In this document: positions 1-64,000 of the stretch, piece by piece | How positions within the stretch are numbered: position 1 is the stretch's first letter | How the letters are laid out: every line of letters starts with the position of its first letter | Origin: an uncultured Desulfospira sp. | Lineage (GTDB): Bacteria > Desulfobacterota > Desulfobacteria > Desulfobacterales > Desulfobacteraceae | Direction of reading: 5' to 3' | DNA: 64,000 nt | NCBI GenBank assembly: GCA_963663165.1 | Contig: OY760175.1 | Coordinates: forward strand, 6,464,001-6,528,000 | Translations under genes and position numbers: made by a program | Notes under the pieces: generated by a model | What the model was told of the DNA's origin: nothing | What the model saw: the letters and a program-made list of their open reading frames with translations, nothing else | The model's database searches: none

Positions 1-1
1 C

Positions 2-550
2 CTTTGCGGCATGAGGGCCAATCCCGTGTCTTCCCTGTTCTTTGAAGACTGCCGGGTTCCCAAAGACCATTTGCTGGGAAAACCGGGGCAGGGAATTAAA
101 ATCGGCCTGACCGCACTGGATACGGGACGGATCGGCGTGGCGGCCCAGGCCCTTGGGATTGCCCAGGCCGCCTTTGAAGCCTCGGTTTCCTATGCCAAGG
201 AACGGCAGCAGTTTAACAAGCCCATTTCAAAATTCCAGACCGTCCAGAATTACCTGGCAGACATGGCGACGGCCATTGAGGGCTCAAGGCTTTTGCTTTA
301 CCGGGCCGCCGCCGTAAGGGACAACGGCAGGGGTTTTTCCGCCGAAGCGTCCATGGCCAAGCTCAGTTGCAGTGCCACGGCCAGAACCGTGACCGACCTG
401 GCCGTCCAGATCCACGGCGGATATGGCTACAGCAAGGAGTATGATGTGGAGCGGTATTTCAGGGACGCCAAGGTGACCCAGATTTACGAGGGAACCTCTG
501 AAGTCCAGAAAATGGTCATTGCCCGGCATATTTTGACCCAACCCAGTTAA
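2..550 (+). CDS. Acyl-CoA dehydrogenase (butyryl-CoA DH-like), 5' truncated by window edge
   Basis: C-terminal motifs GRIGVAAQALG, R-QF-KPI, QIHGGYGY, ERYFRDAK, IYEGTSEVQ; frame open to window start. Confidence 0.92.
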   Translation, partial: LCGMRANPVSSLFFEDCRVPKDHLLGKPGQGIKIGLTALDTGRIGVAAQALGIAQAAFEASVSYAKERQQFNKPISKFQTVQNYLADMATAIEGSRLLLYRAAAVRDNGRGFSAEASMAKLSCSATARTVTDLAVQIHGGYGYSKEYDVERYFRDAKVTQIYEGTSEVQKMVIARHILTQPS

Positions 551-576
551 CTGTTGTTAAGTTAGAGCATTAACCC

Positions 577-1440
577 ATGTTTAAAATAATCGTATGTATC
601 AAGCAGGTCCCCATGGTATCGGAACTGCCCTGGGATTCAAAAACCGGCACCCTGAAACGGGAAATGGCCCAGGGCATGATGGACCCGGCCTCGGCAAGCG
701 CCCTTGAGGCAGCCTTGCAGATCAGGGAAACCCAGCAGAATGCCAAGATTTCTGCCATTGCCATGGGGCCGCCCATGGCCCGGGAGATCCTGCACCAGGC
801 CCAGGCCCTGGGCGTGGATGAGGCATTTTTGCTCACCGACCGGAAAATGGCCGGGGCCGACACCTTTCTAACCTCTTATATATTGGCCCAATGCGTTCAA
901 CAGATCAGCCCGGATTTTGACCTGATCCTTTGCGGGGCCCAGTCCAGTGACAGTGAAACCGCCCAGGTCGGACCTCAGCTGGCCGAAACCCTGGATATCC
1001 CCTGTGTGGGATTTGCCAGGACCATTGATATGGAAGGTTCCGGTTCCGGTTCCGGTTCCGGGGCCATGGTCCGGGTCAGCCGTCATGTGGATGATTTCAT
1101 GGAAGAACTGGAAATGGACCTGCCCGGGCTGTTAACCGTGGACCACGGGGCATTTGCCCCCCGGTACCTGCCCCTTGAAGGCATACAGCAGGCCTTTGAA
1201 TCCCCGGTGATCCAGGTGCTGGATGTAAAAAAGCTTGGCATTCCGGACCAGTTCAATGCCCTGAAGGATTCTCCCACCAGGATCATTGATGTCTATTCCC
1301 CCACGGCCCAGAAAGAAAACCGTGTCCTTAAAGGCGCGGTGAAAACCAGCCTCGAAGAGCTTTTCAAGGATTACGGCAAAATCATATCCGGGGCCATGGG
1401 CAAGGATTTGAAAACCCATGAGCATGGGGAGGATGCATGA
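577..1440 (+). CDS. etfB: Electron transfer flavoprotein beta subunit
   Basis: IIVCIKQVP N-terminus, MGPP, AGADT, CGxQSSDSETAQVGP motifs; precedes EtfA. Confidence 0.93.
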   Translation: MFKIIVCIKQVPMVSELPWDSKTGTLKREMAQGMMDPASASALEAALQIRETQQNAKISAIAMGPPMAREILHQAQALGVDEAFLLTDRKMAGADTFLTSYILAQCVQQISPDFDLILCGAQSSDSETAQVGPQLAETLDIPCVGFARTIDMEGSGSGSGSGAMVRVSRHVDDFMEELEMDLPGLLTVDHGAFAPRYLPLEGIQQAFESPVIQVLDVKKLGIPDQFNALKDSPTRIIDVYSPTAQKENRVLKGAVKTSLEELFKDYGKIISGAMGKDLKTHEHGEDA

Positions 1441-2435
1441 AAACACAAAACGAAATATGGGTCCTGGGCGATTACCGCAACTATTTTCAAAGCCGGGTGA
1501 CCCTTCAGATTCTTGCCCGGGGGTGCGCGTTGGCCAGAAAGACCGGGTCCCGGGTCTGTGCCCTGTTGTTCGGCCATGATCTGGACGAGTATGCGGGCGA
1601 ATACATTGCCCACGGGGCAGACCGGGTCTATGTCATGGACCATGCCGCCTTAAAAGAGTATTCCGTTGAAACCTACGCTTATTTAACGGCCCGCCTGGTC
1701 AAAGAACGGCAGCCTGAAATCCTGCTGGTCGGTGCCACACGGTTTGGGCAGGAACTGGCCCCCCGGGTGGCCAAAATCCTTGGCACCGGCCTGACCGCCG
1801 ACTGCATTGATCTGGAGATCGATCAAAAGGGCCGGTTGGTCCAGACGGCCCCGTCCTTTGGGGGCAACCTGGTGGCCCGGATCATCACCCCTGAAAAACG
1901 GCCCCAGATGGCAACGGTCCGCCCGGGAACCTTTCAGGAACTGCCCCATGATTATGATGCCCGGGGCGAGGTGGTTTTACTCCCTTTGCCGGACCAGCTG
2001 CCAACGCCGCGGATAAGGTGTATAAGGTCTGAATACCAGCCTTCCCGGAATAAAAAACTGGAAGAGGCCGACGTCGTGATCACCGGGGGCCGGGGCATGG
2101 GGTCAAAACGCAAGTTTCGGCGGCTGTTTGAGCTGGCCGAACTCATGCATGCCGAAGTCGGGGCCACCCGGCCGGCGGTTTATGCCGACTGGATTTCCCA
2201 TGAGGCCTTAGTGGGCCAGGCCGGAAAAAATGTCAGGCCCAGGGTGTTGATTTCCTTTGGGGTGAGCGGGGCCATTCAGCACACCGCCGCCCTGGTCGAC
2301 GCGGATTTTATCGTGGCGGTCAACAAAAACCCCAACGCCACCATGATGAAAATGGCGGATGTGGCCATCGTGGCCGATGCATCCCAGGTCTGCGCCGGAA
2401 TGATACGGATGCTCAAGGAAAAGGTCAGGGATTGA
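1437..2435 (+). CDS. etfA: Electron transfer flavoprotein alpha subunit
   Basis: GLTADC, RPQMATVRPG, GGRGMG, VGATRPAV, GVSGAIQH, VAVNKNPNA; ATGA overlap with etfB. Confidence 0.93.
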   Translation: MKTQNEIWVLGDYRNYFQSRVTLQILARGCALARKTGSRVCALLFGHDLDEYAGEYIAHGADRVYVMDHAALKEYSVETYAYLTARLVKERQPEILLVGATRFGQELAPRVAKILGTGLTADCIDLEIDQKGRLVQTAPSFGGNLVARIITPEKRPQMATVRPGTFQELPHDYDARGEVVLLPLPDQLPTPRIRCIRSEYQPSRNKKLEEADVVITGGRGMGSKRKFRRLFELAELMHAEVGATRPAVYADWISHEALVGQAGKNVRPRVLISFGVSGAIQHTAALVDADFIVAVNKNPNATMMKMADVAIVADASQVCAGMIRMLKEKVRD

Positions 2436-2579
2436 AATTCCTTGACTTGTGGGCCCCCTAAATTTATATAAGACCAGTATAAATCAAGTTTAAGTTTCGA
2501 TCCGGGCGGGTGGCTTTCCGCCATGCCGTCCAGTTCAAAAGCAGTTTTTAACCGGACAGAATTAAAAGGTGTACCCCCC

Positions 2580-3023
2580 ATGACTGAACTGACTCAAATT
2601 ATTTTTGGTTATCTTACAAAAATCGGTTTTAACCAGCCCCTTTATCCCATTTTCGGCCAGCTGACCATGGGCATGGTGATCGCGGCCTTTCTTTTCAGGT
2701 ATATGTCCTTTTTGCCCAAATCCAAAGTGCTTGCAAGGACCGCCTACCACTGCGTTATTCTGGGGTTTTTAAGCTGTATTCCGGCTGCGTTTGCCGGTGT
2801 CCTGGACTGGCAGCACCGGTTTGAAGGGATATGGGACGGGTGGGTGATTTTGCACATGGTCCTTGGCGTCCTTATGGCGCTTTTCCTACTCTTTATCGCC
2901 ATTAAAGACGACCCTGAAAATGTCAAATTTGACAAGATCACGGCGTTTTACCTGCTTAACTTTATCCTGGCCTGCGGGGTAGGGTTCTCAGCAGGAGAAA
3001 TTTTCTTTCGCGCAACCGCCTAA
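2580..3023 (+). CDS. Small 4-TM membrane protein (DUF2231-like)
   Basis: Four hydrophobic segments, G-LDWQHRF motif; TTGACT-N17-TATATA promoter at 2442-2470; ATG 2580 preferred over 2523. Confidence 0.6.
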   Translation: MTELTQIIFGYLTKIGFNQPLYPIFGQLTMGMVIAAFLFRYMSFLPKSKVLARTAYHCVILGFLSCIPAAFAGVLDWQHRFEGIWDGWVILHMVLGVLMALFLLFIAIKDDPENVKFDKITAFYLLNFILACGVGFSAGEIFFRATA

Positions 3024-4078
3024 CGGTTTTCCTTTTCTGCCTGAATAAGGGCACAGACCCCCTGATAAAGGGTTTTCATGATCTGTGTTTCACTAGCTCC
3101 CAAGCGGTGTTTGTTGCTGATATCAAACACCGCTTCTTTAACTTTTGTTTTTTCCCCAAAGGTTCCCCTGATCTGAAGTCCGTGCCGGCCGGCTATGTCT
3201 TTTAAAATTCCCTCTTTTTTTTCCAGATGTTTCAACCGGATGTGAACCCCGGCCCGCATGGCGGTCCCGATGTTGGACGGGCAGGCGGTCAGGTACCCCA
3301 AGGTCTCATCCTTTGCAAACTCAAGGGATTCCGAAAGGCCAGCAAGGGCTTTGACCAGCCGCTGGAACACCCGGGACAGGTTTGAAGAATTTTCCATGGA
3401 AATAATTCTTAAGTGGTCTTCTTCATTGGCCCAGATTAAAAACCGGGATTGCCGTTGAGTGGTTTCATCTGTCACCTGGCTGAAAAACACCCCCCTGTCT
3501 TTGGGAAAGTCCCGGTTGATGCCGGCACTTTCCATAAACCGGTCGCCTTTGGGGAAAGCGATTTTCTGGTCAACCAGCCGGCTTCTTTCATTTTCTGTTA
3601 ACTGATCCAGATAGAAAAATTCTCCTTTTAACCCTTGGGGGAGTTTGGCTGTGGCCATTACAATTTTTTCAAGGACCCGGCTTCGCTGGGCTGCGCTGAT
3701 ATGGGGCGGAAAGGGGAATTCCTCCAGATTCCGGGCCACCCGGATCCGGGTGGACAGGATAAATTCTTTTTCAGGGTCCGGGTCCGGCAGGTCCAGGCAG
3801 GGGCTGTCCGGTTTGTCAAAGTCGCTGATGTGGTTGGCTTCATGGTTATGATAAGCCAGTATCACCGGGGAAAACAGGTCTGAGAACAGGGCATAGCTTT
3901 CTTCATCCCCGGCATAAATGCCGATGCCGGAATCCGGGTTTTCCATACCGGACCGGAGGGCCTGTTCCAGGGTGAAACCTGAAGCTGTAATTTTTGTTGT
4001 CAGTTGATCAAACATCTGACGGGTCAGAAACCGGCCGGCAAGGCTGTCTGAATTCTCTAAGAAGAGATCAGGTTTCAT
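3020..4078 (-). CDS. Phosphagen kinase (ATP:guanidino phosphotransferase, arginine-kinase type) with N-terminal helical domain
   Basis: SG-ENPDSGIGIYAGDEESY N-domain, STRIRVARNL, NEEDHLRIIS, LTACPSNIGTAMRAGVHI, RGTFGE, FDISNKHRLG. Confidence 0.9.
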   Translation of the reverse strand: MKPDLFLENSDSLAGRFLTRQMFDQLTTKITASGFTLEQALRSGMENPDSGIGIYAGDEESYALFSDLFSPVILAYHNHEANHISDFDKPDSPCLDLPDPDPEKEFILSTRIRVARNLEEFPFPPHISAAQRSRVLEKIVMATAKLPQGLKGEFFYLDQLTENERSRLVDQKIAFPKGDRFMESAGINRDFPKDRGVFFSQVTDETTQRQSRFLIWANEEDHLRIISMENSSNLSRVFQRLVKALAGLSESLEFAKDETLGYLTACPSNIGTAMRAGVHIRLKHLEKKEGILKDIAGRHGLQIRGTFGEKTKVKEAVFDISNKHRLGASETQIMKTLYQGVCALIQAEKENR

Positions 4079-4253
4079 ATGAGGAGGACTGGGATGAGAT
4101 CCCCCGGGCAAGGATGGTCTGAAGCTTGTCTAAAACCGGGCATTCCGAATGGCAATGGGGCTGGTGCTCCCTGTCTTCGCAGGCCACACAGGGGCTTTGG
4201 GTTAAATAACCAATCTCAAAGTCAAACACATCTCTTTTTATCGGGCTTTCCAT
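4068..4253 (-). CDS. Small Cys-rich hypothetical protein (61 aa)
   Basis: CxxC...CxxxC pattern; overlaps start of phosphagen kinase. Confidence 0.55.
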   Translation of the reverse strand: MESPIKRDVFDFEIGYLTQSPCVACEDREHQPHCHSECPVLDKLQTILARGISSQSSSYET

Positions 4254-4292
4254 AACGGGCTTCCATACATCAAAATAAAAGGGAATATATCA

Positions 4293-4515
4293 GAACAGGA
4301 GGCAAGAGACAAGAGACAAGAGATAAGAAACAGGAGGCAGGAGACAAGGAGGCCGGAAACAGGAAACATGAAACGGGAGACCGGAAATGAAAAACAGGAG
4401 GTAAGTGACAAGAACCCATTAGACAGAAGGTTTAAACCTAACCGTTCGGATTAGATTTGGGTATTGCAAGCCTTGTTTCTTGTCTCCAGTATCTAGTTTC
4501 TTGGTTAGTTTCTTG
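4293..4515. repeat. Degenerate heptamer array (AAGAGAC/GGAAACA type) with complementary arm
   Basis: aagagacaagagacaagagataagaaacaggaggcaggagac... at 4293-4400 and ttgtttcttgtctccagtatctagtttcttg near 4473-4503. Confidence 0.75.
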
Positions 4516-4629
4516 TTGTAAGATTCAAAGGCAAATGATATGGACATAGGACAAAACCGTTCCCTGCCACTGGGACCATCATCATCATGTTATGAATTAA
4601 TTACCAAAGGAAATGGAGAAACATCGCCT

Positions 4630-5256
4630 GTGGTTGAGTCAAGATTTGCCGTACTAAAAGAAAAAGAAAAACAGGCCAGAAAACAAATTGTTATTGAATC
4701 CTCGCTGTCCCTTTTTGCCAGAAAGCCCTTTTACGAAGTGGGCATGAGGGATGTGGCTGAAGAAGCCGGGATATCACCAGCCACCATATACCGCTACTTT
4801 CCAAGCCAGGAAGACCTGTTTAATGAGGCCTTTCTTCAGGAAATCCTGGCCGTGAGCAAAGAATTTGAAGCCATGGTTCAACGGGAAAAACCGGCCAGTA
4901 TCGAACAGTTTGGGTTAAAGCTGGTGGATCACCTCATTGAAAACGAGTCCAGTTTTCAGATGATGGCCTATCTGATGCTTAAATATAACCTGAATCATCC
5001 GGTAAAGGGAAAATTTGATTCGGTAACCAAAATACTGTTTGATTTATTTGCCACCCTGTTGACACGCCACGGCATGGCCGAAGATAAAGCAAGGGTTTAT
5101 TCCCATTCCTTTATCTCATCCCTTGCCGGCATCCTGATGACCTTTCGCAACTACCCGTTCAAGGATAAGGAATCTGTCCGGAGCCACATCGCTAAAATGG
5201 TGAAGCTGACCGCAGCCATCTATTCCGAACACTTAGGGATCACTGAGGTTGATTAG
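4630..5256 (+). CDS. TetR/AcrR family transcriptional regulator
   Basis: HTH motif GMRDVAEEAGISPATIYRYFPSQEDL; GTG start at 4630 behind GGAG chosen. Confidence 0.9.
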   Translation: MVESRFAVLKEKEKQARKQIVIESSLSLFARKPFYEVGMRDVAEEAGISPATIYRYFPSQEDLFNEAFLQEILAVSKEFEAMVQREKPASIEQFGLKLVDHLIENESSFQMMAYLMLKYNLNHPVKGKFDSVTKILFDLFATLLTRHGMAEDKARVYSHSFISSLAGILMTFRNYPFKDKESVRSHIAKMVKLTAAIYSEHLGITEVD

Positions 5257-5360
5257 ACTGAAGGGATTCAGGCTGAAGGCTATGAGGAAGTTAACCGACG
5301 CCTTCCTTCAGCCTTCAGCCTAACTCCCTTCAGCCTTCAGCCTAACTCCCTTCAGCCTTT
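5255..5360. repeat. CCTTCAG/CTGAAGG heptamer inverted array with direct duplication
   Basis: gactgaagg..ggctgaagg followed by ccttcagccttcagcctaactc repeated twice. Confidence 0.75.
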
Positions 5361-5491
5361 TTTCTCAACGTTACCACATTGTAATCTTAAAGCCCGTTTC
5401 TTGTCCTTGACACGGGTTTCTTATCTTTTATATTTAGAGAAATTTTTGCGGAAGATTCCACATTATCCACAAGTTTTAAAGGCAAATCACC

Positions 5492-6526
5492 ATGGAAGAT
5501 ATGACATCAGAACAAACCAAGTCAGTTGTTGTCCGGGATGATCCGGCCCCGACACCGGATATCAAGGACCGGATAGAACAAAGCCATCTTCAGATCAGCC
5601 GGATAAGAAGCGAAATCGCAAAACGGCTGGTGGGCCAGGAAAAACTGGTGGACAGCCTCTTAACCGGGCTTCTGACTGGCGGGCATGTCCTTATTGAAGG
5701 GGTGCCGGGCCTGGCCAAAACCAGCGCGGTCAAGGCCCTGGCCTCGGCGGTTGAGGCTCAGTTCAAGCGGATTCAGTTTACCCCGGACCTGCTGCCGGCG
5801 GACCTGACCGGAACTGAAATTTACCGGCCTAAAACCGGTGATTTTGTTACCCGGAAAGGCCCCTTGTTCAACCACATCATCCTGGCCGATGAGATCAACC
5901 GGGCCCCGTCCAAGGTCCAGTCGGCCCTGCTCGAAGCCATGGAAGAAAAGCAGGTCACCATTGGGGACGAGACTTATGCTTTGCCCACGCCGTTTCTGGT
6001 CCTGGCCACCCAGAACCCCATTGAGCAGGAAGGGACATATCCGTTGCCCGAAGCCCAGGTGGACCGGTTTATGTTAAAGGTCATGGTCACCTATCCGGAC
6101 CGGGCCCAGGAACTTGAAATCCTCAAAAAGAACTCCTTTGAAAAGCCGGCCCCCATAGCGCCGGTCATTGACTGTGAGCAGCTTTCGGCCATGGCCGGGC
6201 TGGTGGATGAGATCTATGTGGATGAAAAGCTCAAAGAGTATATTGTGGACCTGATTTTTGCCACCAGAAAGCCTGAAGAATACGGCATGGATACGGCAAG
6301 GTACATTGAATTCGGGGCATCGCCCAGGGCCAGTATCTTCCTGGCCAAGGCCGCCCGGGTGAATGCCTTTTTATCGGGCAGGGCCTATATTACCCCCCAG
6401 GATATCAAAATCGTGGGGCCGGACGTGCTGCGCCACCGGATTCTGCTCTCTTTTGAGGCGGAAGCCGAAGATGTCAGCTGTGAGGACATTATTGCCCAGC
6501 TGTTTGACAGTGTCCAAGTACCTTAA
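5492..6526 (+). CDS. moxR: MoxR family AAA+ ATPase
   Basis: HVLIEGVPGLAKT, RIQFTPDLLPADLTG, LADEINRA, ATQNPIEQEGTYPLPEAQVDRF, GASPRAS. Confidence 0.95.
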   Translation: MEDMTSEQTKSVVVRDDPAPTPDIKDRIEQSHLQISRIRSEIAKRLVGQEKLVDSLLTGLLTGGHVLIEGVPGLAKTSAVKALASAVEAQFKRIQFTPDLLPADLTGTEIYRPKTGDFVTRKGPLFNHIILADEINRAPSKVQSALLEAMEEKQVTIGDETYALPTPFLVLATQNPIEQEGTYPLPEAQVDRFMLKVMVTYPDRAQELEILKKNSFEKPAPIAPVIDCEQLSAMAGLVDEIYVDEKLKEYIVDLIFATRKPEEYGMDTARYIEFGASPRASIFLAKAARVNAFLSGRAYITPQDIKIVGPDVLRHRILLSFEAEAEDVSCEDIIAQLFDSVQVP

Positions 6527-6538
6527 CAGGATTCTCCC

Positions 6539-7417
6539 ATGATTCCGGCCCACGTGATTAAAAAAATCAAGCGGATTCATATCAAATCCAAGCGGACCGT
6601 CAGCACCATCATGGCCGGGCAGTACCGGTCCGTGTTCCGGGGCTCGGGCATTGAGTTTGAGGAAGTCCGCGAATACAGCCCCGGGGATGATGTCAAAGCC
6701 ATTGACTGGAAGGTATCGGCACGGCTTGGCAAACCCTTTGTCAAGCTGTACCGGGAAGAGCGCGAATCCATTGTCATGCTGCTCATTGACATGAGCGCCT
6801 CCCTGGAGTTCGGCACCTTTTCGGGCCAGAAACTGGAAAAGGCCGCTGAAACTGCCTCTGTTCTTGCCTTTAACGCCATTAAAAACAACGACAAGGTCGG
6901 GGTGATTTTTTTTACGGACCGGGTGGAAAAGTATATTCCCCCCAAAAAGGGTTCAAGCCATATCTGGCGGGTAATCCAGGAGATTTTTACCTTTACCCCT
7001 GAGGGGAAGGGGACCCATGTGGCCTGTGCCGTGGATTACCTGACAAGGATCATGAAAAAGCGGACCTTTGCCTTTATCCTTTCGGATTTTCTAAGCCCGG
7101 ATTATGAAAATTCTTTGAAAACCGCCAGGCGCAAACATGAAATCATCGGGATCAGGATCACGGATCCGGGCAGCTTTGAACTGCCCGAAAAAGGAATTAT
7201 CCGGCTGTGCGACCTGGAAACCGGAAAGGCCCTGATGGTGGATGCGGGGAACAAAAAGACCCGGCAGGAATTTTCAAGTCTTCGGCATGCCTTCCAGGAG
7301 CAGGCGGTAAAGGCCTTTTCCCGGGCCAAAAGTGATTTGATTGAAATGAAAACCAGCGATTCCGTATCCGACAGCCTGACCCTGTATTTCAGGCAGCGGG
7401 AAAGAAGGCTCCGGTAA
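6539..7417 (+). CDS. DUF58 domain protein (MoxR-associated)
   Basis: G-YRSVFRGSGIEFEEVREY-PGDDV-IDWKVSAR, DMSAS, SDFL. Confidence 0.92.
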   Translation: MIPAHVIKKIKRIHIKSKRTVSTIMAGQYRSVFRGSGIEFEEVREYSPGDDVKAIDWKVSARLGKPFVKLYREERESIVMLLIDMSASLEFGTFSGQKLEKAAETASVLAFNAIKNNDKVGVIFFTDRVEKYIPPKKGSSHIWRVIQEIFTFTPEGKGTHVACAVDYLTRIMKKRTFAFILSDFLSPDYENSLKTARRKHEIIGIRITDPGSFELPEKGIIRLCDLETGKALMVDAGNKKTRQEFSSLRHAFQEQAVKAFSRAKSDLIEMKTSDSVSDSLTLYFRQRERRLR

Positions 7418-8031
7418 TGGCGGACGTGATGCAGGATATCCATGAAATAAGGCCGCCCGTGGCCGTGGGGATGGACCCGGCCCTGGTCAAAACGGCACTC
7501 ATTGCCCTGGGCTGCCTGGTCCTTGCCGGAATCCTCATTTATCTGTTCAAACGGTTCTGGAAGCCGTCAAAGAAAAAACAGGCCCATGACGCGGTTACAA
7601 CGGCTATTCCGCCTTATGAGGCGGCCCTTAAGGGGCTTGACCGGCTCGGGTTCAAGACCAATGCGGATCCCAAGGTGTTTTACTTTGAACTTAACGCCCT
7701 GATGAAGGCCTATATCGGCGGAATACATGAATTTAACGCCGCGGAGATGACCACCCAGGAACTTTCAAAGCGCCTGCGAAGTACCAAAATGGACCCGAGG
7801 GTGGCCTCAAAGGTCGGCAAGTTCCAGGACCATTGCGATCCGTTCCGGTATGCACCGGTCCGGCCGGAGCCGGAAAGGGCGGGCCAGGACCTAAAAAAGG
7901 CCAGGCAGTTGATTGATGCCATGGAAGCAGATGTCAACCAAATCCGGGAGGCTGAGGCGGCCCTGGAAAAAGACCTGGAAAAAGAATCGGCCACAACGTC
8001 CCGGAACCGCACCCCGAAAGGAGGGCAATAA
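7417..8031 (+). CDS. DUF4381-like single-TM protein of bat operon
   Basis: DIHEIRPP, one TM helix, EMTTQE motif; position between DUF58 and batA. Confidence 0.75.
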   Translation: MADVMQDIHEIRPPVAVGMDPALVKTALIALGCLVLAGILIYLFKRFWKPSKKKQAHDAVTTAIPPYEAALKGLDRLGFKTNADPKVFYFELNALMKAYIGGIHEFNAAEMTTQELSKRLRSTKMDPRVASKVGKFQDHCDPFRYAPVRPEPERAGQDLKKARQLIDAMEADVNQIREAEAALEKDLEKESATTSRNRTPKGGQ

Positions 8032-8033
8032 CC

Positions 8034-9029
8034 ATGTTCAGGTTTGCCTCTCCATGGTTTCTGATATTAATTTTGCCGGTGCTGGGAATTCTGGTTTACC
8101 GCAAATTTACCGCCCAAAAGGCCGTGGTCCGGACCGCCGGGCTGTACGGGCTTTCACATCTTTCTCCCGGGATCGGGGTGCGGCTTTCCACCTTGATGCC
8201 CTTTCTTAAGGCGGCGGCCCTTTGCCTGATGATCCTGGCCCTGGCAAGGCCCCAGGCCGGAGAACAAAAAAGCAATGTCATGACCGAAGGGGTGAACGTG
8301 ATCCTGGCTTTGGATTTATCCGAGTCCATGAATGCCCTGGATTTTAAACTCAAGGGCAACATCGTGAACCGGCTTGAAGCGGTTAAATCCGTGGTTTCCG
8401 ACTTTATCATGAAGCGGGACGGTGACCGGATCGGCCTGGTGGTCTTTGGCTCCAACGCCTTTACCCAGCTTCCCTTAACCCGGGACTACAACACCATCTC
8501 CTTTATGCTGGACCGGCTTGAAATCGGGGCGGCAGGCCCCAAAACCGCCATTGGGGATGCCCTGGGGATTGCCTTAAAACGGATTGCCGATATCCCGTCC
8601 AAGTCCAACATTATTATTCTGCTCACGGACGGGGAATCCAATGCCGGCGAACTGTCCTGGCAGGACGCCGCTGATATTGCCGCACAAAAAAAGGTCAAGG
8701 TGTACACCATCGGGGTGGGGTCTGAAGGGGAGGCTCCCTTTCTGGTGGACGGGCTGTTTGGCAAACGGTATGTTTACCACAAGGTGAATGTGGACTTAGA
8801 GGCTTTAAAAGAAATTGCCCAAAAAACCGGGGCCAGTTTTTTCAAGGCCGAAGACACCCAATCATTGGAAAACATTTACACCATGATCGACTCCCTTGAA
8901 AAAACAAAGGTTGAAGTGGAAAAATGGGTGGAATACAAAGAATTATACCCAGGGGTTCTGCTGGCCGGGCTGCTGCTGTTCCTGGCCCATATGGGGCTTA
9001 GCCGGACCTGGTTGATGAGAATACCTTGA
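8034..9029 (+). CDS. batA: BatA, vWA domain membrane protein
   Basis: F-FASPWFL, LALARPQ, MIDAS DLSESM, DRIGLVVF, PLTRDY, TAIGDA, LLTDG. Confidence 0.9.
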   Translation: MFRFASPWFLILILPVLGILVYRKFTAQKAVVRTAGLYGLSHLSPGIGVRLSTLMPFLKAAALCLMILALARPQAGEQKSNVMTEGVNVILALDLSESMNALDFKLKGNIVNRLEAVKSVVSDFIMKRDGDRIGLVVFGSNAFTQLPLTRDYNTISFMLDRLEIGAAGPKTAIGDALGIALKRIADIPSKSNIIILLTDGESNAGELSWQDAADIAAQKKVKVYTIGVGSEGEAPFLVDGLFGKRYVYHKVNVDLEALKEIAQKTGASFFKAEDTQSLENIYTMIDSLEKTKVEVEKWVEYKELYPGVLLAGLLLFLAHMGLSRTWLMRIP

Positions 9030-9036
9030 TGGGTAT

Positions 9037-9201
9037 AAGCTATTAGCCATTAGCCGTTAGCTATTAGCCAATGAAAAAGTGCTGACAGCTAAAGGCTAAA
9101 AGCTAAAAGACAAAAATCATTTGATGGTGCTTGGATCACACGTGAGTTTGGATGAAAAGTTGCTAACGGCTAACAGCTAAAAGCTAACAGCTAACAGCTA
9201 A
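9037..9201. repeat. GCTAACA/TGTTAGC heptamer inverted array
   Basis: gctattagccattagccgttagctattagcc versus gctaacggctaacagctaaaagctaacagctaacagcta. Confidence 0.8.
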
Positions 9202-9207
9202 ATAATT

Positions 9208-11127
9208 ATGAAATTTTCTAATCCTGACATACTATTCTGGCTGTGGGCCCTGGTGCCGGTGGCAGGCTTTCTGATCTACGGGATCAGGAGGCGGGAAAAA
9301 ATTCTGGCCAACTGGGCGGACCGGTCCATGATCAAAATCCTGGTGCCCGGGTATACGGTTAACCGGTATTGGGTCAAGGCGGTTTTGATTATCCTGGCCC
9401 TGGGGTTTGCCGTTTTTGCCCTGGCAGGGCCTAGGATGGGGTTTCACTGGGAAAAAACCACCCAGAAAGGGGTGGATATCATGATTGCCCTGGACTGTTC
9501 CCGGAGCATGCTGGCCCAGGATATCAAGCCCACCCGCCTGGAACGGGCCAAGCGGGAGATCATTGACCTGTTGCGGCTGATGCACTCGGACCGGGCAGGC
9601 CTGGTGGCCTTTGCCGGCCAGGCCATTCTCCAGTGCCCATTGACATTGGACCATGAGGCGTTTCATATCTTTTTGCGGGTTCTGGAGCCGGATTACCTGC
9701 CCGTGGGGGGCACCAACCTTCCGGCCGCCATTGAGGCCTGTTATTCGGGGTTTGAGGAAGAATCCACCACGGATAAGGCCATTATCCTGATCACGGACGG
9801 GGAAAATACGGCCGGCCCCGTGGATGAAGTGGTTGAACAGATGGCCAAACAGGGGGTCCGGATTTTCTGCATCGGGGTAGGGGCCAAAGAAGGCGCACCC
9901 GTGCCGGACCCCAACGGCGGGTTTAAAAAGGATGATGCCGGAAACATTATCCTGTCAAAGGTGGATGAAGCCGCTTTGGAAAAGATTGCTGCCCAGACCC
10001 GGGGCCGGTACGTCAGATCCGTGGCCGGGGACATGGACCTGGATTTGATTTATTCAAAAGATATGCTTAAAACCATGGAAAGAAAAAGCCTGGACCAGGG
10101 AAGAAAAAAGGTATGGGAACAGCGGTTCCAGTGGTTTTTGTTTCCCTGTGTGTTCTTATTGATTCTGGAGTTTTGGCTTGGCCCTGTGGACAGAAAGCGT
10201 AAAAACGGGAAATCCGTGCTGCCGGTATTGGCGGCCCTTGTCCTGGCATTGGGGGCTTTTTCGGGCAGGGCCCAGGCGGCCTCGCCGGTCCAGGAAGGGA
10301 TAAAGGCCTATGAAACCGGGGATTTTGCCAAGGCCCAGAAGAACTTTATTGATGCCCAGCTGAAAAATCCCGATGACCCCAGGCTGTATTACAACATTGG
10401 TACCGCCGCCTATATGAACCAGGAGTATGAACAGGCTGAAAAGAATTTTACCCAGGCGGCCGGGTCCACAGATCCGGAGCTTTCCCATAAGGCCCGGTTC
10501 AACCTGGCCAATACCCGGTTTAGAATGGGAAAACTCGACCAGGCCGCCCAAGGGTATGAAAAGATTTTAGAGTCTTTCCCTGAGGATCAGGAGGCCAAAG
10601 AAAATCTTGATTTTGTAAAGCAGAAGATTGAGGAGCAAAAACAGCAGCAGAATCAGTCCTGTGATAACCCCAACAAAGATAACCAGGACGATAAAAAGGA
10701 CCAGGATCAAAATCAAGATTCGCAAAATAAGGATCAGCAGGACCCGGACAAACAAAAACAGGATCAGCAGAACCAGGACCAGCAAAAACAAGATCAGGGT
10801 GGTGAGGACCAATCCGGTAAGAAAGGCCGGAACAAGGAAAATAACAGCCAGACCGGCCAGGATCAGCAGAAAAAAGAACAACCCCAGGGACAGCCTGAAC
10901 CGTCACCGCCTGAACCCAGACAAGATGAAAGCAGCGCTGCCGCCGGTGCCAAAGAAGACCAGAAACCAGGCGAACCGGATCAGCAGCAGGCAAAGACCGC
11001 TGCCGCCCAGGCCGATCCTTCGGACAAAACCCTGGAAAATAAGCTGAACCGGCTTGAGGATAAGCCCGGCATGGCGCTGATGCCCATGGTTCAGCAGGGG
11101 ACCGGACGGGTTAAAAAAGACTGGTAA
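9208..11127 (+). CDS. BatB-BatC fusion (vWA + TPR + Gln/Asp-rich tail)
   Basis: vWA DCSRSM/LITDGE, TPR repeats (YNIGTAAY, FNLANTRF), Q/D/K-rich linker, C-terminal KDW. Confidence 0.85.
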   Translation: MKFSNPDILFWLWALVPVAGFLIYGIRRREKILANWADRSMIKILVPGYTVNRYWVKAVLIILALGFAVFALAGPRMGFHWEKTTQKGVDIMIALDCSRSMLAQDIKPTRLERAKREIIDLLRLMHSDRAGLVAFAGQAILQCPLTLDHEAFHIFLRVLEPDYLPVGGTNLPAAIEACYSGFEEESTTDKAIILITDGENTAGPVDEVVEQMAKQGVRIFCIGVGAKEGAPVPDPNGGFKKDDAGNIILSKVDEAALEKIAAQTRGRYVRSVAGDMDLDLIYSKDMLKTMERKSLDQGRKKVWEQRFQWFLFPCVFLLILEFWLGPVDRKRKNGKSVLPVLAALVLALGAFSGRAQAASPVQEGIKAYETGDFAKAQKNFIDAQLKNPDDPRLYYNIGTAAYMNQEYEQAEKNFTQAAGSTDPELSHKARFNLANTRFRMGKLDQAAQGYEKILESFPEDQEAKENLDFVKQKIEEQKQQQNQSCDNPNKDNQDDKKDQDQNQDSQNKDQQDPDKQKQDQQNQDQQKQDQGGEDQSGKKGRNKENNSQTGQDQQKKEQPQGQPEPSPPEPRQDESSAAAGAKEDQKPGEPDQQQAKTAAAQADPSDKTLENKLNRLEDKPGMALMPMVQQGTGRVKKDW

Positions 11128-11130
11128 AGA

Positions 11131-11170
11131 AAGGAGACCGGAGACCGGAAACGGGAGACCGGAAATGAGA
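11131..11170 (+). repeat. GGAGACC heptamer array
   Basis: aggagaccggagaccggaaacgggagaccggaaatgag right after stop codon. Confidence 0.65.
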
Positions 11171-11211
11171 TCCTGGGATTTTTTCAGGGGTCGGGGATTG
11201 ATACATATCAT

Positions 11212-13722
11212 ATGAAACCAACGAGATATTTTTTTATTGTTTTGTGGGTGATCCTGGTGCTTCCGGCGGCGGGGCTGGCAGATTCCGAGTTCCAGGCCTC
11301 GGCCAGGGTGGATAAGACCCGGATGACCCTTGAGGATACCCTTACCCTTCAGATCGTTTCCCAGGGGGGCAAAGCCGATGTGGACCTGTCTGCCATAACG
11401 GATTTCAAGGTGGTCTCTTCGGGCACCTCCACCAGCATGAGTTATACCAACGGGGTCAGCGAGTACAAGGTGACCTACCAGTACAGCCTGATCCCCCTTA
11501 AAAAAGGGGACCTGGTGGTCCCCGGGCTTAATGTCTCCCACAAGGGCAAGACCGTTAAAACGGACAGCATCCGGGTCAAGGTCATGGACACCCCTGCCCC
11601 TGAAACCGGGGATGCCAAATTTTTTGCCAAGGCCCAGGTCAGCCGTCCTGACCCGGTCAGAGGAGAGCAGATCCTGTATACTTTTCAGCTGTTTCAGGCA
11701 GAACGGTTTTCCCGGGCCAGCCTGGAGACACCGGAGTTTGAAGGGTTCTCCGTAACTGAAATCAAGGACCGGAAAAATTATGAGCGGGTGATCAACGGCA
11801 GGGCCTATGCGGTTACTGAGATTCGATACCTGCTGACCCCGGAACAGCAAGGGGCGATCACCATCGGCCCCGGCGTGGTCACGGCCCAAGTGGTGGTCAA
11901 GTCCGGCAGAGACCCCTTTGATTCCATGTTCAATGACCGGTTTTTCAACCGTTCCTTTTTTTCCACAGGCCAGACCAAGACCCTGCGCATTGCCTCCAAT
12001 CCCGTCACGGTTACGGTAAGGGCCCTGCCGGCCTACACGGGAACAGGAACCTTTTCCGGGCTGGTGGGCCGGTTCACCTTAGATGCCGGCCTTGACAAAC
12101 AGCACCTGGCCAAAGGCGAGTCCGCCACCCTCACCGTCACCATCCAGGGGACCGGCAATATCATGGATGCCGGTTTCCCGGAATTTGACCTGGACGGCAC
12201 CCTGTTCAAGGTCTATGAAGACGCCCCGGTGGAAGAGATCGCCCCGGGGGAGCAGGGCATGACGGGGAAAAAGGTCTTTAAGCGGGCACTGGTTCCCTTA
12301 AAGGCCGGCCCAATGAAGATTCCCTCCCTTTCCCTGGTCTATTTTGATGTGGACCAGAACCAGTATAAAGAACTTGGCTCCACCCCCCTGGCACTTGAGG
12401 TGGAAAAGGGCCAGGAGCAACCGGTGGTTTCTTCTCAAGCACATGAGGCAGCACAACAGCCCGCTGTCCGGAAAAAAGATGTGGTCCTGGTGAACAAGGA
12501 TATTCTGGACATCCGCGAGGACTTGTCGGCCCTGTCCCATCAGGGCCGCCTGGGCTTTGCCTGGTTTCTGGTCCTGGTGGCGGCCCCGGGCCTGGCATTT
12601 TCCACGGCCCTTCTGGTGTTCCGGGTGATGAAGCGGGAAAAGTCCGTATCGGCCCTGATGGCGCAAAAGGCCAGAGCCCATCTTAAAGCGGCGTCAAAGG
12701 GGGGGGGGACAAACCAAGAGGCCCTGGGCCAGGTTCATTCCGCCCTGATCGCCGCCGTATTGTCCAGGGCCGGCAAAAAAGGGGAAAGCATTACCCTGGC
12801 CGAAGCCGAACAGATACTGGCACAGACCGGGGCCTCCCCGGAAATGGTAGAAGAGGTAAGGCAAATGTTTGAAACCCTTGAAGGGGCCAGATTTGGCGGG
12901 CACCCCATTGACGGGGCACACCTGCTTAAGTTGCTTTCCGGGATCAGAAAAATCATCCAGCTGTCCCTTGTTTTTGCCGTGGTGCTGACCAGTCTTTATC
13001 CGGCCGGTGTCCGGGCCCAGGAGGGAACACCGACAGATCAAACCAGTTTAGGCCATCGGTTCATGGACGGGATCACGGCCTACAAACAAGGCGATTATGA
13101 TACCGCGGCAACCGATTTTGAGGCCATTGCCGCATCCGGTGTTGTCAATGCCGACCTGTATTACAATCTCGGGAACGCCTACCTTAAGGCCGGAGACCTT
13201 GGAAGGGCCGTGCTATGGTATGAACGGGCCGGAAAATTGTCTCCCGGTGACCCGGATATTGCTTTTAATCTGGGCCATGCCCAAAGCCTGGTGGCCGATA
13301 AAATCGAGTCCTCCTTTTCCCTTGGCGATGTGCTGTTCTTCTGGCAGGGGGTGATCCCGTTAAAGTGGATTCAGGCCGGGGCAGTGGCCGGGTCCTGTCT
13401 GTTCTTTTTGTGGGCCGGGGTCCGAAGGTTCCGGGGCAGAAAAATTCTTTCCGGCCGCGGGCTGCTGCTCATTTTTATCCCTATTTTCTTGACAATGGCG
13501 GCCGGGCTTGAGTATTACTCTGACAACCTGGTTTTTCACGCGGTTGTTGTTCAGGACGTGGCCCCGGTCCGATCGGGCACCACCCCCTCTTCCACACGAT
13601 TGTTTGACCTTCATGCCGGGACCAAAGTCCGGGTTGAGGAGCGCAGACAAGGCTACCTGAAAATCATGTTGACCAAAGAAAAAGTCGGCTGGATAAAATC
13701 AGGAGATGCAATCGTCATTTGA
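11212..13722 (+). CDS. BatD-BatE fusion (BatD beta domains + TM + TPR + SH3-like)
   Basis: Signal peptide, BatD motifs (GLVGRF, GTGNI, YFD), TPR YYNLGNAY...A-LWYERA, C-terminal LHAGTKV..GWI. Confidence 0.82.
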   Translation: MKPTRYFFIVLWVILVLPAAGLADSEFQASARVDKTRMTLEDTLTLQIVSQGGKADVDLSAITDFKVVSSGTSTSMSYTNGVSEYKVTYQYSLIPLKKGDLVVPGLNVSHKGKTVKTDSIRVKVMDTPAPETGDAKFFAKAQVSRPDPVRGEQILYTFQLFQAERFSRASLETPEFEGFSVTEIKDRKNYERVINGRAYAVTEIRYLLTPEQQGAITIGPGVVTAQVVVKSGRDPFDSMFNDRFFNRSFFSTGQTKTLRIASNPVTVTVRALPAYTGTGTFSGLVGRFTLDAGLDKQHLAKGESATLTVTIQGTGNIMDAGFPEFDLDGTLFKVYEDAPVEEIAPGEQGMTGKKVFKRALVPLKAGPMKIPSLSLVYFDVDQNQYKELGSTPLALEVEKGQEQPVVSSQAHEAAQQPAVRKKDVVLVNKDILDIREDLSALSHQGRLGFAWFLVLVAAPGLAFSTALLVFRVMKREKSVSALMAQKARAHLKAASKGGGTNQEALGQVHSALIAAVLSRAGKKGESITLAEAEQILAQTGASPEMVEEVRQMFETLEGARFGGHPIDGAHLLKLLSGIRKIIQLSLVFAVVLTSLYPAGVRAQEGTPTDQTSLGHRFMDGITAYKQGDYDTAATDFEAIAASGVVNADLYYNLGNAYLKAGDLGRAVLWYERAGKLSPGDPDIAFNLGHAQSLVADKIESSFSLGDVLFFWQGVIPLKWIQAGAVAGSCLFFLWAGVRRFRGRKILSGRGLLLIFIPIFLTMAAGLEYYSDNLVFHAVVVQDVAPVRSGTTPSSTRLFDLHAGTKVRVEERRQGYLKIMLTKEKVGWIKSGDAIVI

Positions 13723-13806
13723 AGCTGTTAGCTATTAGCCTTTAGCGGTTAGCTTAAGGGAAATGGCCAACAGCTAACTGCTAATAGCTAACAGCTAATA
13801 GCTAAA
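13723..13806. repeat. GCTAACA-type heptamer inverted array (hairpin)
   Basis: agctgttagctattagcctttagcggttagct pairs with agctaactgctaatagctaacagct. Confidence 0.8.
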
Positions 13807-13819
13807 AAAGGAGGACGTT

Positions 13820-14368
13820 ATGGGAAAAAGCGTGTTGGTACCGGTGGCACAGGGGATTGAAGAAATGGAGGCCATCACCATTATTGATGTGTTGAGACGG
13901 GCCGGGGTGCTGGTGACGGTGGCCTCGGTGGACAGCCTTGAGATCAAGGCCTCAAAGGGGATCACCTTTATGGCCGATGCCCTGATCAAAGACTGCATGG
14001 ACAAAGAATACGATCTGATTGTGCTTCCCGGGGGGATCCCCGGGGCCATGAACCTTAAGGAATCTGAGGACCTGGCCACCCTGCTGAAACGGCAGGCGGA
14101 AAATCAAAAATACTATGGCGCCATTTGCGCCTCACCGGCCGTGGTCCTCCATCATCACGGCCTGGTCCGTCCCGGACAGGTAACCTGCCATCCCGGGTTT
14201 GCGGGAGAAATTGATAACGGCAATGTCCAGGACAAGAAAGTGGTGAAGGACGGCAAGTGTATTACCAGCAGGGGGGGCGGGACAGCCCTGGATTTTGCCC
14301 TGGAGCTGGTTTCCCTGCTTTGTTCGCCCGAGGAGCTGGAAGGTGTTAAGAAAGGCCTGGCCCTTTAG
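13820..14368 (+). CDS. DJ-1/PfpI family protein (YajL/ThiJ-like)
   Basis: GIEEMEA, DVLRRAG, LPGG-PGA, AICASPA, TSRG-GTA. Confidence 0.92.
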   Translation: MGKSVLVPVAQGIEEMEAITIIDVLRRAGVLVTVASVDSLEIKASKGITFMADALIKDCMDKEYDLIVLPGGIPGAMNLKESEDLATLLKRQAENQKYYGAICASPAVVLHHHGLVRPGQVTCHPGFAGEIDNGNVQDKKVVKDGKCITSRGGGTALDFALELVSLLCSPEELEGVKKGLAL

Positions 14369-14438
14369 CAAACCGTCCAAGCATGGGGCTTTTGGGTTAA
14401 GTAATGAATAACAAATTAAACAGTACGGGATATATATA

Positions 14439-15461
14439 ATGACGGAACAAACTAAAATCGGGGTTGTGGGGGCCGGTTCCTGGGGAACGGCTCTGGCCAA
14501 ACTGTTGGCGGATAAAGGATTTTCACTGGATTTGTGGGTGTTTGAACCTGAAATCAGGGAGCAGATCGAACAGTCCAGGGAAAATAAGATATTTCTCCCC
14601 GGTTTTAAACTGTCTGACAATATTCATCCCTCCAATGACCTTAAAACAGTGGTCCGGGACAAAGACCTGCTGCTGTTGGTGGTCCCTTCCCATTTTATGC
14701 GGCAGGTGTCCGAAAAGATCCGCGAGTTCATCAAGCCGGATACAGTTCTGGTCAGCGCTTCCAAGGGAATTGAAAACGAAACCTACCTGACCATGACCCA
14801 GATCCTTGAACAGACCATTCCCGGGCTGCCCAAGGGGCATTATGCCGTTCTTTCCGGACCCAGCTTTGCCAAGGAGGTGGCCGCCGGTGTGCCCACGGTG
14901 GTGGCGGCAGCGTCCCTGGACCGGAAGACCGCCGAGTTCATCCAGACCGTATTTTCATGCCCCAAGTTCAGGGTGTATGTCAACGATGACCCCATCGGAA
15001 CCCAGATCGGCGGGGCCGTGAAAAACGTTCTGGCCATTGCCGCCGGAATATGTGACGGGGTGGGAATGGGGCTCAATCCCCGGGCCGCCCTGATTACCCG
15101 GGGGTTAGGGGAAATGAACCGACTCGGCACCCGGATGGGCGCCAATCCCCTGACCCTTCTCGGCCTTGCCGGGGTCGGTGACCTGATGCTGACCGCCACC
15201 GGGAATTTAAGCCGAAATTACACCCTGGGCATACAGATCGGCCAGGGCAAAAAGCTTGATGACATTATTTCAGAAACCCGGATGGTGGCCGAAGGGGTCA
15301 AAACCACCCGTTCGGTTTACAACCTGGCCAGAAAGCTGTCCGTGGACCTGCCCATCTGCAACGAGGTTTACCGGGCATTGTTTGAAGGCCTGTCCGTGGA
15401 CGAGACCGTTGACCGGCTCATGAACCGCTCCCTTAAGCATGAGCTAGACGGGGTGGTTTAG
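14439..15461 (+). CDS. gpsA: NAD(P)H-dependent glycerol-3-phosphate dehydrogenase
   Basis: GAGSWGTALA, SKGIE, LSGPSFA, GAVKNVLAIAAG, GLAGVGDL, SRNY, AEGV. Confidence 0.96.
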   Translation: MTEQTKIGVVGAGSWGTALAKLLADKGFSLDLWVFEPEIREQIEQSRENKIFLPGFKLSDNIHPSNDLKTVVRDKDLLLLVVPSHFMRQVSEKIREFIKPDTVLVSASKGIENETYLTMTQILEQTIPGLPKGHYAVLSGPSFAKEVAAGVPTVVAAASLDRKTAEFIQTVFSCPKFRVYVNDDPIGTQIGGAVKNVLAIAAGICDGVGMGLNPRAALITRGLGEMNRLGTRMGANPLTLLGLAGVGDLMLTATGNLSRNYTLGIQIGQGKKLDDIISETRMVAEGVKTTRSVYNLARKLSVDLPICNEVYRALFEGLSVDETVDRLMNRSLKHELDGVV

Positions 15462-15541
15462 CAAGAAACTGGAGACTGGAAGACCGGAAGACAAATTCGA
15501 ACAAGAGCAACATTGGGCGCAAAAGACAGAAAGACAGCCCG

Positions 15542-15591
15542 GTAGGAGCGGGCCATGCCCGCGAATCGTGGGTATGGCCCGCTCCTTCTAC
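15542..15591. repeat. GTAG-family REP doublet (REPIN-like)
   Basis: GTAGGAGCGGGCCATGCCCGCGA followed by inverted copy TCGTGGGTATGGCCCGCTCCT(TC)TAC. Confidence 0.7.
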
Positions 15592-15693
15592 CGGGTAACG
15601 CGACGGATCGCCACCCCCGGTTTTCTGTGTTTAGTTTTAAAAACAATTCGTTATATGGTGTGAAAATTTTTTCCTGAAAAGCGTTTAAATTCT

Positions 15694-15724
15694 GTTTTAA
15701 TCAAAATTTAACATAATTCTCATT
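15694..15724 (+). promoter_or_regulatory. Direct repeat TTTAATCA-N3-TTTAACAT (Pho-box-like), 11-bp period
   Basis: gttttaatcaaaatttaacat; same motif at 20793, 23381 and 63092. Confidence 0.4.
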
Positions 15725-15802
15725 ATTCCATGCCTATGATCATCCCCTTGATGTGCAATAACAAAAGTGGATACTGATCAGGTTATTGCCTGTCCGAAAC
15801 CC

Positions 15803-15927
15803 GTGTTTGGACGAAAAGTTGGCCAGATGCAAGGCGCACAAAAAATGGCAACCGGAGCAACCTTCTGGTTGTGAGGATTGCCATTTTTTGTGCAACGCAG
15901 CAGATGGGTGACTTTTCGTTCAAACAC
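15803..15927. repeat. 125-bp long palindromic element (MITE/REP-like)
   Basis: Outer arms GTGTTTGGACGAAAAGT / ACTTTTCGTTCAAACAC, perfect 16-bp inner arms GCACAAAAAATGGCAA / TTGCCATTTTTTGTGC, apical CAACC-ttct-GGTTG. Confidence 0.75.
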
Positions 15928-15945
15928 AAACCAAAAAGGCCTGTT

Positions 15946-17760
15946 ATGAGTGAGATAATCGACCCCCAGCTGCTGGGAAGGCTGTCGGAACTGGATTTTG
16001 CCTTCCAGCCTATTGTCAATATATACACGGGAAACACCTTTGGCTTTGAAGCATTGCTCAGGCGATATGAGGAAGCCGGCTTCTCCTCCATCCAGGAGGT
16101 CTTTGACCATGCCTACCACAGGGGGATTCTCCATCAGGTGGATATCCTGCTCCGGCAAAAGGCATTTCTTAAATTTTCACGGTTTAACAGCGGCAAGAGT
16201 ATTAAGCTGTTCTATAACCTGGACAACCGGCTGTTTGACTCAAAGGATTATTCGTTAAACAATTCCGGTTCTCTGGACATGGAGACCTTTGGTCTTTCCA
16301 GAGACGAGATCTGTTTTGAAATTTCTGAGAAACACCGGTTCAACTATGACCCGGAAGTTGAAAAGCTGTTGGGTTTTTACCGGTCCCAGGGATATAAAAT
16401 TGCCGTGGACGATTGCGGGACGGGGTTTTCCGGGCTTCAGCTGCTGTATTATGCCGAACCGGATTACATCAAAATCGACCGGTTTTTCATCCAGAACATG
16501 GAAAACGACCCCAAAAAACGGCTGGTGGTATCCACCCTGGTCAACTTTGCCCGGTTCATGGGAAGCCTGGTCCTGGCCGAGGGGGTAGAGACCCGGGACG
16601 AGTATTCGCTGTGCAAGAAAATCGGGTGTGATATGATCCAGGGCTTTTTTATCCAGCGCCCCACCGTTGACACGGATCAGCTCAAAACCCGTTATGAAGC
16701 CATTGCAGACCTTTCCAGGGCTGAACGGCGGGAAGGCTTGTCCAAAGACCGGGCCTTGATCGCCAATGAGATCAAATACATTAAACCGGTTTTCTCAGAC
16801 TGTGATGCCATTACCATGTTTGATAAATTCCGAGGGGATGAAACCGCATCCTTTTTCCCGGTAATCACCCGGAGTGAAGAACCGGTCGGCGTCTTAAGGG
16901 ATACGGCCTTTAAAGAGTATATTTTTTCCAAGTTCGGCCGGCAGCTTCTGGAAAACCCTTCATTCGGCAAAGATATCTCCAAATTTATCGCCAAAATCCC
17001 CATTGCCGATATCCATTCCTCCATTGAGAAACTCATTGAAACCTATATCCAGTTCAACAACAGTGAGGGAATGCTCATGGTGGATGACATGAAATACGTC
17101 GGGATCTTAAGCACCAACTCCCTTTTAAAGATCATCAATGAAAAGAACATCACCCAGGCCAGGAACCAGAATCCCTTAACCAAACTGCCCGGCAACACCA
17201 TGATCCACGAATATTTCAGCGAGTGCCTGGCCGACACCGCGGCCACCTATCACCTGGTCTATTTTGATTTTGACAACTTCAAACCCTACAACGACAAATA
17301 CGGGTTCAGAAACGGGGACCGGCTCATTCTCATGTTTGCCGACCTGATCAAAAAGGCCGGTTTTTCAGACAGCCGGTTTGTGGGGCACATCGGCGGGGAT
17401 GATTTTTTCATGGGGATCAAGAGCGGTGTGATGGAAGAAGTGGAAGAAGAGATGAGACAGCTTGCCATGTGCTTTAAGGAAAACGCCCAAAGCTTTTATG
17501 ACGCCCAGACCCTGGAAAACGGCTTTATGGTGGCCAGGGACCGTGACAACGTGGAACGGAAAATGCCCCTGATCACGGTTTCCACGGCCATCCTGGAACT
17601 GCCCCGCAACCAGGGCCGGAACCACAGCATCGAAGATGCCGGCAACTTTATCAGCCAGTTAAAAAAAGAGGCCAAAAAATCAGACACCGGCATTGCCTCC
17701 GCCGCCATCACGGAATTTACCCCCATTGATCATTCCGGCCTGGTGACCGTGCCGCTTTGA
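15946..17760 (+). CDS. EAL + CBS-like + GGDEF c-di-GMP metabolism protein
   Basis: FQPIV, FEALLR, FEISE, AVDDCGTGFS, IKIDR, AEGVE, QGF; NPLTKLPGN, DFDNFKPYNDKYG, GHIGGDDF. Confidence 0.9.
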   Translation: MSEIIDPQLLGRLSELDFAFQPIVNIYTGNTFGFEALLRRYEEAGFSSIQEVFDHAYHRGILHQVDILLRQKAFLKFSRFNSGKSIKLFYNLDNRLFDSKDYSLNNSGSLDMETFGLSRDEICFEISEKHRFNYDPEVEKLLGFYRSQGYKIAVDDCGTGFSGLQLLYYAEPDYIKIDRFFIQNMENDPKKRLVVSTLVNFARFMGSLVLAEGVETRDEYSLCKKIGCDMIQGFFIQRPTVDTDQLKTRYEAIADLSRAERREGLSKDRALIANEIKYIKPVFSDCDAITMFDKFRGDETASFFPVITRSEEPVGVLRDTAFKEYIFSKFGRQLLENPSFGKDISKFIAKIPIADIHSSIEKLIETYIQFNNSEGMLMVDDMKYVGILSTNSLLKIINEKNITQARNQNPLTKLPGNTMIHEYFSECLADTAATYHLVYFDFDNFKPYNDKYGFRNGDRLILMFADLIKKAGFSDSRFVGHIGGDDFFMGIKSGVMEEVEEEMRQLAMCFKENAQSFYDAQTLENGFMVARDRDNVERKMPLITVSTAILELPRNQGRNHSIEDAGNFISQLKKEAKKSDTGIASAAITEFTPIDHSGLVTVPL

Positions 17761-17912
17761 TAAGCGGTTTTTGCCAACGCAAATTCAAGTCAGATTCCGG
17801 GAGCCGAAACAGTATCAAATTGATTAACCGGACACCCAGTGCCGATATCCATTCTTCAGCGGGTCCCCAGCGTCAAGCTGTAAAAATTCGTTGACGTAAT
17901 CGTATAAAAATA

Positions 17913-17951
17913 CTATGTCCAAATTAAAATACAACTTTAATTTGGACATAG
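17913..17951. promoter_or_regulatory. Perfect 16-bp inverted repeat (operator-like) abutting ATG
   Basis: CTATGTCCAAATTAAA-N7-TTTAATTTGGACATAG. Confidence 0.6.
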
Positions 17952-17952
17952 C

Positions 17953-19134
17953 ATGTATATCCCCAGGCTATTAACCCCATTTTTTAAAAGGATTACGGAG
18001 CAGTTTCCGGCAGTCCTGATTACAGGTCCCCGGCAGTCAGGCAAGTCTACCCTTTTGCTGGAGGAAATGAAAAATTGTCCTTATGTCGCCTTTGATGATC
18101 CGTTGAACAGGGAATTCGCCCTGAAAGATCCCAATGCATTTCTGGACCAGTTTGATCAGGCCACTGTAATTTTGGATGAAATCCAGTATGTTCCTGAATT
18201 GCTACAGTATATAAAGATCCGGATTGACAGGCATAAAAAGGCCGGGAACTGGATTATGACCGGATCCCAGCAGTTTCATCTGATGAGAAACGTCAGTGAA
18301 TCACTGGCCGGAAGAATTGCCGTACTTGAACTGGCCCCGTTCTGTTTTCCGGAAATTATCCACCGGCTTTCCCCCTCCCTTGAGGAGATTATCTGGACCG
18401 GGCTTTTCCCTGATCCTGCCTGCACCCCTGGGAAACGCGAGATTTGGCTTAGATCTTACATACAAACTTATATTGAAAGAGATGTCCGGCAGCTTGAGGC
18501 GGTTAAAAATTTCAGGGCCTTTGAATTGTTTGTGAATCTTTCAGCTGCCTTTCATTCCCAGGAATTTCATCCGGCAAGACTGGCCAGGGAATGCGGCGTC
18601 AGCCAGCCGACAATCAAATCCTGGTGCCATTTACTTGAGACATCGTATATCGCGGTCACCCTGCCGCCGTTTTATAAAAATTTTGGAAAAAGATTAATTA
18701 AAACCCCCAAATTTTATTTTCTGGATCCGGCCCTTGTCTGCTACCTGACCCGGCAGCCATCCCGGGAAGCGGCACTCTCAGGCAGCATGGGCGGCAGCCT
18801 TTTCGAAGGATTGATGGTTGCAGAAGCGGTTAAATATTTTTTCAATTCAGGGAAAAAACCGCCGGTGTATTTCTGGAGATCCGCAGGGGGGCTGGAGGTT
18901 GATTTGATCATCGAATCAACTGGCAAGCTTTGGCCTGTCGAGATAAAACTGACAGCCACCCCGACGGCCAAACATGCCGATCCCTTAAACCAATTTAAAA
19001 AACTTGCCGGCAGCCAGGCCGCGGATAAAGGATGCATTGTCTGCCGGACAAAAGAATCCCGGCAGCTTCCCGGAAATAATGTGGCGCTGCCATGGCAGGA
19101 GTTTCATCAGTACCTGGCATCCATAACCGCATAG
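17953..19134 (+). CDS. AAA_14 family ATPase with DUF4143 (PD-(D/E)xK-like) C-terminal domain
   Basis: GPRQSGKST, ILDEIQ, TGSQ, SESLAGR, TYIERDVR, KTPKFYFLD, FWR..G-EVDLII, PVEIK. Confidence 0.9.
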   Translation: MYIPRLLTPFFKRITEQFPAVLITGPRQSGKSTLLLEEMKNCPYVAFDDPLNREFALKDPNAFLDQFDQATVILDEIQYVPELLQYIKIRIDRHKKAGNWIMTGSQQFHLMRNVSESLAGRIAVLELAPFCFPEIIHRLSPSLEEIIWTGLFPDPACTPGKREIWLRSYIQTYIERDVRQLEAVKNFRAFELFVNLSAAFHSQEFHPARLARECGVSQPTIKSWCHLLETSYIAVTLPPFYKNFGKRLIKTPKFYFLDPALVCYLTRQPSREAALSGSMGGSLFEGLMVAEAVKYFFNSGKKPPVYFWRSAGGLEVDLIIESTGKLWPVEIKLTATPTAKHADPLNQFKKLAGSQAADKGCIVCRTKESRQLPGNNVALPWQEFHQYLASITA

Positions 19135-19153
19135 CAGCACGGTTGCCGTTTTA

Positions 19154-20326
19154 TCAGCCAGCCTCATCCATGGCCCGTTTAAATCCGTCAAAAGATCCTT
19201 TAATAGTCTGCTCGGGCACGGCATAACAGAGCCTGAAATAGCCGGGCCCGCCGAACCCTGTGCCGGGAACGGCCAGGATATTCTGTTTTTTCAGAATGTT
19301 GATAAATTCAATGTCGTTTTCTATGGGGCTTTTGGGGAACAGGTAAAAGGCCCCTTCGGGGATATTGAATTCATACCCGGCAGCGGTGAGTCCCTCCATA
19401 AAGATATCCCGCCGTTTGCGGTAAATACCAATATCCACCGTAACGCCCTGAAGGCGTCCTGCCAGATGCTGGAACAGGGCCGGAGAATTGACCACCATCA
19501 TGCTGTTGATGGCCCCTGCGGCCATGGCCACAAGCTGAGCATCTTCAGCCTTTGGGTTAACGGCCAGGTATCCGATGCGTTCCCCGGCCAGGGACAACTC
19601 CTTGGAATAAGAGGTCAGGACGATGGTATGGTCATAAATCCCGAACATCCACGGCACCTCAATGTCATAGGCGATTTTCCGGTAAGGTTCGTCAGAGATC
19701 AGGTAGATCCGTCTGCCGAATTCTTTGCTTTTCCGGTCCAGAAGCTGCCCTAACAATTCCAGTTCCTGGTTTGAATAGACCACGCCGGTGGGATTGTTCG
19801 GGGAGTTGATCAGCATGACCCTGGTTTTGGGGGTCAGGGCTTTTTCAATGGCCTCAAGGTCCAGATGAAAATCCGGCAGGGAAGGGGCCAGGTTCAGGTT
19901 GGCATCGGAAATAAAGGCATACTGGCTGTACCCCACAAAATAGGGGCTTGGTACCAGGATATCATCTCCAGGATTCACCAGGGCCTTTAAGGTGTCGTTC
20001 AAAGCCCCGGCCGCGCCCACGGTCATGACCACCAGGTCAGGGGTAATGCCGACGCCGGTCTCTTGGTTCAGGTAATCGGCCACGGCCTTGCGCACATGGG
20101 CAAAGCCGGCATTGGGCATATACCCGTGGGTGATGTCCTTGTCGTTGATCAGGTCCAGCAGGGTCTGTTTGACCAGCGGCGGCGGGGGGACGTCCGGGTT
20201 CCCCAGGGAAAAATCAAATACATTATCGGCCCCGAATTTTTCTTTGAGCCGGATACCTTCTTCAAACATCTTCCGGATCATGGAAGCCGCTTCAACAAAG
20301 TTGACCATTTTGTCTGCAATGGGCAT
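19154..20326 (-). CDS. Class I PLP-dependent aminotransferase (aspartate aminotransferase-like)
   Basis: FSLGNPD, INSPNNPTG, SDEPY, SYSK..LAGERIGY, GAFYLF, VPG-GFG. Confidence 0.93.
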   Translation of the reverse strand: MPIADKMVNFVEAASMIRKMFEEGIRLKEKFGADNVFDFSLGNPDVPPPPLVKQTLLDLINDKDITHGYMPNAGFAHVRKAVADYLNQETGVGITPDLVVMTVGAAGALNDTLKALVNPGDDILVPSPYFVGYSQYAFISDANLNLAPSLPDFHLDLEAIEKALTPKTRVMLINSPNNPTGVVYSNQELELLGQLLDRKSKEFGRRIYLISDEPYRKIAYDIEVPWMFGIYDHTIVLTSYSKELSLAGERIGYLAVNPKAEDAQLVAMAAGAINSMMVVNSPALFQHLAGRLQGVTVDIGIYRKRRDIFMEGLTAAGYEFNIPEGAFYLFPKSPIENDIEFINILKKQNILAVPGTGFGGPGYFRLCYAVPEQTIKGSFDGFKRAMDEAG

Positions 20327-20359
20327 GGATTACCTTCCTTATTATAATGGGCTTTAAAC

Positions 20360-20460
20360 TTTAGACCTCAGACCTCAGGCTTGGGATTGATGTCCAACTT
20401 GTTTTTTTGTATCCAAAGTCCAATGTCTCAAGTCTCAAGTCCCAGGTCCCAAGTCTCGGG
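20360..20460. repeat. AGTCTCA/TGAGACT-type heptamer inverted array
   Basis: tttagacctcagacctcaggcttggga versus aatgtctcaagtctcaagtcccaggtcccaagtctc. Confidence 0.7.
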
Positions 20461-20792
20461 GTTACCATATCTCAAAATCTATAAAACCAAAACCGTTTTT
20501 TCATGGCAGAAAGTCGCACCATACTGCCATTCGTTCACTGTCCGCCGCAAGACAGGATAAATACGCCGGCTATGGTTCTTTTTTTATGTGTTTAACACCA
20601 AACCGTTATCTTCGAAATTAAAGTTTTTTTGGGTTTTGTTAGCGCAGATTAAGGATTCTGAGCAAAAATAGCCGGCAAAGAAGCGGTAACCACAAGAAAA
20701 AATGGTTTCTTAAGAACGAATGACAAAATAATAAGCCATAAATTCAATTGGTTATTTCTTTCAAGGCAAAGAGCCTACAGCCTGACAAGAGA

Positions 20793-20822
20793 TCTAATCA
20801 AATTCTAATGGATATATAACAT
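20793..20822 (+). promoter_or_regulatory. Three direct repeats at 11-bp period (Pho-box-like)
   Basis: TAATC 20795, TAATG 20806, TAACA 20817. Confidence 0.45.
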
Positions 20823-20987
20823 ATCTCGGATATAAACATGGGTTAGAATCAAGTTTAACACTGGATTTTTCTAATTCTTTGAAATTATGGGATAATAATT
20901 GATCAAAAAACAAGGAAACAAATCCTCGCCGAAAACTAATTTTTCATTAATTCCCAACTAATATTGGGAGCGTAAAACAGTATTGAT

Positions 20988-21135
20988 CTTGAAAGAAAAG
21001 CCACACCCCGGGTGACCGGGGGTCGGAAAGCCACGGGTCTTGTTTTAAAAAAAGGGAAAACGGGGACAAACAAAAAAATCAAACCCCCCAACATCCAAAA
21101 CTCAAACAAAACAAGACAGCCGCGCCGCCTCACAA
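20988..21135 (+). ncRNA. c-di-GMP-I (GEMM-I) riboswitch with expanded P3 loop
   Basis: AAAGCCACACCCCGG-GTGA-CCGGGGGTCGGAAAGCCACGGGTCTTGTTTT...AAAACAAGACAGCCGCGCCGCC matches GEMM-I architecture (GNRA-capped P2, GGAAAG junction, P3, GACAGCC..GCC). Confidence 0.8.
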
Positions 21136-21178
21136 AAAAAAGTTAGACACAATTTAATTTAGGAGGAAATTTAAGAAA

Positions 21179-21874
21179 ATGAAGAAATTATTTGTAACTT
21201 TTTCGGCGGCTTTCCTGATGCTTTGGGCTGCAGCCGCTGCTTCTGCAGCAAGCTTCGATTATGGTAGTCTTGTTCTAAGCATATACAGCGAAGACACTAC
21301 CACTGAGTATGGCATTGATCTGGGTAGTCTGGATGACTTGATCGCTATGAGTAACGAAACCCTGACGTTTAGTTATAACATTGACACAGATAGTGACTGG
21401 TATGTTGCCCTCTTTTCTAGTACCGGGTCTAACGCATACACTACCACAGTAACTGTCGGAACCACAAGCGCAACTGAGTTAAGCAATTACTGGAGTGTAA
21501 TTTCCAATGCAGCTAACTCCATGACAAAAGTAATGCAATATTACACTGGCCTTGAATTGGACGGTGGGGTGGTTACGGGAAGCACTTCAGACAATAACAG
21601 CTACGCCAAAAATCTGAAAAAGACCTATGGTGGTGTAACGGTTCTCAGTTCTATTGGGGAACTTGATGCCGATTATGTAGACCTTTACCTCTATAATTTC
21701 CTTTACGGTACTGACTACAATACCATTCAGGTAACCGAAAGTGATGCTTTAGCCCTTATTAGGGTATATGCAGACGGTACAGTTGTGATCAACCCTGTGC
21801 CTGTTCCCAGCACAATGATCCTTCTCGGTTCGGGCCTGTTGGGTCTTATTGGAATTAGAAGAAAACACAGCTAA
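21179..21874 (+). CDS. PEP-CTERM (VPVP variant) sorting-domain surface protein
   Basis: Signal peptide, Ser/Thr/Asp/Tyr-rich body, C-terminal PVPVPSTMILLGSGLLGLIGIRRKHS; strong AGGAGG RBS. Confidence 0.88.
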   Translation: MKKLFVTFSAAFLMLWAAAAASAASFDYGSLVLSIYSEDTTTEYGIDLGSLDDLIAMSNETLTFSYNIDTDSDWYVALFSSTGSNAYTTTVTVGTTSATELSNYWSVISNAANSMTKVMQYYTGLELDGGVVTGSTSDNNSYAKNLKKTYGGVTVLSSIGELDADYVDLYLYNFLYGTDYNTIQVTESDALALIRVYADGTVVINPVPVPSTMILLGSGLLGLIGIRRKHS

Positions 21875-21902
21875 CTAAAAAAGTAAAATAAAGGAAAAGA
21901 AC

Positions 21903-23297
21903 ATGTTTAAGAAAATCGTTAAGGGGCTGGTAGTTGGTGGCGCCGGGCTTATCCTGGCCACTTCCGCAGTGCAGGCGGAACAATATGAAATTAATATTTA
22001 CGGGGCATCTGCCCAGTACAAATTCTGGACGGAAGCAGCCCCCTTATTCTTGATTAATCAAGGATGTGATGCCAGCGACGTTTACCATGCTGTAGATGAA
22101 GATCAGTACTCCCGCGATGCCGGTATCGCTTTTTGCGCCGGTTCCGACGCCATTGCCGGATATGAAGGAGAAGGCTTGGGCGGAGAAGGAGATTCTCTTA
22201 TTATCCGGTATACCACCAATGCTTCATATGACGGTATCCGTGCTGTTACAGGCGATACTCAGGAAAATGCCGACGCACAGTATTGTTCTGAATATACCCA
22301 CCGTTACATGCCGGTAGCTGATGATGAGACGGCTAACTACAAACAGTATTCCGCTGCGGACCCTGATCCGGGTGAAGGCCTTGGGGCTTTTGCTTGTTAT
22401 GATGTAAATGTTGGTGCTTCTGATGTTGCCGCTGAAACGTTCAACCAGGAATCCGAAGGATATGCACTTGGATACATACCCAATGATGACGGCTCCTATA
22501 CAACCATGTCTTCAAGTATTAAATACCCGGATTTCCTGAATGATCCCGATATCGACGATAAAGTTGAAGCCAATCAGATGGTCGTTGTTCCGTTTGGTTT
22601 TTATGCCAACAATGGTGGATATCTGGACAGCAACAACGAGCTTCAGACTGACAGCGAAAAGGCGGTTCCTTTTGATAACCTGAGCCGCCTGATGGCCGTT
22701 TCACTGTTTTCTGGCCAGGTGGCCAACTGGGATGACTTTGATCCCGCCCTTGACAGCCAGCAGGTGGTACTTTGTCTGCGTCATGCAGGTTCCGGCACTC
22801 ATGCCACCCTGGATGCTGCTGTAATGCGCGGAGATGCCAATCTGGTAACTGCTCAGGCTGACCCCAGCACTATAATTCCAGTTGCTTTAGGGTATCTGCC
22901 CCAGGTTTGGTTCAACAAAGGATCTTCAGATGAATTAAGATGTGTTGGTAAAAGACTTGGTGCGGTGGGATATGCTGATGCTGATAAATGCACGACCAGC
23001 TGCCAGGCGGGTACCAAATACGGTAAAGTAAAAGCCCTGACATATCAGGGTGTAGCACCGACTGCCACTACCATTAAAAATGGTCAGTATCTGTTCTGGG
23101 CTTCCCAGTATCTGTATGTTGGGGAAGACGACGACGATACCAAAGATTACATTGATGCAATGATCACCTGGGCTGCGGACGGTGCCAACATGGCATCTAA
23201 AAAAGCAGGTTACTGGGCTGCTAAAGACGATATGATGTGGACCAAAAGTGATGATTATGCCTACCCGATAAAAACCGGAGATTACGTGGCAGAATAA
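21903..23297 (+). CDS. Secreted PstS-like (phosphate-binding fold) protein
   Basis: Signal peptide; IYGASA, GASDV, VVPFGF, NLSR...FSGQVANW, RHAGSGT, NKGSS, GAVGYA, NGQYLFW as in PstS/PBP_like_2 proteins; 8 Cys. Confidence 0.65.
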   Translation: MFKKIVKGLVVGGAGLILATSAVQAEQYEINIYGASAQYKFWTEAAPLFLINQGCDASDVYHAVDEDQYSRDAGIAFCAGSDAIAGYEGEGLGGEGDSLIIRYTTNASYDGIRAVTGDTQENADAQYCSEYTHRYMPVADDETANYKQYSAADPDPGEGLGAFACYDVNVGASDVAAETFNQESEGYALGYIPNDDGSYTTMSSSIKYPDFLNDPDIDDKVEANQMVVVPFGFYANNGGYLDSNNELQTDSEKAVPFDNLSRLMAVSLFSGQVANWDDFDPALDSQQVVLCLRHAGSGTHATLDAAVMRGDANLVTAQADPSTIIPVALGYLPQVWFNKGSSDELRCVGKRLGAVGYADADKCTTSCQAGTKYGKVKALTYQGVAPTATTIKNGQYLFWASQYLYVGEDDDDTKDYIDAMITWAADGANMASKKAGYWAAKDDMMWTKSDDYAYPIKTGDYVAE

Positions 23298-23336
23298 AAC
23301 TAAAAACAGCGTGTGCATAGTGTATTGAATGCACGC

Positions 23337-23371
23337 AAGGCGGGCCTGCATAGACAGGCCCGCCTTTTTTT
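23337..23371 (+). terminator. Rho-independent terminator
   Basis: AAGGCGGGCCTG-cataga-CAGGCCCGCCTT followed by T run. Confidence 0.85.
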
Positions 23372-23495
23372 GAATAACCGTCTAACTTATTCCTAATATA
23401 AAGATGTTATATGAAGTGTTTTAACAGGGTTCCGGTGTTGTTTTACTTTAATTTATTTGAAACATATTGAGTCGGTTTTTTTAGGAAAAGTGGTA

Positions 23496-24356
23496 ATGCG
23501 TATGATCAGAAATAGAGTATCTGCGGCATGGGCTGCGATAATTTTTGTTTTGTTGTTGTCAGGGTGTATCAGTTCTCAAGGAGAGAAACCCATTCACGGT
23601 CCTAAAGTGGAGAAAGGAGAATGGGTGAAAGTAAACTATACGTGCAGTGCAAAAGGACAAGGCGTTTTCGAAACTACGGACTCCAATGTCATAAATGATT
23701 TAGACATAAAAAAATCCAGGGTCTTTTCCCCACTGGCTGATCCTAAGCCGGTAAATATTCTGGCCGGTATGGATCAGCCTGGACAGCCGCCGTGGAAACT
23801 TAAAGATATGACACCTGAGATACGTAACAAACTCGCTCTGACTTTGGTGGGCCGTAATTATGGAAGCACGTATGAAACGGTGATTGAATCCGTTGTACCG
23901 GAAGGTATGGAGGACAATAACCGGTATCGGTTTGTAAAAAAAACCCGACGGGTTCCTAGAGTACGGAAGATACCAATAAATGATTATCTGGCCGGACACG
24001 GGAAAATACCTGTGGTAGGGGAAAAATTATATGACAAGGCTGGAAGCGATTCTTTACAAAATCCTTTTGCTACCGTAGTCGCAGTAGACAACAATGATGT
24101 CAGCATAGAGCTAATTGCAGGGAATGGAAATAGATCAGATTTGCCATGGGGAACATTAAAAACTGTTGATAAAGGGGATAAAAACACAGTGACTGTCGTG
24201 TTGGAATCTGAAGTCGGGTTGTTGGTCAGGACAGGACCAGTTGTGGGCAGGGTAGTGGAGATTAATGATAAAACCGTTAAGATTGATTATGGTCACCCGT
24301 TTGCCGGGGAAATTCTAGAGTGCCATGTCGACATACTGGATAAGGAAACAGACTGA
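23496..24356 (+). CDS. FKBP/SlyD-type peptidyl-prolyl isomerase-like lipoprotein
   Basis: Lipobox LSGC; VEKGEWVKVNYT..GVFETT N-strand and IDYGHPFAGEIL C-terminal SlyD motif. Confidence 0.7.
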   Translation: MRMIRNRVSAAWAAIIFVLLLSGCISSQGEKPIHGPKVEKGEWVKVNYTCSAKGQGVFETTDSNVINDLDIKKSRVFSPLADPKPVNILAGMDQPGQPPWKLKDMTPEIRNKLALTLVGRNYGSTYETVIESVVPEGMEDNNRYRFVKKTRRVPRVRKIPINDYLAGHGKIPVVGEKLYDKAGSDSLQNPFATVVAVDNNDVSIELIAGNGNRSDLPWGTLKTVDKGDKNTVTVVLESEVGLLVRTGPVVGRVVEINDKTVKIDYGHPFAGEILECHVDILDKETD

Positions 24357-25579
24357 TGAAACAATGGGTTTATATATTGGTCGTGCTATCCTGTTTTATG
24401 TCGGCCTGTATCTCTACAAAAACAGAGGTCTGCTCAGAGAATAAAGCGCAAATATCTACATCGGAAGAGATCTCCAGTCCTTCTGAAATGGCGGCAGACC
24501 GGAAAGCCGAATTTTCTAAGCGGATCAAAGAGGCGGTCGAAAAGGCACAACAGCAGGGGGCGACAAAGGTAGACATTTACCTTGATGAGGACCCTGATAT
24601 TGTGCAGATAAACGATGTTGTCACCTTACGATATCAGGCTGTCTTAGATACCGGCGCTACCTTGTCGTCAAGCAGTCAGACCCAGATTGTTGCCGGTCGC
24701 CCGGAATCTGTCCCCGGCATCGGCACGGCCGTGCTGGGCATGGGATTTGAGAAAAAAAAGGTCCGGATTAAACCTGGTGAGGCCTTTGGGGAATGGCAAA
24801 AAGACAGGGAGAAACATCTGCCCCGGGTCCAGGCCATACCGGTCCATGTGGAAATAAGCACATCCGCGTTTAAAGAGAAATTTAACAAAAATCCTGAAAC
24901 AGGAGAGCGCATCAGGCTGAATCCATATTTTGAATCTGAAGTGACTGAGATAACCAATGATAAAATTCAGATTAATAATCTGGCCATGGACGGATATAGA
25001 GATAAGGCTTCCTTTGGCGAAACTATGATTACTGTAAAAGACGGGACAATTTTTCTACAGTTGACCCCAGTCATTGGCGCCGAGTTCCCCTTGGGCAAAC
25101 AGAAGGGGAGGATTTCATCCTATGGAGGCAACACTTTTATAGTCGACCTGAACCACCCTTTGGCCGGACATGCTCTTGATCTGAATATCGAAGTGACCTC
25201 TATTGTCAAAGCCTCTGATGCGGCCAAAAGACAAATCCCCTGGATCACCGATTATGATACCGGAATGGAACAGGCTATGGCCCAGGAAAAAGACATGGTT
25301 TTGGTTCTTTACGCATCCTGGTGCCCCTGGTGCAAAAAGCTGTTAACCCAGACCTTTGAGGACCCCAGGATAAGGCTGCTCAATGATAAGTTTGTTTTTG
25401 TTAAAGCCAATTCCGAAGAAAATACGGACTTAAAAGAGGTCTATGAGCAGGATGGGTTTCCCCTAACGGTATTAACTGATCCCGGGGGCCGGGTGATCAG
25501 AAAATTTGAAGGTTTTAAAAACGCCCCTCAGCTTTTATCGGAACTTGAAGCGCTTCTAAAATCTAACTCTCGCAGCTGA
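24356..25579 (+). CDS. FKBP/SlyD-type lipoprotein fused to thioredoxin-like domain
   Basis: Lipobox MSAC; PGIGTAVLGM..IKPGEAFG, VDLNHPLAG; C-terminal YASWCPWCKKL..GFP. Confidence 0.78.
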   Translation: MKQWVYILVVLSCFMSACISTKTEVCSENKAQISTSEEISSPSEMAADRKAEFSKRIKEAVEKAQQQGATKVDIYLDEDPDIVQINDVVTLRYQAVLDTGATLSSSSQTQIVAGRPESVPGIGTAVLGMGFEKKKVRIKPGEAFGEWQKDREKHLPRVQAIPVHVEISTSAFKEKFNKNPETGERIRLNPYFESEVTEITNDKIQINNLAMDGYRDKASFGETMITVKDGTIFLQLTPVIGAEFPLGKQKGRISSYGGNTFIVDLNHPLAGHALDLNIEVTSIVKASDAAKRQIPWITDYDTGMEQAMAQEKDMVLVLYASWCPWCKKLLTQTFEDPRIRLLNDKFVFVKANSEENTDLKEVYEQDGFPLTVLTDPGGRVIRKFEGFKNAPQLLSELEALLKSNSRS

Positions 25580-25595
25580 TAAGCCTGACAACGCC

Positions 25596-27179
25596 ATGCA
25601 CCGGGAAAAACATTATTTGATGAAATATATTCACCTTCTGTTATTGGTCTGGATTTTTTACCTTTTTCCATTCTTAAGCCATGGGGCGGAGCCTGAACCG
25701 GCGGCAGAGGATAAGGTTACTTTTGCTATCTATTCTTACGATATTAAAGGAAACACCCTGTTGGACAGTGGCACTTTAATTGAGGTTCTGAGTGAATTTA
25801 CCGGGTTTGGAAAAACAGCTCAGGATGTGGAGTGGGCCAGGGACGCCCTGGAAGCGGCTTACCATGAAACGGGTTTCCCCACTGTTTTGGTCAACATTCC
25901 AGAGCAAACCGTGGAAGACGGCAAGGTGGTACTTGAAGTGATTGAAAGCCGGATCAAACGGGTCCTGGTAACCGGGAACAAGTATTATACCATGGAACGA
26001 ATCAGAAGCGAACTGCCCAGTGTACAGCCCGGGAAAGTGCTTTACCTGCCAAAGGTCAGAGAAGACCTTGCCCGGCTGAATAGCAGCCCGGACTTAAAAG
26101 TCGGCATGGTATTGATCCCCGGCCGGGAGCTTGGGTTTATCAATGTCGAACTCAAGGTTGAAGACAACCTGCCCCTCCACGGCAGTCTGGAGCTGAACAA
26201 CCGGTGTACCCATACCACTACAGACCTGCGGTTAAACGGGGCGATTCATTTCGACAACATATGGCAGAAAAGCCATTCCCTTAATGCCCAGTTTCAGGTC
26301 TCTCCCGAAGATACCGAGGAAGTTCTTTTGTTTACCGGCTCCTATGCCCTGCCCATGCCCTGGAGCCAGAATCACATGCTCATTGGGTATTATGTGAATT
26401 CAGACAGTGATACCGCTACCGGCGAAGGCCTCTCGGTCATGGGCAAAGGGCAGGTGATCGGACTGCGGTACATGGTGATGCTGCCGGGCACCCCCGCATA
26501 CTCCCAGAATGTGATTATAGGCCTGGACTGGAAAGATTTTGAAGAAGAGATAGAAGGGGTAATTACCCCCATCGAATATATGCCGGTATCCTTTGGATAT
26601 GCCGGCACCCTGTCGGATTCAGGCGGGACCACCCAGTTTTCCGCCGGGCTTAACATGCTGTTCCGCCATAATGCCTTCAGCGGTATGGAAGAGTTTACCA
26701 ATAAGAGGGAAGGGGCTACGGGAAACTATATTTATCTGACTGCCGGTATGGAACGGCGTCAAAAGCTGCCCAAAAATTTTTCCCTGTTTGCGAAGTTGGA
26801 CGGTCAGGTGGCAGACCAGCCCCTGGTTAACAACGAGCAATTTTCCGTGGGGGGGGTGAATTCGGTCCGGGGGTATATGGAAAGTGAACTGCTCGGAGAT
26901 TATGCCATTCATTCGACCGTGGAGTTTTTTGGTCCATCACTGATGAAGAACCATTTTATAATGCCCTATCTGTTTTACGATTGTGCCTGGATCGGAACCA
27001 GGGAACCTCTGGACGGGGAGTATGGCCAGACCTTTATCCATGGTGCCGGTATTGGTATCCATGGCGAATGGAAAAAAATAATTGAGTTTAAACTGGATTG
27101 GGGAATGGCTCTCAAAGATACCGATGATACCAAGCAAGGCGACCAACAAGTCCATTTTAAGGTCTCTATAAAGTTTTAA
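25596..27179 (+). CDS. TpsB (ShlB/FhaC/HecB family) two-partner secretion transporter
   Basis: Signal peptide, POTRA (GNTLL, AY...GFPTVLVNIPEQ), VRGY loop-6 motif, terminal Phe. Confidence 0.9.
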   Translation: MHREKHYLMKYIHLLLLVWIFYLFPFLSHGAEPEPAAEDKVTFAIYSYDIKGNTLLDSGTLIEVLSEFTGFGKTAQDVEWARDALEAAYHETGFPTVLVNIPEQTVEDGKVVLEVIESRIKRVLVTGNKYYTMERIRSELPSVQPGKVLYLPKVREDLARLNSSPDLKVGMVLIPGRELGFINVELKVEDNLPLHGSLELNNRCTHTTTDLRLNGAIHFDNIWQKSHSLNAQFQVSPEDTEEVLLFTGSYALPMPWSQNHMLIGYYVNSDSDTATGEGLSVMGKGQVIGLRYMVMLPGTPAYSQNVIIGLDWKDFEEEIEGVITPIEYMPVSFGYAGTLSDSGGTTQFSAGLNMLFRHNAFSGMEEFTNKREGATGNYIYLTAGMERRQKLPKNFSLFAKLDGQVADQPLVNNEQFSVGGVNSVRGYMESELLGDYAIHSTVEFFGPSLMKNHFIMPYLFYDCAWIGTREPLDGEYGQTFIHGAGIGIHGEWKKIIEFKLDWGMALKDTDDTKQGDQQVHFKVSIKF

Positions 27180-27212
27180 GATAACGAAGCTGGCGTAAAA
27201 GGAACAGGACCC

Positions 27213-30200
27213 ATGACATATAGTTTAAGACGGGCAGCAGGACAGATGCTTCTGATATACCTATGCCTTTATCTCAGTATTTTCCCGGGAGCGGCCTTTG
27301 CCAAACCCATCAAAGCGTCCAGTCTGACGGCCCCTGCATCCGGTACCTTGCCGGTTCTTTCATCCGGCCAGACCCAAAGCGGCTGGAGTACCTCCCAGGA
27401 TGACAGTACCCATTATCTTCAGGTGAATCAGACCAAGACCAAGGTGACCATTGAGTGGGATTCCTTTGATATCGGATCCAATGCATCTGTCCATTTTGAG
27501 CAGCCGTCATCGGGTACGGCTTTGAATCGGATTTATGACAGCAGCCCCAGTCAGATTTACGGCAAGCTGACAGCTACAGGCAATATTTATCTGATTAATC
27601 AGAACGGTATCGTGTTTGGTGAAGGGTCCAGGGTTAATGTGAATTCTCTGGTAGCCTCTGCCCTGAATATCAGCGACGAAGATTTTACGGATAGTGACGG
27701 AAATCTTTGGCATTTTACGGCTGAGAATTATCAGAACAGCTCAGGTTATGAATACTCAGGGGTTGGCGATGTGACCAATAACGGGACACTGGTTTCAGAC
27801 AGTGAGGGGCGTATTTTTCTTCTCGGGTCAACCGTAGTCAACTCGGGCACCATATCTGCCGAAGGGGGCTGGATTGTTCTTTCAGCCGGCACTGAGTTTG
27901 AAGTGACCAGTTCCGTCAATACTTCCGGGTACCTTATTGAGAATATCTCAACTGACTATTCAGGGGACGTGACCAATACTTCTGACGGGGAAATCCTGGG
28001 GGATAAAGGGGATATCGGTATCTACGGGAAAATTATCCGCCATAACGGGCTGATCCGGTCCCTGTCCACAGTGCGTGAGGGCGGTGAAGTCAAACTGGTG
28101 GCATCTAAGAAAATCACCACCGGTAAAAATTCATCCATTAATATGGGGGTTGAGGAACTGGATGATGAAGAATTGGTTGAAAATCCGTTTTCCGGCAGGG
28201 ATCTAACTTTTGAAAGTGCAGACGGTGATACTGGTATTCTGATTGCCCATTACGGAGATATCACCATGCCGTCCGGGGATGTAACCATGGATGCCGGTGA
28301 AGGGGGGCGGGTTTATCTTGGAGACGGTTCTACCATTGATGTTTCAGGGTCCTGGTCGACCAAGGAAATGGCAGAACTTGTTGCATCCATCCAGCTAAAC
28401 TCTATAGAACTTCGAGATGAATTTAATCAAAAAAACGGTAACCTGAAAGGAGAAACCGTTTATTACCTGCTCAATGAAGGGGTATCCATCGGCAATATTT
28501 CTGAAGCCCTTGAGAGCCGGATATTATCGGCTTTAGAAGAAAGCGCCCAGGGCGGTACGGTAACCTTGAGCGCCGGAACCGGTGATATCATTGTTGACGA
28601 AGGCGCTTCCATAGATATTTCCGGGGGCGGGGTTACTTACAATGGCGGCTGGGTTACCACCACCAAATTGGTGAGCAATGGTGTCGTATATGACATTTCA
28701 GAGGCTCCGGATAACCTGGAATATGATCAGGTGATCTATGATACGAAAAATTATCAGGAATATATCAATACCTTTAAAGAAGGGGAAGATGCAGGCTCTC
28801 TTTCCATCACTGCCCAACAGATTGTTTATGAAGGTTCTCTGGATGCTTCTGCTGTCCAGGGAACCTATCAAGTTAATGAAACAGACCCGACGGATGACTT
28901 AGGGTATACCACCTGTGTGGGAACGGTGATTCCAAGCGGTGGTACCCTGACCATTGGGGCGTCAGCTACCGCAACAGATGAATATTACATTTACAATGAT
29001 CCCGTGGTGCAAGCCATTGTGATCAAAGATACCACATCCGGGCTTGAGGATGATTTTGATCCAGAATCATCGGAGATCGATAGCTCCCGAAACGGAGAGA
29101 CCTGGTTGTCTGACGATCTGTTAAGTGATGCCGGATTGAGTAATGTCAACCTGTATGCCACCGCTTATGTGGTAACAGAGGCCGATACTGAAATCACTCT
29201 GACTGCCGGGGGGAGCCTTGATGCCATTGCCAGGCGGATTTATCACCAGGGCGGCATTTATGTGCCTTCCGGGGATGTCAGTTTTCTTACTGTCTCCAAT
29301 AAATCCTCTGACCAGTATCTGGATGGGAAAGAAAATCCAGATTATGTGAGTGAAGATGATCTGGGCGGGCCGGAACGGATCGAACTGGCTGCAGGAAGTA
29401 CTATTTCTGCGGCAGGGGAACAGGTGAACAACCATACCGCCGTTTCTAATAAGGATTATGAATCCTGCCAGAGTACTGCGTTGACCGACGGGGGCAGCAT
29501 CACCCTGACGGATAATACCAATTCGGGAGACGGCGTGGTGGTCCGAAAAGGGGCGAATCTGGATGTTTCCGGAGGGTATATTATCGGCGTGGATGAGGAT
29601 TTGGACGATGCCGGGGATGCCGGCCAGATCAGTCTTTTGGGGTCTGCCATTGTGTTGGAAGGAACATTAAGCGCCATTTCCATGTTGGGGCAGGAAGGCG
29701 GCACCATTTCCCTGACCGCTTATGACGTTACGGTCAAAAAATCGTATTCCTCATCAGCGTCAAGAGCGTTTTCGTGTGGCCAGGAATTGCCCGAAGCGTA
29801 TCAGTACAGCTTAATAGTGGATGATGATATTTTTGATGGCACCGGTTTCACCCACATCAGTTTGACTTCGTATTCAGATCTTACTGTGGAAAAAGGGGTG
29901 AATCTTGAGCCATCTGCCACAAAATGGGTTCTTCGTAATGGGACAATAGAGACCCAGGAGATAGCGGAAGATGATTTTTATCATATTGGTGATACTTCCA
30001 TTTCCCTTGTTGCCGGGGATGACTCAGGGTTCCCTGATATGTACAGTTTTGCAAATGAATTGACCTACGGCACCTTAACCATTGAAGAGAATACCCGTAT
30101 TACAGTGGGCCCCCAAGGCAGTATTTCTTTGTCTGGTGATTATGCCTATATCTCAGGAGTCTATACGGCGCCCGGCGGTGACATTGATGTGAGCGGCGGC

Positions 30201-33200
30201 CTGACTCTACTAATTCAAAGTGATGCTGCTTTTTACGCGACCGGATATAATCTGATGACCGGTTATTATCTCAATGAAGAGCCTGAATGGGATATCCTGG
30301 ATGCCGGAAAAATTTCCTTTGAATCCAGTAATGATTTGGTCATGGAAGATGGTGCCATTGTGGATGTGTCCAGTGCTGAATCGGTTACCCAATATCGGAC
30401 CGGAGACGACTATAGGCTGGTAGCCTATACGTCTGCGTCAAATCCCGGAAGTGTTATATTGGCCTTTATGAATGCCGAGGATGATCAGGGCAATTCGACA
30501 ATCAATGCGGACTTTATCGGGCAGAAAACGCTGGATACCCTTTCAGGGGCTTCGTTTACGATCAACCATACCGACACAGAAATGGCGGTTTCTTATTTTA
30601 CCCTGGAATCCGGACTTGTTGACATGCTGGAAAACAACGGATTTGAGACGTTAAATCTAACCTCCACTGGTGGAATATGCTTTGACGAGTCTCAAACCAT
30701 TACCATGGCCGAAGGGATTTTCATCGACACCCCCGTAATTTCAGGGTCAGACGATGCGGCTGTTGTTCTTGAATCTTCTTACGTGGCATTTGCCAATACA
30801 CACCAGTCCGAAGATGAGACAACTGATCAGGATACGGCCACGTTCGAGGTAAATGCTTCTTACATCAATATTTCCGGAGATATTAAGGCCATTGGCTTTT
30901 CAACTGTTTATCTGAATGCTGATTATGATATTGCTTTAAGCGATTATTATTATACAGGAACTGAAGATAACACCAGTTACTGGGCAGGTGGGTTTTCCGT
31001 GGATAACGATCTTTTCATGACCGCCGGAAGGATTTATCCGACCACCGCCTCCGATTTTACTCTTTCAGCGGGCGGCAATCTTTGGACTGAACACTCCGGT
31101 GCCACTGTATCAGATTATATTTCTTCAGCGTTGGGGTCCCTGACGCTGGAAGCCAGTAATATATATCACTACGGTTATATAGCCGCTCCGATGGGCAGCA
31201 TTTTTCTATCGGCGGACACGGATGAAGGCCGAGTGTACCTTTCTGATGACAGTGTTCTTAGCGTCCAGGGGACTTTATCTGTAAATTACGGGCAGATAGA
31301 TGAAGATAATCTCCAGTGGTACGGGTATGATGCGGATAAGAGCTCTTCCACCTATGATACATTGATTGAAGATGCCCCTGAACAGGCCATTAATATCCTG
31401 GCTGCGGAAATTATTGCCGAAGAAGGTTCAACCATAAATATTCAAGGCGGCGGTGAAATATACGGTTATACATTTGTAAGTTCGACTTCAGGGTCCATGG
31501 ATCCCCTTTCCGTAGACGGCCGGTACGTGATTTTGCCGTATTCAACAGCCACCGCTATCGGGTTGACCGGTACAGCGGTCTATCTGGAGGAAAACGATGT
31601 AACAAATGAAGGGGTATATATTATTGTATCGGATAATTACGCCTTTTTGGATGGTGCTTTGGTCATCGAATACCAGTCAGAAATGGCTGCGGATACCATT
31701 GTATCCTTGAGCGATGATTTGGATAGCGAAGTGGTGGGTTATCTGGGAAACGCCCTGACGGGAAGCTATTCTTCGGCCCCCCAGATCTATACGATCATGG
31801 AAGTTTCTGATCTCTTGGAAGAAGGTTCTTATGAGATTTCCTCTGTTGAGGCTGGTAGTGCGGGAAGCCTTTCGGCGATTGCAACGCAGACCAATATTTT
31901 GAGTGGACAGATTCTGGCCGACGCTGTTTCAGATGAATACATCGGGGGAACCCTGACCCTGGTCGGCCAGGAGGTCATTATCGGGGTCAGCACGGCAGTC
32001 CTGGGTTCATCTTTCACTTATGATTCCCAAGTGGATGATGATTATTCCGGTACCCTTTACATCAATGCTGAATCAGTTTCCAAAGCAGGACTCTCTCAGC
32101 TGAACATCGGGGCCTACGATGAGGATTTGGATGAGAACGTGCTGGATACTCTGGAGGAGGCCGGATATACGGTGGAAGACGGGGTGATTTCCTGTGAAAC
32201 CATTACCATTGAATCCGGGGCTGAGCTTTCAGGTCAGAGCATTACCCTGATTGCTGAAAAGGATATTGTCCTTGAAAAGGGGGCAGGGGTATCGGTGAGC
32301 GGAGACAATGCTTATGCCGATATTGTCTCTACCTCAGGCACGCTTTCTTTGGCCGATAATTCATATATTATTTCTGAGCAATACTTGCGGCTGGAGGCGG
32401 ATGCTCTTGAACGTTCCGGAACGATCACTGCCGGAACCGGCATCTCTTTTATATCCGACTATCTTTATCTGGCCGATATATCCGGCGAACAAAGTATTTC
32501 AAAAGGCTTCGTGATTGATCAGAAATTGTGGGAAAGTTTGGCCTCTGTGGATACAGTATGGCTGACAGGTTACGAAGAGGTGGGATTTTCCGGAAAGGTG
32601 AACCTTAAAACCGGTAGCGCCATTGTAATTGACTCCCCGCTTGTGGCCGGTCTTACAGATTCTGGAACAAAAGCAAGCCTCGTTTCGGATAGTATTTATC
32701 TGTATAACTCTTCAGCAGATGAGGGCAGTGACATTTATTCAGGCAATGCGGGAAGCTTGTCAGCCGCTGCAGACAATATTTATATCGGATATGGGCAGGT
32801 TCAGGCAACCGGGTTCTCTTCCATCAGCCTGACAGCAGACGAATATCTTACTTTTGTGGGAGAGGGCGGTTTTGTCACTAATGACGGAAACCTGAATATG
32901 ATCGCCGGCATGGTCACTGGCACATACCGGACCTATACGGATGATGACGATGAAACTGCCTATGAAGCTGTGGATTTTACAATTGATTCCGGTGCAGGCA
33001 ATATTGCTATTAATTCCAGCGGCACTAATATATCCAACAACGGCAATATCGGTGGCAGCCTTGAGTTTACCGGAAATAGCATCATCAGTTCCGGCACCGT
33101 TTCTCTGAGTTCTGGTTATCTTTCCTTTACCGCTACCGGTACCGGCGATGAAGACGGCGTATTTTTAGAAAATGGTGCATTGGTATCTGCCGCCGGCTCA

Positions 33201-36200
33201 AGTTTGGATGATGTGGACTATGACGCCGGTACCGTGGTTTACCAGGCTGAGTCAGGCGCTGTCTTTCTTTCTGAAGGGTCAACGACCAATGTATCTGCCT
33301 CAAGCGCCAATGGAGATGCCGGCACCATCGCAATTTATGCGACTGAGGGTGAACTTTCTATTGAAGGCCGTCTTGAAGGCAGTTCAGAGAACGGCCTTGG
33401 TGGATCTTTCCTTCTCGATGCACTGGAACTGTCAGACCTCTCCAGCCTGATCGATACGCTTAGCGAGGGAGGGATTAATCATGATATTGATCTTAGGGCC
33501 CGGTCAGGAGACGTCAGCTTAACAACCGATGTCACCGCATACAACTTCAGGCTTTCTGTTGATGATGGAAATGTCAGTATCGACGCCGTAATCGACGCAT
33601 CTGGCGATGACGAAGGGGGACTGGTGGAAATTTATGCCGGCGGGGATCTTATCCTGTCCGACAACACCATGATTCTGGCCAAAGGAAATGACAACGGTGC
33701 TGCTGGCGGCGAAATAATTTTAGCCAATGCCACCACATCAGGCGGTTTTATGGATCTTGGCGACGCTGTCCTCAATGTTTCAGGGGGAAAAGGCGGCACA
33801 GGCGGCTCAATTTATCTTCGGGTGAACAGAACCGATGATAATTCAGATATAAAATTAAACCTGAATAGTGAAAAAATGATCGGGGCTTCGGAGCAGACTA
33901 TCGAGGGTGCTGCATTTTATCAGTCCACCTATAAATATACGTACAGAATTAAGGACGATGATTTCGAAACAGACAGCACCGCATATATGGAAGCATCGTC
34001 TTTTATTCTATCAGTTGAAGCTCAGGCTGATGAGGGCGGAGATTTTGAAGGATTTACCATTATTCCCGGTGTTGAATTCTGGTATGACGGAGAAGAGGAG
34101 CTTGTATGGTATGATGATGTAGATTTCACCGAATGGCGTTTCGGCAGTCAGAATGTACCAGTTGCTCTAACTCTCAGATCGTCAGGCGACCTTAAGGTTG
34201 ACGGCATCATTGTGGACGGTCCTACCAGCCTCTCCTACTATGACAACACCTTGAGTTCGGAAACGGTCCAGGATTCAATGAATATCACACTGGTGGCCGG
34301 TGCTACGTTAACCAGTGCGGATCCTTTTGCCGTTGAATCCGGAGTCGGCAATTTGGAAATTGATTCCGGGGAACTGGTGTATACCGAAAGCGGAAACATC
34401 AATTTCGCATCAGGCGGCGATACCCTTATTGAAAAGGTAAGTACCAGCTCCAGTGACTATTCCTACGGTGACACAAACGCATACATGACCTGGAATAAAT
34501 TAAATTACAGCATAGGGACCTATTCAGGCACCATCCGGGGGCAGGTGGGAGGAAATCTGGACCTGTATGGCGGGATTATTCAGACAGCAACCGGGGATAT
34601 TGTCCTGGAGGTTATGGAGAGCCTGTACCAAAGATCTTCTGGCGGAAATCTGGGCACTATCCGAACTCTCGGGGAGTTGGTTTCCGGGAGTTATGTTGAT
34701 AACGGTTTGTTTCAATACGACCAAACTACTCAGACGTCACTTTATTCCAATGGTGGCAATATCAGCATCACGACCGGTGAAGATGTGCTTGTGTGCACAA
34801 AGGATTACAGCCCTTCGGAATCTCTAATTGATTCTGACGCATGGGATACCGCAAGTTGGGTTTATGACGAAGACTATACCCCGTATCAATATGCATGGTC
34901 AGCAGATTATGATGACGGAACCCAGGGAATTGTTGCCATGGGAGGGGGGGATGTGACGATTATAGCCGGCGGGGATGTGCTGACTGCTGCAGGGACCTTT
35001 GGCACTGGTGACCTGTGGGTATCTGCCGGAGGAAATATTAACGGCGGGTATCTCAATTATGCAGGCACAGCTGAGATTTCCAGTCTGGGCAGTATTGGAA
35101 ATTTGGATGATGACGATGACGGTGACTGGGTCATTGAAGCCTTTGATTCAGAAATTACATTGCTTGCCCAAGGAAATATAACCTTGGCTTCGGTGGTCAA
35201 TCCTTCCCTCACAAGCAGTGATTTTTATAATTCCTGGAATTTTGGGTATACGGAGGATACTTCGGTGGCAATGACTGCCCGTACAGGGAATATTACCCTT
35301 ACTGGGGATGCGGACGAAGATCTGGATTTAACCACTACCAGCCGTCTTAAAATTTTGCCCGGCAGTGTATATCTGTCGGCTGGGATCGATATTGTATTTC
35401 AAAGTAATTTTTATCTGGCCCCAGCGTCTGACGGGTCATTGGAACTATATCCCGGAGAAAATATCAGTGCTGTCAATACCTCTGATTCTGAAAAATCTTA
35501 TACCATTCTCATGTCTGACGCTGACCCGGATGAGGTCTACGGAACACAGGAGAGTGCAAGAACAGCTTTAAGCCTGTTAACCAGCAAAAGTGAACACGGC
35601 AGCTCAATTCTCCACAAAAATGATGATTCACCTGTTGTAATCCTGGCTGGTTATAATATTGAAAATATAGGATTTGTTCTCCCCAAGGCGGCCACTATAA
35701 CGGCCGAAAATGATATTACCAACCTTTATCTTTTTTCCCAGAATCTCAGTGACGAAGATATCACGCTAGTTTATGCCGGTAATGACATTACCTTTAGGAC
35801 GGTAAGAGATGGGTCAGGTTCCTCGAACACGGGTATTACAGTCGGCGGTCCCGGTTTGACGGTTGTCCAGGCCGGTGGGAATATAGATCTTGGATCATCG
35901 GCCGGGGTAAAAGCTGTGGGAAGCTCTGAAAATACGTTGTTAAAAGAAGGAAATAACGATTTGGTAGTCATAGCAGGGCTGACAGCAAGCTATGCAGTGG
36001 AAAAAACGCAGGATTTTTTTGAGTATCTGACCGGCTTTTTTGAGGACCTGCTGGATGCGGGCAACGCATACGTAACGGCACAAAATGCCGGAGATACGGA
36101 TGGGGCAGATGCCATTGTTGCCGAGGCCAGACAGACAATCATTGCCGATCTGTTGGAAAATGCTTCCGGCAATGATGGAAATATTTCCCTTATAAACTCT

Positions 36201-36950
36201 ATGATTTATGTATCAGGTGGTTCTGGTAGTATCAACCTGGTCGCCACAGGGGACCTGGATGTAGGGGTCAGTGCGGTTGAACCTCCGCCTATCTTCGGTA
36301 CAGATAGCAGCAGCAGCGATGACAGCTCTGGGATCTACACCACTGTCGGAGGCAGCATAAATATTTATGCCTATGGCGATATCAACGTTAATGAATCTCG
36401 GGTTATGACTTTTGACGGTGGTGATATTGTACTCTGGTCCGACTACGGGGATATCAATGCTGGATACGGGTCGAAGGCGGCGGTGGCGTCTTCAGATTTT
36501 TATTATGTCCTACAGGATGATGGCAGCTATAAGAAGGTTTACCAGGTCCCGGCTATTGGTTCCGGTGTCCGGGCGACAGCCTCCAATTATGCAGCTGCCG
36601 GTGATATTTATGCCTTTGCCCCTTCAGGGATCATTGATGCCGGGGAAGCCGGCATTGCCGGTAACAACGTGACCCTGGCCGCCACGGAAATTCTCAATGC
36701 TCAGAATATTGAAGTGTCAGGGCTTGCTATCGGGTTTACAGCCGCCTCCGATTCTTCCGGCAGTGTGAGCGGATTGTCCGGTTCCAGTGGTCTTGCGGAT
36801 ACCGCCATGATGGATGAGGCCACCAGTGCGTTGAGTTCGGCCAAGGACCAGATGGGACAGGAAACAGCGGAAGGCTACAGCTATGAGCCCCGGTGGGTGG
36901 ATGTGGAAGTGGTGGGGTTTGAGGAAGATACGGATCAGGAAAAAGGATAA
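27213..36950 (+). CDS. TpsA filamentous hemagglutinin-family protein, 3245 aa, DUF3739-type C-terminus
   Basis: Signal peptide, TPS domain (WDSFDIG, LNRI, SQIYG-L-A-GNIYLINQNGIVFG), glycine-rich beta-helix repeats, C-terminal SRVMTFDGGDIVLWS-GDINAG-GSK...APSGIIDAGEAGI...VEVVGF. Confidence 0.9.
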   Translation: MTYSLRRAAGQMLLIYLCLYLSIFPGAAFAKPIKASSLTAPASGTLPVLSSGQTQSGWSTSQDDSTHYLQVNQTKTKVTIEWDSFDIGSNASVHFEQPSSGTALNRIYDSSPSQIYGKLTATGNIYLINQNGIVFGEGSRVNVNSLVASALNISDEDFTDSDGNLWHFTAENYQNSSGYEYSGVGDVTNNGTLVSDSEGRIFLLGSTVVNSGTISAEGGWIVLSAGTEFEVTSSVNTSGYLIENISTDYSGDVTNTSDGEILGDKGDIGIYGKIIRHNGLIRSLSTVREGGEVKLVASKKITTGKNSSINMGVEELDDEELVENPFSGRDLTFESADGDTGILIAHYGDITMPSGDVTMDAGEGGRVYLGDGSTIDVSGSWSTKEMAELVASIQLNSIELRDEFNQKNGNLKGETVYYLLNEGVSIGNISEALESRILSALEESAQGGTVTLSAGTGDIIVDEGASIDISGGGVTYNGGWVTTTKLVSNGVVYDISEAPDNLEYDQVIYDTKNYQEYINTFKEGEDAGSLSITAQQIVYEGSLDASAVQGTYQVNETDPTDDLGYTTCVGTVIPSGGTLTIGASATATDEYYIYNDPVVQAIVIKDTTSGLEDDFDPESSEIDSSRNGETWLSDDLLSDAGLSNVNLYATAYVVTEADTEITLTAGGSLDAIARRIYHQGGIYVPSGDVSFLTVSNKSSDQYLDGKENPDYVSEDDLGGPERIELAAGSTISAAGEQVNNHTAVSNKDYESCQSTALTDGGSITLTDNTNSGDGVVVRKGANLDVSGGYIIGVDEDLDDAGDAGQISLLGSAIVLEGTLSAISMLGQEGGTISLTAYDVTVKKSYSSSASRAFSCGQELPEAYQYSLIVDDDIFDGTGFTHISLTSYSDLTVEKGVNLEPSATKWVLRNGTIETQEIAEDDFYHIGDTSISLVAGDDSGFPDMYSFANELTYGTLTIEENTRITVGPQGSISLSGDYAYISGVYTAPGGDIDVSGGLTLLIQSDAAFYATGYNLMTGYYLNEEPEWDILDAGKISFESSNDLVMEDGAIVDVSSAESVTQYRTGDDYRLVAYTSASNPGSVILAFMNAEDDQGNSTINADFIGQKTLDTLSGASFTINHTDTEMAVSYFTLESGLVDMLENNGFETLNLTSTGGICFDESQTITMAEGIFIDTPVISGSDDAAVVLESSYVAFANTHQSEDETTDQDTATFEVNASYINISGDIKAIGFSTVYLNADYDIALSDYYYTGTEDNTSYWAGGFSVDNDLFMTAGRIYPTTASDFTLSAGGNLWTEHSGATVSDYISSALGSLTLEASNIYHYGYIAAPMGSIFLSADTDEGRVYLSDDSVLSVQGTLSVNYGQIDEDNLQWYGYDADKSSSTYDTLIEDAPEQAINILAAEIIAEEGSTINIQGGGEIYGYTFVSSTSGSMDPLSVDGRYVILPYSTATAIGLTGTAVYLEENDVTNEGVYIIVSDNYAFLDGALVIEYQSEMAADTIVSLSDDLDSEVVGYLGNALTGSYSSAPQIYTIMEVSDLLEEGSYEISSVEAGSAGSLSAIATQTNILSGQILADAVSDEYIGGTLTLVGQEVIIGVSTAVLGSSFTYDSQVDDDYSGTLYINAESVSKAGLSQLNIGAYDEDLDENVLDTLEEAGYTVEDGVISCETITIESGAELSGQSITLIAEKDIVLEKGAGVSVSGDNAYADIVSTSGTLSLADNSYIISEQYLRLEADALERSGTITAGTGISFISDYLYLADISGEQSISKGFVIDQKLWESLASVDTVWLTGYEEVGFSGKVNLKTGSAIVIDSPLVAGLTDSGTKASLVSDSIYLYNSSADEGSDIYSGNAGSLSAAADNIYIGYGQVQATGFSSISLTADEYLTFVGEGGFVTNDGNLNMIAGMVTGTYRTYTDDDDETAYEAVDFTIDSGAGNIAINSSGTNISNNGNIGGSLEFTGNSIISSGTVSLSSGYLSFTATGTGDEDGVFLENGALVSAAGSSLDDVDYDAGTVVYQAESGAVFLSEGSTTNVSASSANGDAGTIAIYATEGELSIEGRLEGSSENGLGGSFLLDALELSDLSSLIDTLSEGGINHDIDLRARSGDVSLTTDVTAYNFRLSVDDGNVSIDAVIDASGDDEGGLVEIYAGGDLILSDNTMILAKGNDNGAAGGEIILANATTSGGFMDLGDAVLNVSGGKGGTGGSIYLRVNRTDDNSDIKLNLNSEKMIGASEQTIEGAAFYQSTYKYTYRIKDDDFETDSTAYMEASSFILSVEAQADEGGDFEGFTIIPGVEFWYDGEEELVWYDDVDFTEWRFGSQNVPVALTLRSSGDLKVDGIIVDGPTSLSYYDNTLSSETVQDSMNITLVAGATLTSADPFAVESGVGNLEIDSGELVYTESGNINFASGGDTLIEKVSTSSSDYSYGDTNAYMTWNKLNYSIGTYSGTIRGQVGGNLDLYGGIIQTATGDIVLEVMESLYQRSSGGNLGTIRTLGELVSGSYVDNGLFQYDQTTQTSLYSNGGNISITTGEDVLVCTKDYSPSESLIDSDAWDTASWVYDEDYTPYQYAWSADYDDGTQGIVAMGGGDVTIIAGGDVLTAAGTFGTGDLWVSAGGNINGGYLNYAGTAEISSLGSIGNLDDDDDGDWVIEAFDSEITLLAQGNITLASVVNPSLTSSDFYNSWNFGYTEDTSVAMTARTGNITLTGDADEDLDLTTTSRLKILPGSVYLSAGIDIVFQSNFYLAPASDGSLELYPGENISAVNTSDSEKSYTILMSDADPDEVYGTQESARTALSLLTSKSEHGSSILHKNDDSPVVILAGYNIENIGFVLPKAATITAENDITNLYLFSQNLSDEDITLVYAGNDITFRTVRDGSGSSNTGITVGGPGLTVVQAGGNIDLGSSAGVKAVGSSENTLLKEGNNDLVVIAGLTASYAVEKTQDFFEYLTGFFEDLLDAGNAYVTAQNAGDTDGADAIVAEARQTIIADLLENASGNDGNISLINSMIYVSGGSGSINLVATGDLDVGVSAVEPPPIFGTDSSSSDDSSGIYTTVGGSINIYAYGDINVNESRVMTFDGGDIVLWSDYGDINAGYGSKAAVASSDFYYVLQDDGSYKKVYQVPAIGSGVRATASNYAAAGDIYAFAPSGIIDAGEAGIAGNNVTLAATEILNAQNIEVSGLAIGFTAASDSSGSVSGLSGSSGLADTAMMDEATSALSSAKDQMGQETAEGYSYEPRWVDVEVVGFEEDTDQEKG

Positions 36951-36975
36951 ATTGATTTCAATGTGGAGGAAAAAC

Positions 36976-38790
36976 GTGACTGAGGCGAGGGTTGGCAAAT
37001 TTTTATGGTTGTTGATGCTTCTGGTGATGATGACCTGGGCGATTGGACTGTCCAGCGCATCGGCCTGGTGGAATGAAGAGTGGCAGTACCGGAAAAAAAT
37101 CAGCCTGAACACTGGGGGCACCGGCATGGATGTCTCCCAGAATTTGATGGATTTCCCGGTTCTGATCAGGCTTCATTCCGGTAATTTTGATTTTACTCGG
37201 GCCAGGGAGAACGGGGAGGATATCCGGTTTGTCGGTGCCGATGACACCACCTTGCTCAAATATCATATTGAAGCCTTTGACATTGTGGACGAGCTGGCCC
37301 TGATCTGGGTCAAGGTGCCCAATCTTGCCGGAAACTCCGGCCAGGGCGCTGTGTTCATGTATTACGGCAATCAGGCCGCCGCTGCCGGGGACGACCCAAA
37401 GGGCTGCTTTGACCCCGCTTACCAGGGCGTCTATCATTTCAACGAGTTTGAGGGAATCCCCAAGGATTCATCCTCCTACGGCATGAATTCTTCTGAGTAT
37501 ACGGCCGGCCTGGGACTTGCCGGCGTTATCGGCAACGGCGGCACCTTCAGCGGGGCCGGCAATTATATGCGCCTGCCCGATAACCCGGCCTTTGATTTTT
37601 CCAAGGGGGTGACCTTTTCCACCTGGTTCAAGATGTTCCAGGCCCAGGATAATGCCTGGCTGTTTTCAAGGATTTCGTGGGAAGACGGCCTTGTTATTGC
37701 CATAAAGGGAACCCGGATACAAGTCAGGATCGTTGCTGAAGGGAAACAAACCGTTTATGAGGACGAGTCTTTTGACCTGCCCATAGAAGGGTGGCATCAT
37801 CTTGCGGTCACCATTGATCCCAAGGGACAGATTAAATTTTTTCTGGACGGGGCTGAAACCTCAACGGTTGAAAGCGGTGCCGGCCTGGCCGGGCTCAAAG
37901 GCGATATTCTGGTGGGATCCAATGCAGATGGAAATTATTCTTTTGCCGGCGACCTGGACGAGGTGAGGATCTCCGGAGCCCCAAGGCTTTTGGGGTGGAT
38001 CAAAGGCTGTTCTGCCTCCCAGGGGCCCGGGGCCAATTTATGCGGCTATGCGGTTGAAGAGATCCTTGAAGGCTCCGGGGGGATGCCCGTATTCTATCTT
38101 GCCACCATTTTCAAGAGCATTACCCTGGATGGCCTGGTGGTTATCGGTATCCTGATTTTCATGGGGGCTTGCTCTGCTGTGGTGATTTTGTCCAAGGCCC
38201 TGTTTCTTTTATCGACTTCCAAAAGCAATAAAAAGTTTATGGAAGCCTTTAATACCGCCCAGGACCCGGTGGCACTGGGAAATGGGAGCGGCTCTTTTAA
38301 CGGGTCCAGTATTTACAGAATTTATGAAGCCGGCCTGAAAAGTCTGAATATCAAAAAAACCGTAAACCCGGAAAGTGCTGAAATTGAGAGCCGGATTCCG
38401 GGACTGCACCTTACTTCAAAGGCAGTTGAAAGCTTGAAGGCTGTCCTGGAAAAAGGGCTGATTGACGAATCCAAGCGGTTGAACTCCTGGATGGTCATCC
38501 TGACCATGTCCATTTCCGGGGGACCGTTTCTGGGGCTTTTGGGAACGGTCTGGGGGGTTATGAATACCTTTGCCGCCATGGCTGAAGCCGGGGAGGCCAA
38601 TATCATGGCCATTGCCCCGGGCGTTGCCTCTGCCCTGTCCACAACGGTTTTTGGGTTGATTGTCGCCATTCCGGCCCTGTTTGGCTATTCCTTTCTGGTG
38701 GGCCGGATCCGGGATACCACGGCGGATCTGACCGTGTTCGTGGATCAGTTTCCTTTAAAAGTAGACGCCGTATATGGAGATGAATCGTGA
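36976..38790 (+). CDS. exbB: DUF2341-LamG-MotA/TolQ/ExbB proton channel fusion
   Basis: WWNEEWQYRKKI, DFPVLIRL, GEDIRF, IWVKVP, YYGN; LamG WHHLAVT/GDLDEVRI; GPFLGLLGTVWG, IAPGVASALSTT-FGLIVAIPA; GGAGG RBS before GTG 36976. Confidence 0.88.
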   Translation: MTEARVGKFLWLLMLLVMMTWAIGLSSASAWWNEEWQYRKKISLNTGGTGMDVSQNLMDFPVLIRLHSGNFDFTRARENGEDIRFVGADDTTLLKYHIEAFDIVDELALIWVKVPNLAGNSGQGAVFMYYGNQAAAAGDDPKGCFDPAYQGVYHFNEFEGIPKDSSSYGMNSSEYTAGLGLAGVIGNGGTFSGAGNYMRLPDNPAFDFSKGVTFSTWFKMFQAQDNAWLFSRISWEDGLVIAIKGTRIQVRIVAEGKQTVYEDESFDLPIEGWHHLAVTIDPKGQIKFFLDGAETSTVESGAGLAGLKGDILVGSNADGNYSFAGDLDEVRISGAPRLLGWIKGCSASQGPGANLCGYAVEEILEGSGGMPVFYLATIFKSITLDGLVVIGILIFMGACSAVVILSKALFLLSTSKSNKKFMEAFNTAQDPVALGNGSGSFNGSSIYRIYEAGLKSLNIKKTVNPESAEIESRIPGLHLTSKAVESLKAVLEKGLIDESKRLNSWMVILTMSISGGPFLGLLGTVWGVMNTFAAMAEAGEANIMAIAPGVASALSTTVFGLIVAIPALFGYSFLVGRIRDTTADLTVFVDQFPLKVDAVYGDES

Positions 38791-39194
38791 GACGAGATCT
38801 TTTTCAGCAGGAAGATTTTAACGATATCAACTTAAGCCCCTTGCTGGACCTTGCCTGGACCCTGCTGGTGGTATTTATCATTGCGGTGACGGCTTCGGTT
38901 CAGGGAATCAAGGTTAATTTGCCCAAGGCCAGCAATGTGCCAAGCCTGGTTAAGCCCAAGACCAAGGCCATTACCATTGATGACCGGGGCCAGCTTTACC
39001 TGGATGCCTATCCCGTGACCATGACCGAACTCGAACAGAATCTGAGAGCCCACAAGGCCGTGGACCCCGATTTTCCCGTGGTGATCAAGGGGGATGCCAA
39101 AATCTATTACCAGAATGTCATGGATGTACTGGATTTAATGCAGAAACTTGAAATCACTCAATTGGGTCTGGTCACCCAGAAGCTGGTTAAATAA
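38787..39194 (+). CDS. exbD: ExbD/TolR biopolymer transporter
   Basis: INLSPLLD TM with conserved Asp, I-VNLPKA, VIKGD..Y..VMDVLD, LGLVT. Confidence 0.92.
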   Translation: MRRDLFQQEDFNDINLSPLLDLAWTLLVVFIIAVTASVQGIKVNLPKASNVPSLVKPKTKAITIDDRGQLYLDAYPVTMTELEQNLRAHKAVDPDFPVVIKGDAKIYYQNVMDVLDLMQKLEITQLGLVTQKLVK

Positions 39195-39198
39195 GCAC

Positions 39199-39897
39199 AT
39201 GGCCCGGTTGACTGACAGTCGAAAAAAGATCCTGGTGATCGGGGTGTCCTGCCTGGTGATGGTCTGCCTGATTTTTACGGCGTTTATCGTGATGAAAATG
39301 CTGCTCAATGATGAAGGCAAGTCCAGGAAACGGCAGATTCAGCGGGTGACGCTGGTTAAACCGCCGCCGCCGCCGCCCAAGATCAAGGAAAAACCCCCGG
39401 AGCCGGAGATCAAGAAAAAAGAGGAAATCGTTGAACCTGAGCTGGATGAACCGCCCCCGGAAGATATGGATTCCAGTGACGAACCGCCTCCGGGAGAAGA
39501 TCTGGGACTTGATTCTGACGGCACCGGCGGAGCCGACGGGTTCGGGCTCAGGGCCAAAAAGGGGGGGCGGTCCCTGATCGCCGGAGACGGCGGCGGAAAA
39601 AGATCCCTGATGAAACAGTATGCCTGGTATACCCGGATTCTGCAGGATGAAATCAGGGAAAAGGTCAACAAGTACCTTGAGGATAAAGAGGGCCTGCCCT
39701 CAGGCAAACACCGGATCATGATCCGGATTGAACTGGACCCCAATGGAAATCTGGTGAAGGCGTCTATTTTCGGATCAAGCGGAACTCCGAAGGTGGATAA
39801 TGCCGTGGAGCAGGCCATGGCAGGATTCAGGGCCAGCGAAAGCCCGCCTGAAGAGATGCCCAGGATATTAAAATTGAAAGTGACATTTAAAAGTTGA
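39199..39897 (+). CDS. tonB: TonB/TolA-like energy transducer
   Basis: N-terminal TM, PPPPPP/EP-rich linker, TonB_C-like GSSG-PKVDNAV..A, PPEEMP. Confidence 0.8.
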   Translation: MARLTDSRKKILVIGVSCLVMVCLIFTAFIVMKMLLNDEGKSRKRQIQRVTLVKPPPPPPKIKEKPPEPEIKKKEEIVEPELDEPPPEDMDSSDEPPPGEDLGLDSDGTGGADGFGLRAKKGGRSLIAGDGGGKRSLMKQYAWYTRILQDEIREKVNKYLEDKEGLPSGKHRIMIRIELDPNGNLVKASIFGSSGTPKVDNAVEQAMAGFRASESPPEEMPRILKLKVTFKS

Positions 39898-39919
39898 AAA
39901 AATCACAGCCAAGGAACCG

Positions 39920-41716
39920 ATGATGAAGGGTAGATTAAACGGATTGAAAAGGAAACTGACCGGTATTGCAATTGTTGTGCTGCTTGCGGCGTTGAGCATG
40001 CCGATCGCCTGGGCCGATGAAAAGGCTTCAGGGGCGGACTTAGACAGTACCCTGGCCTTGATTGAATTGTTAAAGGACAAGGGCGTGATCAATGAAAAAG
40101 AAGCCTCATCCTTTCTGGACAGGCTCAGGCTCAAGGCAGAGGCAAGCCGGCAGACCGTTCATATCCTTCCCGCCCGGGATCAGGAAGATATCATGAAAAA
40201 GGTCACTGCCCGGGTAACAAAGGATGTCACAAAGCAGATTAATGATACTCAAAAAGAAGCCTATGCCACAAACCAGTACATGGCCCGGCGTTCCTCGCTT
40301 TTGGAACAGGAAGTGGAAGACCTTAAAGATGCCCTGTCAAAGGAAAAAAGTGTGCGGGAAAAATCCTGGGCCAACCGGATACGGTTTGGGGGGGATATCC
40401 GGCTGCGCCACGAGTCAGTGCTTTATGAAAAGGGAAATGCCACGGATATTGAAGACCCCAGTGATCCGGATTCCTATCTGAATACCACCAATGATGAACA
40501 CCGCCAGCGGGTTCGCCTCAGGCTCGGCCTGACCGCCACCGTGGTCAAGCCAAAGGATATTGGCGAGCTGTTCGGCCTCAGGGAATGGGAAAAGGTGAAT
40601 GCCGGCCAGGTGGATGTGGGCGTCCGGGTGGCTACCGGAAGCGTTGGGAACCCGGTTTCCACCAACTACACCTTGGGAGATGATGACAGCACCCGGTCTG
40701 ATATTGTTTTAGACCGGGCTTACCTTCAATGGTCCTATAAACCCAGGGAAGGGGTCTGGGGCGGAAAGTTCCCCCAGGCAATGGTCACCGGCGGCATCAT
40801 GGCCAACCCCTGGTATACTTCCTATTCCACTCTGATCTGGGATTCGGACCTGGCCTTTGAAGGACTGGCTTTAAACTTTACCACCGACACCATTGAGGTC
40901 AATCCCTTTAAAGCTTTTTTGACCCTGGGATATTTCCCCATCCAGGAGTCTGAATGGAACCAGGACGACAAGTATATGCTGGGCGCCCAGGTCGGCTTTT
41001 CCCTTAAACCCCTCAGAGGGTGGCAGGCCAAACTGGCGGCCGGGTATTACGAATATTACAATGTGGCAGGCCAACTTATTACCGACACGTACCGGACCAG
41101 GGAGGATATGTACAAACTCCAGGCCATGACACCAAAATTTATGCAGAAGGGAAACACCACTTTTTTGATGGATCGGACCACAATTTACTACGACGGTATC
41201 AGTGACGACGCCTATGAGGAGTACGGGCTGGCATCAGAATTTAAGCTGATTAACATCACCGGCCAGATTGACAACACCTATTTCTGGCCGGTTTACGTCA
41301 CCCTTTACTGGGACTGGGTAAGGAACCTCGGATATGATGCCGGTGAAATGGCGGATAAAATCGGGGTCTCTGCTTCGACCATTAAAGAATGGTCCGGGGA
41401 TACCGGATATCAGCTGGGGCTGAGGGTCGGGTATCCCAAAATCAAGAAACGGTGGGACTGGAGCCTTTACGTGGCCTACCGCTACCTTGAAACCGATGCG
41501 GTTCTGGATGCGTATACCGATTCGGATTTCATGGGCGGCGGGACCAATGTCAAGGGATTTATTTTTGGCGGCGAGCTGGGCCTGATGAAAAATGTCTGGC
41601 TTGCGGCCCGGTGGATGAGCGGGGATGAGATTACCGATTTTGAAGCCGTGTCTTCAGATCAGGATGAGGATTATGCCGTGGATATTTTACAGGTTGATCT
41701 GAACGCAAAATTTTAA
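39920..41716 (+). CDS. Putative outer-membrane porin (Porin_5-like) with N-terminal coiled coil
   Basis: Signal peptide, L-DKGVI, FGGDIRLRHE, R-RLRLG, PVSTNYTLG, WDSDL-FEG, DAVLDAYTDSDF-GGGTN-KG, ends DLNAKF. Confidence 0.8.
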   Translation: MMKGRLNGLKRKLTGIAIVVLLAALSMPIAWADEKASGADLDSTLALIELLKDKGVINEKEASSFLDRLRLKAEASRQTVHILPARDQEDIMKKVTARVTKDVTKQINDTQKEAYATNQYMARRSSLLEQEVEDLKDALSKEKSVREKSWANRIRFGGDIRLRHESVLYEKGNATDIEDPSDPDSYLNTTNDEHRQRVRLRLGLTATVVKPKDIGELFGLREWEKVNAGQVDVGVRVATGSVGNPVSTNYTLGDDDSTRSDIVLDRAYLQWSYKPREGVWGGKFPQAMVTGGIMANPWYTSYSTLIWDSDLAFEGLALNFTTDTIEVNPFKAFLTLGYFPIQESEWNQDDKYMLGAQVGFSLKPLRGWQAKLAAGYYEYYNVAGQLITDTYRTREDMYKLQAMTPKFMQKGNTTFLMDRTTIYYDGISDDAYEEYGLASEFKLINITGQIDNTYFWPVYVTLYWDWVRNLGYDAGEMADKIGVSASTIKEWSGDTGYQLGLRVGYPKIKKRWDWSLYVAYRYLETDAVLDAYTDSDFMGGGTNVKGFIFGGELGLMKNVWLAARWMSGDEITDFEAVSSDQDEDYAVDILQVDLNAKF

Positions 41717-41727
41717 GGGGAAGGGTC

Positions 41728-42432
41728 ATGCGGTTAAAAATAATAAAAATCCTGGTGGTTCTTTTTATGTTGGCAGGCCTGTGCGGTTCAGCCTATTTCT
41801 GGAATGAAATGACCAAACGGGATGACCGGATTGCGGGTTTGAACAACGAGCTGGATGTCGCCAACACACAGCTGAGGGCTGCCCGTAAAAAATATACCCA
41901 GGAAAAGGCAAAGCTCGGGACCTGCATGCGGATGAAAATGGCTGAAGAGGCCAAAAAGCTTCAGTTTCAAAAACGGGTTAAGTTACTGGCCGAAGAAATG
42001 AAGGTTCTTGTGGCCCAGAATGAAGTGCTTGTGAAAAAACTTGAGGTTGCCGCAGCTTCCCTGGAAAATAAAGACAAATGGATAGAGGCCTATAAATCCA
42101 AAGTGGCCAAAATGGATGAGCGGTATGAAACCCTTGTGGCAAAGTACAAGGAGGCCGTGGTTCTGGACAGAAAGAAAACAGGTGACATCCGGCAACTGGA
42201 AGCTCAAAAGAAAGAAGTTGAATCAGAACTTGCCTTAACTCAAAAAAGCCTTGAGCGAAGCATCGGCCATAACAAAAGGCTTTGTGAACTTTCCGAGGAA
42301 CTGGTGGACAAATATTGGGATAAGAACAAAGACAAGGCTGAACCCTTTACTAAAATCGGGATGGTTGAACTCGAGCATCTGGTTCAGGAATATATTAAAC
42401 AGATTGATAAGGAGCAGATAATTGAGCAATGA
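41728..42432 (+). CDS. Membrane-anchored coiled-coil protein
   Basis: N-terminal hydrophobic segment, long heptad region, C-terminal N-RL..L..EL..KY...EPFT-IG-VELEHLVQEY. Confidence 0.7.
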   Translation: MRLKIIKILVVLFMLAGLCGSAYFWNEMTKRDDRIAGLNNELDVANTQLRAARKKYTQEKAKLGTCMRMKMAEEAKKLQFQKRVKLLAEEMKVLVAQNEVLVKKLEVAAASLENKDKWIEAYKSKVAKMDERYETLVAKYKEAVVLDRKKTGDIRQLEAQKKEVESELALTQKSLERSIGHNKRLCELSEELVDKYWDKNKDKAEPFTKIGMVELEHLVQEYIKQIDKEQIIEQ

Positions 42433-43562
42433 AAGGCGGGTTTAAATTTTTGTTCGTTTCCGCTGTTTTGCTGGCCTGGGCAGCTGGGGTTCCGGCCTCT
42501 GCCCAGGTTTTAAAATTAAGCTATGATCAGGGGGCTGTGAGCCTGCAGCCGGGACGGGCATCTGTCGCATCCATTCTGGAAAGCCTGGCAGACTTGGCCA
42601 AGGTAGAGATTTATATCACAGAACCATTTAAAGACTATTCAAATGATTTAGAATTTAAGCGGATTCCCCTTGAATCGGCCCTGGAAAAATTACTCAAAGA
42701 TTATAATTATGCCGTGATTTACAATCAGAGTACGGCTGAACCGTTCAGATGCTTTGCCTATACGGATGCTGATGCTTTCAGCCCGGTTGGCCGGGGCCGG
42801 ACAGGCAGCGGCACCCCGGGAAAAAAACAATGGAAATCCCCTGGGGAAACCGGCAGGGACCGTCATGCTATTGGCTTTTTTCCGGGGCAGGACGGCCAGA
42901 AATCAGGGAAGAGCGGCCAAAGATTTGGTTCAAAAAGTTCTTCGGATATAAGGTCAAAGGCGGGCGCCGCCGGGGCGTTCAATCCATCGGAAAATGCTGT
43001 GGCCCATAATGATGATGCATCCTTGGAAAACAGTGAATCAGATGATTCAGCCTATGATACCGACAGCAGCTTGGGTTCCGCTGAAAGCGGATCAACCGGT
43101 TCTATTTCCAGTGGAATTTCTCAAAGCAGTACCGGTTCACAGGACAGCAGCACCACGGCCCAAACCGTCGAGGACGCTTCAACTCAGACCGCCTATATCA
43201 ATTCATCAGATGAATCCGACGGCACTTCAGATACCGGTATCGATGAATCTGACCCATCGGATACTGATGATTCGGGCAGCTCAGGTTCCGATGATTCAGG
43301 TTCAGAAAGCAGCTTCGCTGAAGACGTTGATCTGGCAGATGGAACGGAAAATCAGACCCAGACGGCGGAAACAGACGCCACGGCATCACAGATCGCAAAA
43401 CTTGAATATCAGGTTGAGAAGCTGGAAGAGGATATCTCAAGCGGAAGGGCAGAGAAGTTCTGGAATTTATGGACTTCAAAGAAAGAAGCAAAGTATGTCT
43501 ACAGCCATGTGGATGACCTGGCCGCCAAAAAAGCAAAACTGGCTGAATTGAAAGGTGAATAA
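42429..43562 (+). CDS. Exported protein with STN/secretin-N0-like domain and Ser/Asp-rich linker
   Basis: Signal peptide; SVASILESLA...F-RIPLESALEKLLKDYNY; long S/D/G/T low-complexity region; helical C-terminus. Confidence 0.6.
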   Translation: MKGGFKFLFVSAVLLAWAAGVPASAQVLKLSYDQGAVSLQPGRASVASILESLADLAKVEIYITEPFKDYSNDLEFKRIPLESALEKLLKDYNYAVIYNQSTAEPFRCFAYTDADAFSPVGRGRTGSGTPGKKQWKSPGETGRDRHAIGFFPGQDGQKSGKSGQRFGSKSSSDIRSKAGAAGAFNPSENAVAHNDDASLENSESDDSAYDTDSSLGSAESGSTGSISSGISQSSTGSQDSSTTAQTVEDASTQTAYINSSDESDGTSDTGIDESDPSDTDDSGSSGSDDSGSESSFAEDVDLADGTENQTQTAETDATASQIAKLEYQVEKLEEDISSGRAEKFWNLWTSKKEAKYVYSHVDDLAAKKAKLAELKGE

Positions 43563-43607
43563 AATTAATCCCTTCAGCCGGAGTACCAGCAGTCTTTTAA
43601 AAACCTA

Positions 43608-44141
43608 ATGAAAGGAAACCGCAGTATGTACAAACAAACAGCATGTCTGGCCATCGGCGTTATTTTTATTTTACTTTCTGCCTGTACCGGAATGGCCGGC
43701 AGCAAGGTCGGGTATATTGACCTTAAGCGTCTGGTCCAGGAGTCCACCCTGGGCAAAGCGGCCATGGCCGATATTGACCGGTTAAGGCAAGAAAAGCAAA
43801 AGCCCATTGCCGAGTTGCTTAAAACGATCAATAACATTAAAATTGACCTTCAGGCCAATGAAGAGTTGTTCAAAAATGAGGAAAAAAGAGAAAAGGTCGA
43901 TGAACTCAATGACCTGACCAAAGAATATAAGAGAATGGTCGCCGATGCCAAAGAAGAGATCCAGAAACAGGACCGGGACCTGGTGGCCCAGATCCTGAAA
44001 AAGGCGGACAGCATCGTTAAAGCCGTGGCTCAGAAAAATAAATACACCATCATTCTCAAAGATCCCCAGGCCATCGGGTATCTTGATCCTTCCGTGGATA
44101 TTACAGACGAAGTCCTGGCAGAACTTAATAAGACAAATTAA
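43608..44141 (+). CDS. skp: OmpH/Skp periplasmic chaperone
   Basis: KVGYIDL, S-LGKAA, helical body, VA-KNKYTIIL..Y-DPSVDITDEV. Confidence 0.85.
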   Translation: MKGNRSMYKQTACLAIGVIFILLSACTGMAGSKVGYIDLKRLVQESTLGKAAMADIDRLRQEKQKPIAELLKTINNIKIDLQANEELFKNEEKREKVDELNDLTKEYKRMVADAKEEIQKQDRDLVAQILKKADSIVKAVAQKNKYTIILKDPQAIGYLDPSVDITDEVLAELNKTN

Positions 44142-44725
44142 TTGTTGATGAAGCCCCGGTCCAGATGCGTGTCCACATACCGGGCCAGGATTTCGGCTGT
44201 CTGGGGCGGGGGGTTGACTGTCAGGTAGTGGTCTATGATGGAGTGGGCCAGTTCGTGGGCCAGCATGCCCTGGTGAAGGTCCTGGACGTTGAGGTAGATG
44301 GCGTTGGTCTTGAACCGGTACCAGGCCCTGAGCCGGCATTCTCCGGAATAGATGCTCTCATATGCTTTCTTTAAGGCCTTTTTATCCGGGTAAACAAAGA
44401 CGGTGACCGGATCATCGAACAGTTTTCTCATGTCCAGAATTTCCTGGGCCCGGGTGAAAATGGCGTCTACTTTTTGAGTGACCATATCCTCAATCTGCTC
44501 ATGGGTCAGGTCTTCGAGTTCCAGGGACCGGTTCAGGTCCAGGGGGCCGAATTCTACGGCCGTGTGAAACCGGGCCAGATCCCGGGCAGATTTGTATTTT
44601 ATAATGGTGTGCTGGGTTTTGAGAATTCGCCAGGAAATAATGTGGATTTCGTCCGCTCCGGCAGATAATGGGCAAACCATTAAGATAAGCAGCGCAAGGT
44701 GTATGGCCAAAAAAGGAGTTTTCAA
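44138..44725 (-). CDS. Exported protein with HExxH (zincin-like) motif
   Basis: TTG start, signal peptide ending AGA, LAHELAH followed by downstream Glu (TAEILA). Confidence 0.65.
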   Translation of the reverse strand: MKTPFLAIHLALLILMVCPLSAGADEIHIISWRILKTQHTIIKYKSARDLARFHTAVEFGPLDLNRSLELEDLTHEQIEDMVTQKVDAIFTRAQEILDMRKLFDDPVTVFVYPDKKALKKAYESIYSGECRLRAWYRFKTNAIYLNVQDLHQGMLAHELAHSIIDHYLTVNPPPQTAEILARYVDTHLDRGFINN

Positions 44726-44750
44726 AGAAAGCCCTGCAGGGTTCTTAGGA

Positions 44751-45323
44751 TTAGTTATTCAATTTAAACTGGTTCCTTATGTCGGATTTGAGAGCGGCGA
44801 TTTCCTCGCCCATACGCCCGTTGTCCATTCCTTCTATCTGTGAAAGCCTGGCATCAATGTGAGAGATTTTTTCATGCATGGAAGACGTCATCTGGTTTAA
44901 TGCCGTTGATATGTCGGACAACTGGTCTTTTTTGCGCAGGTTGACCTTTACCCTGAGATCCCCCTGGGCCACTTCCTTTATCCCTTTCTCAAAATGGAAA
45001 AGCGGGCCCGCTATTTTGTGGGAAATAAAGAGCATGACGGCCATGGAAAACAGGCAAATCAGGCCGAGGGTGACCAGGTTGGTGACCAGGACAGCCGGAA
45101 GGATGGCCTGACCCGTGCTTTTAATCTCAAGCCTTGAATGGGCGTAACAGGAGGTCAGGCTGTCCTGGGACAGTGAGAACAGCAGGATGGTTGATATCAG
45201 AATCCCTGCCAGGACAATGAGGCTGAATTTCAGGATAACACCGGCCTGAAATCTTTTTTTAATGAAATATTGGTTTCTTTTGCACGGTTCTTCCTGACAG
45301 GTTGCCGTCCGGGTTTGGTTCAT
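44751..45323 (-). CDS. Two-TM HAMP domain protein
   Basis: R-QYFIKK-FQ N-terminus, two TMs, SHKIAGPL...GDL....LRKKDQL HAMP. Confidence 0.75.
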   Translation of the reverse strand: MNQTRTATCQEEPCKRNQYFIKKRFQAGVILKFSLIVLAGILISTILLFSLSQDSLTSCYAHSRLEIKSTGQAILPAVLVTNLVTLGLICLFSMAVMLFISHKIAGPLFHFEKGIKEVAQGDLRVKVNLRKKDQLSDISTALNQMTSSMHEKISHIDARLSQIEGMDNGRMGEEIAALKSDIRNQFKLNN

Positions 45324-45364
45324 GATTCTATCCTTTTTAAAAAGCTAACAGCTAAAACCAACAG

Positions 45365-45958
45365 CTATAAAAGTTCGTCGTATACTTTGATGTCGGCTTT
45401 ATTCTTTAAGCTGTCCACCCATTGATCGATAAGGGCGGCCTGTTTTTCCTGTTTAAGTTTTTGAGCAATTTTTTGTTCTACCTGCTCTATAGGCGGCAGG
45501 TCCTTTTTCTGGGTTTTCAGTTGATCATACCGGGTTTTTATTTCCTGGTCCGTGACAAAGGTTTTGGTTTGAATTTCTTTCATCTGGGCTTCCATGAGGT
45601 TTTTGATCAGGGTGGCTTCCCAGTATTTTTCAATGGTCCGGATAAAGGATTGTTCCTTGTCCATTTTCCGGCTGACCGCCTCCTGGATCAACAGTTCCTG
45701 CCGGATCATCCGGTCAAGAAATTCTTTTCTTGCCTTGGCCGTGGCCTTGTAGGTTGAATCGTACTCCAGCTCCCGGACAAATCCGGCTTCGTATTCATCC
45801 AGTGTCAGTTCGTAGCCGTTGATTCTGGCAATAACCTGTTGGTCCGGATTTGAAGGCGTTGTTGAGCAGGCCGGCAAATAAAAGGCCAGGAAAATTGCCC
45901 CGCCCAGAATTCCGGCGGCAAAGGCCCTTTGGGACCGGGTGCTGCTGTGAAAAAACAT
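45365..45958 (-). CDS. SurA N-terminal-like chaperone lipoprotein lacking rotamase domain
   Basis: Lipobox LPAC; VIARING-E-T, L-RMI-QELLIQEA, VTDQEI-Y, W--SL-NKADIKV. Confidence 0.7.
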   Translation of the reverse strand: MFFHSSTRSQRAFAAGILGGAIFLAFYLPACSTTPSNPDQQVIARINGYELTLDEYEAGFVRELEYDSTYKATAKARKEFLDRMIRQELLIQEAVSRKMDKEQSFIRTIEKYWEATLIKNLMEAQMKEIQTKTFVTDQEIKTRYDQLKTQKKDLPPIEQVEQKIAQKLKQEKQAALIDQWVDSLKNKADIKVYDELL

Positions 45959-46344
45959 GGTACGATTTCCTTGCTGCCAAAGGTCATTTTTACAGACTTT
46001 GAATTTAATATAGAACCCTGGCAACGGTCAAATTAGGAAATGGTTAGGATATATCGCCTTCCCCTGAAAACCCAATCGCCATGGGGCCTGAAAACCTTCA
46101 CCACGGAGGAATTCGGCTTGACATGGTCAGGTGATACCGATATATTAAAATCAAATTTAATTTTCTCCAGCAATCGGTTTCGTCTATCTTTAATATTCTA
46201 TCTCATCTGGTTTTTGACAGCTGTTTCAAAGAATACATAATTCGAATCTGTTTTTTCGCGGTGACAGGCCCCGGACTCCCGGACCTGTCAGTCCCCGGCC
46301 GATAAAACGGCATGAATAACGGCCATACCCTAAAGGGCAGAAAC

Positions 46345-46516
46345 CGGGCCGCCTTGGTTATCCAACCAAGAACTGGCCGCAACAAATATTGAAAGAACTC
46401 AAAAGGTTGCTGAGTCTTTCATATAACGGCCACGGGCCGCCTTGGTTATCCAACCAAGAACCGCCCACAACGAATAATGAAAGTCTTATCAGGATGTTAG
46501 TGAGACTTTCATATAA
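46345..46516. repeat. Two tandem ~88-bp repeat units with paired hairpins
   Basis: cgggccgccttggttatccaaccaagaac at 46345 and 46433, each followed by TGAAAG..CTTTCATATAA hairpin. Confidence 0.8.
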
Positions 46517-46577
46517 AAGCCTTAGAATGGATCATCGTATAAACCTTAACCCAAATTCGCGGCAAGGAGGAAGGCAA

Positions 46578-48713
46578 ATGCATTTCAGGAATTTGAAAAT
46601 CAAAGTTAAAATCATCATGATTGTGGTGCTGGCTATTTTTATTTCAGTCGGAATTGTGGGCGGGTACTCGCTTTATAACACCACTGCCAGGGCCAAAGAT
46701 GATATCGCCTCGCATAAAAGCGAATTGATAACCGAAACCAGGCAGAAACTCAAAGACCTTGTGGATGCCGCATATACCATTGTCAACAAAGTATACAACC
46801 AGACCGCAACCATTGACGCCATTAAAAAAGAGTATGGAAAAGAGCTTCAATCCCTTGTGGATATTCCCTATACGATAATGGATAAAGAGTATAAAAAGAT
46901 CGGACAGGAATTTCCAGGATTCGGACAATCGCTTCAAATAACCCCCCAGGATGCACAAAATACGGTGAAGGACGTTCTTGGCGGGATCCGGTATGCCGGC
47001 AACAATTATTTCTGGATCAATGACATGGAGACCCGGATGGTGATGCACCCGGTGGCGTCTTCGCTTAACGGAAAGATTATGGACAAATTTTCAAAGAACG
47101 GTAAACTGGTAACGGCCGAAGGCACTGACCGGTCCATGTTTATTGAAATGGTCCGGGTCTGCCAGAATTCAGGGGCAGGGTATATCAGCTATTTGTGGCC
47201 GTCTCCCGATGATGAGTCAAAGTGGGTCAGAAAACTGTCCTATGTCAAACTTTTCAAACCCTGGGACTGGATCGTGGGCACCGGCATCTATGTGGATCAG
47301 GCTGAAGCCGAAGCACAGCACACGGCCATTGATATTCTCACCGACATGAAATACGGCCATAATGATTATTTTTTCATATTGGACAGCAAGGGCACCGTGG
47401 TCGCCCATCCGGATAAAGACCTGATAGGACAAAGCATGCTGGATCAAAAGGATTCATCCGGAAACTATGTTTATAAGAAAATTGTTGAAACGGCCAAAAG
47501 CGAGGGGGCCGGGCAGATTGAATACATATGTTCCAAAGCCGGCGTGGACGCTTCAACACCAAGGATGTCTTCTTTCCGCATGTTCAAGGCCTGGGACTGG
47601 ATCATTGTCACCGGGATCTGCCTGGAAGATTTGTATTTAAAAATTGGGGAAAAGGAAAAAAAGGTCCGCGCCGCTGTCCGGAATCAGGCCCTTTTTATGA
47701 TCATTACCAGTGTGATATTCATCATCGGCAGCCTTTTGTGGGTGATGTTCATGAGCCGCAGGTTTATTGAACTGCCTCTGGCCATCGGCGTGAAAGCGGC
47801 CAATCAGCTGGCAAAAGGGAATCTTGATGTGGATATTGAGGTGTGTGGCGAGGATGAAATCGGGCAGCTTCAGAGCGCTATGAAGGATATGGTGGCATCG
47901 TTGGTTGACATTGTCGGTGAGGTTCAGAGTGCCGTGGGCAATGTGGCCTCCGGCAGCGAAGAGTTAAGCTCAACTGCGGAAACCATGTCCCAGGGTGCCA
48001 CACAACAGGCGTCTGCGGCTGAACAGGCCTCTTCTGCCATGGAGGAAATGTCCGGCAATATTAAACAGAATGCGGACAATGCAAGGACAACGGAACGGTT
48101 GGCGGTTCAGGCAGCGGATGATGCCCAGAACGGAGGGGAAGCCGTCAGCAAGACCGTGGAGGCCATGAAAGAAATTGCTGAAAAAATTCTGATTGTCGAA
48201 GAGATTGCCCGGCAGACCAACATGCTGGCACTGAACGCGGCCATTGAGGCGGCCCGGGCCGGCGAACACGGCAAGGGATTCGCCGTTGTGGCGGATGCGG
48301 TCCGGAAACTGGCCGAAAGAAGCCAGGCCGCTGCCGGTGAAATCAGCAACCTGTCCAGCACCAGCGTGGAAATTGCCGAAACCGCTGGCGGGATGCTGGA
48401 TAAAATTGTTCCGGACATCCGTAAAACTTCGGACCTGGTCCAGGAGATCAATGCGGCATCTGCAGAGCAGAGTATCGGGGCCGAACAGATCAATACCTCC
48501 CTTCAGCAGCTGGACCAGGTCATTCAGCAGAACGCCAGCCTGGCCGAAGAAATGTCTTCCACGGCTGAAGAATTGTCTGCCCAGGCCGAACAGCTTCAGC
48601 AGTCCATTGCCTTTTTCAGGATTGGGAGCGCGGGGTATGCTGCCAGACAAACGGGGGCTCAGGAATCTGGTGCCGGCCCGGAAGATGATTCCGGGTTCGA
48701 TGATCAGGATTAG
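46578..48713 (+). CDS. Methyl-accepting chemotaxis protein with tandem Cache_2 sensor domains
   Basis: Two YFWI/YFFI..HP..G Cache repeats ([16 protein letters not shown]), [34 protein letters not shown]. Confidence 0.95.
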
Positions 48714-48715
48714 AT

Positions 48716-48795
48716 TTGATTTTAGACCTTAGACGTTAGATCTTCGACCTTAGACTTGACTAAATCGGCCCGAGGGCCTGTCTCAAGTCTAAGGT
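48716..48795. repeat. TTAGACC-type heptamer inverted array
   Basis: tttagaccttagacgttagatcttcgaccttagacttga versus tgtctcaagtctaaggt. Confidence 0.7.
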
Positions 48796-48930
48796 TTTTT
48801 TTAGGGTAAGTCCGCTTCATGTCAGGCAAAAATTTTGCCGCTACTTGCCAATGCCGGGAAAAAGCGTTATAGAATCCAATTTTAACTGACCCAAATTTTA
48901 ACTCACCAGCGGGCTGAAAAGAGACGTGCC

Positions 48931-50244
48931 ATGAATCAAAAAACAGCTTTTGGACAGGAAAATTCGGCAGAAATTGGGAAAACAGCGGCAGGGGCCATGT
49001 CCGTATTGGAGACACAGGCCAAAGATCAGGCCCTTAAAAAAATTATCCAGGCCCTGGAAGAAAACAAGGAAAAGATCTTTGAGGCCAACCGGGCCGACAT
49101 GGACCGCTCTGCCAGGGAAGGACTTGATGCAGCCCTGCTCAAACGGCTTAAGTTTGATGAAGGCAAACTGGTTGAATCTGTGGCGGGGCTTGACAGCCTG
49201 ATCCGGCTGGCCGATCCTGTGGGAAAAACCCTGTCTGCCCTGGAACTGGATACCGGGCTGGAATTGTTTAAGGTCAGCCGCCCGTTAGGCCTGATCGGGG
49301 TTATTTTTGAGTCCAGGCCCGATGCCCTGGTCCAGATCGCCTGTCTTTGCCTGAAAAGCGGGAATGCGGTGTTGTTAAAGGGCGGCAGTGAGGCTGCCCG
49401 GACCAACCGGGTCCTGGCCGATACCATCCATGATGCCGGGGTCGCCAGCGGACTTCCTGTGGGCTGGCTGGGCCTTCTGGAAACCCGGGATGATGTGGCC
49501 CAGATTCTCAAGCAGGACCAATATATCGATTTGATTATCCCCAGGGGGTCCAACGCCTTTGTCCGGTATATCATGGAAAATACCCTGATCCCGGTCTTGG
49601 GCCATGCCGACGGGATCTGCCACCTTTATATTGATCGGGATGCCGATCCGGTCATGGCCGTTGACCTGGCCGTAGACGGAAAGACCCAGTATGTGGCGGT
49701 CTGCAATGCCATAGAGACTATTTTGATCCATGAAAAGGCGGTGCCGGCTGTCCTTGGACCCATGGCCGCCGCTTTGAAAGAGCGGAACGTAAAAATTTTC
49801 GGATGCCCTGAAACCTGTGCCCTGATTGATGGGGCCCAACCGGCCACTGAAGACAGCTGGAAAACCGAATACCTGGATTATATGGTGTCGGTCCGGGTGG
49901 TTCCCTCCATGGACCAGGCCCTGGACCATATTAACCGTTACGGGTCCGGCCACACCGATGTCATTGTGTCCGCGGACAGGCACCGGGCCGTGGATTTCAT
50001 GAACCGGGCCGACACAGCCGATGCCTTCTGGAATTGTTCGAGCCGGTTTGCCGACGGGTTCAGGTTCGGTTTAGGCGCCGAGGTGGGCATCAGCACCAAC
50101 AAGATTCATGCCCGGGGGCCGGTGGGCCTTGAAGGCCTGATGACCAGCCAGTGGCGGCTCATGGGCAACGGCCATAAGGTGGCGGATTACTCCGGTCCGG
50201 CCGGCCGGTCCTTTACCCATATCCCTTTAGACAAGACGTTTTAG
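48931..50244 (+). CDS. proA: Gamma-glutamyl phosphate reductase
   Basis: [68 protein letters not shown]. Confidence 0.96.
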   Translation: [437 protein letters not shown]

Positions 50245-50256
50245 ACAGGTTCTTCC

Positions 50257-51396
50257 ATGCCCCAGGAAAGATTGTTAAATGCCGGCCGCGTTGTGGTCAA
50301 GTTAGGTTCCAATGTGATCACGGCAAAAAACGGCCTCAACCTTGAGGTTATGGCATCCATTTCCCGTCAGATCTCCACCCTCATGGACAGGGGACTTGAG
50401 GTTATTCTGGTCTCTTCCGGGGCCATGGCCGCCGGTCTTCGCAAGATGGGCATGGCAAAACGGCCCGACGAGATCCCCAAACGCCAGGCCGTCTCCGCCA
50501 TCGGCCAGACCGAGGTCATGTATACCTACGAAAAGGAATTTGCCAGGTTCGGTAAAAAGGTATCCCAGATCCTGCTCACGGCGGAGGATCTAAATGACCG
50601 GGAACGGTATCTGAACGCCCGGAACGCCTTGCACACCCTGATGGAATGGAAAGTCGTTCCCATTATCAACGAAAACGATACCATCAAAGTTGAGGAAATC
50701 AAGCTCGGGGACAACGACAACCTGGCCGCCATGATTGCCCTGCTGCTGGATGCGGATTTTCTGTTTATCCTCACGGATATTGACGGGCTGTATGACAAGG
50801 ACCCGAGGGTTTATCCCACCACGGCCCACCTGATTCGCAGGGTCGCTGCCTTTGAAGAAGAAATCGAGGCCTATGCCGGTGCCATCCCCGGGACCCTGGG
50901 AACCGGGGGCATGCTGACCAAAATCCAGGCCGCCAAAAAGGTCACTTCCTCGGGCATCCCCATGATTGTGGCCAGGGGAACGGTTCCGGATATTCTGCTG
51001 CGCCTGTTTGACGGGGAACCTTTAGGGACCTATTTTCTGGCTGCCGGCAAAAAGCTGTCTTCCCGGAAATGCTGGATTGCCCATACCATTAAGCCCAAGG
51101 GAAGCCTTATTTTAGACTGGGGCGCGGTCCGGGCGATCAAAGAGAACGGCAAGAGCCTGTTGCCCAGCGGCATCCTGGACGTTACCGGCAACTTTTCTCA
51201 AGGGGAGGCCGTGTTTCTTAAAGATCCGGACAATAACGTGGTGGGCACCGGCCTGGTCAACTATCCGGTGGATGATGTCCGGCTGATCCGGGGCCTGAAA
51301 AGTTCCCAGATTGAGGCCTGCCTGGGCGCCAAGCACTATGACGAGGTGGTCCACCGGAACAATCTGGTGATTCGTGAAGCGCTTTTGGAAGGATGA
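50257..51396 (+). CDS. proB: Glutamate 5-kinase with PUA domain
   Basis: VVKLGS, VSSGA, PIINEND, GDNDNLAA, GTGGM-TK, SLLPSG, VVHRNNL. Confidence 0.96.
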   Translation: MPQERLLNAGRVVVKLGSNVITAKNGLNLEVMASISRQISTLMDRGLEVILVSSGAMAAGLRKMGMAKRPDEIPKRQAVSAIGQTEVMYTYEKEFARFGKKVSQILLTAEDLNDRERYLNARNALHTLMEWKVVPIINENDTIKVEEIKLGDNDNLAAMIALLLDADFLFILTDIDGLYDKDPRVYPTTAHLIRRVAAFEEEIEAYAGAIPGTLGTGGMLTKIQAAKKVTSSGIPMIVARGTVPDILLRLFDGEPLGTYFLAAGKKLSSRKCWIAHTIKPKGSLILDWGAVRAIKENGKSLLPSGILDVTGNFSQGEAVFLKDPDNNVVGTGLVNYPVDDVRLIRGLKSSQIEACLGAKHYDEVVHRNNLVIREALLEG

Positions 51397-51399
51397 GAG

Positions 51400-53415
51400 A
51401 TGTCTGAAAGGATGAGGGATGAACCAGGGCTTCCGGAACAAGGACATAGGCCTTCTATCCTGGCGCCGGCCGGGGACAGGGAATCTTTTTTGGCGGCCCT
51501 GGCTGCCGGAGCCGATGCCGTTTACTGCGGGCTTAAGATTTTTTCGGCCCGGATGGAGGCGGATAATTTCGGCATGGAAGAACTGGCAGGCCTCACGGCC
51601 CTGGCACGGTCCAAAGGGGTTGAGGTCTATGTGGCCTTTAATTCCATGATCAAAGAAGGCGAACTGGACAAGACCCTCAGAATTTTAAAGAAGCTTTGTG
51701 TTTACGTTAATCCCCACGGCCTGATCGTCCAGGATCTGGCCATGATTTCCCTTTCACGACAGGCCGGTTTCAAGGGGCAGATTCATTTGTCTACGCTGGC
51801 CAATGCCTCATTCGGTCAGGGACTTTCCCCGGTTAAAGCCCTTGGGATTGACCGGGTGGTGCTGCCCCGGGAGCTCACCGTGGATGAGATCAAGTCCATG
51901 GCCGAACAGGCGCCCAAAGGGCTTGATTTAGAGGTGTTTGTCCATGGGGCCCTGTGTTATGCCGTGTCGGGAAGGTGTTACTGGAGTTCCTGGTTTGGGG
52001 GCAAGAGCGGGCTTAGGGGGCGGTGTGTTCAGCCCTGCCGCCGGGTATATACCCAGAATCGGGAAAAATCCCGGTTTTTTTCCTGCATGGATCTGTCTGT
52101 TGACGTTCTGGTCAAGGTCTTAAAAGAGATCCCCAAAATAAGCACCTGGAAAATCGAGGGCCGGAAAAAGGGCCCCCATTACGTTTTCTATACGGTCAAA
52201 GCCTATCAGATGCTCCGGGACGAGGGGCATGACCCTCAGAAACGAAAAACCGCCATGGCGTTTTTAGACTATGCCATGGGAAGGCCCGCTACCCATTATA
52301 ATTTCCTGTCCCAGCGCAAAATCAATCCCGTTAACAAGGATTCGGAAACCGGTTCCGGCTTGTTTGCCGGCCGGGTCAGGCAGGGCACTTCGCCTTATTT
52401 TATTACCCGGGAAGCCTTGTTTGGCGGGGATTTGCTTCGCCTGGGATATGAGGATCACAAGGGACATTCGATCCAGCGGGTTAACCGGCCCGTTCCCAAA
52501 AAAGGCAAATTTGTCCTGAAAAAGGATAAATACCTTTCAAAAGGGACCCCGGTGTTTATCGTGGACCGGAAAGAGCCTGAGATCATGGAACAGGTGAACC
52601 GGCTGGAACGGGAACTTGAGGCAATGCCGAAAGTCAAAGTGAAACCCCAGCCGTCAGGGATATCCCCAAAGCCTCCGGCTGCCCGGCAAAGAAAAACAAC
52701 AAGGCACAGGGAAAGGGGACCTGTTGATGTCCGGCTTACCCGGAATGCCCAAAAAACAAAAGGCCGCATGGGCCAGGCGGTCTGGCTGAGCATGGACCAG
52801 AAGGTGAAACTGCCGGGCAGGGCGGTCAAAGAGATCTGGTGGTGGCTTCCCCCTGTGGTCTGGCCGGACAGGGAAAAGGATCTGGCACAGGCCATCGGGC
52901 AGGTCATGGCAAAAGGGGGGCGTAAATTTGTCCTGAACATGATCTGGCAAAAATCTTTATTTCCTGAAGACAAAGGCCTTGAACTCTGGGCCGGCCCCTT
53001 TAACAACCTGGCCAATGCGGCGGCCGTTAACTGCCTTAAGCCTTTGGGATTTTCAGGGGCCGTGGTCAGCCCGGAACTGGGGGGCAAGCAGTTCATGCAA
53101 TTGCCCAAAGAGACCGAATTGCCCCTGGGGGTGGTGGTCAAAGGCAACTGGCCCCTTTGTGTCTCCCGGAGTCTGTCAACCGATATCCGGCTGGATACCC
53201 CGTTTTTAAGCCCCATGGGTGAGGCCGCCTGGGTGACCCGCCGGGATGGGGATTTCTGGGTGTTTCCGGCCTGGCCCCTGGATCTGACGTCCAAGGAACA
53301 GGAGTTTAAAAAGGCTGGTTACCAGATGGTGATCACCATGGAGGAACCCGTCCCCAAGGGGGTGGTCATGAAACGGCGGCAGGGGCTCTGGAACTGGAAT
53401 CTGTCGGTTTTGTAG
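51400..53415 (+). CDS. U32 family protein (Fe-S RNA hydroxylation-type, RlhA-like)
   Basis: ILAPAG, GADAVY-G, HLST, RVVLPREL, FVHGALC-A-SGRC...RG-C-QPCR, KIEGR. Confidence 0.88.
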   Translation: MSERMRDEPGLPEQGHRPSILAPAGDRESFLAALAAGADAVYCGLKIFSARMEADNFGMEELAGLTALARSKGVEVYVAFNSMIKEGELDKTLRILKKLCVYVNPHGLIVQDLAMISLSRQAGFKGQIHLSTLANASFGQGLSPVKALGIDRVVLPRELTVDEIKSMAEQAPKGLDLEVFVHGALCYAVSGRCYWSSWFGGKSGLRGRCVQPCRRVYTQNREKSRFFSCMDLSVDVLVKVLKEIPKISTWKIEGRKKGPHYVFYTVKAYQMLRDEGHDPQKRKTAMAFLDYAMGRPATHYNFLSQRKINPVNKDSETGSGLFAGRVRQGTSPYFITREALFGGDLLRLGYEDHKGHSIQRVNRPVPKKGKFVLKKDKYLSKGTPVFIVDRKEPEIMEQVNRLERELEAMPKVKVKPQPSGISPKPPAARQRKTTRHRERGPVDVRLTRNAQKTKGRMGQAVWLSMDQKVKLPGRAVKEIWWWLPPVVWPDREKDLAQAIGQVMAKGGRKFVLNMIWQKSLFPEDKGLELWAGPFNNLANAAAVNCLKPLGFSGAVVSPELGGKQFMQLPKETELPLGVVVKGNWPLCVSRSLSTDIRLDTPFLSPMGEAAWVTRRDGDFWVFPAWPLDLTSKEQEFKKAGYQMVITMEEPVPKGVVMKRRQGLWNWNLSVL

Positions 53416-53837
53416 GCTGAAAAAGTGAAGCCAGAATAGCCCTGGCTGCCATCTTGGCCCCGCCTTTACAGGATTCAATATATGCCAGGGCCTGATGGCG
53501 AAGATCGGCGCGGCTGACCGGCGTATCAAGAAAGGACTCCATGGCCCTGGCCGCTTCCAGCCAGTTCTTGGCTTTTAAAACAATCTTTTTTTCAAAAATG
53601 CCCCCCCCACACACAAACGGCCGATGCCGCCTGTATCCGGATATCGGATTTGGGCAGGCCCTTAGGGGTGACCCGGGCATCAAATGAGGGGTGAGCCGTT
53701 TGTTTTGCCTTAGAAAAGGTGGGCCGTCCGCCACAGGATATTGTAAAACCTTAAAAAATTAGGTATAAAGGCACTCTTTGTCATGAGGGGGGGGATGCTC
53801 TCATGTTTTTTAAATATTCACAATACTTAAATTATAG

Positions 53838-55592
53838 ATGAAACCCCTGAAAAACAAACTGTCCTTGTCCCGTCAGAAAAAAATTATTTTGCTGGTCTCA
53901 ACCCATTGGCGGCGCCTGGTTCTGGCTGCCCTTTGCATGACCGTTGTGGCCGGGGCCAACGGGGCCATGGCACTGCTGGTCAAACCGGTGCTCGACGATA
54001 TTTTTATCGCTAAAAACAAAGAGATGCTGTTGTTCATCCCGGGGCTTGCCATCCTGGTGTTTCTGCTCAGGGGAATGGGAAATTACAGTTCTGAATACCT
54101 GATGAACTACATTGGGGCAAAGATTATCCGGCATTTCAGGGACGAGCTGTATGAAAAAATTACCCGGATGCCCATAGCGTTTATTCACCGGGAAACCACC
54201 GGGGCCCTCATGTCCCGGATTACCAATGATGTGAACATTGTCAAAGGCATGGTCTCCACGGCGGTCATCAATGTGTTCCGGGACTTTTTTTCAGTGATTG
54301 CCTTTTTGATCGTGATTTTTTACCGGGACTGGAAGCTGGCCATTGGCGCTTTTATTGTCCTGCCCCTGGCCTTTTATCCCATTTTGCTCTTCGGCCGCAG
54401 GGTCCGGCGGTTTTCCACGGGAACCCAGGAAACCATGGCCGATCTGACCGCCTTTCTTCATGAAACCTTTACCGGGGCCAAAGTTATTAAAGTGTTTTGC
54501 ATGGAATCCTTTGAAGTAAAACGGTTCAAGGATCTGACCCGGGCCCTTTTCCGCCTGGAGATGAAAAAGGTGGTTTTCAAATCCCTGTCGTCGCCGGTCA
54601 TGGAATTTTTAGGGGGGCTGGGCATTGCTTTTGTCATCTGGTTTGGCGGGGTAAGGGTGATTAACGGGACCTCTACCCCGGGGATCTTTTTTTCCTTTTT
54701 AACGGCGGTAATGATGCTTTACGAACCGGTAAAGCGGCTGACCAAACTCAATAATACCATTCAGGAAGGGGTGGCGGCCGCCGAAAGGGTTTTTGATATT
54801 CTGGAGCGGGATCAGGCCATTGAAGAAAAACCCAACCCTGAACAGCTTAAAGGCTCCCGTCTGGATGTGGAATTTGACCGGGTCTCATTTGCCTATGCCC
54901 CTGAAAGCGACCCCGCCTTAAAAGAGATCAGCCTTAAGGTCGCGCCAGGGGAGGTCCTGGCGTTAGTGGGCATGAGCGGCGGGGGAAAAACCAGTCTGGT
55001 CAACCTGTTGCCAAGGCTTTATGATGTGACGGAAGGCCGTGTGAAAATTGCCGGAAAAGACGTGCGGGACCTGTCCATAGCCTCTTTGCGGGCCCATGTG
55101 TCTATTGTGACCCAGGAACCCATTTTGTTTAACGAAAGTATCCGTGACAATATCCGGTACGGCCGGATGGATGCCACGGACCGGGAAATAGAAGATGCCG
55201 CAAAAGCCGCCTATGCCTATGACTTTATTCAGGGCTTTGACAAGGGGTTTGATACGGTTATCGGGGAATTGGGATCCCGGCTTTCCGGCGGAGAAAAACA
55301 GCGGATCTGCATTGCCCGGGCCCTGATCAAGGACGCCCCGGTCCTGATCCTGGACGAGGCCACGTCCGCTTTGGATTCACAGGCAGAGCGGGTGGTCCAG
55401 AAAGCCCTGGAAAATCTCATGAAAGGGCGGACATCTTTTGTGATTGCCCACCGGCTGTCCACCATTGATTATGCCTCACGGATCATTGTCCTAAAGGACG
55501 GGGCCATTGTAGAACAGGGCAGCCACACTGAACTGATGGATCTTAAAGGGGAGTATTTTAAACTTCGGACCATGCAACAAAATAACCACTGA
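53838..55592 (+). CDS. msbA: MsbA-like ABC exporter (TM + ATPase)
   Basis: Six TMs, SRITND, Walker A GMSGGGKT, LSGGEKQR, ILDEATSALD, IAHRLST; followed by Trm112-like gene. Confidence 0.85.
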   Translation: MKPLKNKLSLSRQKKIILLVSTHWRRLVLAALCMTVVAGANGAMALLVKPVLDDIFIAKNKEMLLFIPGLAILVFLLRGMGNYSSEYLMNYIGAKIIRHFRDELYEKITRMPIAFIHRETTGALMSRITNDVNIVKGMVSTAVINVFRDFFSVIAFLIVIFYRDWKLAIGAFIVLPLAFYPILLFGRRVRRFSTGTQETMADLTAFLHETFTGAKVIKVFCMESFEVKRFKDLTRALFRLEMKKVVFKSLSSPVMEFLGGLGIAFVIWFGGVRVINGTSTPGIFFSFLTAVMMLYEPVKRLTKLNNTIQEGVAAAERVFDILERDQAIEEKPNPEQLKGSRLDVEFDRVSFAYAPESDPALKEISLKVAPGEVLALVGMSGGGKTSLVNLLPRLYDVTEGRVKIAGKDVRDLSIASLRAHVSIVTQEPILFNESIRDNIRYGRMDATDREIEDAAKAAYAYDFIQGFDKGFDTVIGELGSRLSGGEKQRICIARALIKDAPVLILDEATSALDSQAERVVQKALENLMKGRTSFVIAHRLSTIDYASRIIVLKDGAIVEQGSHTELMDLKGEYFKLRTMQQNNH

Positions 55593-55604
55593 ACGGGAGA
55601 CAAT

Positions 55605-55778
55605 ATGGCTGTTTCTAAAGAATTGCTGGACATTCTGGTTTGCCCCAAGTGCAAAGGGGATATCCGGCTGACGGACAAAGAAGACGGACTGGTCTGCGAA
55701 CATTGCCGCCTGGTTTATGAAATTCGGGATGATATTCCCATTATGTTGGTAGAAGAGGCGAAACCTTACGAAGGCTGA
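55605..55778 (+). CDS. Trm112 family protein (YcaR-like), 57 aa, not in ORF track
   Basis: MAVSKELLDILVCPKCKG...LVCEHCRLVYEIRDDIPIML; GGAG RBS. Confidence 0.9.
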   Translation: MAVSKELLDILVCPKCKGDIRLTDKEDGLVCEHCRLVYEIRDDIPIMLVEEAKPYEG

Positions 55779-55854
55779 AGGTGAATAGACTGAAGGATAG
55801 AGGTTCTGAAGTGCTGCCATCCTTCAGCCCAAACCCCTAAATAAGGGCTGTTAA

Positions 55855-56421
55855 ATGAGTACCCCTAAACCGCCGGATCCGGCCAAACTGGTAATTTCCG
55901 TTTTTACGAAGGACAAGGCCCTTTTCGGCCCGGTGTATGAGGCCTTTGAAAAGGTGGCCGGGCCAGGTGACCTGGTTTCCGGCTGGCTCGATTTTAACTA
56001 TACGGATTATTATTACCGGGAAATGGGATCTCCCCTTTTTAGACGGGTAGTGGCCTTTAAAGACCTGATTGCCCAGGACAGTTTGTCCAAATTTAAGCTG
56101 GCGGCCAATGAGATTGAAAAACAGTATCAGGAAAATGACTGCCGCCGGGTAAATATTGACCCGGGATATTTGCTCCGGTCCCGGTTTATTCTGGCCACGG
56201 GCAAGGACTATTCCCACCGGATTTATATCGGGGATCAGATTTATGCCGACCTGACCCTGATGTATACCAAGCAGGGATTTAAACCCCTGGAATGGACCTA
56301 CCCGGATTATGCCTCAGTGGATATGATGGGTTTTCTTGAAAAAATAAGGGAAAAATATATCCTTGACCTTAAACATGATCTCTCCCGGAACCGGCTGGAA
56401 TACCAGGAAATGAAAAAATAG
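55855..56421 (+). CDS. DUF4416 family protein
   Basis: F-YTDYY-REMG, R-VNIDPGY, LATGKDYSHRIY, WTYPDY. Confidence 0.85.
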   Translation: MSTPKPPDPAKLVISVFTKDKALFGPVYEAFEKVAGPGDLVSGWLDFNYTDYYYREMGSPLFRRVVAFKDLIAQDSLSKFKLAANEIEKQYQENDCRRVNIDPGYLLRSRFILATGKDYSHRIYIGDQIYADLTLMYTKQGFKPLEWTYPDYASVDMMGFLEKIREKYILDLKHDLSRNRLEYQEMKK

Positions 56422-56456
56422 TCAGACAAAAGTCATTCAACCACAAGGAAATTTAA

Positions 56457-57353
56457 ATGATAAAGAGCATGACCGCTTTTGCAAAGGCGGCTCACGAAAG
56501 CGGCCATATTACGGCCGATGTTACCATCCGGTCTTATAATTCAAAGGGACTGGATTTTGCCGTTTACCTTCCCGAAGCCTGCCGGCCCCTGGAAGAGGAT
56601 ATTAAAAAGCTGGTATCCGCCGTGATCCAGCGGGGCCGGGTGGAAATCCGGGTCAATATTCAGGACGACACCCCGGAAGCCGACTTGTTTGAAGTGGATG
56701 CGGCCAGAGCCGCATCTTATTACCGGGCCCTGGTCACGGTTAAAGAAACCCTTAACTTTGAGTCTTCCCCCACCATGGAGCAGGTGCTGGCGGCCGGGAA
56801 ACTGATCCTGCCCAAGACCGTTGAACTTGACACGGATCTGTTATGGGATGTCGTATCCAAAGCCGTTGAAACAGCGGTAAATGATCTGGACGGCATGAGG
56901 GCCTCAGAAGGTGCCAACCTTTTTGCCGATCTGTCCGGCCGGATAAATGATATTGAAATGAAATTGGCCGATGTTGAAAAGCTTGCCCGGGAAATTCCCG
57001 CCATTTACAAACAGCGGCTAATGGAGCGGCTCGAACGGCTGACCGCAGATATACCCCCGGGGGATTCAGCCTGCATTGATCCGGTAAGGCTGGCCCAGGA
57101 AGCAGCCATTCTCGCGGACAAAAGTGATGTGTCCGAAGAAATTGTCCGGTTGCACAGCCATATCAGCCAGTTCCGGCAGATCATGGATACGGGACAATCC
57201 CAGGGCAGGAAACTCAACTTTCTGATCCAGGAATTTAACCGGGAGTTTAATACCATTGGATCTAAATCCGGCCATGCCGACCTTTCCCATATGGTGGTGG
57301 ACTTGAAATCAGAACTTGAAAAAATCAGGGAACAAGTCCAGAATATTGAATAG
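56457..57353 (+). CDS. yicC: YicC/YloC family endoribonuclease
   Basis: MIKSMTAF, RGRV, DVSEEIVRL, GRKLNFLIQEFNREFNTIGSK, K-ELEKIREQVQNIE. Confidence 0.93.
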   Translation: MIKSMTAFAKAAHESGHITADVTIRSYNSKGLDFAVYLPEACRPLEEDIKKLVSAVIQRGRVEIRVNIQDDTPEADLFEVDAARAASYYRALVTVKETLNFESSPTMEQVLAAGKLILPKTVELDTDLLWDVVSKAVETAVNDLDGMRASEGANLFADLSGRINDIEMKLADVEKLAREIPAIYKQRLMERLERLTADIPPGDSACIDPVRLAQEAAILADKSDVSEEIVRLHSHISQFRQIMDTGQSQGRKLNFLIQEFNREFNTIGSKSGHADLSHMVVDLKSELEKIREQVQNIE

Positions 57354-57356
57354 AAA

Positions 57357-57437
57357 ATGGACATGGGATATGGGACTTGGGATATGGGGAAAAAGCATCC
57401 GGCACCCCCAAGTCCCAAAACCCAGGCCCCAAATCTA
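57357..57437. repeat. TGGGATA/TGGGACT heptamer inverted array
   Basis: tggacatgggatatgggacttgggatatggg versus ccccaagtcccaaaacccaggccccaaatc. Confidence 0.75.
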
Positions 57438-57453
57438 AATATTAGGATAAATT

Positions 57454-57747
57454 ATGGAGCAACTCCTTCTTAACATCGGTTTTGGCAATACAGTGGTGGC
57501 AGAACGGGTGGTGGCCATCCTCTCTCCAAATTCGTCGCCCATGAAACGGCTCAAGGACGAGGCAAGACAAGAACGGTGCCTCGTTGATGTGACCCACGGC
57601 CGGAAGACCCGGGCCATCATTCTCATGGATTCCAACCATGTCATTTTGTCGGCTATCCAGGCGGAAACCGTAGCTGCCAGGTTCGAGGCTCTCATGAAAG
57701 AGCAGGAAGAAAAAAAGAATCTGAAGGCAGGGGGCGCAAATGGATAA
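57454..57747 (+). CDS. remA: DUF370 / RemA family protein
   Basis: [38 protein letters not shown]; yicC-remA-gmk synteny. Confidence 0.9.
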
Positions 57748-58300
57748 AAAAGGAACGCTCTTTGTGGTTTCGGCCCCTTCCGGGGCGGGAAAGACCACCC
57801 TGGTGACCCGGGTGTTAAACCGTTTTCCTCGGCTGTCTTATTCAGTGTCCCATACCACAAGGCAGCCCCGGACCGGCGAAGTTCACGGTAAAGATTATTT
57901 TTTTGTAACCCCGGATGAATTTAGGGGGATGGTAGACCGGGGCATGATGCTGGAATGGGCCAAGGTTCATGATAATTACTATGGCACCTCCAGAGCCTTT
58001 GTGGAAAAGACGTTGGAAAAAGGGGACAGCCTGATCATGGATATTGATGTCCAGGGGGCTTATCAGATCATGGATGCCGATCTTAAATCCGTATCCATTT
58101 TTATCATGCCGCCGTCCATGGAAGTCCTTGAGCAACGGCTTAAAAACCGGAGAACCGAACCAAAAGACGTGATTGCCATGCGCCTGGAAAATGCCAGAAA
58201 AGAAATCGCACAAAAAGATAGATATACCCATGTGATCGTTAACGATCAGTTAGACCGGGCTGTGGAAGAGATCTGTGCCATATTTGAACGCAATATTTAG
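57740..58300 (+). CDS. gmk: Guanylate kinase
   Basis: [46 protein letters not shown]. Confidence 0.96.
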
Positions 58301-58301
58301 G

Positions 58302-58385
58302 GGTGGGGCCTGGGACCTGGGATATGGGACTTGGGGTGCCGAGCGCCTTTTTCCGCAAGCCCCATATCCCATGTCTCATCTCCCG
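58302..58385. repeat. TGGGACT-type heptamer inverted array
   Basis: ggggcctgggacctgggatatgggacttgggg versus gccccatatcccatgtctcatctccc. Confidence 0.75.
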
Positions 58386-58426
58386 GATATCGAAATATTA
58401 TCGGCCGGGACAGGGAATATTATCTG

Positions 58427-59194
58427 ATGGCAAAAAAACAATCATGGGAAATTTTATTCGGGTTCCATTCAGTGGCCGAGGCTATAAAGGCCGGCAAACG
58501 GCAGTTTGAGGCCGTGTTTATTTCAGGCCACAGGACCGGCAGCCGGGCCGAACACATCATGGCCCTGGCCCGGGACAAAGGCGTTTCCTTAGAGGCCAGG
58601 GAGCCTGCCGTTCTGGATAAGCTCACCGGGGGCGCTGTTCACCAGGGGATTGCTGCCAAAGTCAGCCCTTTCCCCACCCGTTCCGGACTGGATATCGTCC
58701 ATGACATACAAAAAGAAGACCGGCCATGCTTCATCCTTGTCCTGGAAAACATTGAAGATCCCCATAATCTGGGGGCACTGATCCGGACGGCCCTGTGCGC
58801 CGGGGCGGACGGCATTATGATCCCTAAAAACCGGTCCGCCCTGCCGTCTCCCACTGTCTCACGGACATCGGCAGGGGCCATGGAGCATGCCAATATTTAT
58901 ATGCTGACCAATACAGCTTCGGTTTTAAGAGGGCTTAAGGAAAACGGGGTGTGGGTATATGGGCTTGAAGCCGGGGGAAATGACAGCCTTTACAACACCG
59001 ACCTTACCGGAAGCATTGCCCTTGTTGTGGGCGGGGAACACAAAGGGGTAAGGCCCGGGGTCCGAAAAGAGTGTGATTTTTTATTGTCTATTCCCATTTC
59101 AGGACAGATCAATTCCCTGAACGCCTCGGTAGCCGGCGGGATTGCCATGTTTGAGGCCCGGCGCCAGCGCCGGGCCCTTGTAAATTTAGATTAG
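58427..59194 (+). CDS. rlmB: 23S rRNA (guanosine-2251-2'-O)-methyltransferase, SPOUT family
   Basis: GFHSVAEA, HQGI-A, DPHNLGALIRTA, SAGA, G-EHKG, SLNASVA. Confidence 0.9.
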   Translation: MAKKQSWEILFGFHSVAEAIKAGKRQFEAVFISGHRTGSRAEHIMALARDKGVSLEAREPAVLDKLTGGAVHQGIAAKVSPFPTRSGLDIVHDIQKEDRPCFILVLENIEDPHNLGALIRTALCAGADGIMIPKNRSALPSPTVSRTSAGAMEHANIYMLTNTASVLRGLKENGVWVYGLEAGGNDSLYNTDLTGSIALVVGGEHKGVRPGVRKECDFLLSIPISGQINSLNASVAGGIAMFEARRQRRALVNLD

Positions 59195-59250
59195 CCCTTA
59201 GCCTTTAGCTGTTCGCCCTTAGCCGGCTGATTGCTGACAGCTAACAGCTA
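59191..59250. repeat. GCTAACA-type heptamer inverted array
   Basis: ttagcccttagcctttagctgtt versus gctgacagctaacagctaaa. Confidence 0.7.
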
Positions 59251-59266
59251 AAATCCAAGGAGCATT

Positions 59267-60610
59267 TTGCCAAGTTCCAAAAATAATCCGGAAAAGTTAA
59301 GAGCCGCCGCAACGGCCATATTCCAGGCCGGCATTCAGGCCGTATCCCCTGAAACCTTTATCCGCCGGTATCTTCACCTGTCCGGGGATCATCTTCAGGT
59401 CGGCGGCCGGTCTTACCGCCTTGGCAAAACCAGCCGGCTGTTTCTCATTGGTGCGGGAAAGGCCTCGGCAGCCATGGCAGAGCAGGCGGAAGAGATCCTC
59501 GGGGACCGGATTCATGACGGGCTGGTCATTACCAAGTACGATCATGGGAAACCCCTTAAGTATTGTGCCTTAATGGAAGCCGGCCACCCTGTCCCTGATG
59601 CCAACGGCGAGGCCGGGGCCGATGCCCTTTTGGACCTGGTCTCCACAGCCGGCTCCGATGATTTGATTTTGTGCATGATTTCGGGCGGGGCGTCGGCATT
59701 AACCCCGGCACCGGCCAAAGGGCTCACCCTTACCGATAAACGGGAAACCACCCGGCTTTTACTGGCCTGCGGGGCTTCCATCCACGAAATCAACACCATC
59801 CGGAAACACTTGTCCCGGATCAAGGGGGGTCAGTTGTGCCGGGCGTCAAACCATGCCCGGATGGTCTCGTTGATTTTGTCCGACGTGATCGGGGATGATC
59901 TGGATATGATCGGATCCGGTATGACCGCACCGGACAGGGGGACGTTTCAGGACTGCTATGCCATCCTTAACCGTTACGGCCTCTGGGACCGTATCCCTGA
60001 ACCGGTTCAGGCCCGGCTTACCGACGGGATGGAAGGCCGGATAAGGGAGACGCCCAAACCGGGCAGCCCCGAATTCGACCGTGTGCAGAATCAGATTGTG
60101 GGGTGTCTCACCCATGCCCTGAAGGCTGCCGGCCAGAAGGCCCAGACGTTAGGGTTTCATCCTTTGATCCTGTCTTCCATGATCCAGGGTGAGGCAAAAG
60201 AGGCGGCCAAGGTGCTATGCGCCATTGCAAAGGAGGTTTTAAATTCAGCAAATCCCTTGCCCGCACCGGCCTGCCTTCTTTCCGGCGGCGAGACCACCGT
60301 TACCCTCAAGGCAGACGGCAAAGGCGGCCGGAATACCGAATTTGCCCTGGCGGCCGGAATAGAGCTTGCCGGAGAGGATAATATTCTTCTTTTGTCTGCC
60401 GGGACCGACGGCAGTGACGGGCCCACTGATGCGGCCGGTGCCTTTGCCGATCATACCACCCTTGACCGGGCGGCCCAAATGGGCCTGTCTGCCTTGGAGG
60501 CCCTTAACTGGCATGATTCATACCGGTTTTTTGAACCGATAGGGGACCTGTTCATCACCGGTCCGACCCAAACCAATGTCATGGACCTTCAGATTTTTCT
60601 AATGGAATAG
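59267..60610 (+). CDS. Glycerate kinase type 2 (DUF4147 + MOFRL)
   Basis: GAGKAS, AGHPVPD, ISGGASAL, N-IRKHLS-IKGG, SDVIGDD, GGETTV, GGRN, GTDGSDGPT, TGPT-TNVMD. Confidence 0.93.
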   Translation: MPSSKNNPEKLRAAATAIFQAGIQAVSPETFIRRYLHLSGDHLQVGGRSYRLGKTSRLFLIGAGKASAAMAEQAEEILGDRIHDGLVITKYDHGKPLKYCALMEAGHPVPDANGEAGADALLDLVSTAGSDDLILCMISGGASALTPAPAKGLTLTDKRETTRLLLACGASIHEINTIRKHLSRIKGGQLCRASNHARMVSLILSDVIGDDLDMIGSGMTAPDRGTFQDCYAILNRYGLWDRIPEPVQARLTDGMEGRIRETPKPGSPEFDRVQNQIVGCLTHALKAAGQKAQTLGFHPLILSSMIQGEAKEAAKVLCAIAKEVLNSANPLPAPACLLSGGETTVTLKADGKGGRNTEFALAAGIELAGEDNILLLSAGTDGSDGPTDAAGAFADHTTLDRAAQMGLSALEALNWHDSYRFFEPIGDLFITGPTQTNVMDLQIFLME

Positions 60611-60677
60611 TGGCTTAAAAAATAAAAAAAGATTGAAAATTAAACCAGGCTCTGATATACAAGCTAAGTTTTTTTGC

Positions 60678-60754
60678 GGTGGGTGTAGCTCAGTTGGTAG
60701 AGCACCAGGTTGTGGCCCTGGTGGTCGCCGGTTCAATCCCGGTCACTCACCCCA
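60678..60754 (+). tRNA. tRNA-His (GTG) with encoded G-1 and CCA
   Basis: Acceptor GTGGGTG/CACTCAC, anticodon arm CCAGG-TTGTGGC-CCTGG, GGTTCAATCC T-arm, C73 discriminator. Confidence 0.96.
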
Positions 60755-60767
60755 TCAAAAAATAATC

Positions 60768-60793
60768 AAAGCAGCTTCCCAGCTGCTTTTTTT
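60768..60793. terminator. Terminator hairpin after tRNA-His (probably bidirectional)
   Basis: AAAGCAGCT-tccc-AGCTGCTTT plus T run. Confidence 0.7.
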
Positions 60794-60818
60794 ATGCCCG
60801 GGGAACCCTTTTTTATTT

Positions 60819-61733
60819 TTATAATCCGCGCATGTATTCCGGACGCCGGACCGCCGGGTCTTTGATCCCCTGTTCAATTCTGGATAAAAAGTCTTGTTTG
60901 TCTCTGCCAAGTTCCCCTTTTAAACTCAGGTAATTGGACGCATGATTGGTGTTGAAAATACAACCGTTGAGATCATTGTCGGTATGGGTGATCAGGGTGT
61001 GCAGTTCCTCTAAGATCTGGGTGGGGGTACAGGGGTGAAACTTATTTTCCATGGCCCAGGCCAGGATTTCCGATCCCGGGGTCATTTCTAAGGTGAGGGG
61101 GGAAATATACCATTTCCGTGGTACGGGCGGGGCCATCCGGTTGATCAGCCGGGCAGACTCCACCGCATGGCTATGGCTTTTTTCAGGGTCATTGCCGGCA
61201 AGGCCCAAAAGAAAAATGCCGGACCAGTCAATTTGGGCCTGGTGGCATTTCTGGGCGGCCTTTGCATAATCATCCTGAGTGGCGCCTTTGTTGCAGTCTT
61301 TAAGGACCTGGTTGTCCCCGCTTTCAATCCCCACATAAACCATGGTAAATCCGGCAAGGGCCAGCTGCTTTAACTCCTCATCCGATTTTTTAAGGATATC
61401 CTTGACATGGGCGTAAGAGCTGACCTTTCTCAGATTGGGGAACTGCTGGTAAGAAAACCGGGTCAACTCAATTAAGATCTCCGGCTTAACCACAAAGGCA
61501 TTGCCGTCCTCAAAGAATATCTTTTCAACCCGGGGGCCGAACAGCTGGGCGGCCTTTCGAATATCGTTCTTAATTTCTTCAATATCCTTGCGCATTGAAA
61601 ATTTTTTGGTCCGGTACATGGAGCAGAAGGTACATCGGTGAGTGCATCCGGTGGTTACACTGATTAACAATGCGTCCCACTCCGAAGGGGGTCTGTATAC
61701 AGGTTCTACCAGGTTGCCAACATCCATGTTCAT
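60819..61733 (-). CDS. Radical SAM protein
   Basis: PVYRPPSE, GCTHRCTFCSMY (CxxxCxxC), F-EDGNA, YVGIESG, NHASNYL. Confidence 0.9.
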   Translation of the reverse strand: MNMDVGNLVEPVYRPPSEWDALLISVTTGCTHRCTFCSMYRTKKFSMRKDIEEIKNDIRKAAQLFGPRVEKIFFEDGNAFVVKPEILIELTRFSYQQFPNLRKVSSYAHVKDILKKSDEELKQLALAGFTMVYVGIESGDNQVLKDCNKGATQDDYAKAAQKCHQAQIDWSGIFLLGLAGNDPEKSHSHAVESARLINRMAPPVPRKWYISPLTLEMTPGSEILAWAMENKFHPCTPTQILEELHTLITHTDNDLNGCIFNTNHASNYLSLKGELGRDKQDFLSRIEQGIKDPAVRRPEYMRGL

Positions 61734-61846
61734 AAGGTTATCTATCCTTTCAACGGCCTTTGCCGGTTAATATGTTTTTGTCCACTATATGCAATGATCT
61801 TTAAGGAGATCAAATGATTTTTCATTTTTGCCGGGTGGCCCGCCTA

Positions 61847-61874
61847 TTGACAACCCGGATTTCCTTGTTAAAAT
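61847..61874 (+). promoter_or_regulatory. sigma70-type promoter
   Basis: TTGACA-N16-TAAAAT with TGn extension. Confidence 0.55.
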
Positions 61875-62071
61875 AAATCCGTAACCCGTTTTCTTTTCAG
61901 GCGGTTGCAAAAGCCAAAGCATCTGCCGTGGTCAATAACGATTTTTTGTTGAATTTTTTGACAAATTCCCGGTGATCCGGAAATTTAAGGTTTCAAATTT
62001 ATTTGCAGAAAACAGTTTAAGGGGGCCATCCCCATATTTTTTTTGCAACCCGTATCAAAAAGGAGAATACC

Positions 62072-62254
62072 ATGAGCACTCCCCAGCATTGCCCCGGTTT
62101 TGAGCAGTTCAAAGATCTTAAATCCTTTACCTGTAAATGCCACAAATGTGGAACCCAAAATGAAATTTTTTCAGACGAATTTGACAAGGCCCATAAATGC
62201 AGGAGCTGCGGCGAAGAAATTGATTTTACAACCTGTTCTTATGAGGCTGGATAA
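62072..62254 (+). CDS. Small zinc-ribbon protein (60 aa)
   Basis: HCPG, CHKCG..EIFSDE..CRSCG; AGGAG RBS. Confidence 0.75.
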   Translation: MSTPQHCPGFEQFKDLKSFTCKCHKCGTQNEIFSDEFDKAHKCRSCGEEIDFTTCSYEAG

Positions 62255-62271
62255 CCCTTAAAAATAGACTC

Positions 62272-62327
62272 CCGGCCGGGCCAAGGCCGATGCGTTCAGT
62301 CTAACGCCTTGGCCCGGCCGGTTTTTG
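62272..62327. terminator. GC-rich hairpin between convergent genes
   Basis: CCGGCCGGGCCAAGG / CCTTGGCCCGGCCGG then TTTTT. Confidence 0.65.
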
Positions 62328-62360
62328 TCACAAAGATTCATCACCGGACATTTCAAATTC

Positions 62361-62882
62361 TCAACATTTTTCACTGTCACGCTGGCATTCACCTTCCCGG
62401 TGCTTTTCCGACAGCCGGACCTTTCGCCTGGCCAGGGCCTCTTTGTGCCGCCGTTTTTCCTCCGGGGTTTCGGGTATTAGCGGCGGAACCGGGCAGGGCC
62501 GCTGATCCTGTCCCAGCGCAACAAAGGTCAGATACGCCGAAGCCAGATGGGTAACCTTTCCGGTCAACAGGTCCTCTGTTTCCACCCTGGCCCCGATTTC
62601 CATTGAGGTTTTTCCGGTCATGTTAATGGCCGCCTTTACCGTAACCAGATTACCGATAAACGCGGGTTTGTAAAAATCAAGCCGGTCAATGGATGCGGTA
62701 ACACAGATTTTTCTGGTATGCCGAACCGCCGCGACTCCAGCGGCATTGTCTATTTCCTTCATGATGACCCCGCCGTGGATGATGCCGGCCGGGTTGGCAT
62801 CTTCAGGAAGCATGACCCTGGAGATCAGAACCAGGGAGTCTGAGACGCATTTTTTGTTAGCTTCAGATTGTTGGTTGGACAT
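62361..62882 (-). CDS. Acyl-CoA thioesterase (hotdog, YciA-like)
   Basis: P-DANPAG-IHGG-IMK-ID, VTASID, G-TSMEIG, AYLTFVAL; start 62882 or 62888. Confidence 0.92.
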   Translation of the reverse strand: MSNQQSEANKKCVSDSLVLISRVMLPEDANPAGIIHGGVIMKEIDNAAGVAAVRHTRKICVTASIDRLDFYKPAFIGNLVTVKAAINMTGKTSMEIGARVETEDLLTGKVTHLASAYLTFVALGQDQRPCPVPPLIPETPEEKRRHKEALARRKVRLSEKHREGECQRDSEKC

Positions 62883-63091
62883 GGTCACCTCGGATGTTTA
62901 GCGGTTAAAAGTGGTAAAATTATGGTCCTGTTTTGTTTTGTGGTTACCATAGTTTTAAGGTTGAGCCCATATGATAGGGGCTTAACCGGTTCAGTCAAGA
63001 AAAGCGTGTGGGATTCTTTTTTTTTCCTGACAATCCTATTCCCGGTGTTCTTATCCTGGCCCATCTGTTCTGCCATCCAGGGTGAAATGTG

Positions 63092-63143
63092 GTTTTAATC
63101 AAGTTCTAATCAGTTTTAATCAAGTTCTAATCATGGGCTAATC
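63092..63143 (+). promoter_or_regulatory. Five TAATC direct repeats at helical-turn spacing (Pho-box-like)
   Basis: TAATC at 63096, 63107, 63117, 63128, 63139; exact 21-bp duplication gttttaatcaagttctaatca. Confidence 0.6.
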
Positions 63144-63241
63144 TTTAAGTGGAATAATCCAAACCGTATGGTGCTCCATCCTCTGGCAGCGGGAAGGACC
63201 ATCAAAACGCAAAATAGTTTTTCAAAAAAAGGAGAAGAACC

Positions 63242-63781
63242 ATGTTGCTTATTAAAAGAAGTATTTTAGCACTCATGATGTTAAGCGGGGTTGCTCTTTT
63301 TGCCTTCCCCGGCAATGCCATGGCAGCTCGTTACAGCCTGGATATCATGAGTGACGACCTTTCAAGCACGTTAGTTGACTTGAACTCTTTCCAGATTGAC
63401 ATTGTCTATTCAGATTCCGACCTGGACTTTGGCTACTGGATTGTCAGTGATGCTCTGGATCAGATCGGTGTAACCGATAACAGTACCGGCAGCGACGGTT
63501 CAGGGACAGCATCCATCAGCATCACTCTTGACAGTTCCTATCTCCTGGCCAGTAATGTCACCCTGCTCACCTTATACTTCTGGGGGGGGACTGATGCTCA
63601 GTCTGCGGTAGATGCCGTTTATCTTTCCAACGTAACTGTAGACGGTGCCCAGTGGACATCCGCTAGTGATTCAAGCAACGGTGCCATAACCATAGCCCCT
63701 GTTCCCGTACCCACCAGCCTTGGTCTTCTGGGAATCAGCCTTCTGTGCCTCACCAAAATTTCCAGAAAAGAAAAAAATTAA
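63242..63781 (+). CDS. PEP-CTERM (VPVP variant) protein, possible cohesin-like beta-sandwich
   Basis: Signal peptide ending AMA, S/D/T-rich body, C-terminal PVPVPTSLGLLGISLLCLTKISRKEKN. Confidence 0.82.
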   Translation: MLLIKRSILALMMLSGVALFAFPGNAMAARYSLDIMSDDLSSTLVDLNSFQIDIVYSDSDLDFGYWIVSDALDQIGVTDNSTGSDGSGTASISITLDSSYLLASNVTLLTLYFWGGTDAQSAVDAVYLSNVTVDGAQWTSASDSSNGAITIAPVPVPTSLGLLGISLLCLTKISRKEKN

Positions 63782-63803
63782 TTCTATTCTCTTTTTTCTC
63801 TTA

Positions 63804-63835
63804 AGCCCTGTGAAAATCAATTCACAGGGCTTTCT
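63804..63835 (+). terminator. Rho-independent terminator
   Basis: AAGCCCTGTGAA-N-TTCACAGGGCTT followed by T-rich tract. Confidence 0.8.
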
Positions 63836-63934
63836 GTTTTTTACCCCTTTGGCATCGTTTCATTGCCGGGAATAGACAAATGGGACAACGACTGGTATAA
63901 GACGGTTTAATATATAAATTGCTGAGGATAAACC

Positions 63935-64000
63935 ATGCCAATGACCAGGATGAAAAAAATGTTTTCTACAGTCACCCGAACATTTATTGTCTGTTTTTTT
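63935..64000 (+). CDS. Start of a gene truncated by window end (possible signal peptide)
   Basis: GAGG RBS then ATG, open frame to end of window. Confidence 0.4.
   Translation, partial: MPMTRMKKMFSTVTRTFIVCFF

Follow-up and report, generated by a model that had tools for sequence, protein, structure and literature searches.

A PdtAB-type two-partner secretion locus with a private Ton motor in an uncultured Desulfospira sp.: is the TpsA tail the target of TonB?

In the usual view TonB works on barrels that contain a plug, and a TpsA with a TonB-binding strand of its own would unite type V secretion and TonB energisation. According to the accessible part of the source, the TPS fibre of Haemophilus HxuA/HxuB/HxuC is used to capture nutrients and requires Ton energy, and type V translocation as such proceeds without outside energy (PMC5422565). 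TonB works there on a separate plugged receptor, HxuC, whereas the locus considered here encodes no receptor and its TonB-box-like strand sits on TpsA. The other described relative is the sigma-VreI (PUMA3) region of Pseudomonas aeruginosa, with lapA/lapB, pdtA and phdA-pdtB-exbB2-exbD2-tonB4-PA0696-PA0697-PA0698-PA0699 (PMC7035377, PMC2729926, PMC4971064; PMC9769906 for lapA/lapB). As far as the available portions of these papers go, the block is induced by phosphate starvation and has been given no mechanism since 2009, its tonB4 Ton system is termed 'still uncharacterized', and LapA is exported by type II secretion (PMC7035377). Similarly partial texts record several vreAIR-tpsA clusters that use one common machine in other genera (PMC2729926) and DING-rich appendages in P. 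aeruginosa (PMC2242829). The link to the pdtAB region and its open mechanism, both put forward in the preliminary description of this DNA, are upheld by the portions consulted (PMC7035377, PMC2729926).

The window, i.e., the whole stretch of 64,000 nucleotides that was analysed, contains a complete PdtAB-type block (TpsA, TpsB, ExbB, ExbD, TonB, a putative porin and a coiled-coil protein), hereafter the machine. This core gene set is already known from P. aeruginosa (pdtAB-exbB2D2-tonB4-PA0696/7): as far as the partial sources tell, both loci have TpsA/TpsB, a private ExbBD-TonB, a putative porin and the protein following it, a PPIase and an adjacent PstS-type protein, with phosphate-starvation control there and Pho-type boxes here. 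The likeness to PAO1 is one of gene order in the papers and of a Klebsiella plasmid record, which has the P. aeruginosa order and encodes homologues of the window's ExbB and porin, rather than of directly aligned PAO1 proteins. Unlike the PUMA3 region, this locus has no sigma/anti-sigma, YbjN or hxc genes, an FKBP-thioredoxin protein replaces the PpiC-type PPIase, and a non-DING, disulfide-rich PstS-fold family, a c-di-GMP-I riboswitch and a PEP-CTERM gene with a new domain are present. A literature search, largely outside subscription journals, returned no account of what the motor acts on, of the connection with PEP-CTERM or of a version from deltaproteobacteria; new here are the TonB-box-like tail of TpsA, the plug-less stalked porin, the invariant phosphate-type site and an unnamed PEP-CTERM passenger that is also found on adhesins.

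An ORF check of the window bears out the gene run of the preliminary description in position and order for all 16 ORFs, namely 13 co-oriented plus-strand genes from the PEP-CTERM gene through skp, and then a convergent trio (coordinates below are on the plus strand unless noted). Pfam agrees with the assignments PEP-CTERM, PBP_like_2, POTRA_2+ShlB, TPS+DUF3739, DUF2341+LamG+ExbB, ExbD, TonB_2, Porin_5, OmpH, HAMP and SurA_N, and gives no family match for the HExxH protein. The run is likely to comprise more than one transcript because a strong intrinsic terminator-like hairpin (23337..23366; 12 pairs, 9 of them G-C, and a T run) lies 3' of the PstS-like gene, probably closing off the PEP-CTERM/PstS-fold pair as a unit of its own. 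A sigma-70 promoter scan gave no signal exceeding chance.

The order PEP-CTERM, PstS-fold protein, FKBP(-thioredoxin), TpsB, TpsA, DUF2341-LamG-ExbB, ExbD, TonB, Porin_5, coiled coil is conserved in Desulfobacterota and Nitrospirota. Co-occurrence of the genes, on which the earlier proposal depended, far exceeds chance in neighbourhood profiling: porin and PstS-fold family are each present in 25 of 301 class genomes, 24 being common to both, and 72 of 80 PstS-fold loci contain a gene of the machine, as do 54 of the 56 that span at least 15 kb, as tallied in a recount including genes shadowed by opposite-strand ORFs. Differing PstS-fold proteins adjoin the same machine in Methylosinus and Methylomagnum, the machine region of the latter also having PhoX, alkaline phosphatase and phoU, and in Aquabacterium a PstS-fold protein can be recognized beside the machine at motif level. 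With the delta-type profile and the record tables, no PstS-fold gene was seen in 41-kb stretches of Klebsiella, Cupriavidus, Burkholderia and Variovorax; neither was a TpsA seen in the 41-kb Cupriavidus stretch.

The PstS-fold protein (21903..23297, 464 aa) has a signal peptide, eight Cys and a Pfam PBP_like_2 match. Its model (pLDDT 90.7) shows a PBP type II fold with PstS as best Foldseek matches, and an R-x-A-G-S-G-T motif aligns to PstS 4EXL. S36, S108 and D174, which by motif likeness we take to be phosphate ligands, are invariant in 46/46 family members together with R293, S297, G298 and T299, and the protein is predicted to keep an invariant phosphate-type ligand site. Fold and ligand-site motifs are shared with PstS and DING phosphate-binding proteins; in contrast to these, the protein has about 150-200 extra residues with several invariant Cys, no DINGGG-type N-terminus and no adjoining permease, a PstCAB or other ABC partner being absent from the locus. 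DING structures match it only at E 0.1-0.5 in sequence profiles. Two ordinary pstSCAB operons with their own PstS are found elsewhere in the genome. The locus supplies in this protein a new PstS-fold family, besides the unnamed surface domain discussed below.

A matrix of 11-bp repeat units, built solely from the two pst operons of the genome and used to rank 2075 upstream regions, also recovers ppk (3rd), phoU (8th), after which the best PhoB-like gene of the genome is located, and three promoters of this locus. The Pho box claimed earlier, here placed at 20792..20824 upstream of the PEP-CTERM/PstS-fold unit, fits this matrix with three 11-bp units (trimer rank 7/2075, dimer rank 51), and two stronger dimers accompany it, one at 23380..23401 upstream of the machine operon (rank 14/2075) and one on the minus strand at 46028..46049 upstream of the convergent trio (rank 5/2075); Pho-box promoters are present, as judged at the sequence level. 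When related regions were compared, one of which (L095) was wrongly sliced at a contig end, the 20792-20824 position gave no 11-bp-specific signal across 60 regions, this box not being kept in relatives, and at the 23380-23401 position 7 of 46 regions scored at least 12 at spacing 11 (0-2 at other spacings) and 16 of 46 exceeded all 20 shuffles. The c-di-GMP-I riboswitch claimed to lead the run was likewise recovered: its aptamer (RF01051; 20990..21132) reaches 41 bits in Rfam against a gathering score of 35 (34.5 bits over a shorter span in a genome-wide rescan) and stands upstream of the PEP-CTERM gene in 43 of 80 related loci. It has the conserved core, a 60-nt A-rich P3 insertion and, at what we take to be the specificity position, G instead of A; P2 covaries among the copies in the genome, in a count restricted to helices 1-2. 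Low phosphate would induce the locus and c-di-GMP would switch it on.

The Ton motor consists of a DUF2341-LamG-ExbB fusion (36961..38790; longest ORF from 36883) and ExbD (38787..39194), both recognized by Pfam, and TonB (39148..39897). It is followed by Porin_5 (39920..41716) and an N-anchored coiled-coil protein (41728..42432), a core component whose gene adjoins the porin in 23/24 and 28/32 loci of two locus sets. The porin model (pLDDT 78.5) is composed of a small helical domain, a long helix or stalk and a 16-stranded barrel with no plug, unlike the 22-stranded plugged barrel of TonB-dependent transporters, and neither Plug nor TonB_dep_Rec is matched in Pfam. Its nearest solved fold is OmpM1 of Veillonella parvula (8BYM/8BYS; Z 25.8, rmsd 2.8, 288 aligned), with which it has in common the long N-terminal helix and the 16-stranded barrel; OmpM1 is also matched by sequence profile (E=7e-4), and a single-sequence PDB search gave no match. 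It differs from OmpM1 in being encoded alongside a Ton motor and in the absence of an SLH match in Pfam over its full length. A basic ladder runs along the first strands, as in anion-selective porins; the model's Z of 20.5 to OprP equals that to general porins. The porin is, as modelled, a plug-less stalked OmpM-like barrel and not a TonB receptor, and it offers TonB no plug to pull. Its N-terminal strand was considered as a TonB target and set aside: the motif V-x-V-x-Y-[VI]-P is seen in Proteobacteria, but several delta-type porins have it in degenerate form or not at all.

As OmpM1 is an attachment porin, its likeness speaks for a structural tether or adhesion system of phosphate-starved biofilm cells, in which stalked porin, coiled coil and TolA-like TonB would stabilise the outer membrane and anchor the fibre. 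The PstS-fold protein would be a surface or matrix component there, comparable to the PstS/DING appendages of P. aeruginosa (PMC2242829, in part). While the TonB_2/TolA-like type of TonB, the riboswitch and the adhesin fusions described below favor such a tether, it is rendered unlikely by a complete tolQRAB-pal operon elsewhere in the genome, by the finding of no SLH match on the porin in Pfam, and by the invariant ligand site and phosphatase neighbours, which suit a working phosphate binder.

The TPS pair is of type Vb: TpsB (25596..27179) has POTRA and an Omp85-type ShlB barrel in Pfam, and the very acidic TpsA (27213..36950, 3245 aa) a TPS domain and DUF3739. They are preceded by two paralogous lipoprotein genes, both described earlier as FKBP-type; some FKBP signal is found in each, but both calls are weak across Pfam, NCBIfam and structure matches. 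The first (23457..24356; lipobox by eye) is SlpA/SlyD-like in NCBIfam at E=0.0085 and has no Pfam match, and the second (24356..25579) matches SlpA/SlyD structures at E of about 3e-4. The latter has a thioredoxin domain (CPWC) as well, missing from the earlier gene list; of 47 relatives, 27 have [WY]CxxC and 20 show CxxC or CxxS by eye.

TpsA bears a TonB-box-like C-terminal strand (36894..36920; W3228-F3236, WVDVEVVGF), and the motif is present in 46 of 54 complete TpsA C-termini and in four Proteobacteria records. The TonB of the locus, with a TonB_2 (TolA-like) C-domain and a likely start near 39199, is predicted to bind this strand: the complex of tail and cognate TonB scores 0.62 versus 0.00 for the best control, none of the controls being another Ton-family protein of the genome, and runs share at least 86% of contacts. 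The mark for a complex is attained by 116/157 solved and 2/215 mismatched pairs. Among 1710 inter-protein covariation pairs, the one ranked first faces directly across the strands in the model, the covariation being based on the same alignments as the model; an F/F covarying pair needs three changes on the tree and may have a single origin, most of the charge-swap covariation comes from a single clade, and a further 10 contact pairs rank 445th or lower. As in TonB-dependent transporters, the prediction adds a short strand to the sheet of the TonB C-domain, but here this strand is C-terminal on a type Vb passenger and the modelled strands are paired antiparallel. TonB boxes pair parallel. This pairing, the partner pLDDT of 50-53 and the common alignments weigh against the binding, and the score may be owed to likeness to solved TonB/TolA strand-addition complexes. 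The evidence points to the TpsA C-terminal strand as the target of the motor; its contact with TonB comprises about ten residues that are open to mutation, which makes the question of the target directly testable.

Our tentative reading, to which we give a little less than an even chance, is a Ton-energised type Vb system in which TpsA would be a TonB substrate via its C-terminal TonB box, fibre and separate stalked porin would replace the plugged receptor, and the cargo would be an exported PstS-fold 'phosphate carrier' with a coat-forming PEP-CTERM domain. That phosphate capture at the surface is powered by the motor pulling on the TpsA tail is put slightly more cautiously still. TpsB would display the 3245-residue fibre, the last strand of which likely remains periplasmic, where the TonB of the locus would grip it, as predicted by one model, and ExbBD-driven pulling would cycle the fibre. 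Phosphate would be caught by the likely exported PstS-fold protein, which, like LapA, would probably leave the cell through type II secretion and would dock on TpsA or on a PEP-CTERM protein coat; freed at the plug-less stalked porin, it would cross to the ordinary Pst transporter. Support for the motor across the periplasm would come from coiled-coil protein and porin stalk, while folding of TpsA and disulfide formation in the PstS-fold protein would fall to the FKBP and thioredoxin lipoproteins. If true, this would provide a mechanism for the long-unexplained pdtAB-tonB4 cluster of P. aeruginosa and for related clusters in four or more phyla. Against capture stand the lack of a known physical link between the PstS-fold protein and TpsA or porin, the four Proteobacteria stretches mentioned above, the two pstSCAB operons that the genome already has, the tie between OprP and general porins, and the unconserved box at 20792-20824.

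The genes beyond the coiled-coil protein had been counted as parts of the same assembly. They are local additions: an STN/N0-like protein with a low-complexity tail (42429..43562), Skp/OmpH (43608..44141; Pfam OmpH) and, on the minus strand, the trio of HExxH, HAMP and SurA-N/EpsD-like lipoprotein (44138..45958) occur in only 8, 8 and 2 of 24 porin loci, respectively, with STN in 2/32 of a second set. The trio, of which a paralogous pair is found elsewhere in the genome, is likely a co-regulated neighbour and not core. The STN-like call keeps profile-level support (PilQ N0, E=2.4e-5), but the 7 of 13 members that match PF07660 all do so under its cut-off. A free STN protein could relay the pull of TonB to an anti-sigma factor, with TpsA replacing the barrel receptor in cell-surface signalling. 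STN-sigma-FecR genes adjoin the machine in Methylosinus and Klebsiella records and, in the part of the source available, several vreAIR-tpsA clusters go with one machine (PMC2729926); yet no sigma or FecR/anti-sigma ORF is found among the locus genes, and the rarity and sub-threshold matches of STN further make such signalling very unlikely.

The PEP-CTERM protein (21179..21874, 231 aa; PF07589) has the C-terminal motif, TM helix and basic tail of an exosortase substrate, and the genome has an exosortase. Its unnamed passenger domain of about 180 aa, for which 0/58 members have a Pfam match and no PDB match was found, is single-copy in the genome and unique among its PEP-CTERM proteins. A general link to PEP-CTERM sorting, as suggested earlier, is not supported: 102 of 126 exosortase-bearing genomes are without the strong porin of the machine, which is therefore not a general PEP-CTERM exporter. 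Although a single machine copy faces 89 PEP-CTERM-like pattern matches in the genome (some of them false) and exosortase is present in 24/25 machine genomes, a common outer-membrane route of all PEP-CTERM proteins is extremely improbable, also considering that the machine occurs in Proteobacteria records without an adjoining PEP-CTERM gene and that the linked passenger is unique.

In 14 of 72 loci the passenger domain is also found fused, at the N-terminus, to Ig- and MBG-repeat proteins of more than 600 aa (long adhesins). Of the 13 testable cases, 10 have a fused domain closest to that of the neighbouring PEP-CTERM protein, as expected of co-assembling subunits. These fusions suit a motor that energises biogenesis, TonB gripping the tail to hold, release or proofread the TpsA fibre, or driving coat assembly. 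The coat, as in the export/assembly reading of the preliminary description, would have the PEP-CTERM passenger, the adhesin fusions of this domain and the PstS-fold protein as its building blocks; PEP-CTERM and PstS-fold proteins may be abundant surface subunits. The TonB-tail prediction serves biogenesis equally, and the dedicated folding catalysts, the separately terminated two-gene unit with its c-di-GMP switch and the EPS/exosortase genes near several relatives agree with it. On the other hand, translocation of type V needs no outside energy (PMC5422565, in part), a 16-stranded porin-like barrel would be narrow for folded, disulfide-bonded cargo, and several loci have type II secretion genes next to them, LapA being a type II substrate in the accessible text (PMC7035377). 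Biogenesis is on these grounds a serious but rather unlikely alternative to Ton-driven capture. Regarding the passenger domain itself, its delta profile missed look-alike N-termini in Methylomagnum and Aquabacterium, where the likeness is by eye only, and the best Atlas match, at 0.88 to unnamed clusters, offers a lead.

All open reading frames are found where the preliminary description placed them, and Pfam and NCBIfam matches assign the forward-strand run, in order, to a PEP-CTERM gene (21179), a PBP_like_2 gene (21903) for a 464-aa binding protein of PstS fold, a gene with a weak FKBP match (23457), an FKBP gene (24356) with a thioredoxin domain absent from that first reading, TpsB (25596), the 3245-aa TpsA with TPS and DUF3739 domains (27213) and, downstream of TpsA, DUF2341-LamG-ExbB, ExbD, TonB_2, Porin_5, a coiled coil protein and Skp; a HAMP gene and a SurA-N gene lie on the opposite strand. 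The STN label is weakly borne out, as 7 of 13 members match, below the cut-off, and a PilQ N0 match is obtained at 2.4e-5. Apart from ExbB and ExbD, every core gene occurs just once in the 6.74-Mb genome, and a near-identical locus, L041, has the record title uncultured Desulfospira sp. On the host genome (G000:C1), the STN-like gene has a paralog at G000:C1:2924345-2925487 (58% over the N-domain) and the SurA-like and HAMP pair a paralogous pair at G000:C1:4029468-4030804. A short repeated element at 46389-46520, with well over 100 translated-level matches genome-wide, spuriously extends the MCP ORF at its N-terminal end.

The conserved system is real. The porin can be found at E<=1e-10 in 36 of 301 genomes of the class, 25 of them with strong (E<=3e-60) and 11 with weak matches (E>=1e-17), and the PstS-fold family profile in 25 of the 301 at E<=1e-40. 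The two sets of 25 have 24 genomes in common, an overlap given without a p-value because the 301 genomes include non-independent kin. In the best 80 of the 139 genome loci retrieved with the PstS-fold protein, TpsB, TpsA, DUF2341 or the porin is present in 72 and FKBP in 66, and a machine gene in 54 of the 56 loci of at least 15 kb; by record titles, these loci cover Desulfobacterales, Desulfobulbaceae, Geobacteraceae, Smithella, Syntrophobacteraceae and Nitrospirota. L090, titled Pedobacter, has a riboswitch and a PEP-CTERM tail like those of Geobacter loci and is possibly a mis-binned contig. Metagenome loci fetched by the porin (the best 80 of at least 496) include 32 with at least 6 kb upstream, in which DUF2341, ExbD and TonB are found in 31, the TpsA C-domain and the coiled coil each in 28, STN and SurA each in 2 and Skp in 1. 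Among 24 genome loci with a porin, some of which stop at contig ends, the coiled coil is found in 23, STN and Skp each in 8; two loci, one of them from the same genus, hold SurA and HExxH. Since STN, Skp, SurA and HExxH accompany the porin far less often than the coiled coil does, the core ends with the coiled coil, and the earlier inclusion of STN, Skp and the convergent trio (HExxH, HAMP and SurA-N genes) is not upheld.

The core gene set is already known yet so far unexplained. In the papers cited here, the Pseudomonas aeruginosa genes are listed, with homologs of TPS, ExbBD and PA0696 kept together in several genera, and zebrafish virulence is retained in single mutants of tpsA, of tpsB, of the tonB homolog and of PA0696 (PMC2729926); the Ton system of P. 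aeruginosa is termed uncharacterized and LapA is secreted by Hxc (PMC7035377); PhoB binds the pdtA and phdA promoters (PMC4971064); PdtA and PA0696 belong to the proteins with the strongest enrichment under low phosphate (PMC9769906); PstS/DING-rich appendages are linked to Hxc (PMC2242829); and DUF2341 is an unexplained appendage of ExbB (PMC12505986). No published account of the motor's target was found in the literature searched. The present locus offers a testable candidate for what the receptor-less motor pulls. It represents a distinct variant, marked by a binding-protein family of its own, a new PEP-CTERM domain and putative control by a riboswitch.

In the porin model (pLDDT 78.5), a pair of short helices and a helix of 64 residues accompany a barrel of 16 strands, and no plug domain is found in the predicted structure; on such a plug-less 16-stranded model, the porin is a poor TonB-gated receptor. 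Sequence profile (E=7e-4), Foldseek and VIA-align (Z 25.8, rmsd 2.8, 288 aligned) all place OmpM1 first. OprP follows it (Z 20.5, rmsd 3.5, 304 aligned), level with general porins. Little or no variation is seen at basic residues of the first strands and in an acidic patch around 494-504.

A candidate partner for TonB can be found at the end of TpsA, where a flexible linker is followed by a nine-residue, TonB-box-like strand (W3228-F3236) and an acidic tail. A pattern search finds the strand in 46 of 54 complete C-termini, and it can be seen in five TpsA genes of four Proteobacteria records; W3228 is one of a small number of positions with conservation of at least 90% in 17 full-length relatives. 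With a 37-row alignment for each partner, the predicted complex of this tail and the TonB C-domain scores 0.62, against 0.00 for the best control; agreement between runs is 86% of contacts or better, the partner has a pLDDT of 50 or more, and tail residues 3225-3239 are modelled antiparallel to the last TonB strand. Of 157 solved pairs, 116 reach the score mark, as do 2 of 215 mismatched ones, rates that are only rough for the present alignments. Strands added to TonB/TolA domains are known from solved structures, and the score may therefore reflect likeness. Out of 1710 covariation pairs between the two proteins, the highest-ranking one links tail position 36 to TonB position 89, its neighbour in the model, where F pairs with F in 7 of 7 rows, against 0 of the remaining 30. 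A charge swap at positions 35/88 is not reached in 5000 permutations. Six other charge pairs give no signal and ten other model contact pairs rank 445th or lower. On the tree, the F/F state needs three changes, one origin remaining compatible, and the charge swap is mostly that of one clade; moreover, the covariation is not independent of the model, since the same alignments fed both. The specific and testable proposal from the locus is that the receptor-less motor may pull the TpsA tail. The nearest rival accepts this same contact and has it serve biogenesis, which we consider less likely. In one account, type V export is powered without outside energy and HxuABC is described (PMC5422565).

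The predicted structure of the binding protein (pLDDT 90.7) best matches PstS structures, and its R-H-A-G-S-G-T motif aligns to that of PstS 4EXL. Invariant in 46 of 46 aligned relatives are S36, S108, D174, R293, S297, G298 and T299, as well as C55, C128 and C291, which the adjacent thioredoxin would fit; S36, S108 and D174 are presumably ligands, by motif likeness. No permease gene is found beside it in the locus, and two ordinary pst operons are present elsewhere in the genome.

Upstream regions were scanned (2075 in all) with a Pho-box matrix of six 11-bp units from two pst operons. Below the two training regions, ppk ranks 3rd, the trio 5th, phoU 8th and the machine operon, behind its box at 23380-23401, 14th; the best PhoB-like gene (240.9 bits, short of the cut-off of 296.2) lies directly 3' of this phoU. 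In relatives, the box of the machine operon shows a spacing-specific signal: a score of at least 12 is reached in 7 of 46 regions at 11 bp versus 0-2 at other spacings, and in 16 of the 46 the score exceeds that of every one of 20 shuffles. The box of the PEP promoter ranks 51st as a dimer and 7th as a trimer, and is not spacing-specific in relatives (2 of 60 at 11 bp versus 3 at 9 bp). At sequence level, a terminator lies after the second gene, ahead of the rest of the run. Strong boxes can also be found at a GNAT-like gene (G000:C1:2356470-2357276, rank 4) and an SBP-VWA lipoprotein gene (G000:C1:2517115-2518869, rank 6), and trimers upstream of a second PEP-CTERM gene (63242-63781, rank 9) and of an EAL-CBS-GGDEF gene (15871-17760, rank 13), the latter two possibly forming a local link from phosphate status to c-di-GMP.

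The c-di-GMP-I riboswitch of the window passes Rfam. A model built from six other copies in the host genome gives 50 matches in 81 sources; after three minus-strand matches are dropped, 45 of 47 lie at most 1.3 kb upstream of a PEP-CTERM stop, spanning the window and 43 of 80 loci. The specificity position is G in all 31 aptamers parsed by pattern (16 not parsed). One unparsed aptamer, L107:8959-9049, has A there by eye and is possibly a cGAMP-type variant. Other c-di-GMP-I copies adjoin PEP-CTERM genes at G000:C1:3624427-3624521, 5287815-5287906 and 1991967-1992041. In seven leaders (L047, L050, L056, L058, L070, L085 and L106), the ribosome-binding site follows some 35-45 nt past the aptamer; their 5' P1 strand is complementary to this site and no terminator is seen between the two, which suggests a translational ON switch.

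The 231-aa PEP-CTERM protein carries an unnamed passenger domain of about 180 aa without a Pfam match in any of 58 members and without a PDB match. It can be found in 76 of the best 80 of 139 PstS-fold loci, a partly circular count because the profile was built from 57 of them and the window, and once among host-genome ORFs, where 89 PEP-CTERM-like pattern hits occur, some false. A second copy heads a protein of >600 aa in 14 of 72 loci; the seven scanned have Ig, InlB-type or MBG repeats, and in 10 of 13 testable cases the long-fusion passenger is closest to that of the neighbouring PEP-CTERM protein. These fusions and their resemblance suggest a co-assembling or co-sorted surface module. Fusions to long Ig-/MBG-repeat proteins are found at L047:3308-8836, L050:3316-7662, L053:4651-8373 and L099:14255-18949. 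Of the 301 genomes, 126 have an exosortase, and 24 of the 25 machine-bearing genomes belong to this group; as the other 102 are without it, the machine is not a general PEP-CTERM route.

Motor-driven phosphate capture, our tentative reading, is built on the parts, their linkage, the motifs and the models, with the tail contact predicted and the other steps inferred. Low phosphate would switch on the machine operon and c-di-GMP would add the two-gene unit (PEP-CTERM and PstS-fold genes). TpsA would be exported by TpsB N-terminus first, its last strand remaining periplasmic, held by TonB; the exported binding protein would pick up phosphate outside the cell and attach to the fibre or coat. Pulling would then free the phosphate at the porin, making it available to the ordinary Pst system.

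Outside the phylum, Proteobacteria plasmid records match the ExbB fusion (12) and the porin (13), and seven were examined. The Methylosinus record has STN-sigma-FecR, TpsB, the motor, porin, coiled coil, PPIase, YbjN, TpsA and a PstS-fold gene; Methylomagnum has a PstS-fold gene, TpsB and TpsA, with PhoX, alkaline phosphatase and phoU close by; in Aquabacterium, secretin and pseudopilins, a PEP-CTERM gene and a 426-aa protein (PstS-type motifs by eye, without a Pfam match) precede the machine. The Klebsiella record has the gene order of P. aeruginosa. No PstS-fold gene is seen in the Klebsiella, Cupriavidus, Burkholderia and Variovorax stretches, and no TpsA in that of Cupriavidus. Type II secretion genes adjoin the locus in L100 (called from the gene-size pattern only), L109, L110, L148 and L150, such neighbours being found in Smithella, Nitrospirota, Cupriavidus and Aquabacterium records.
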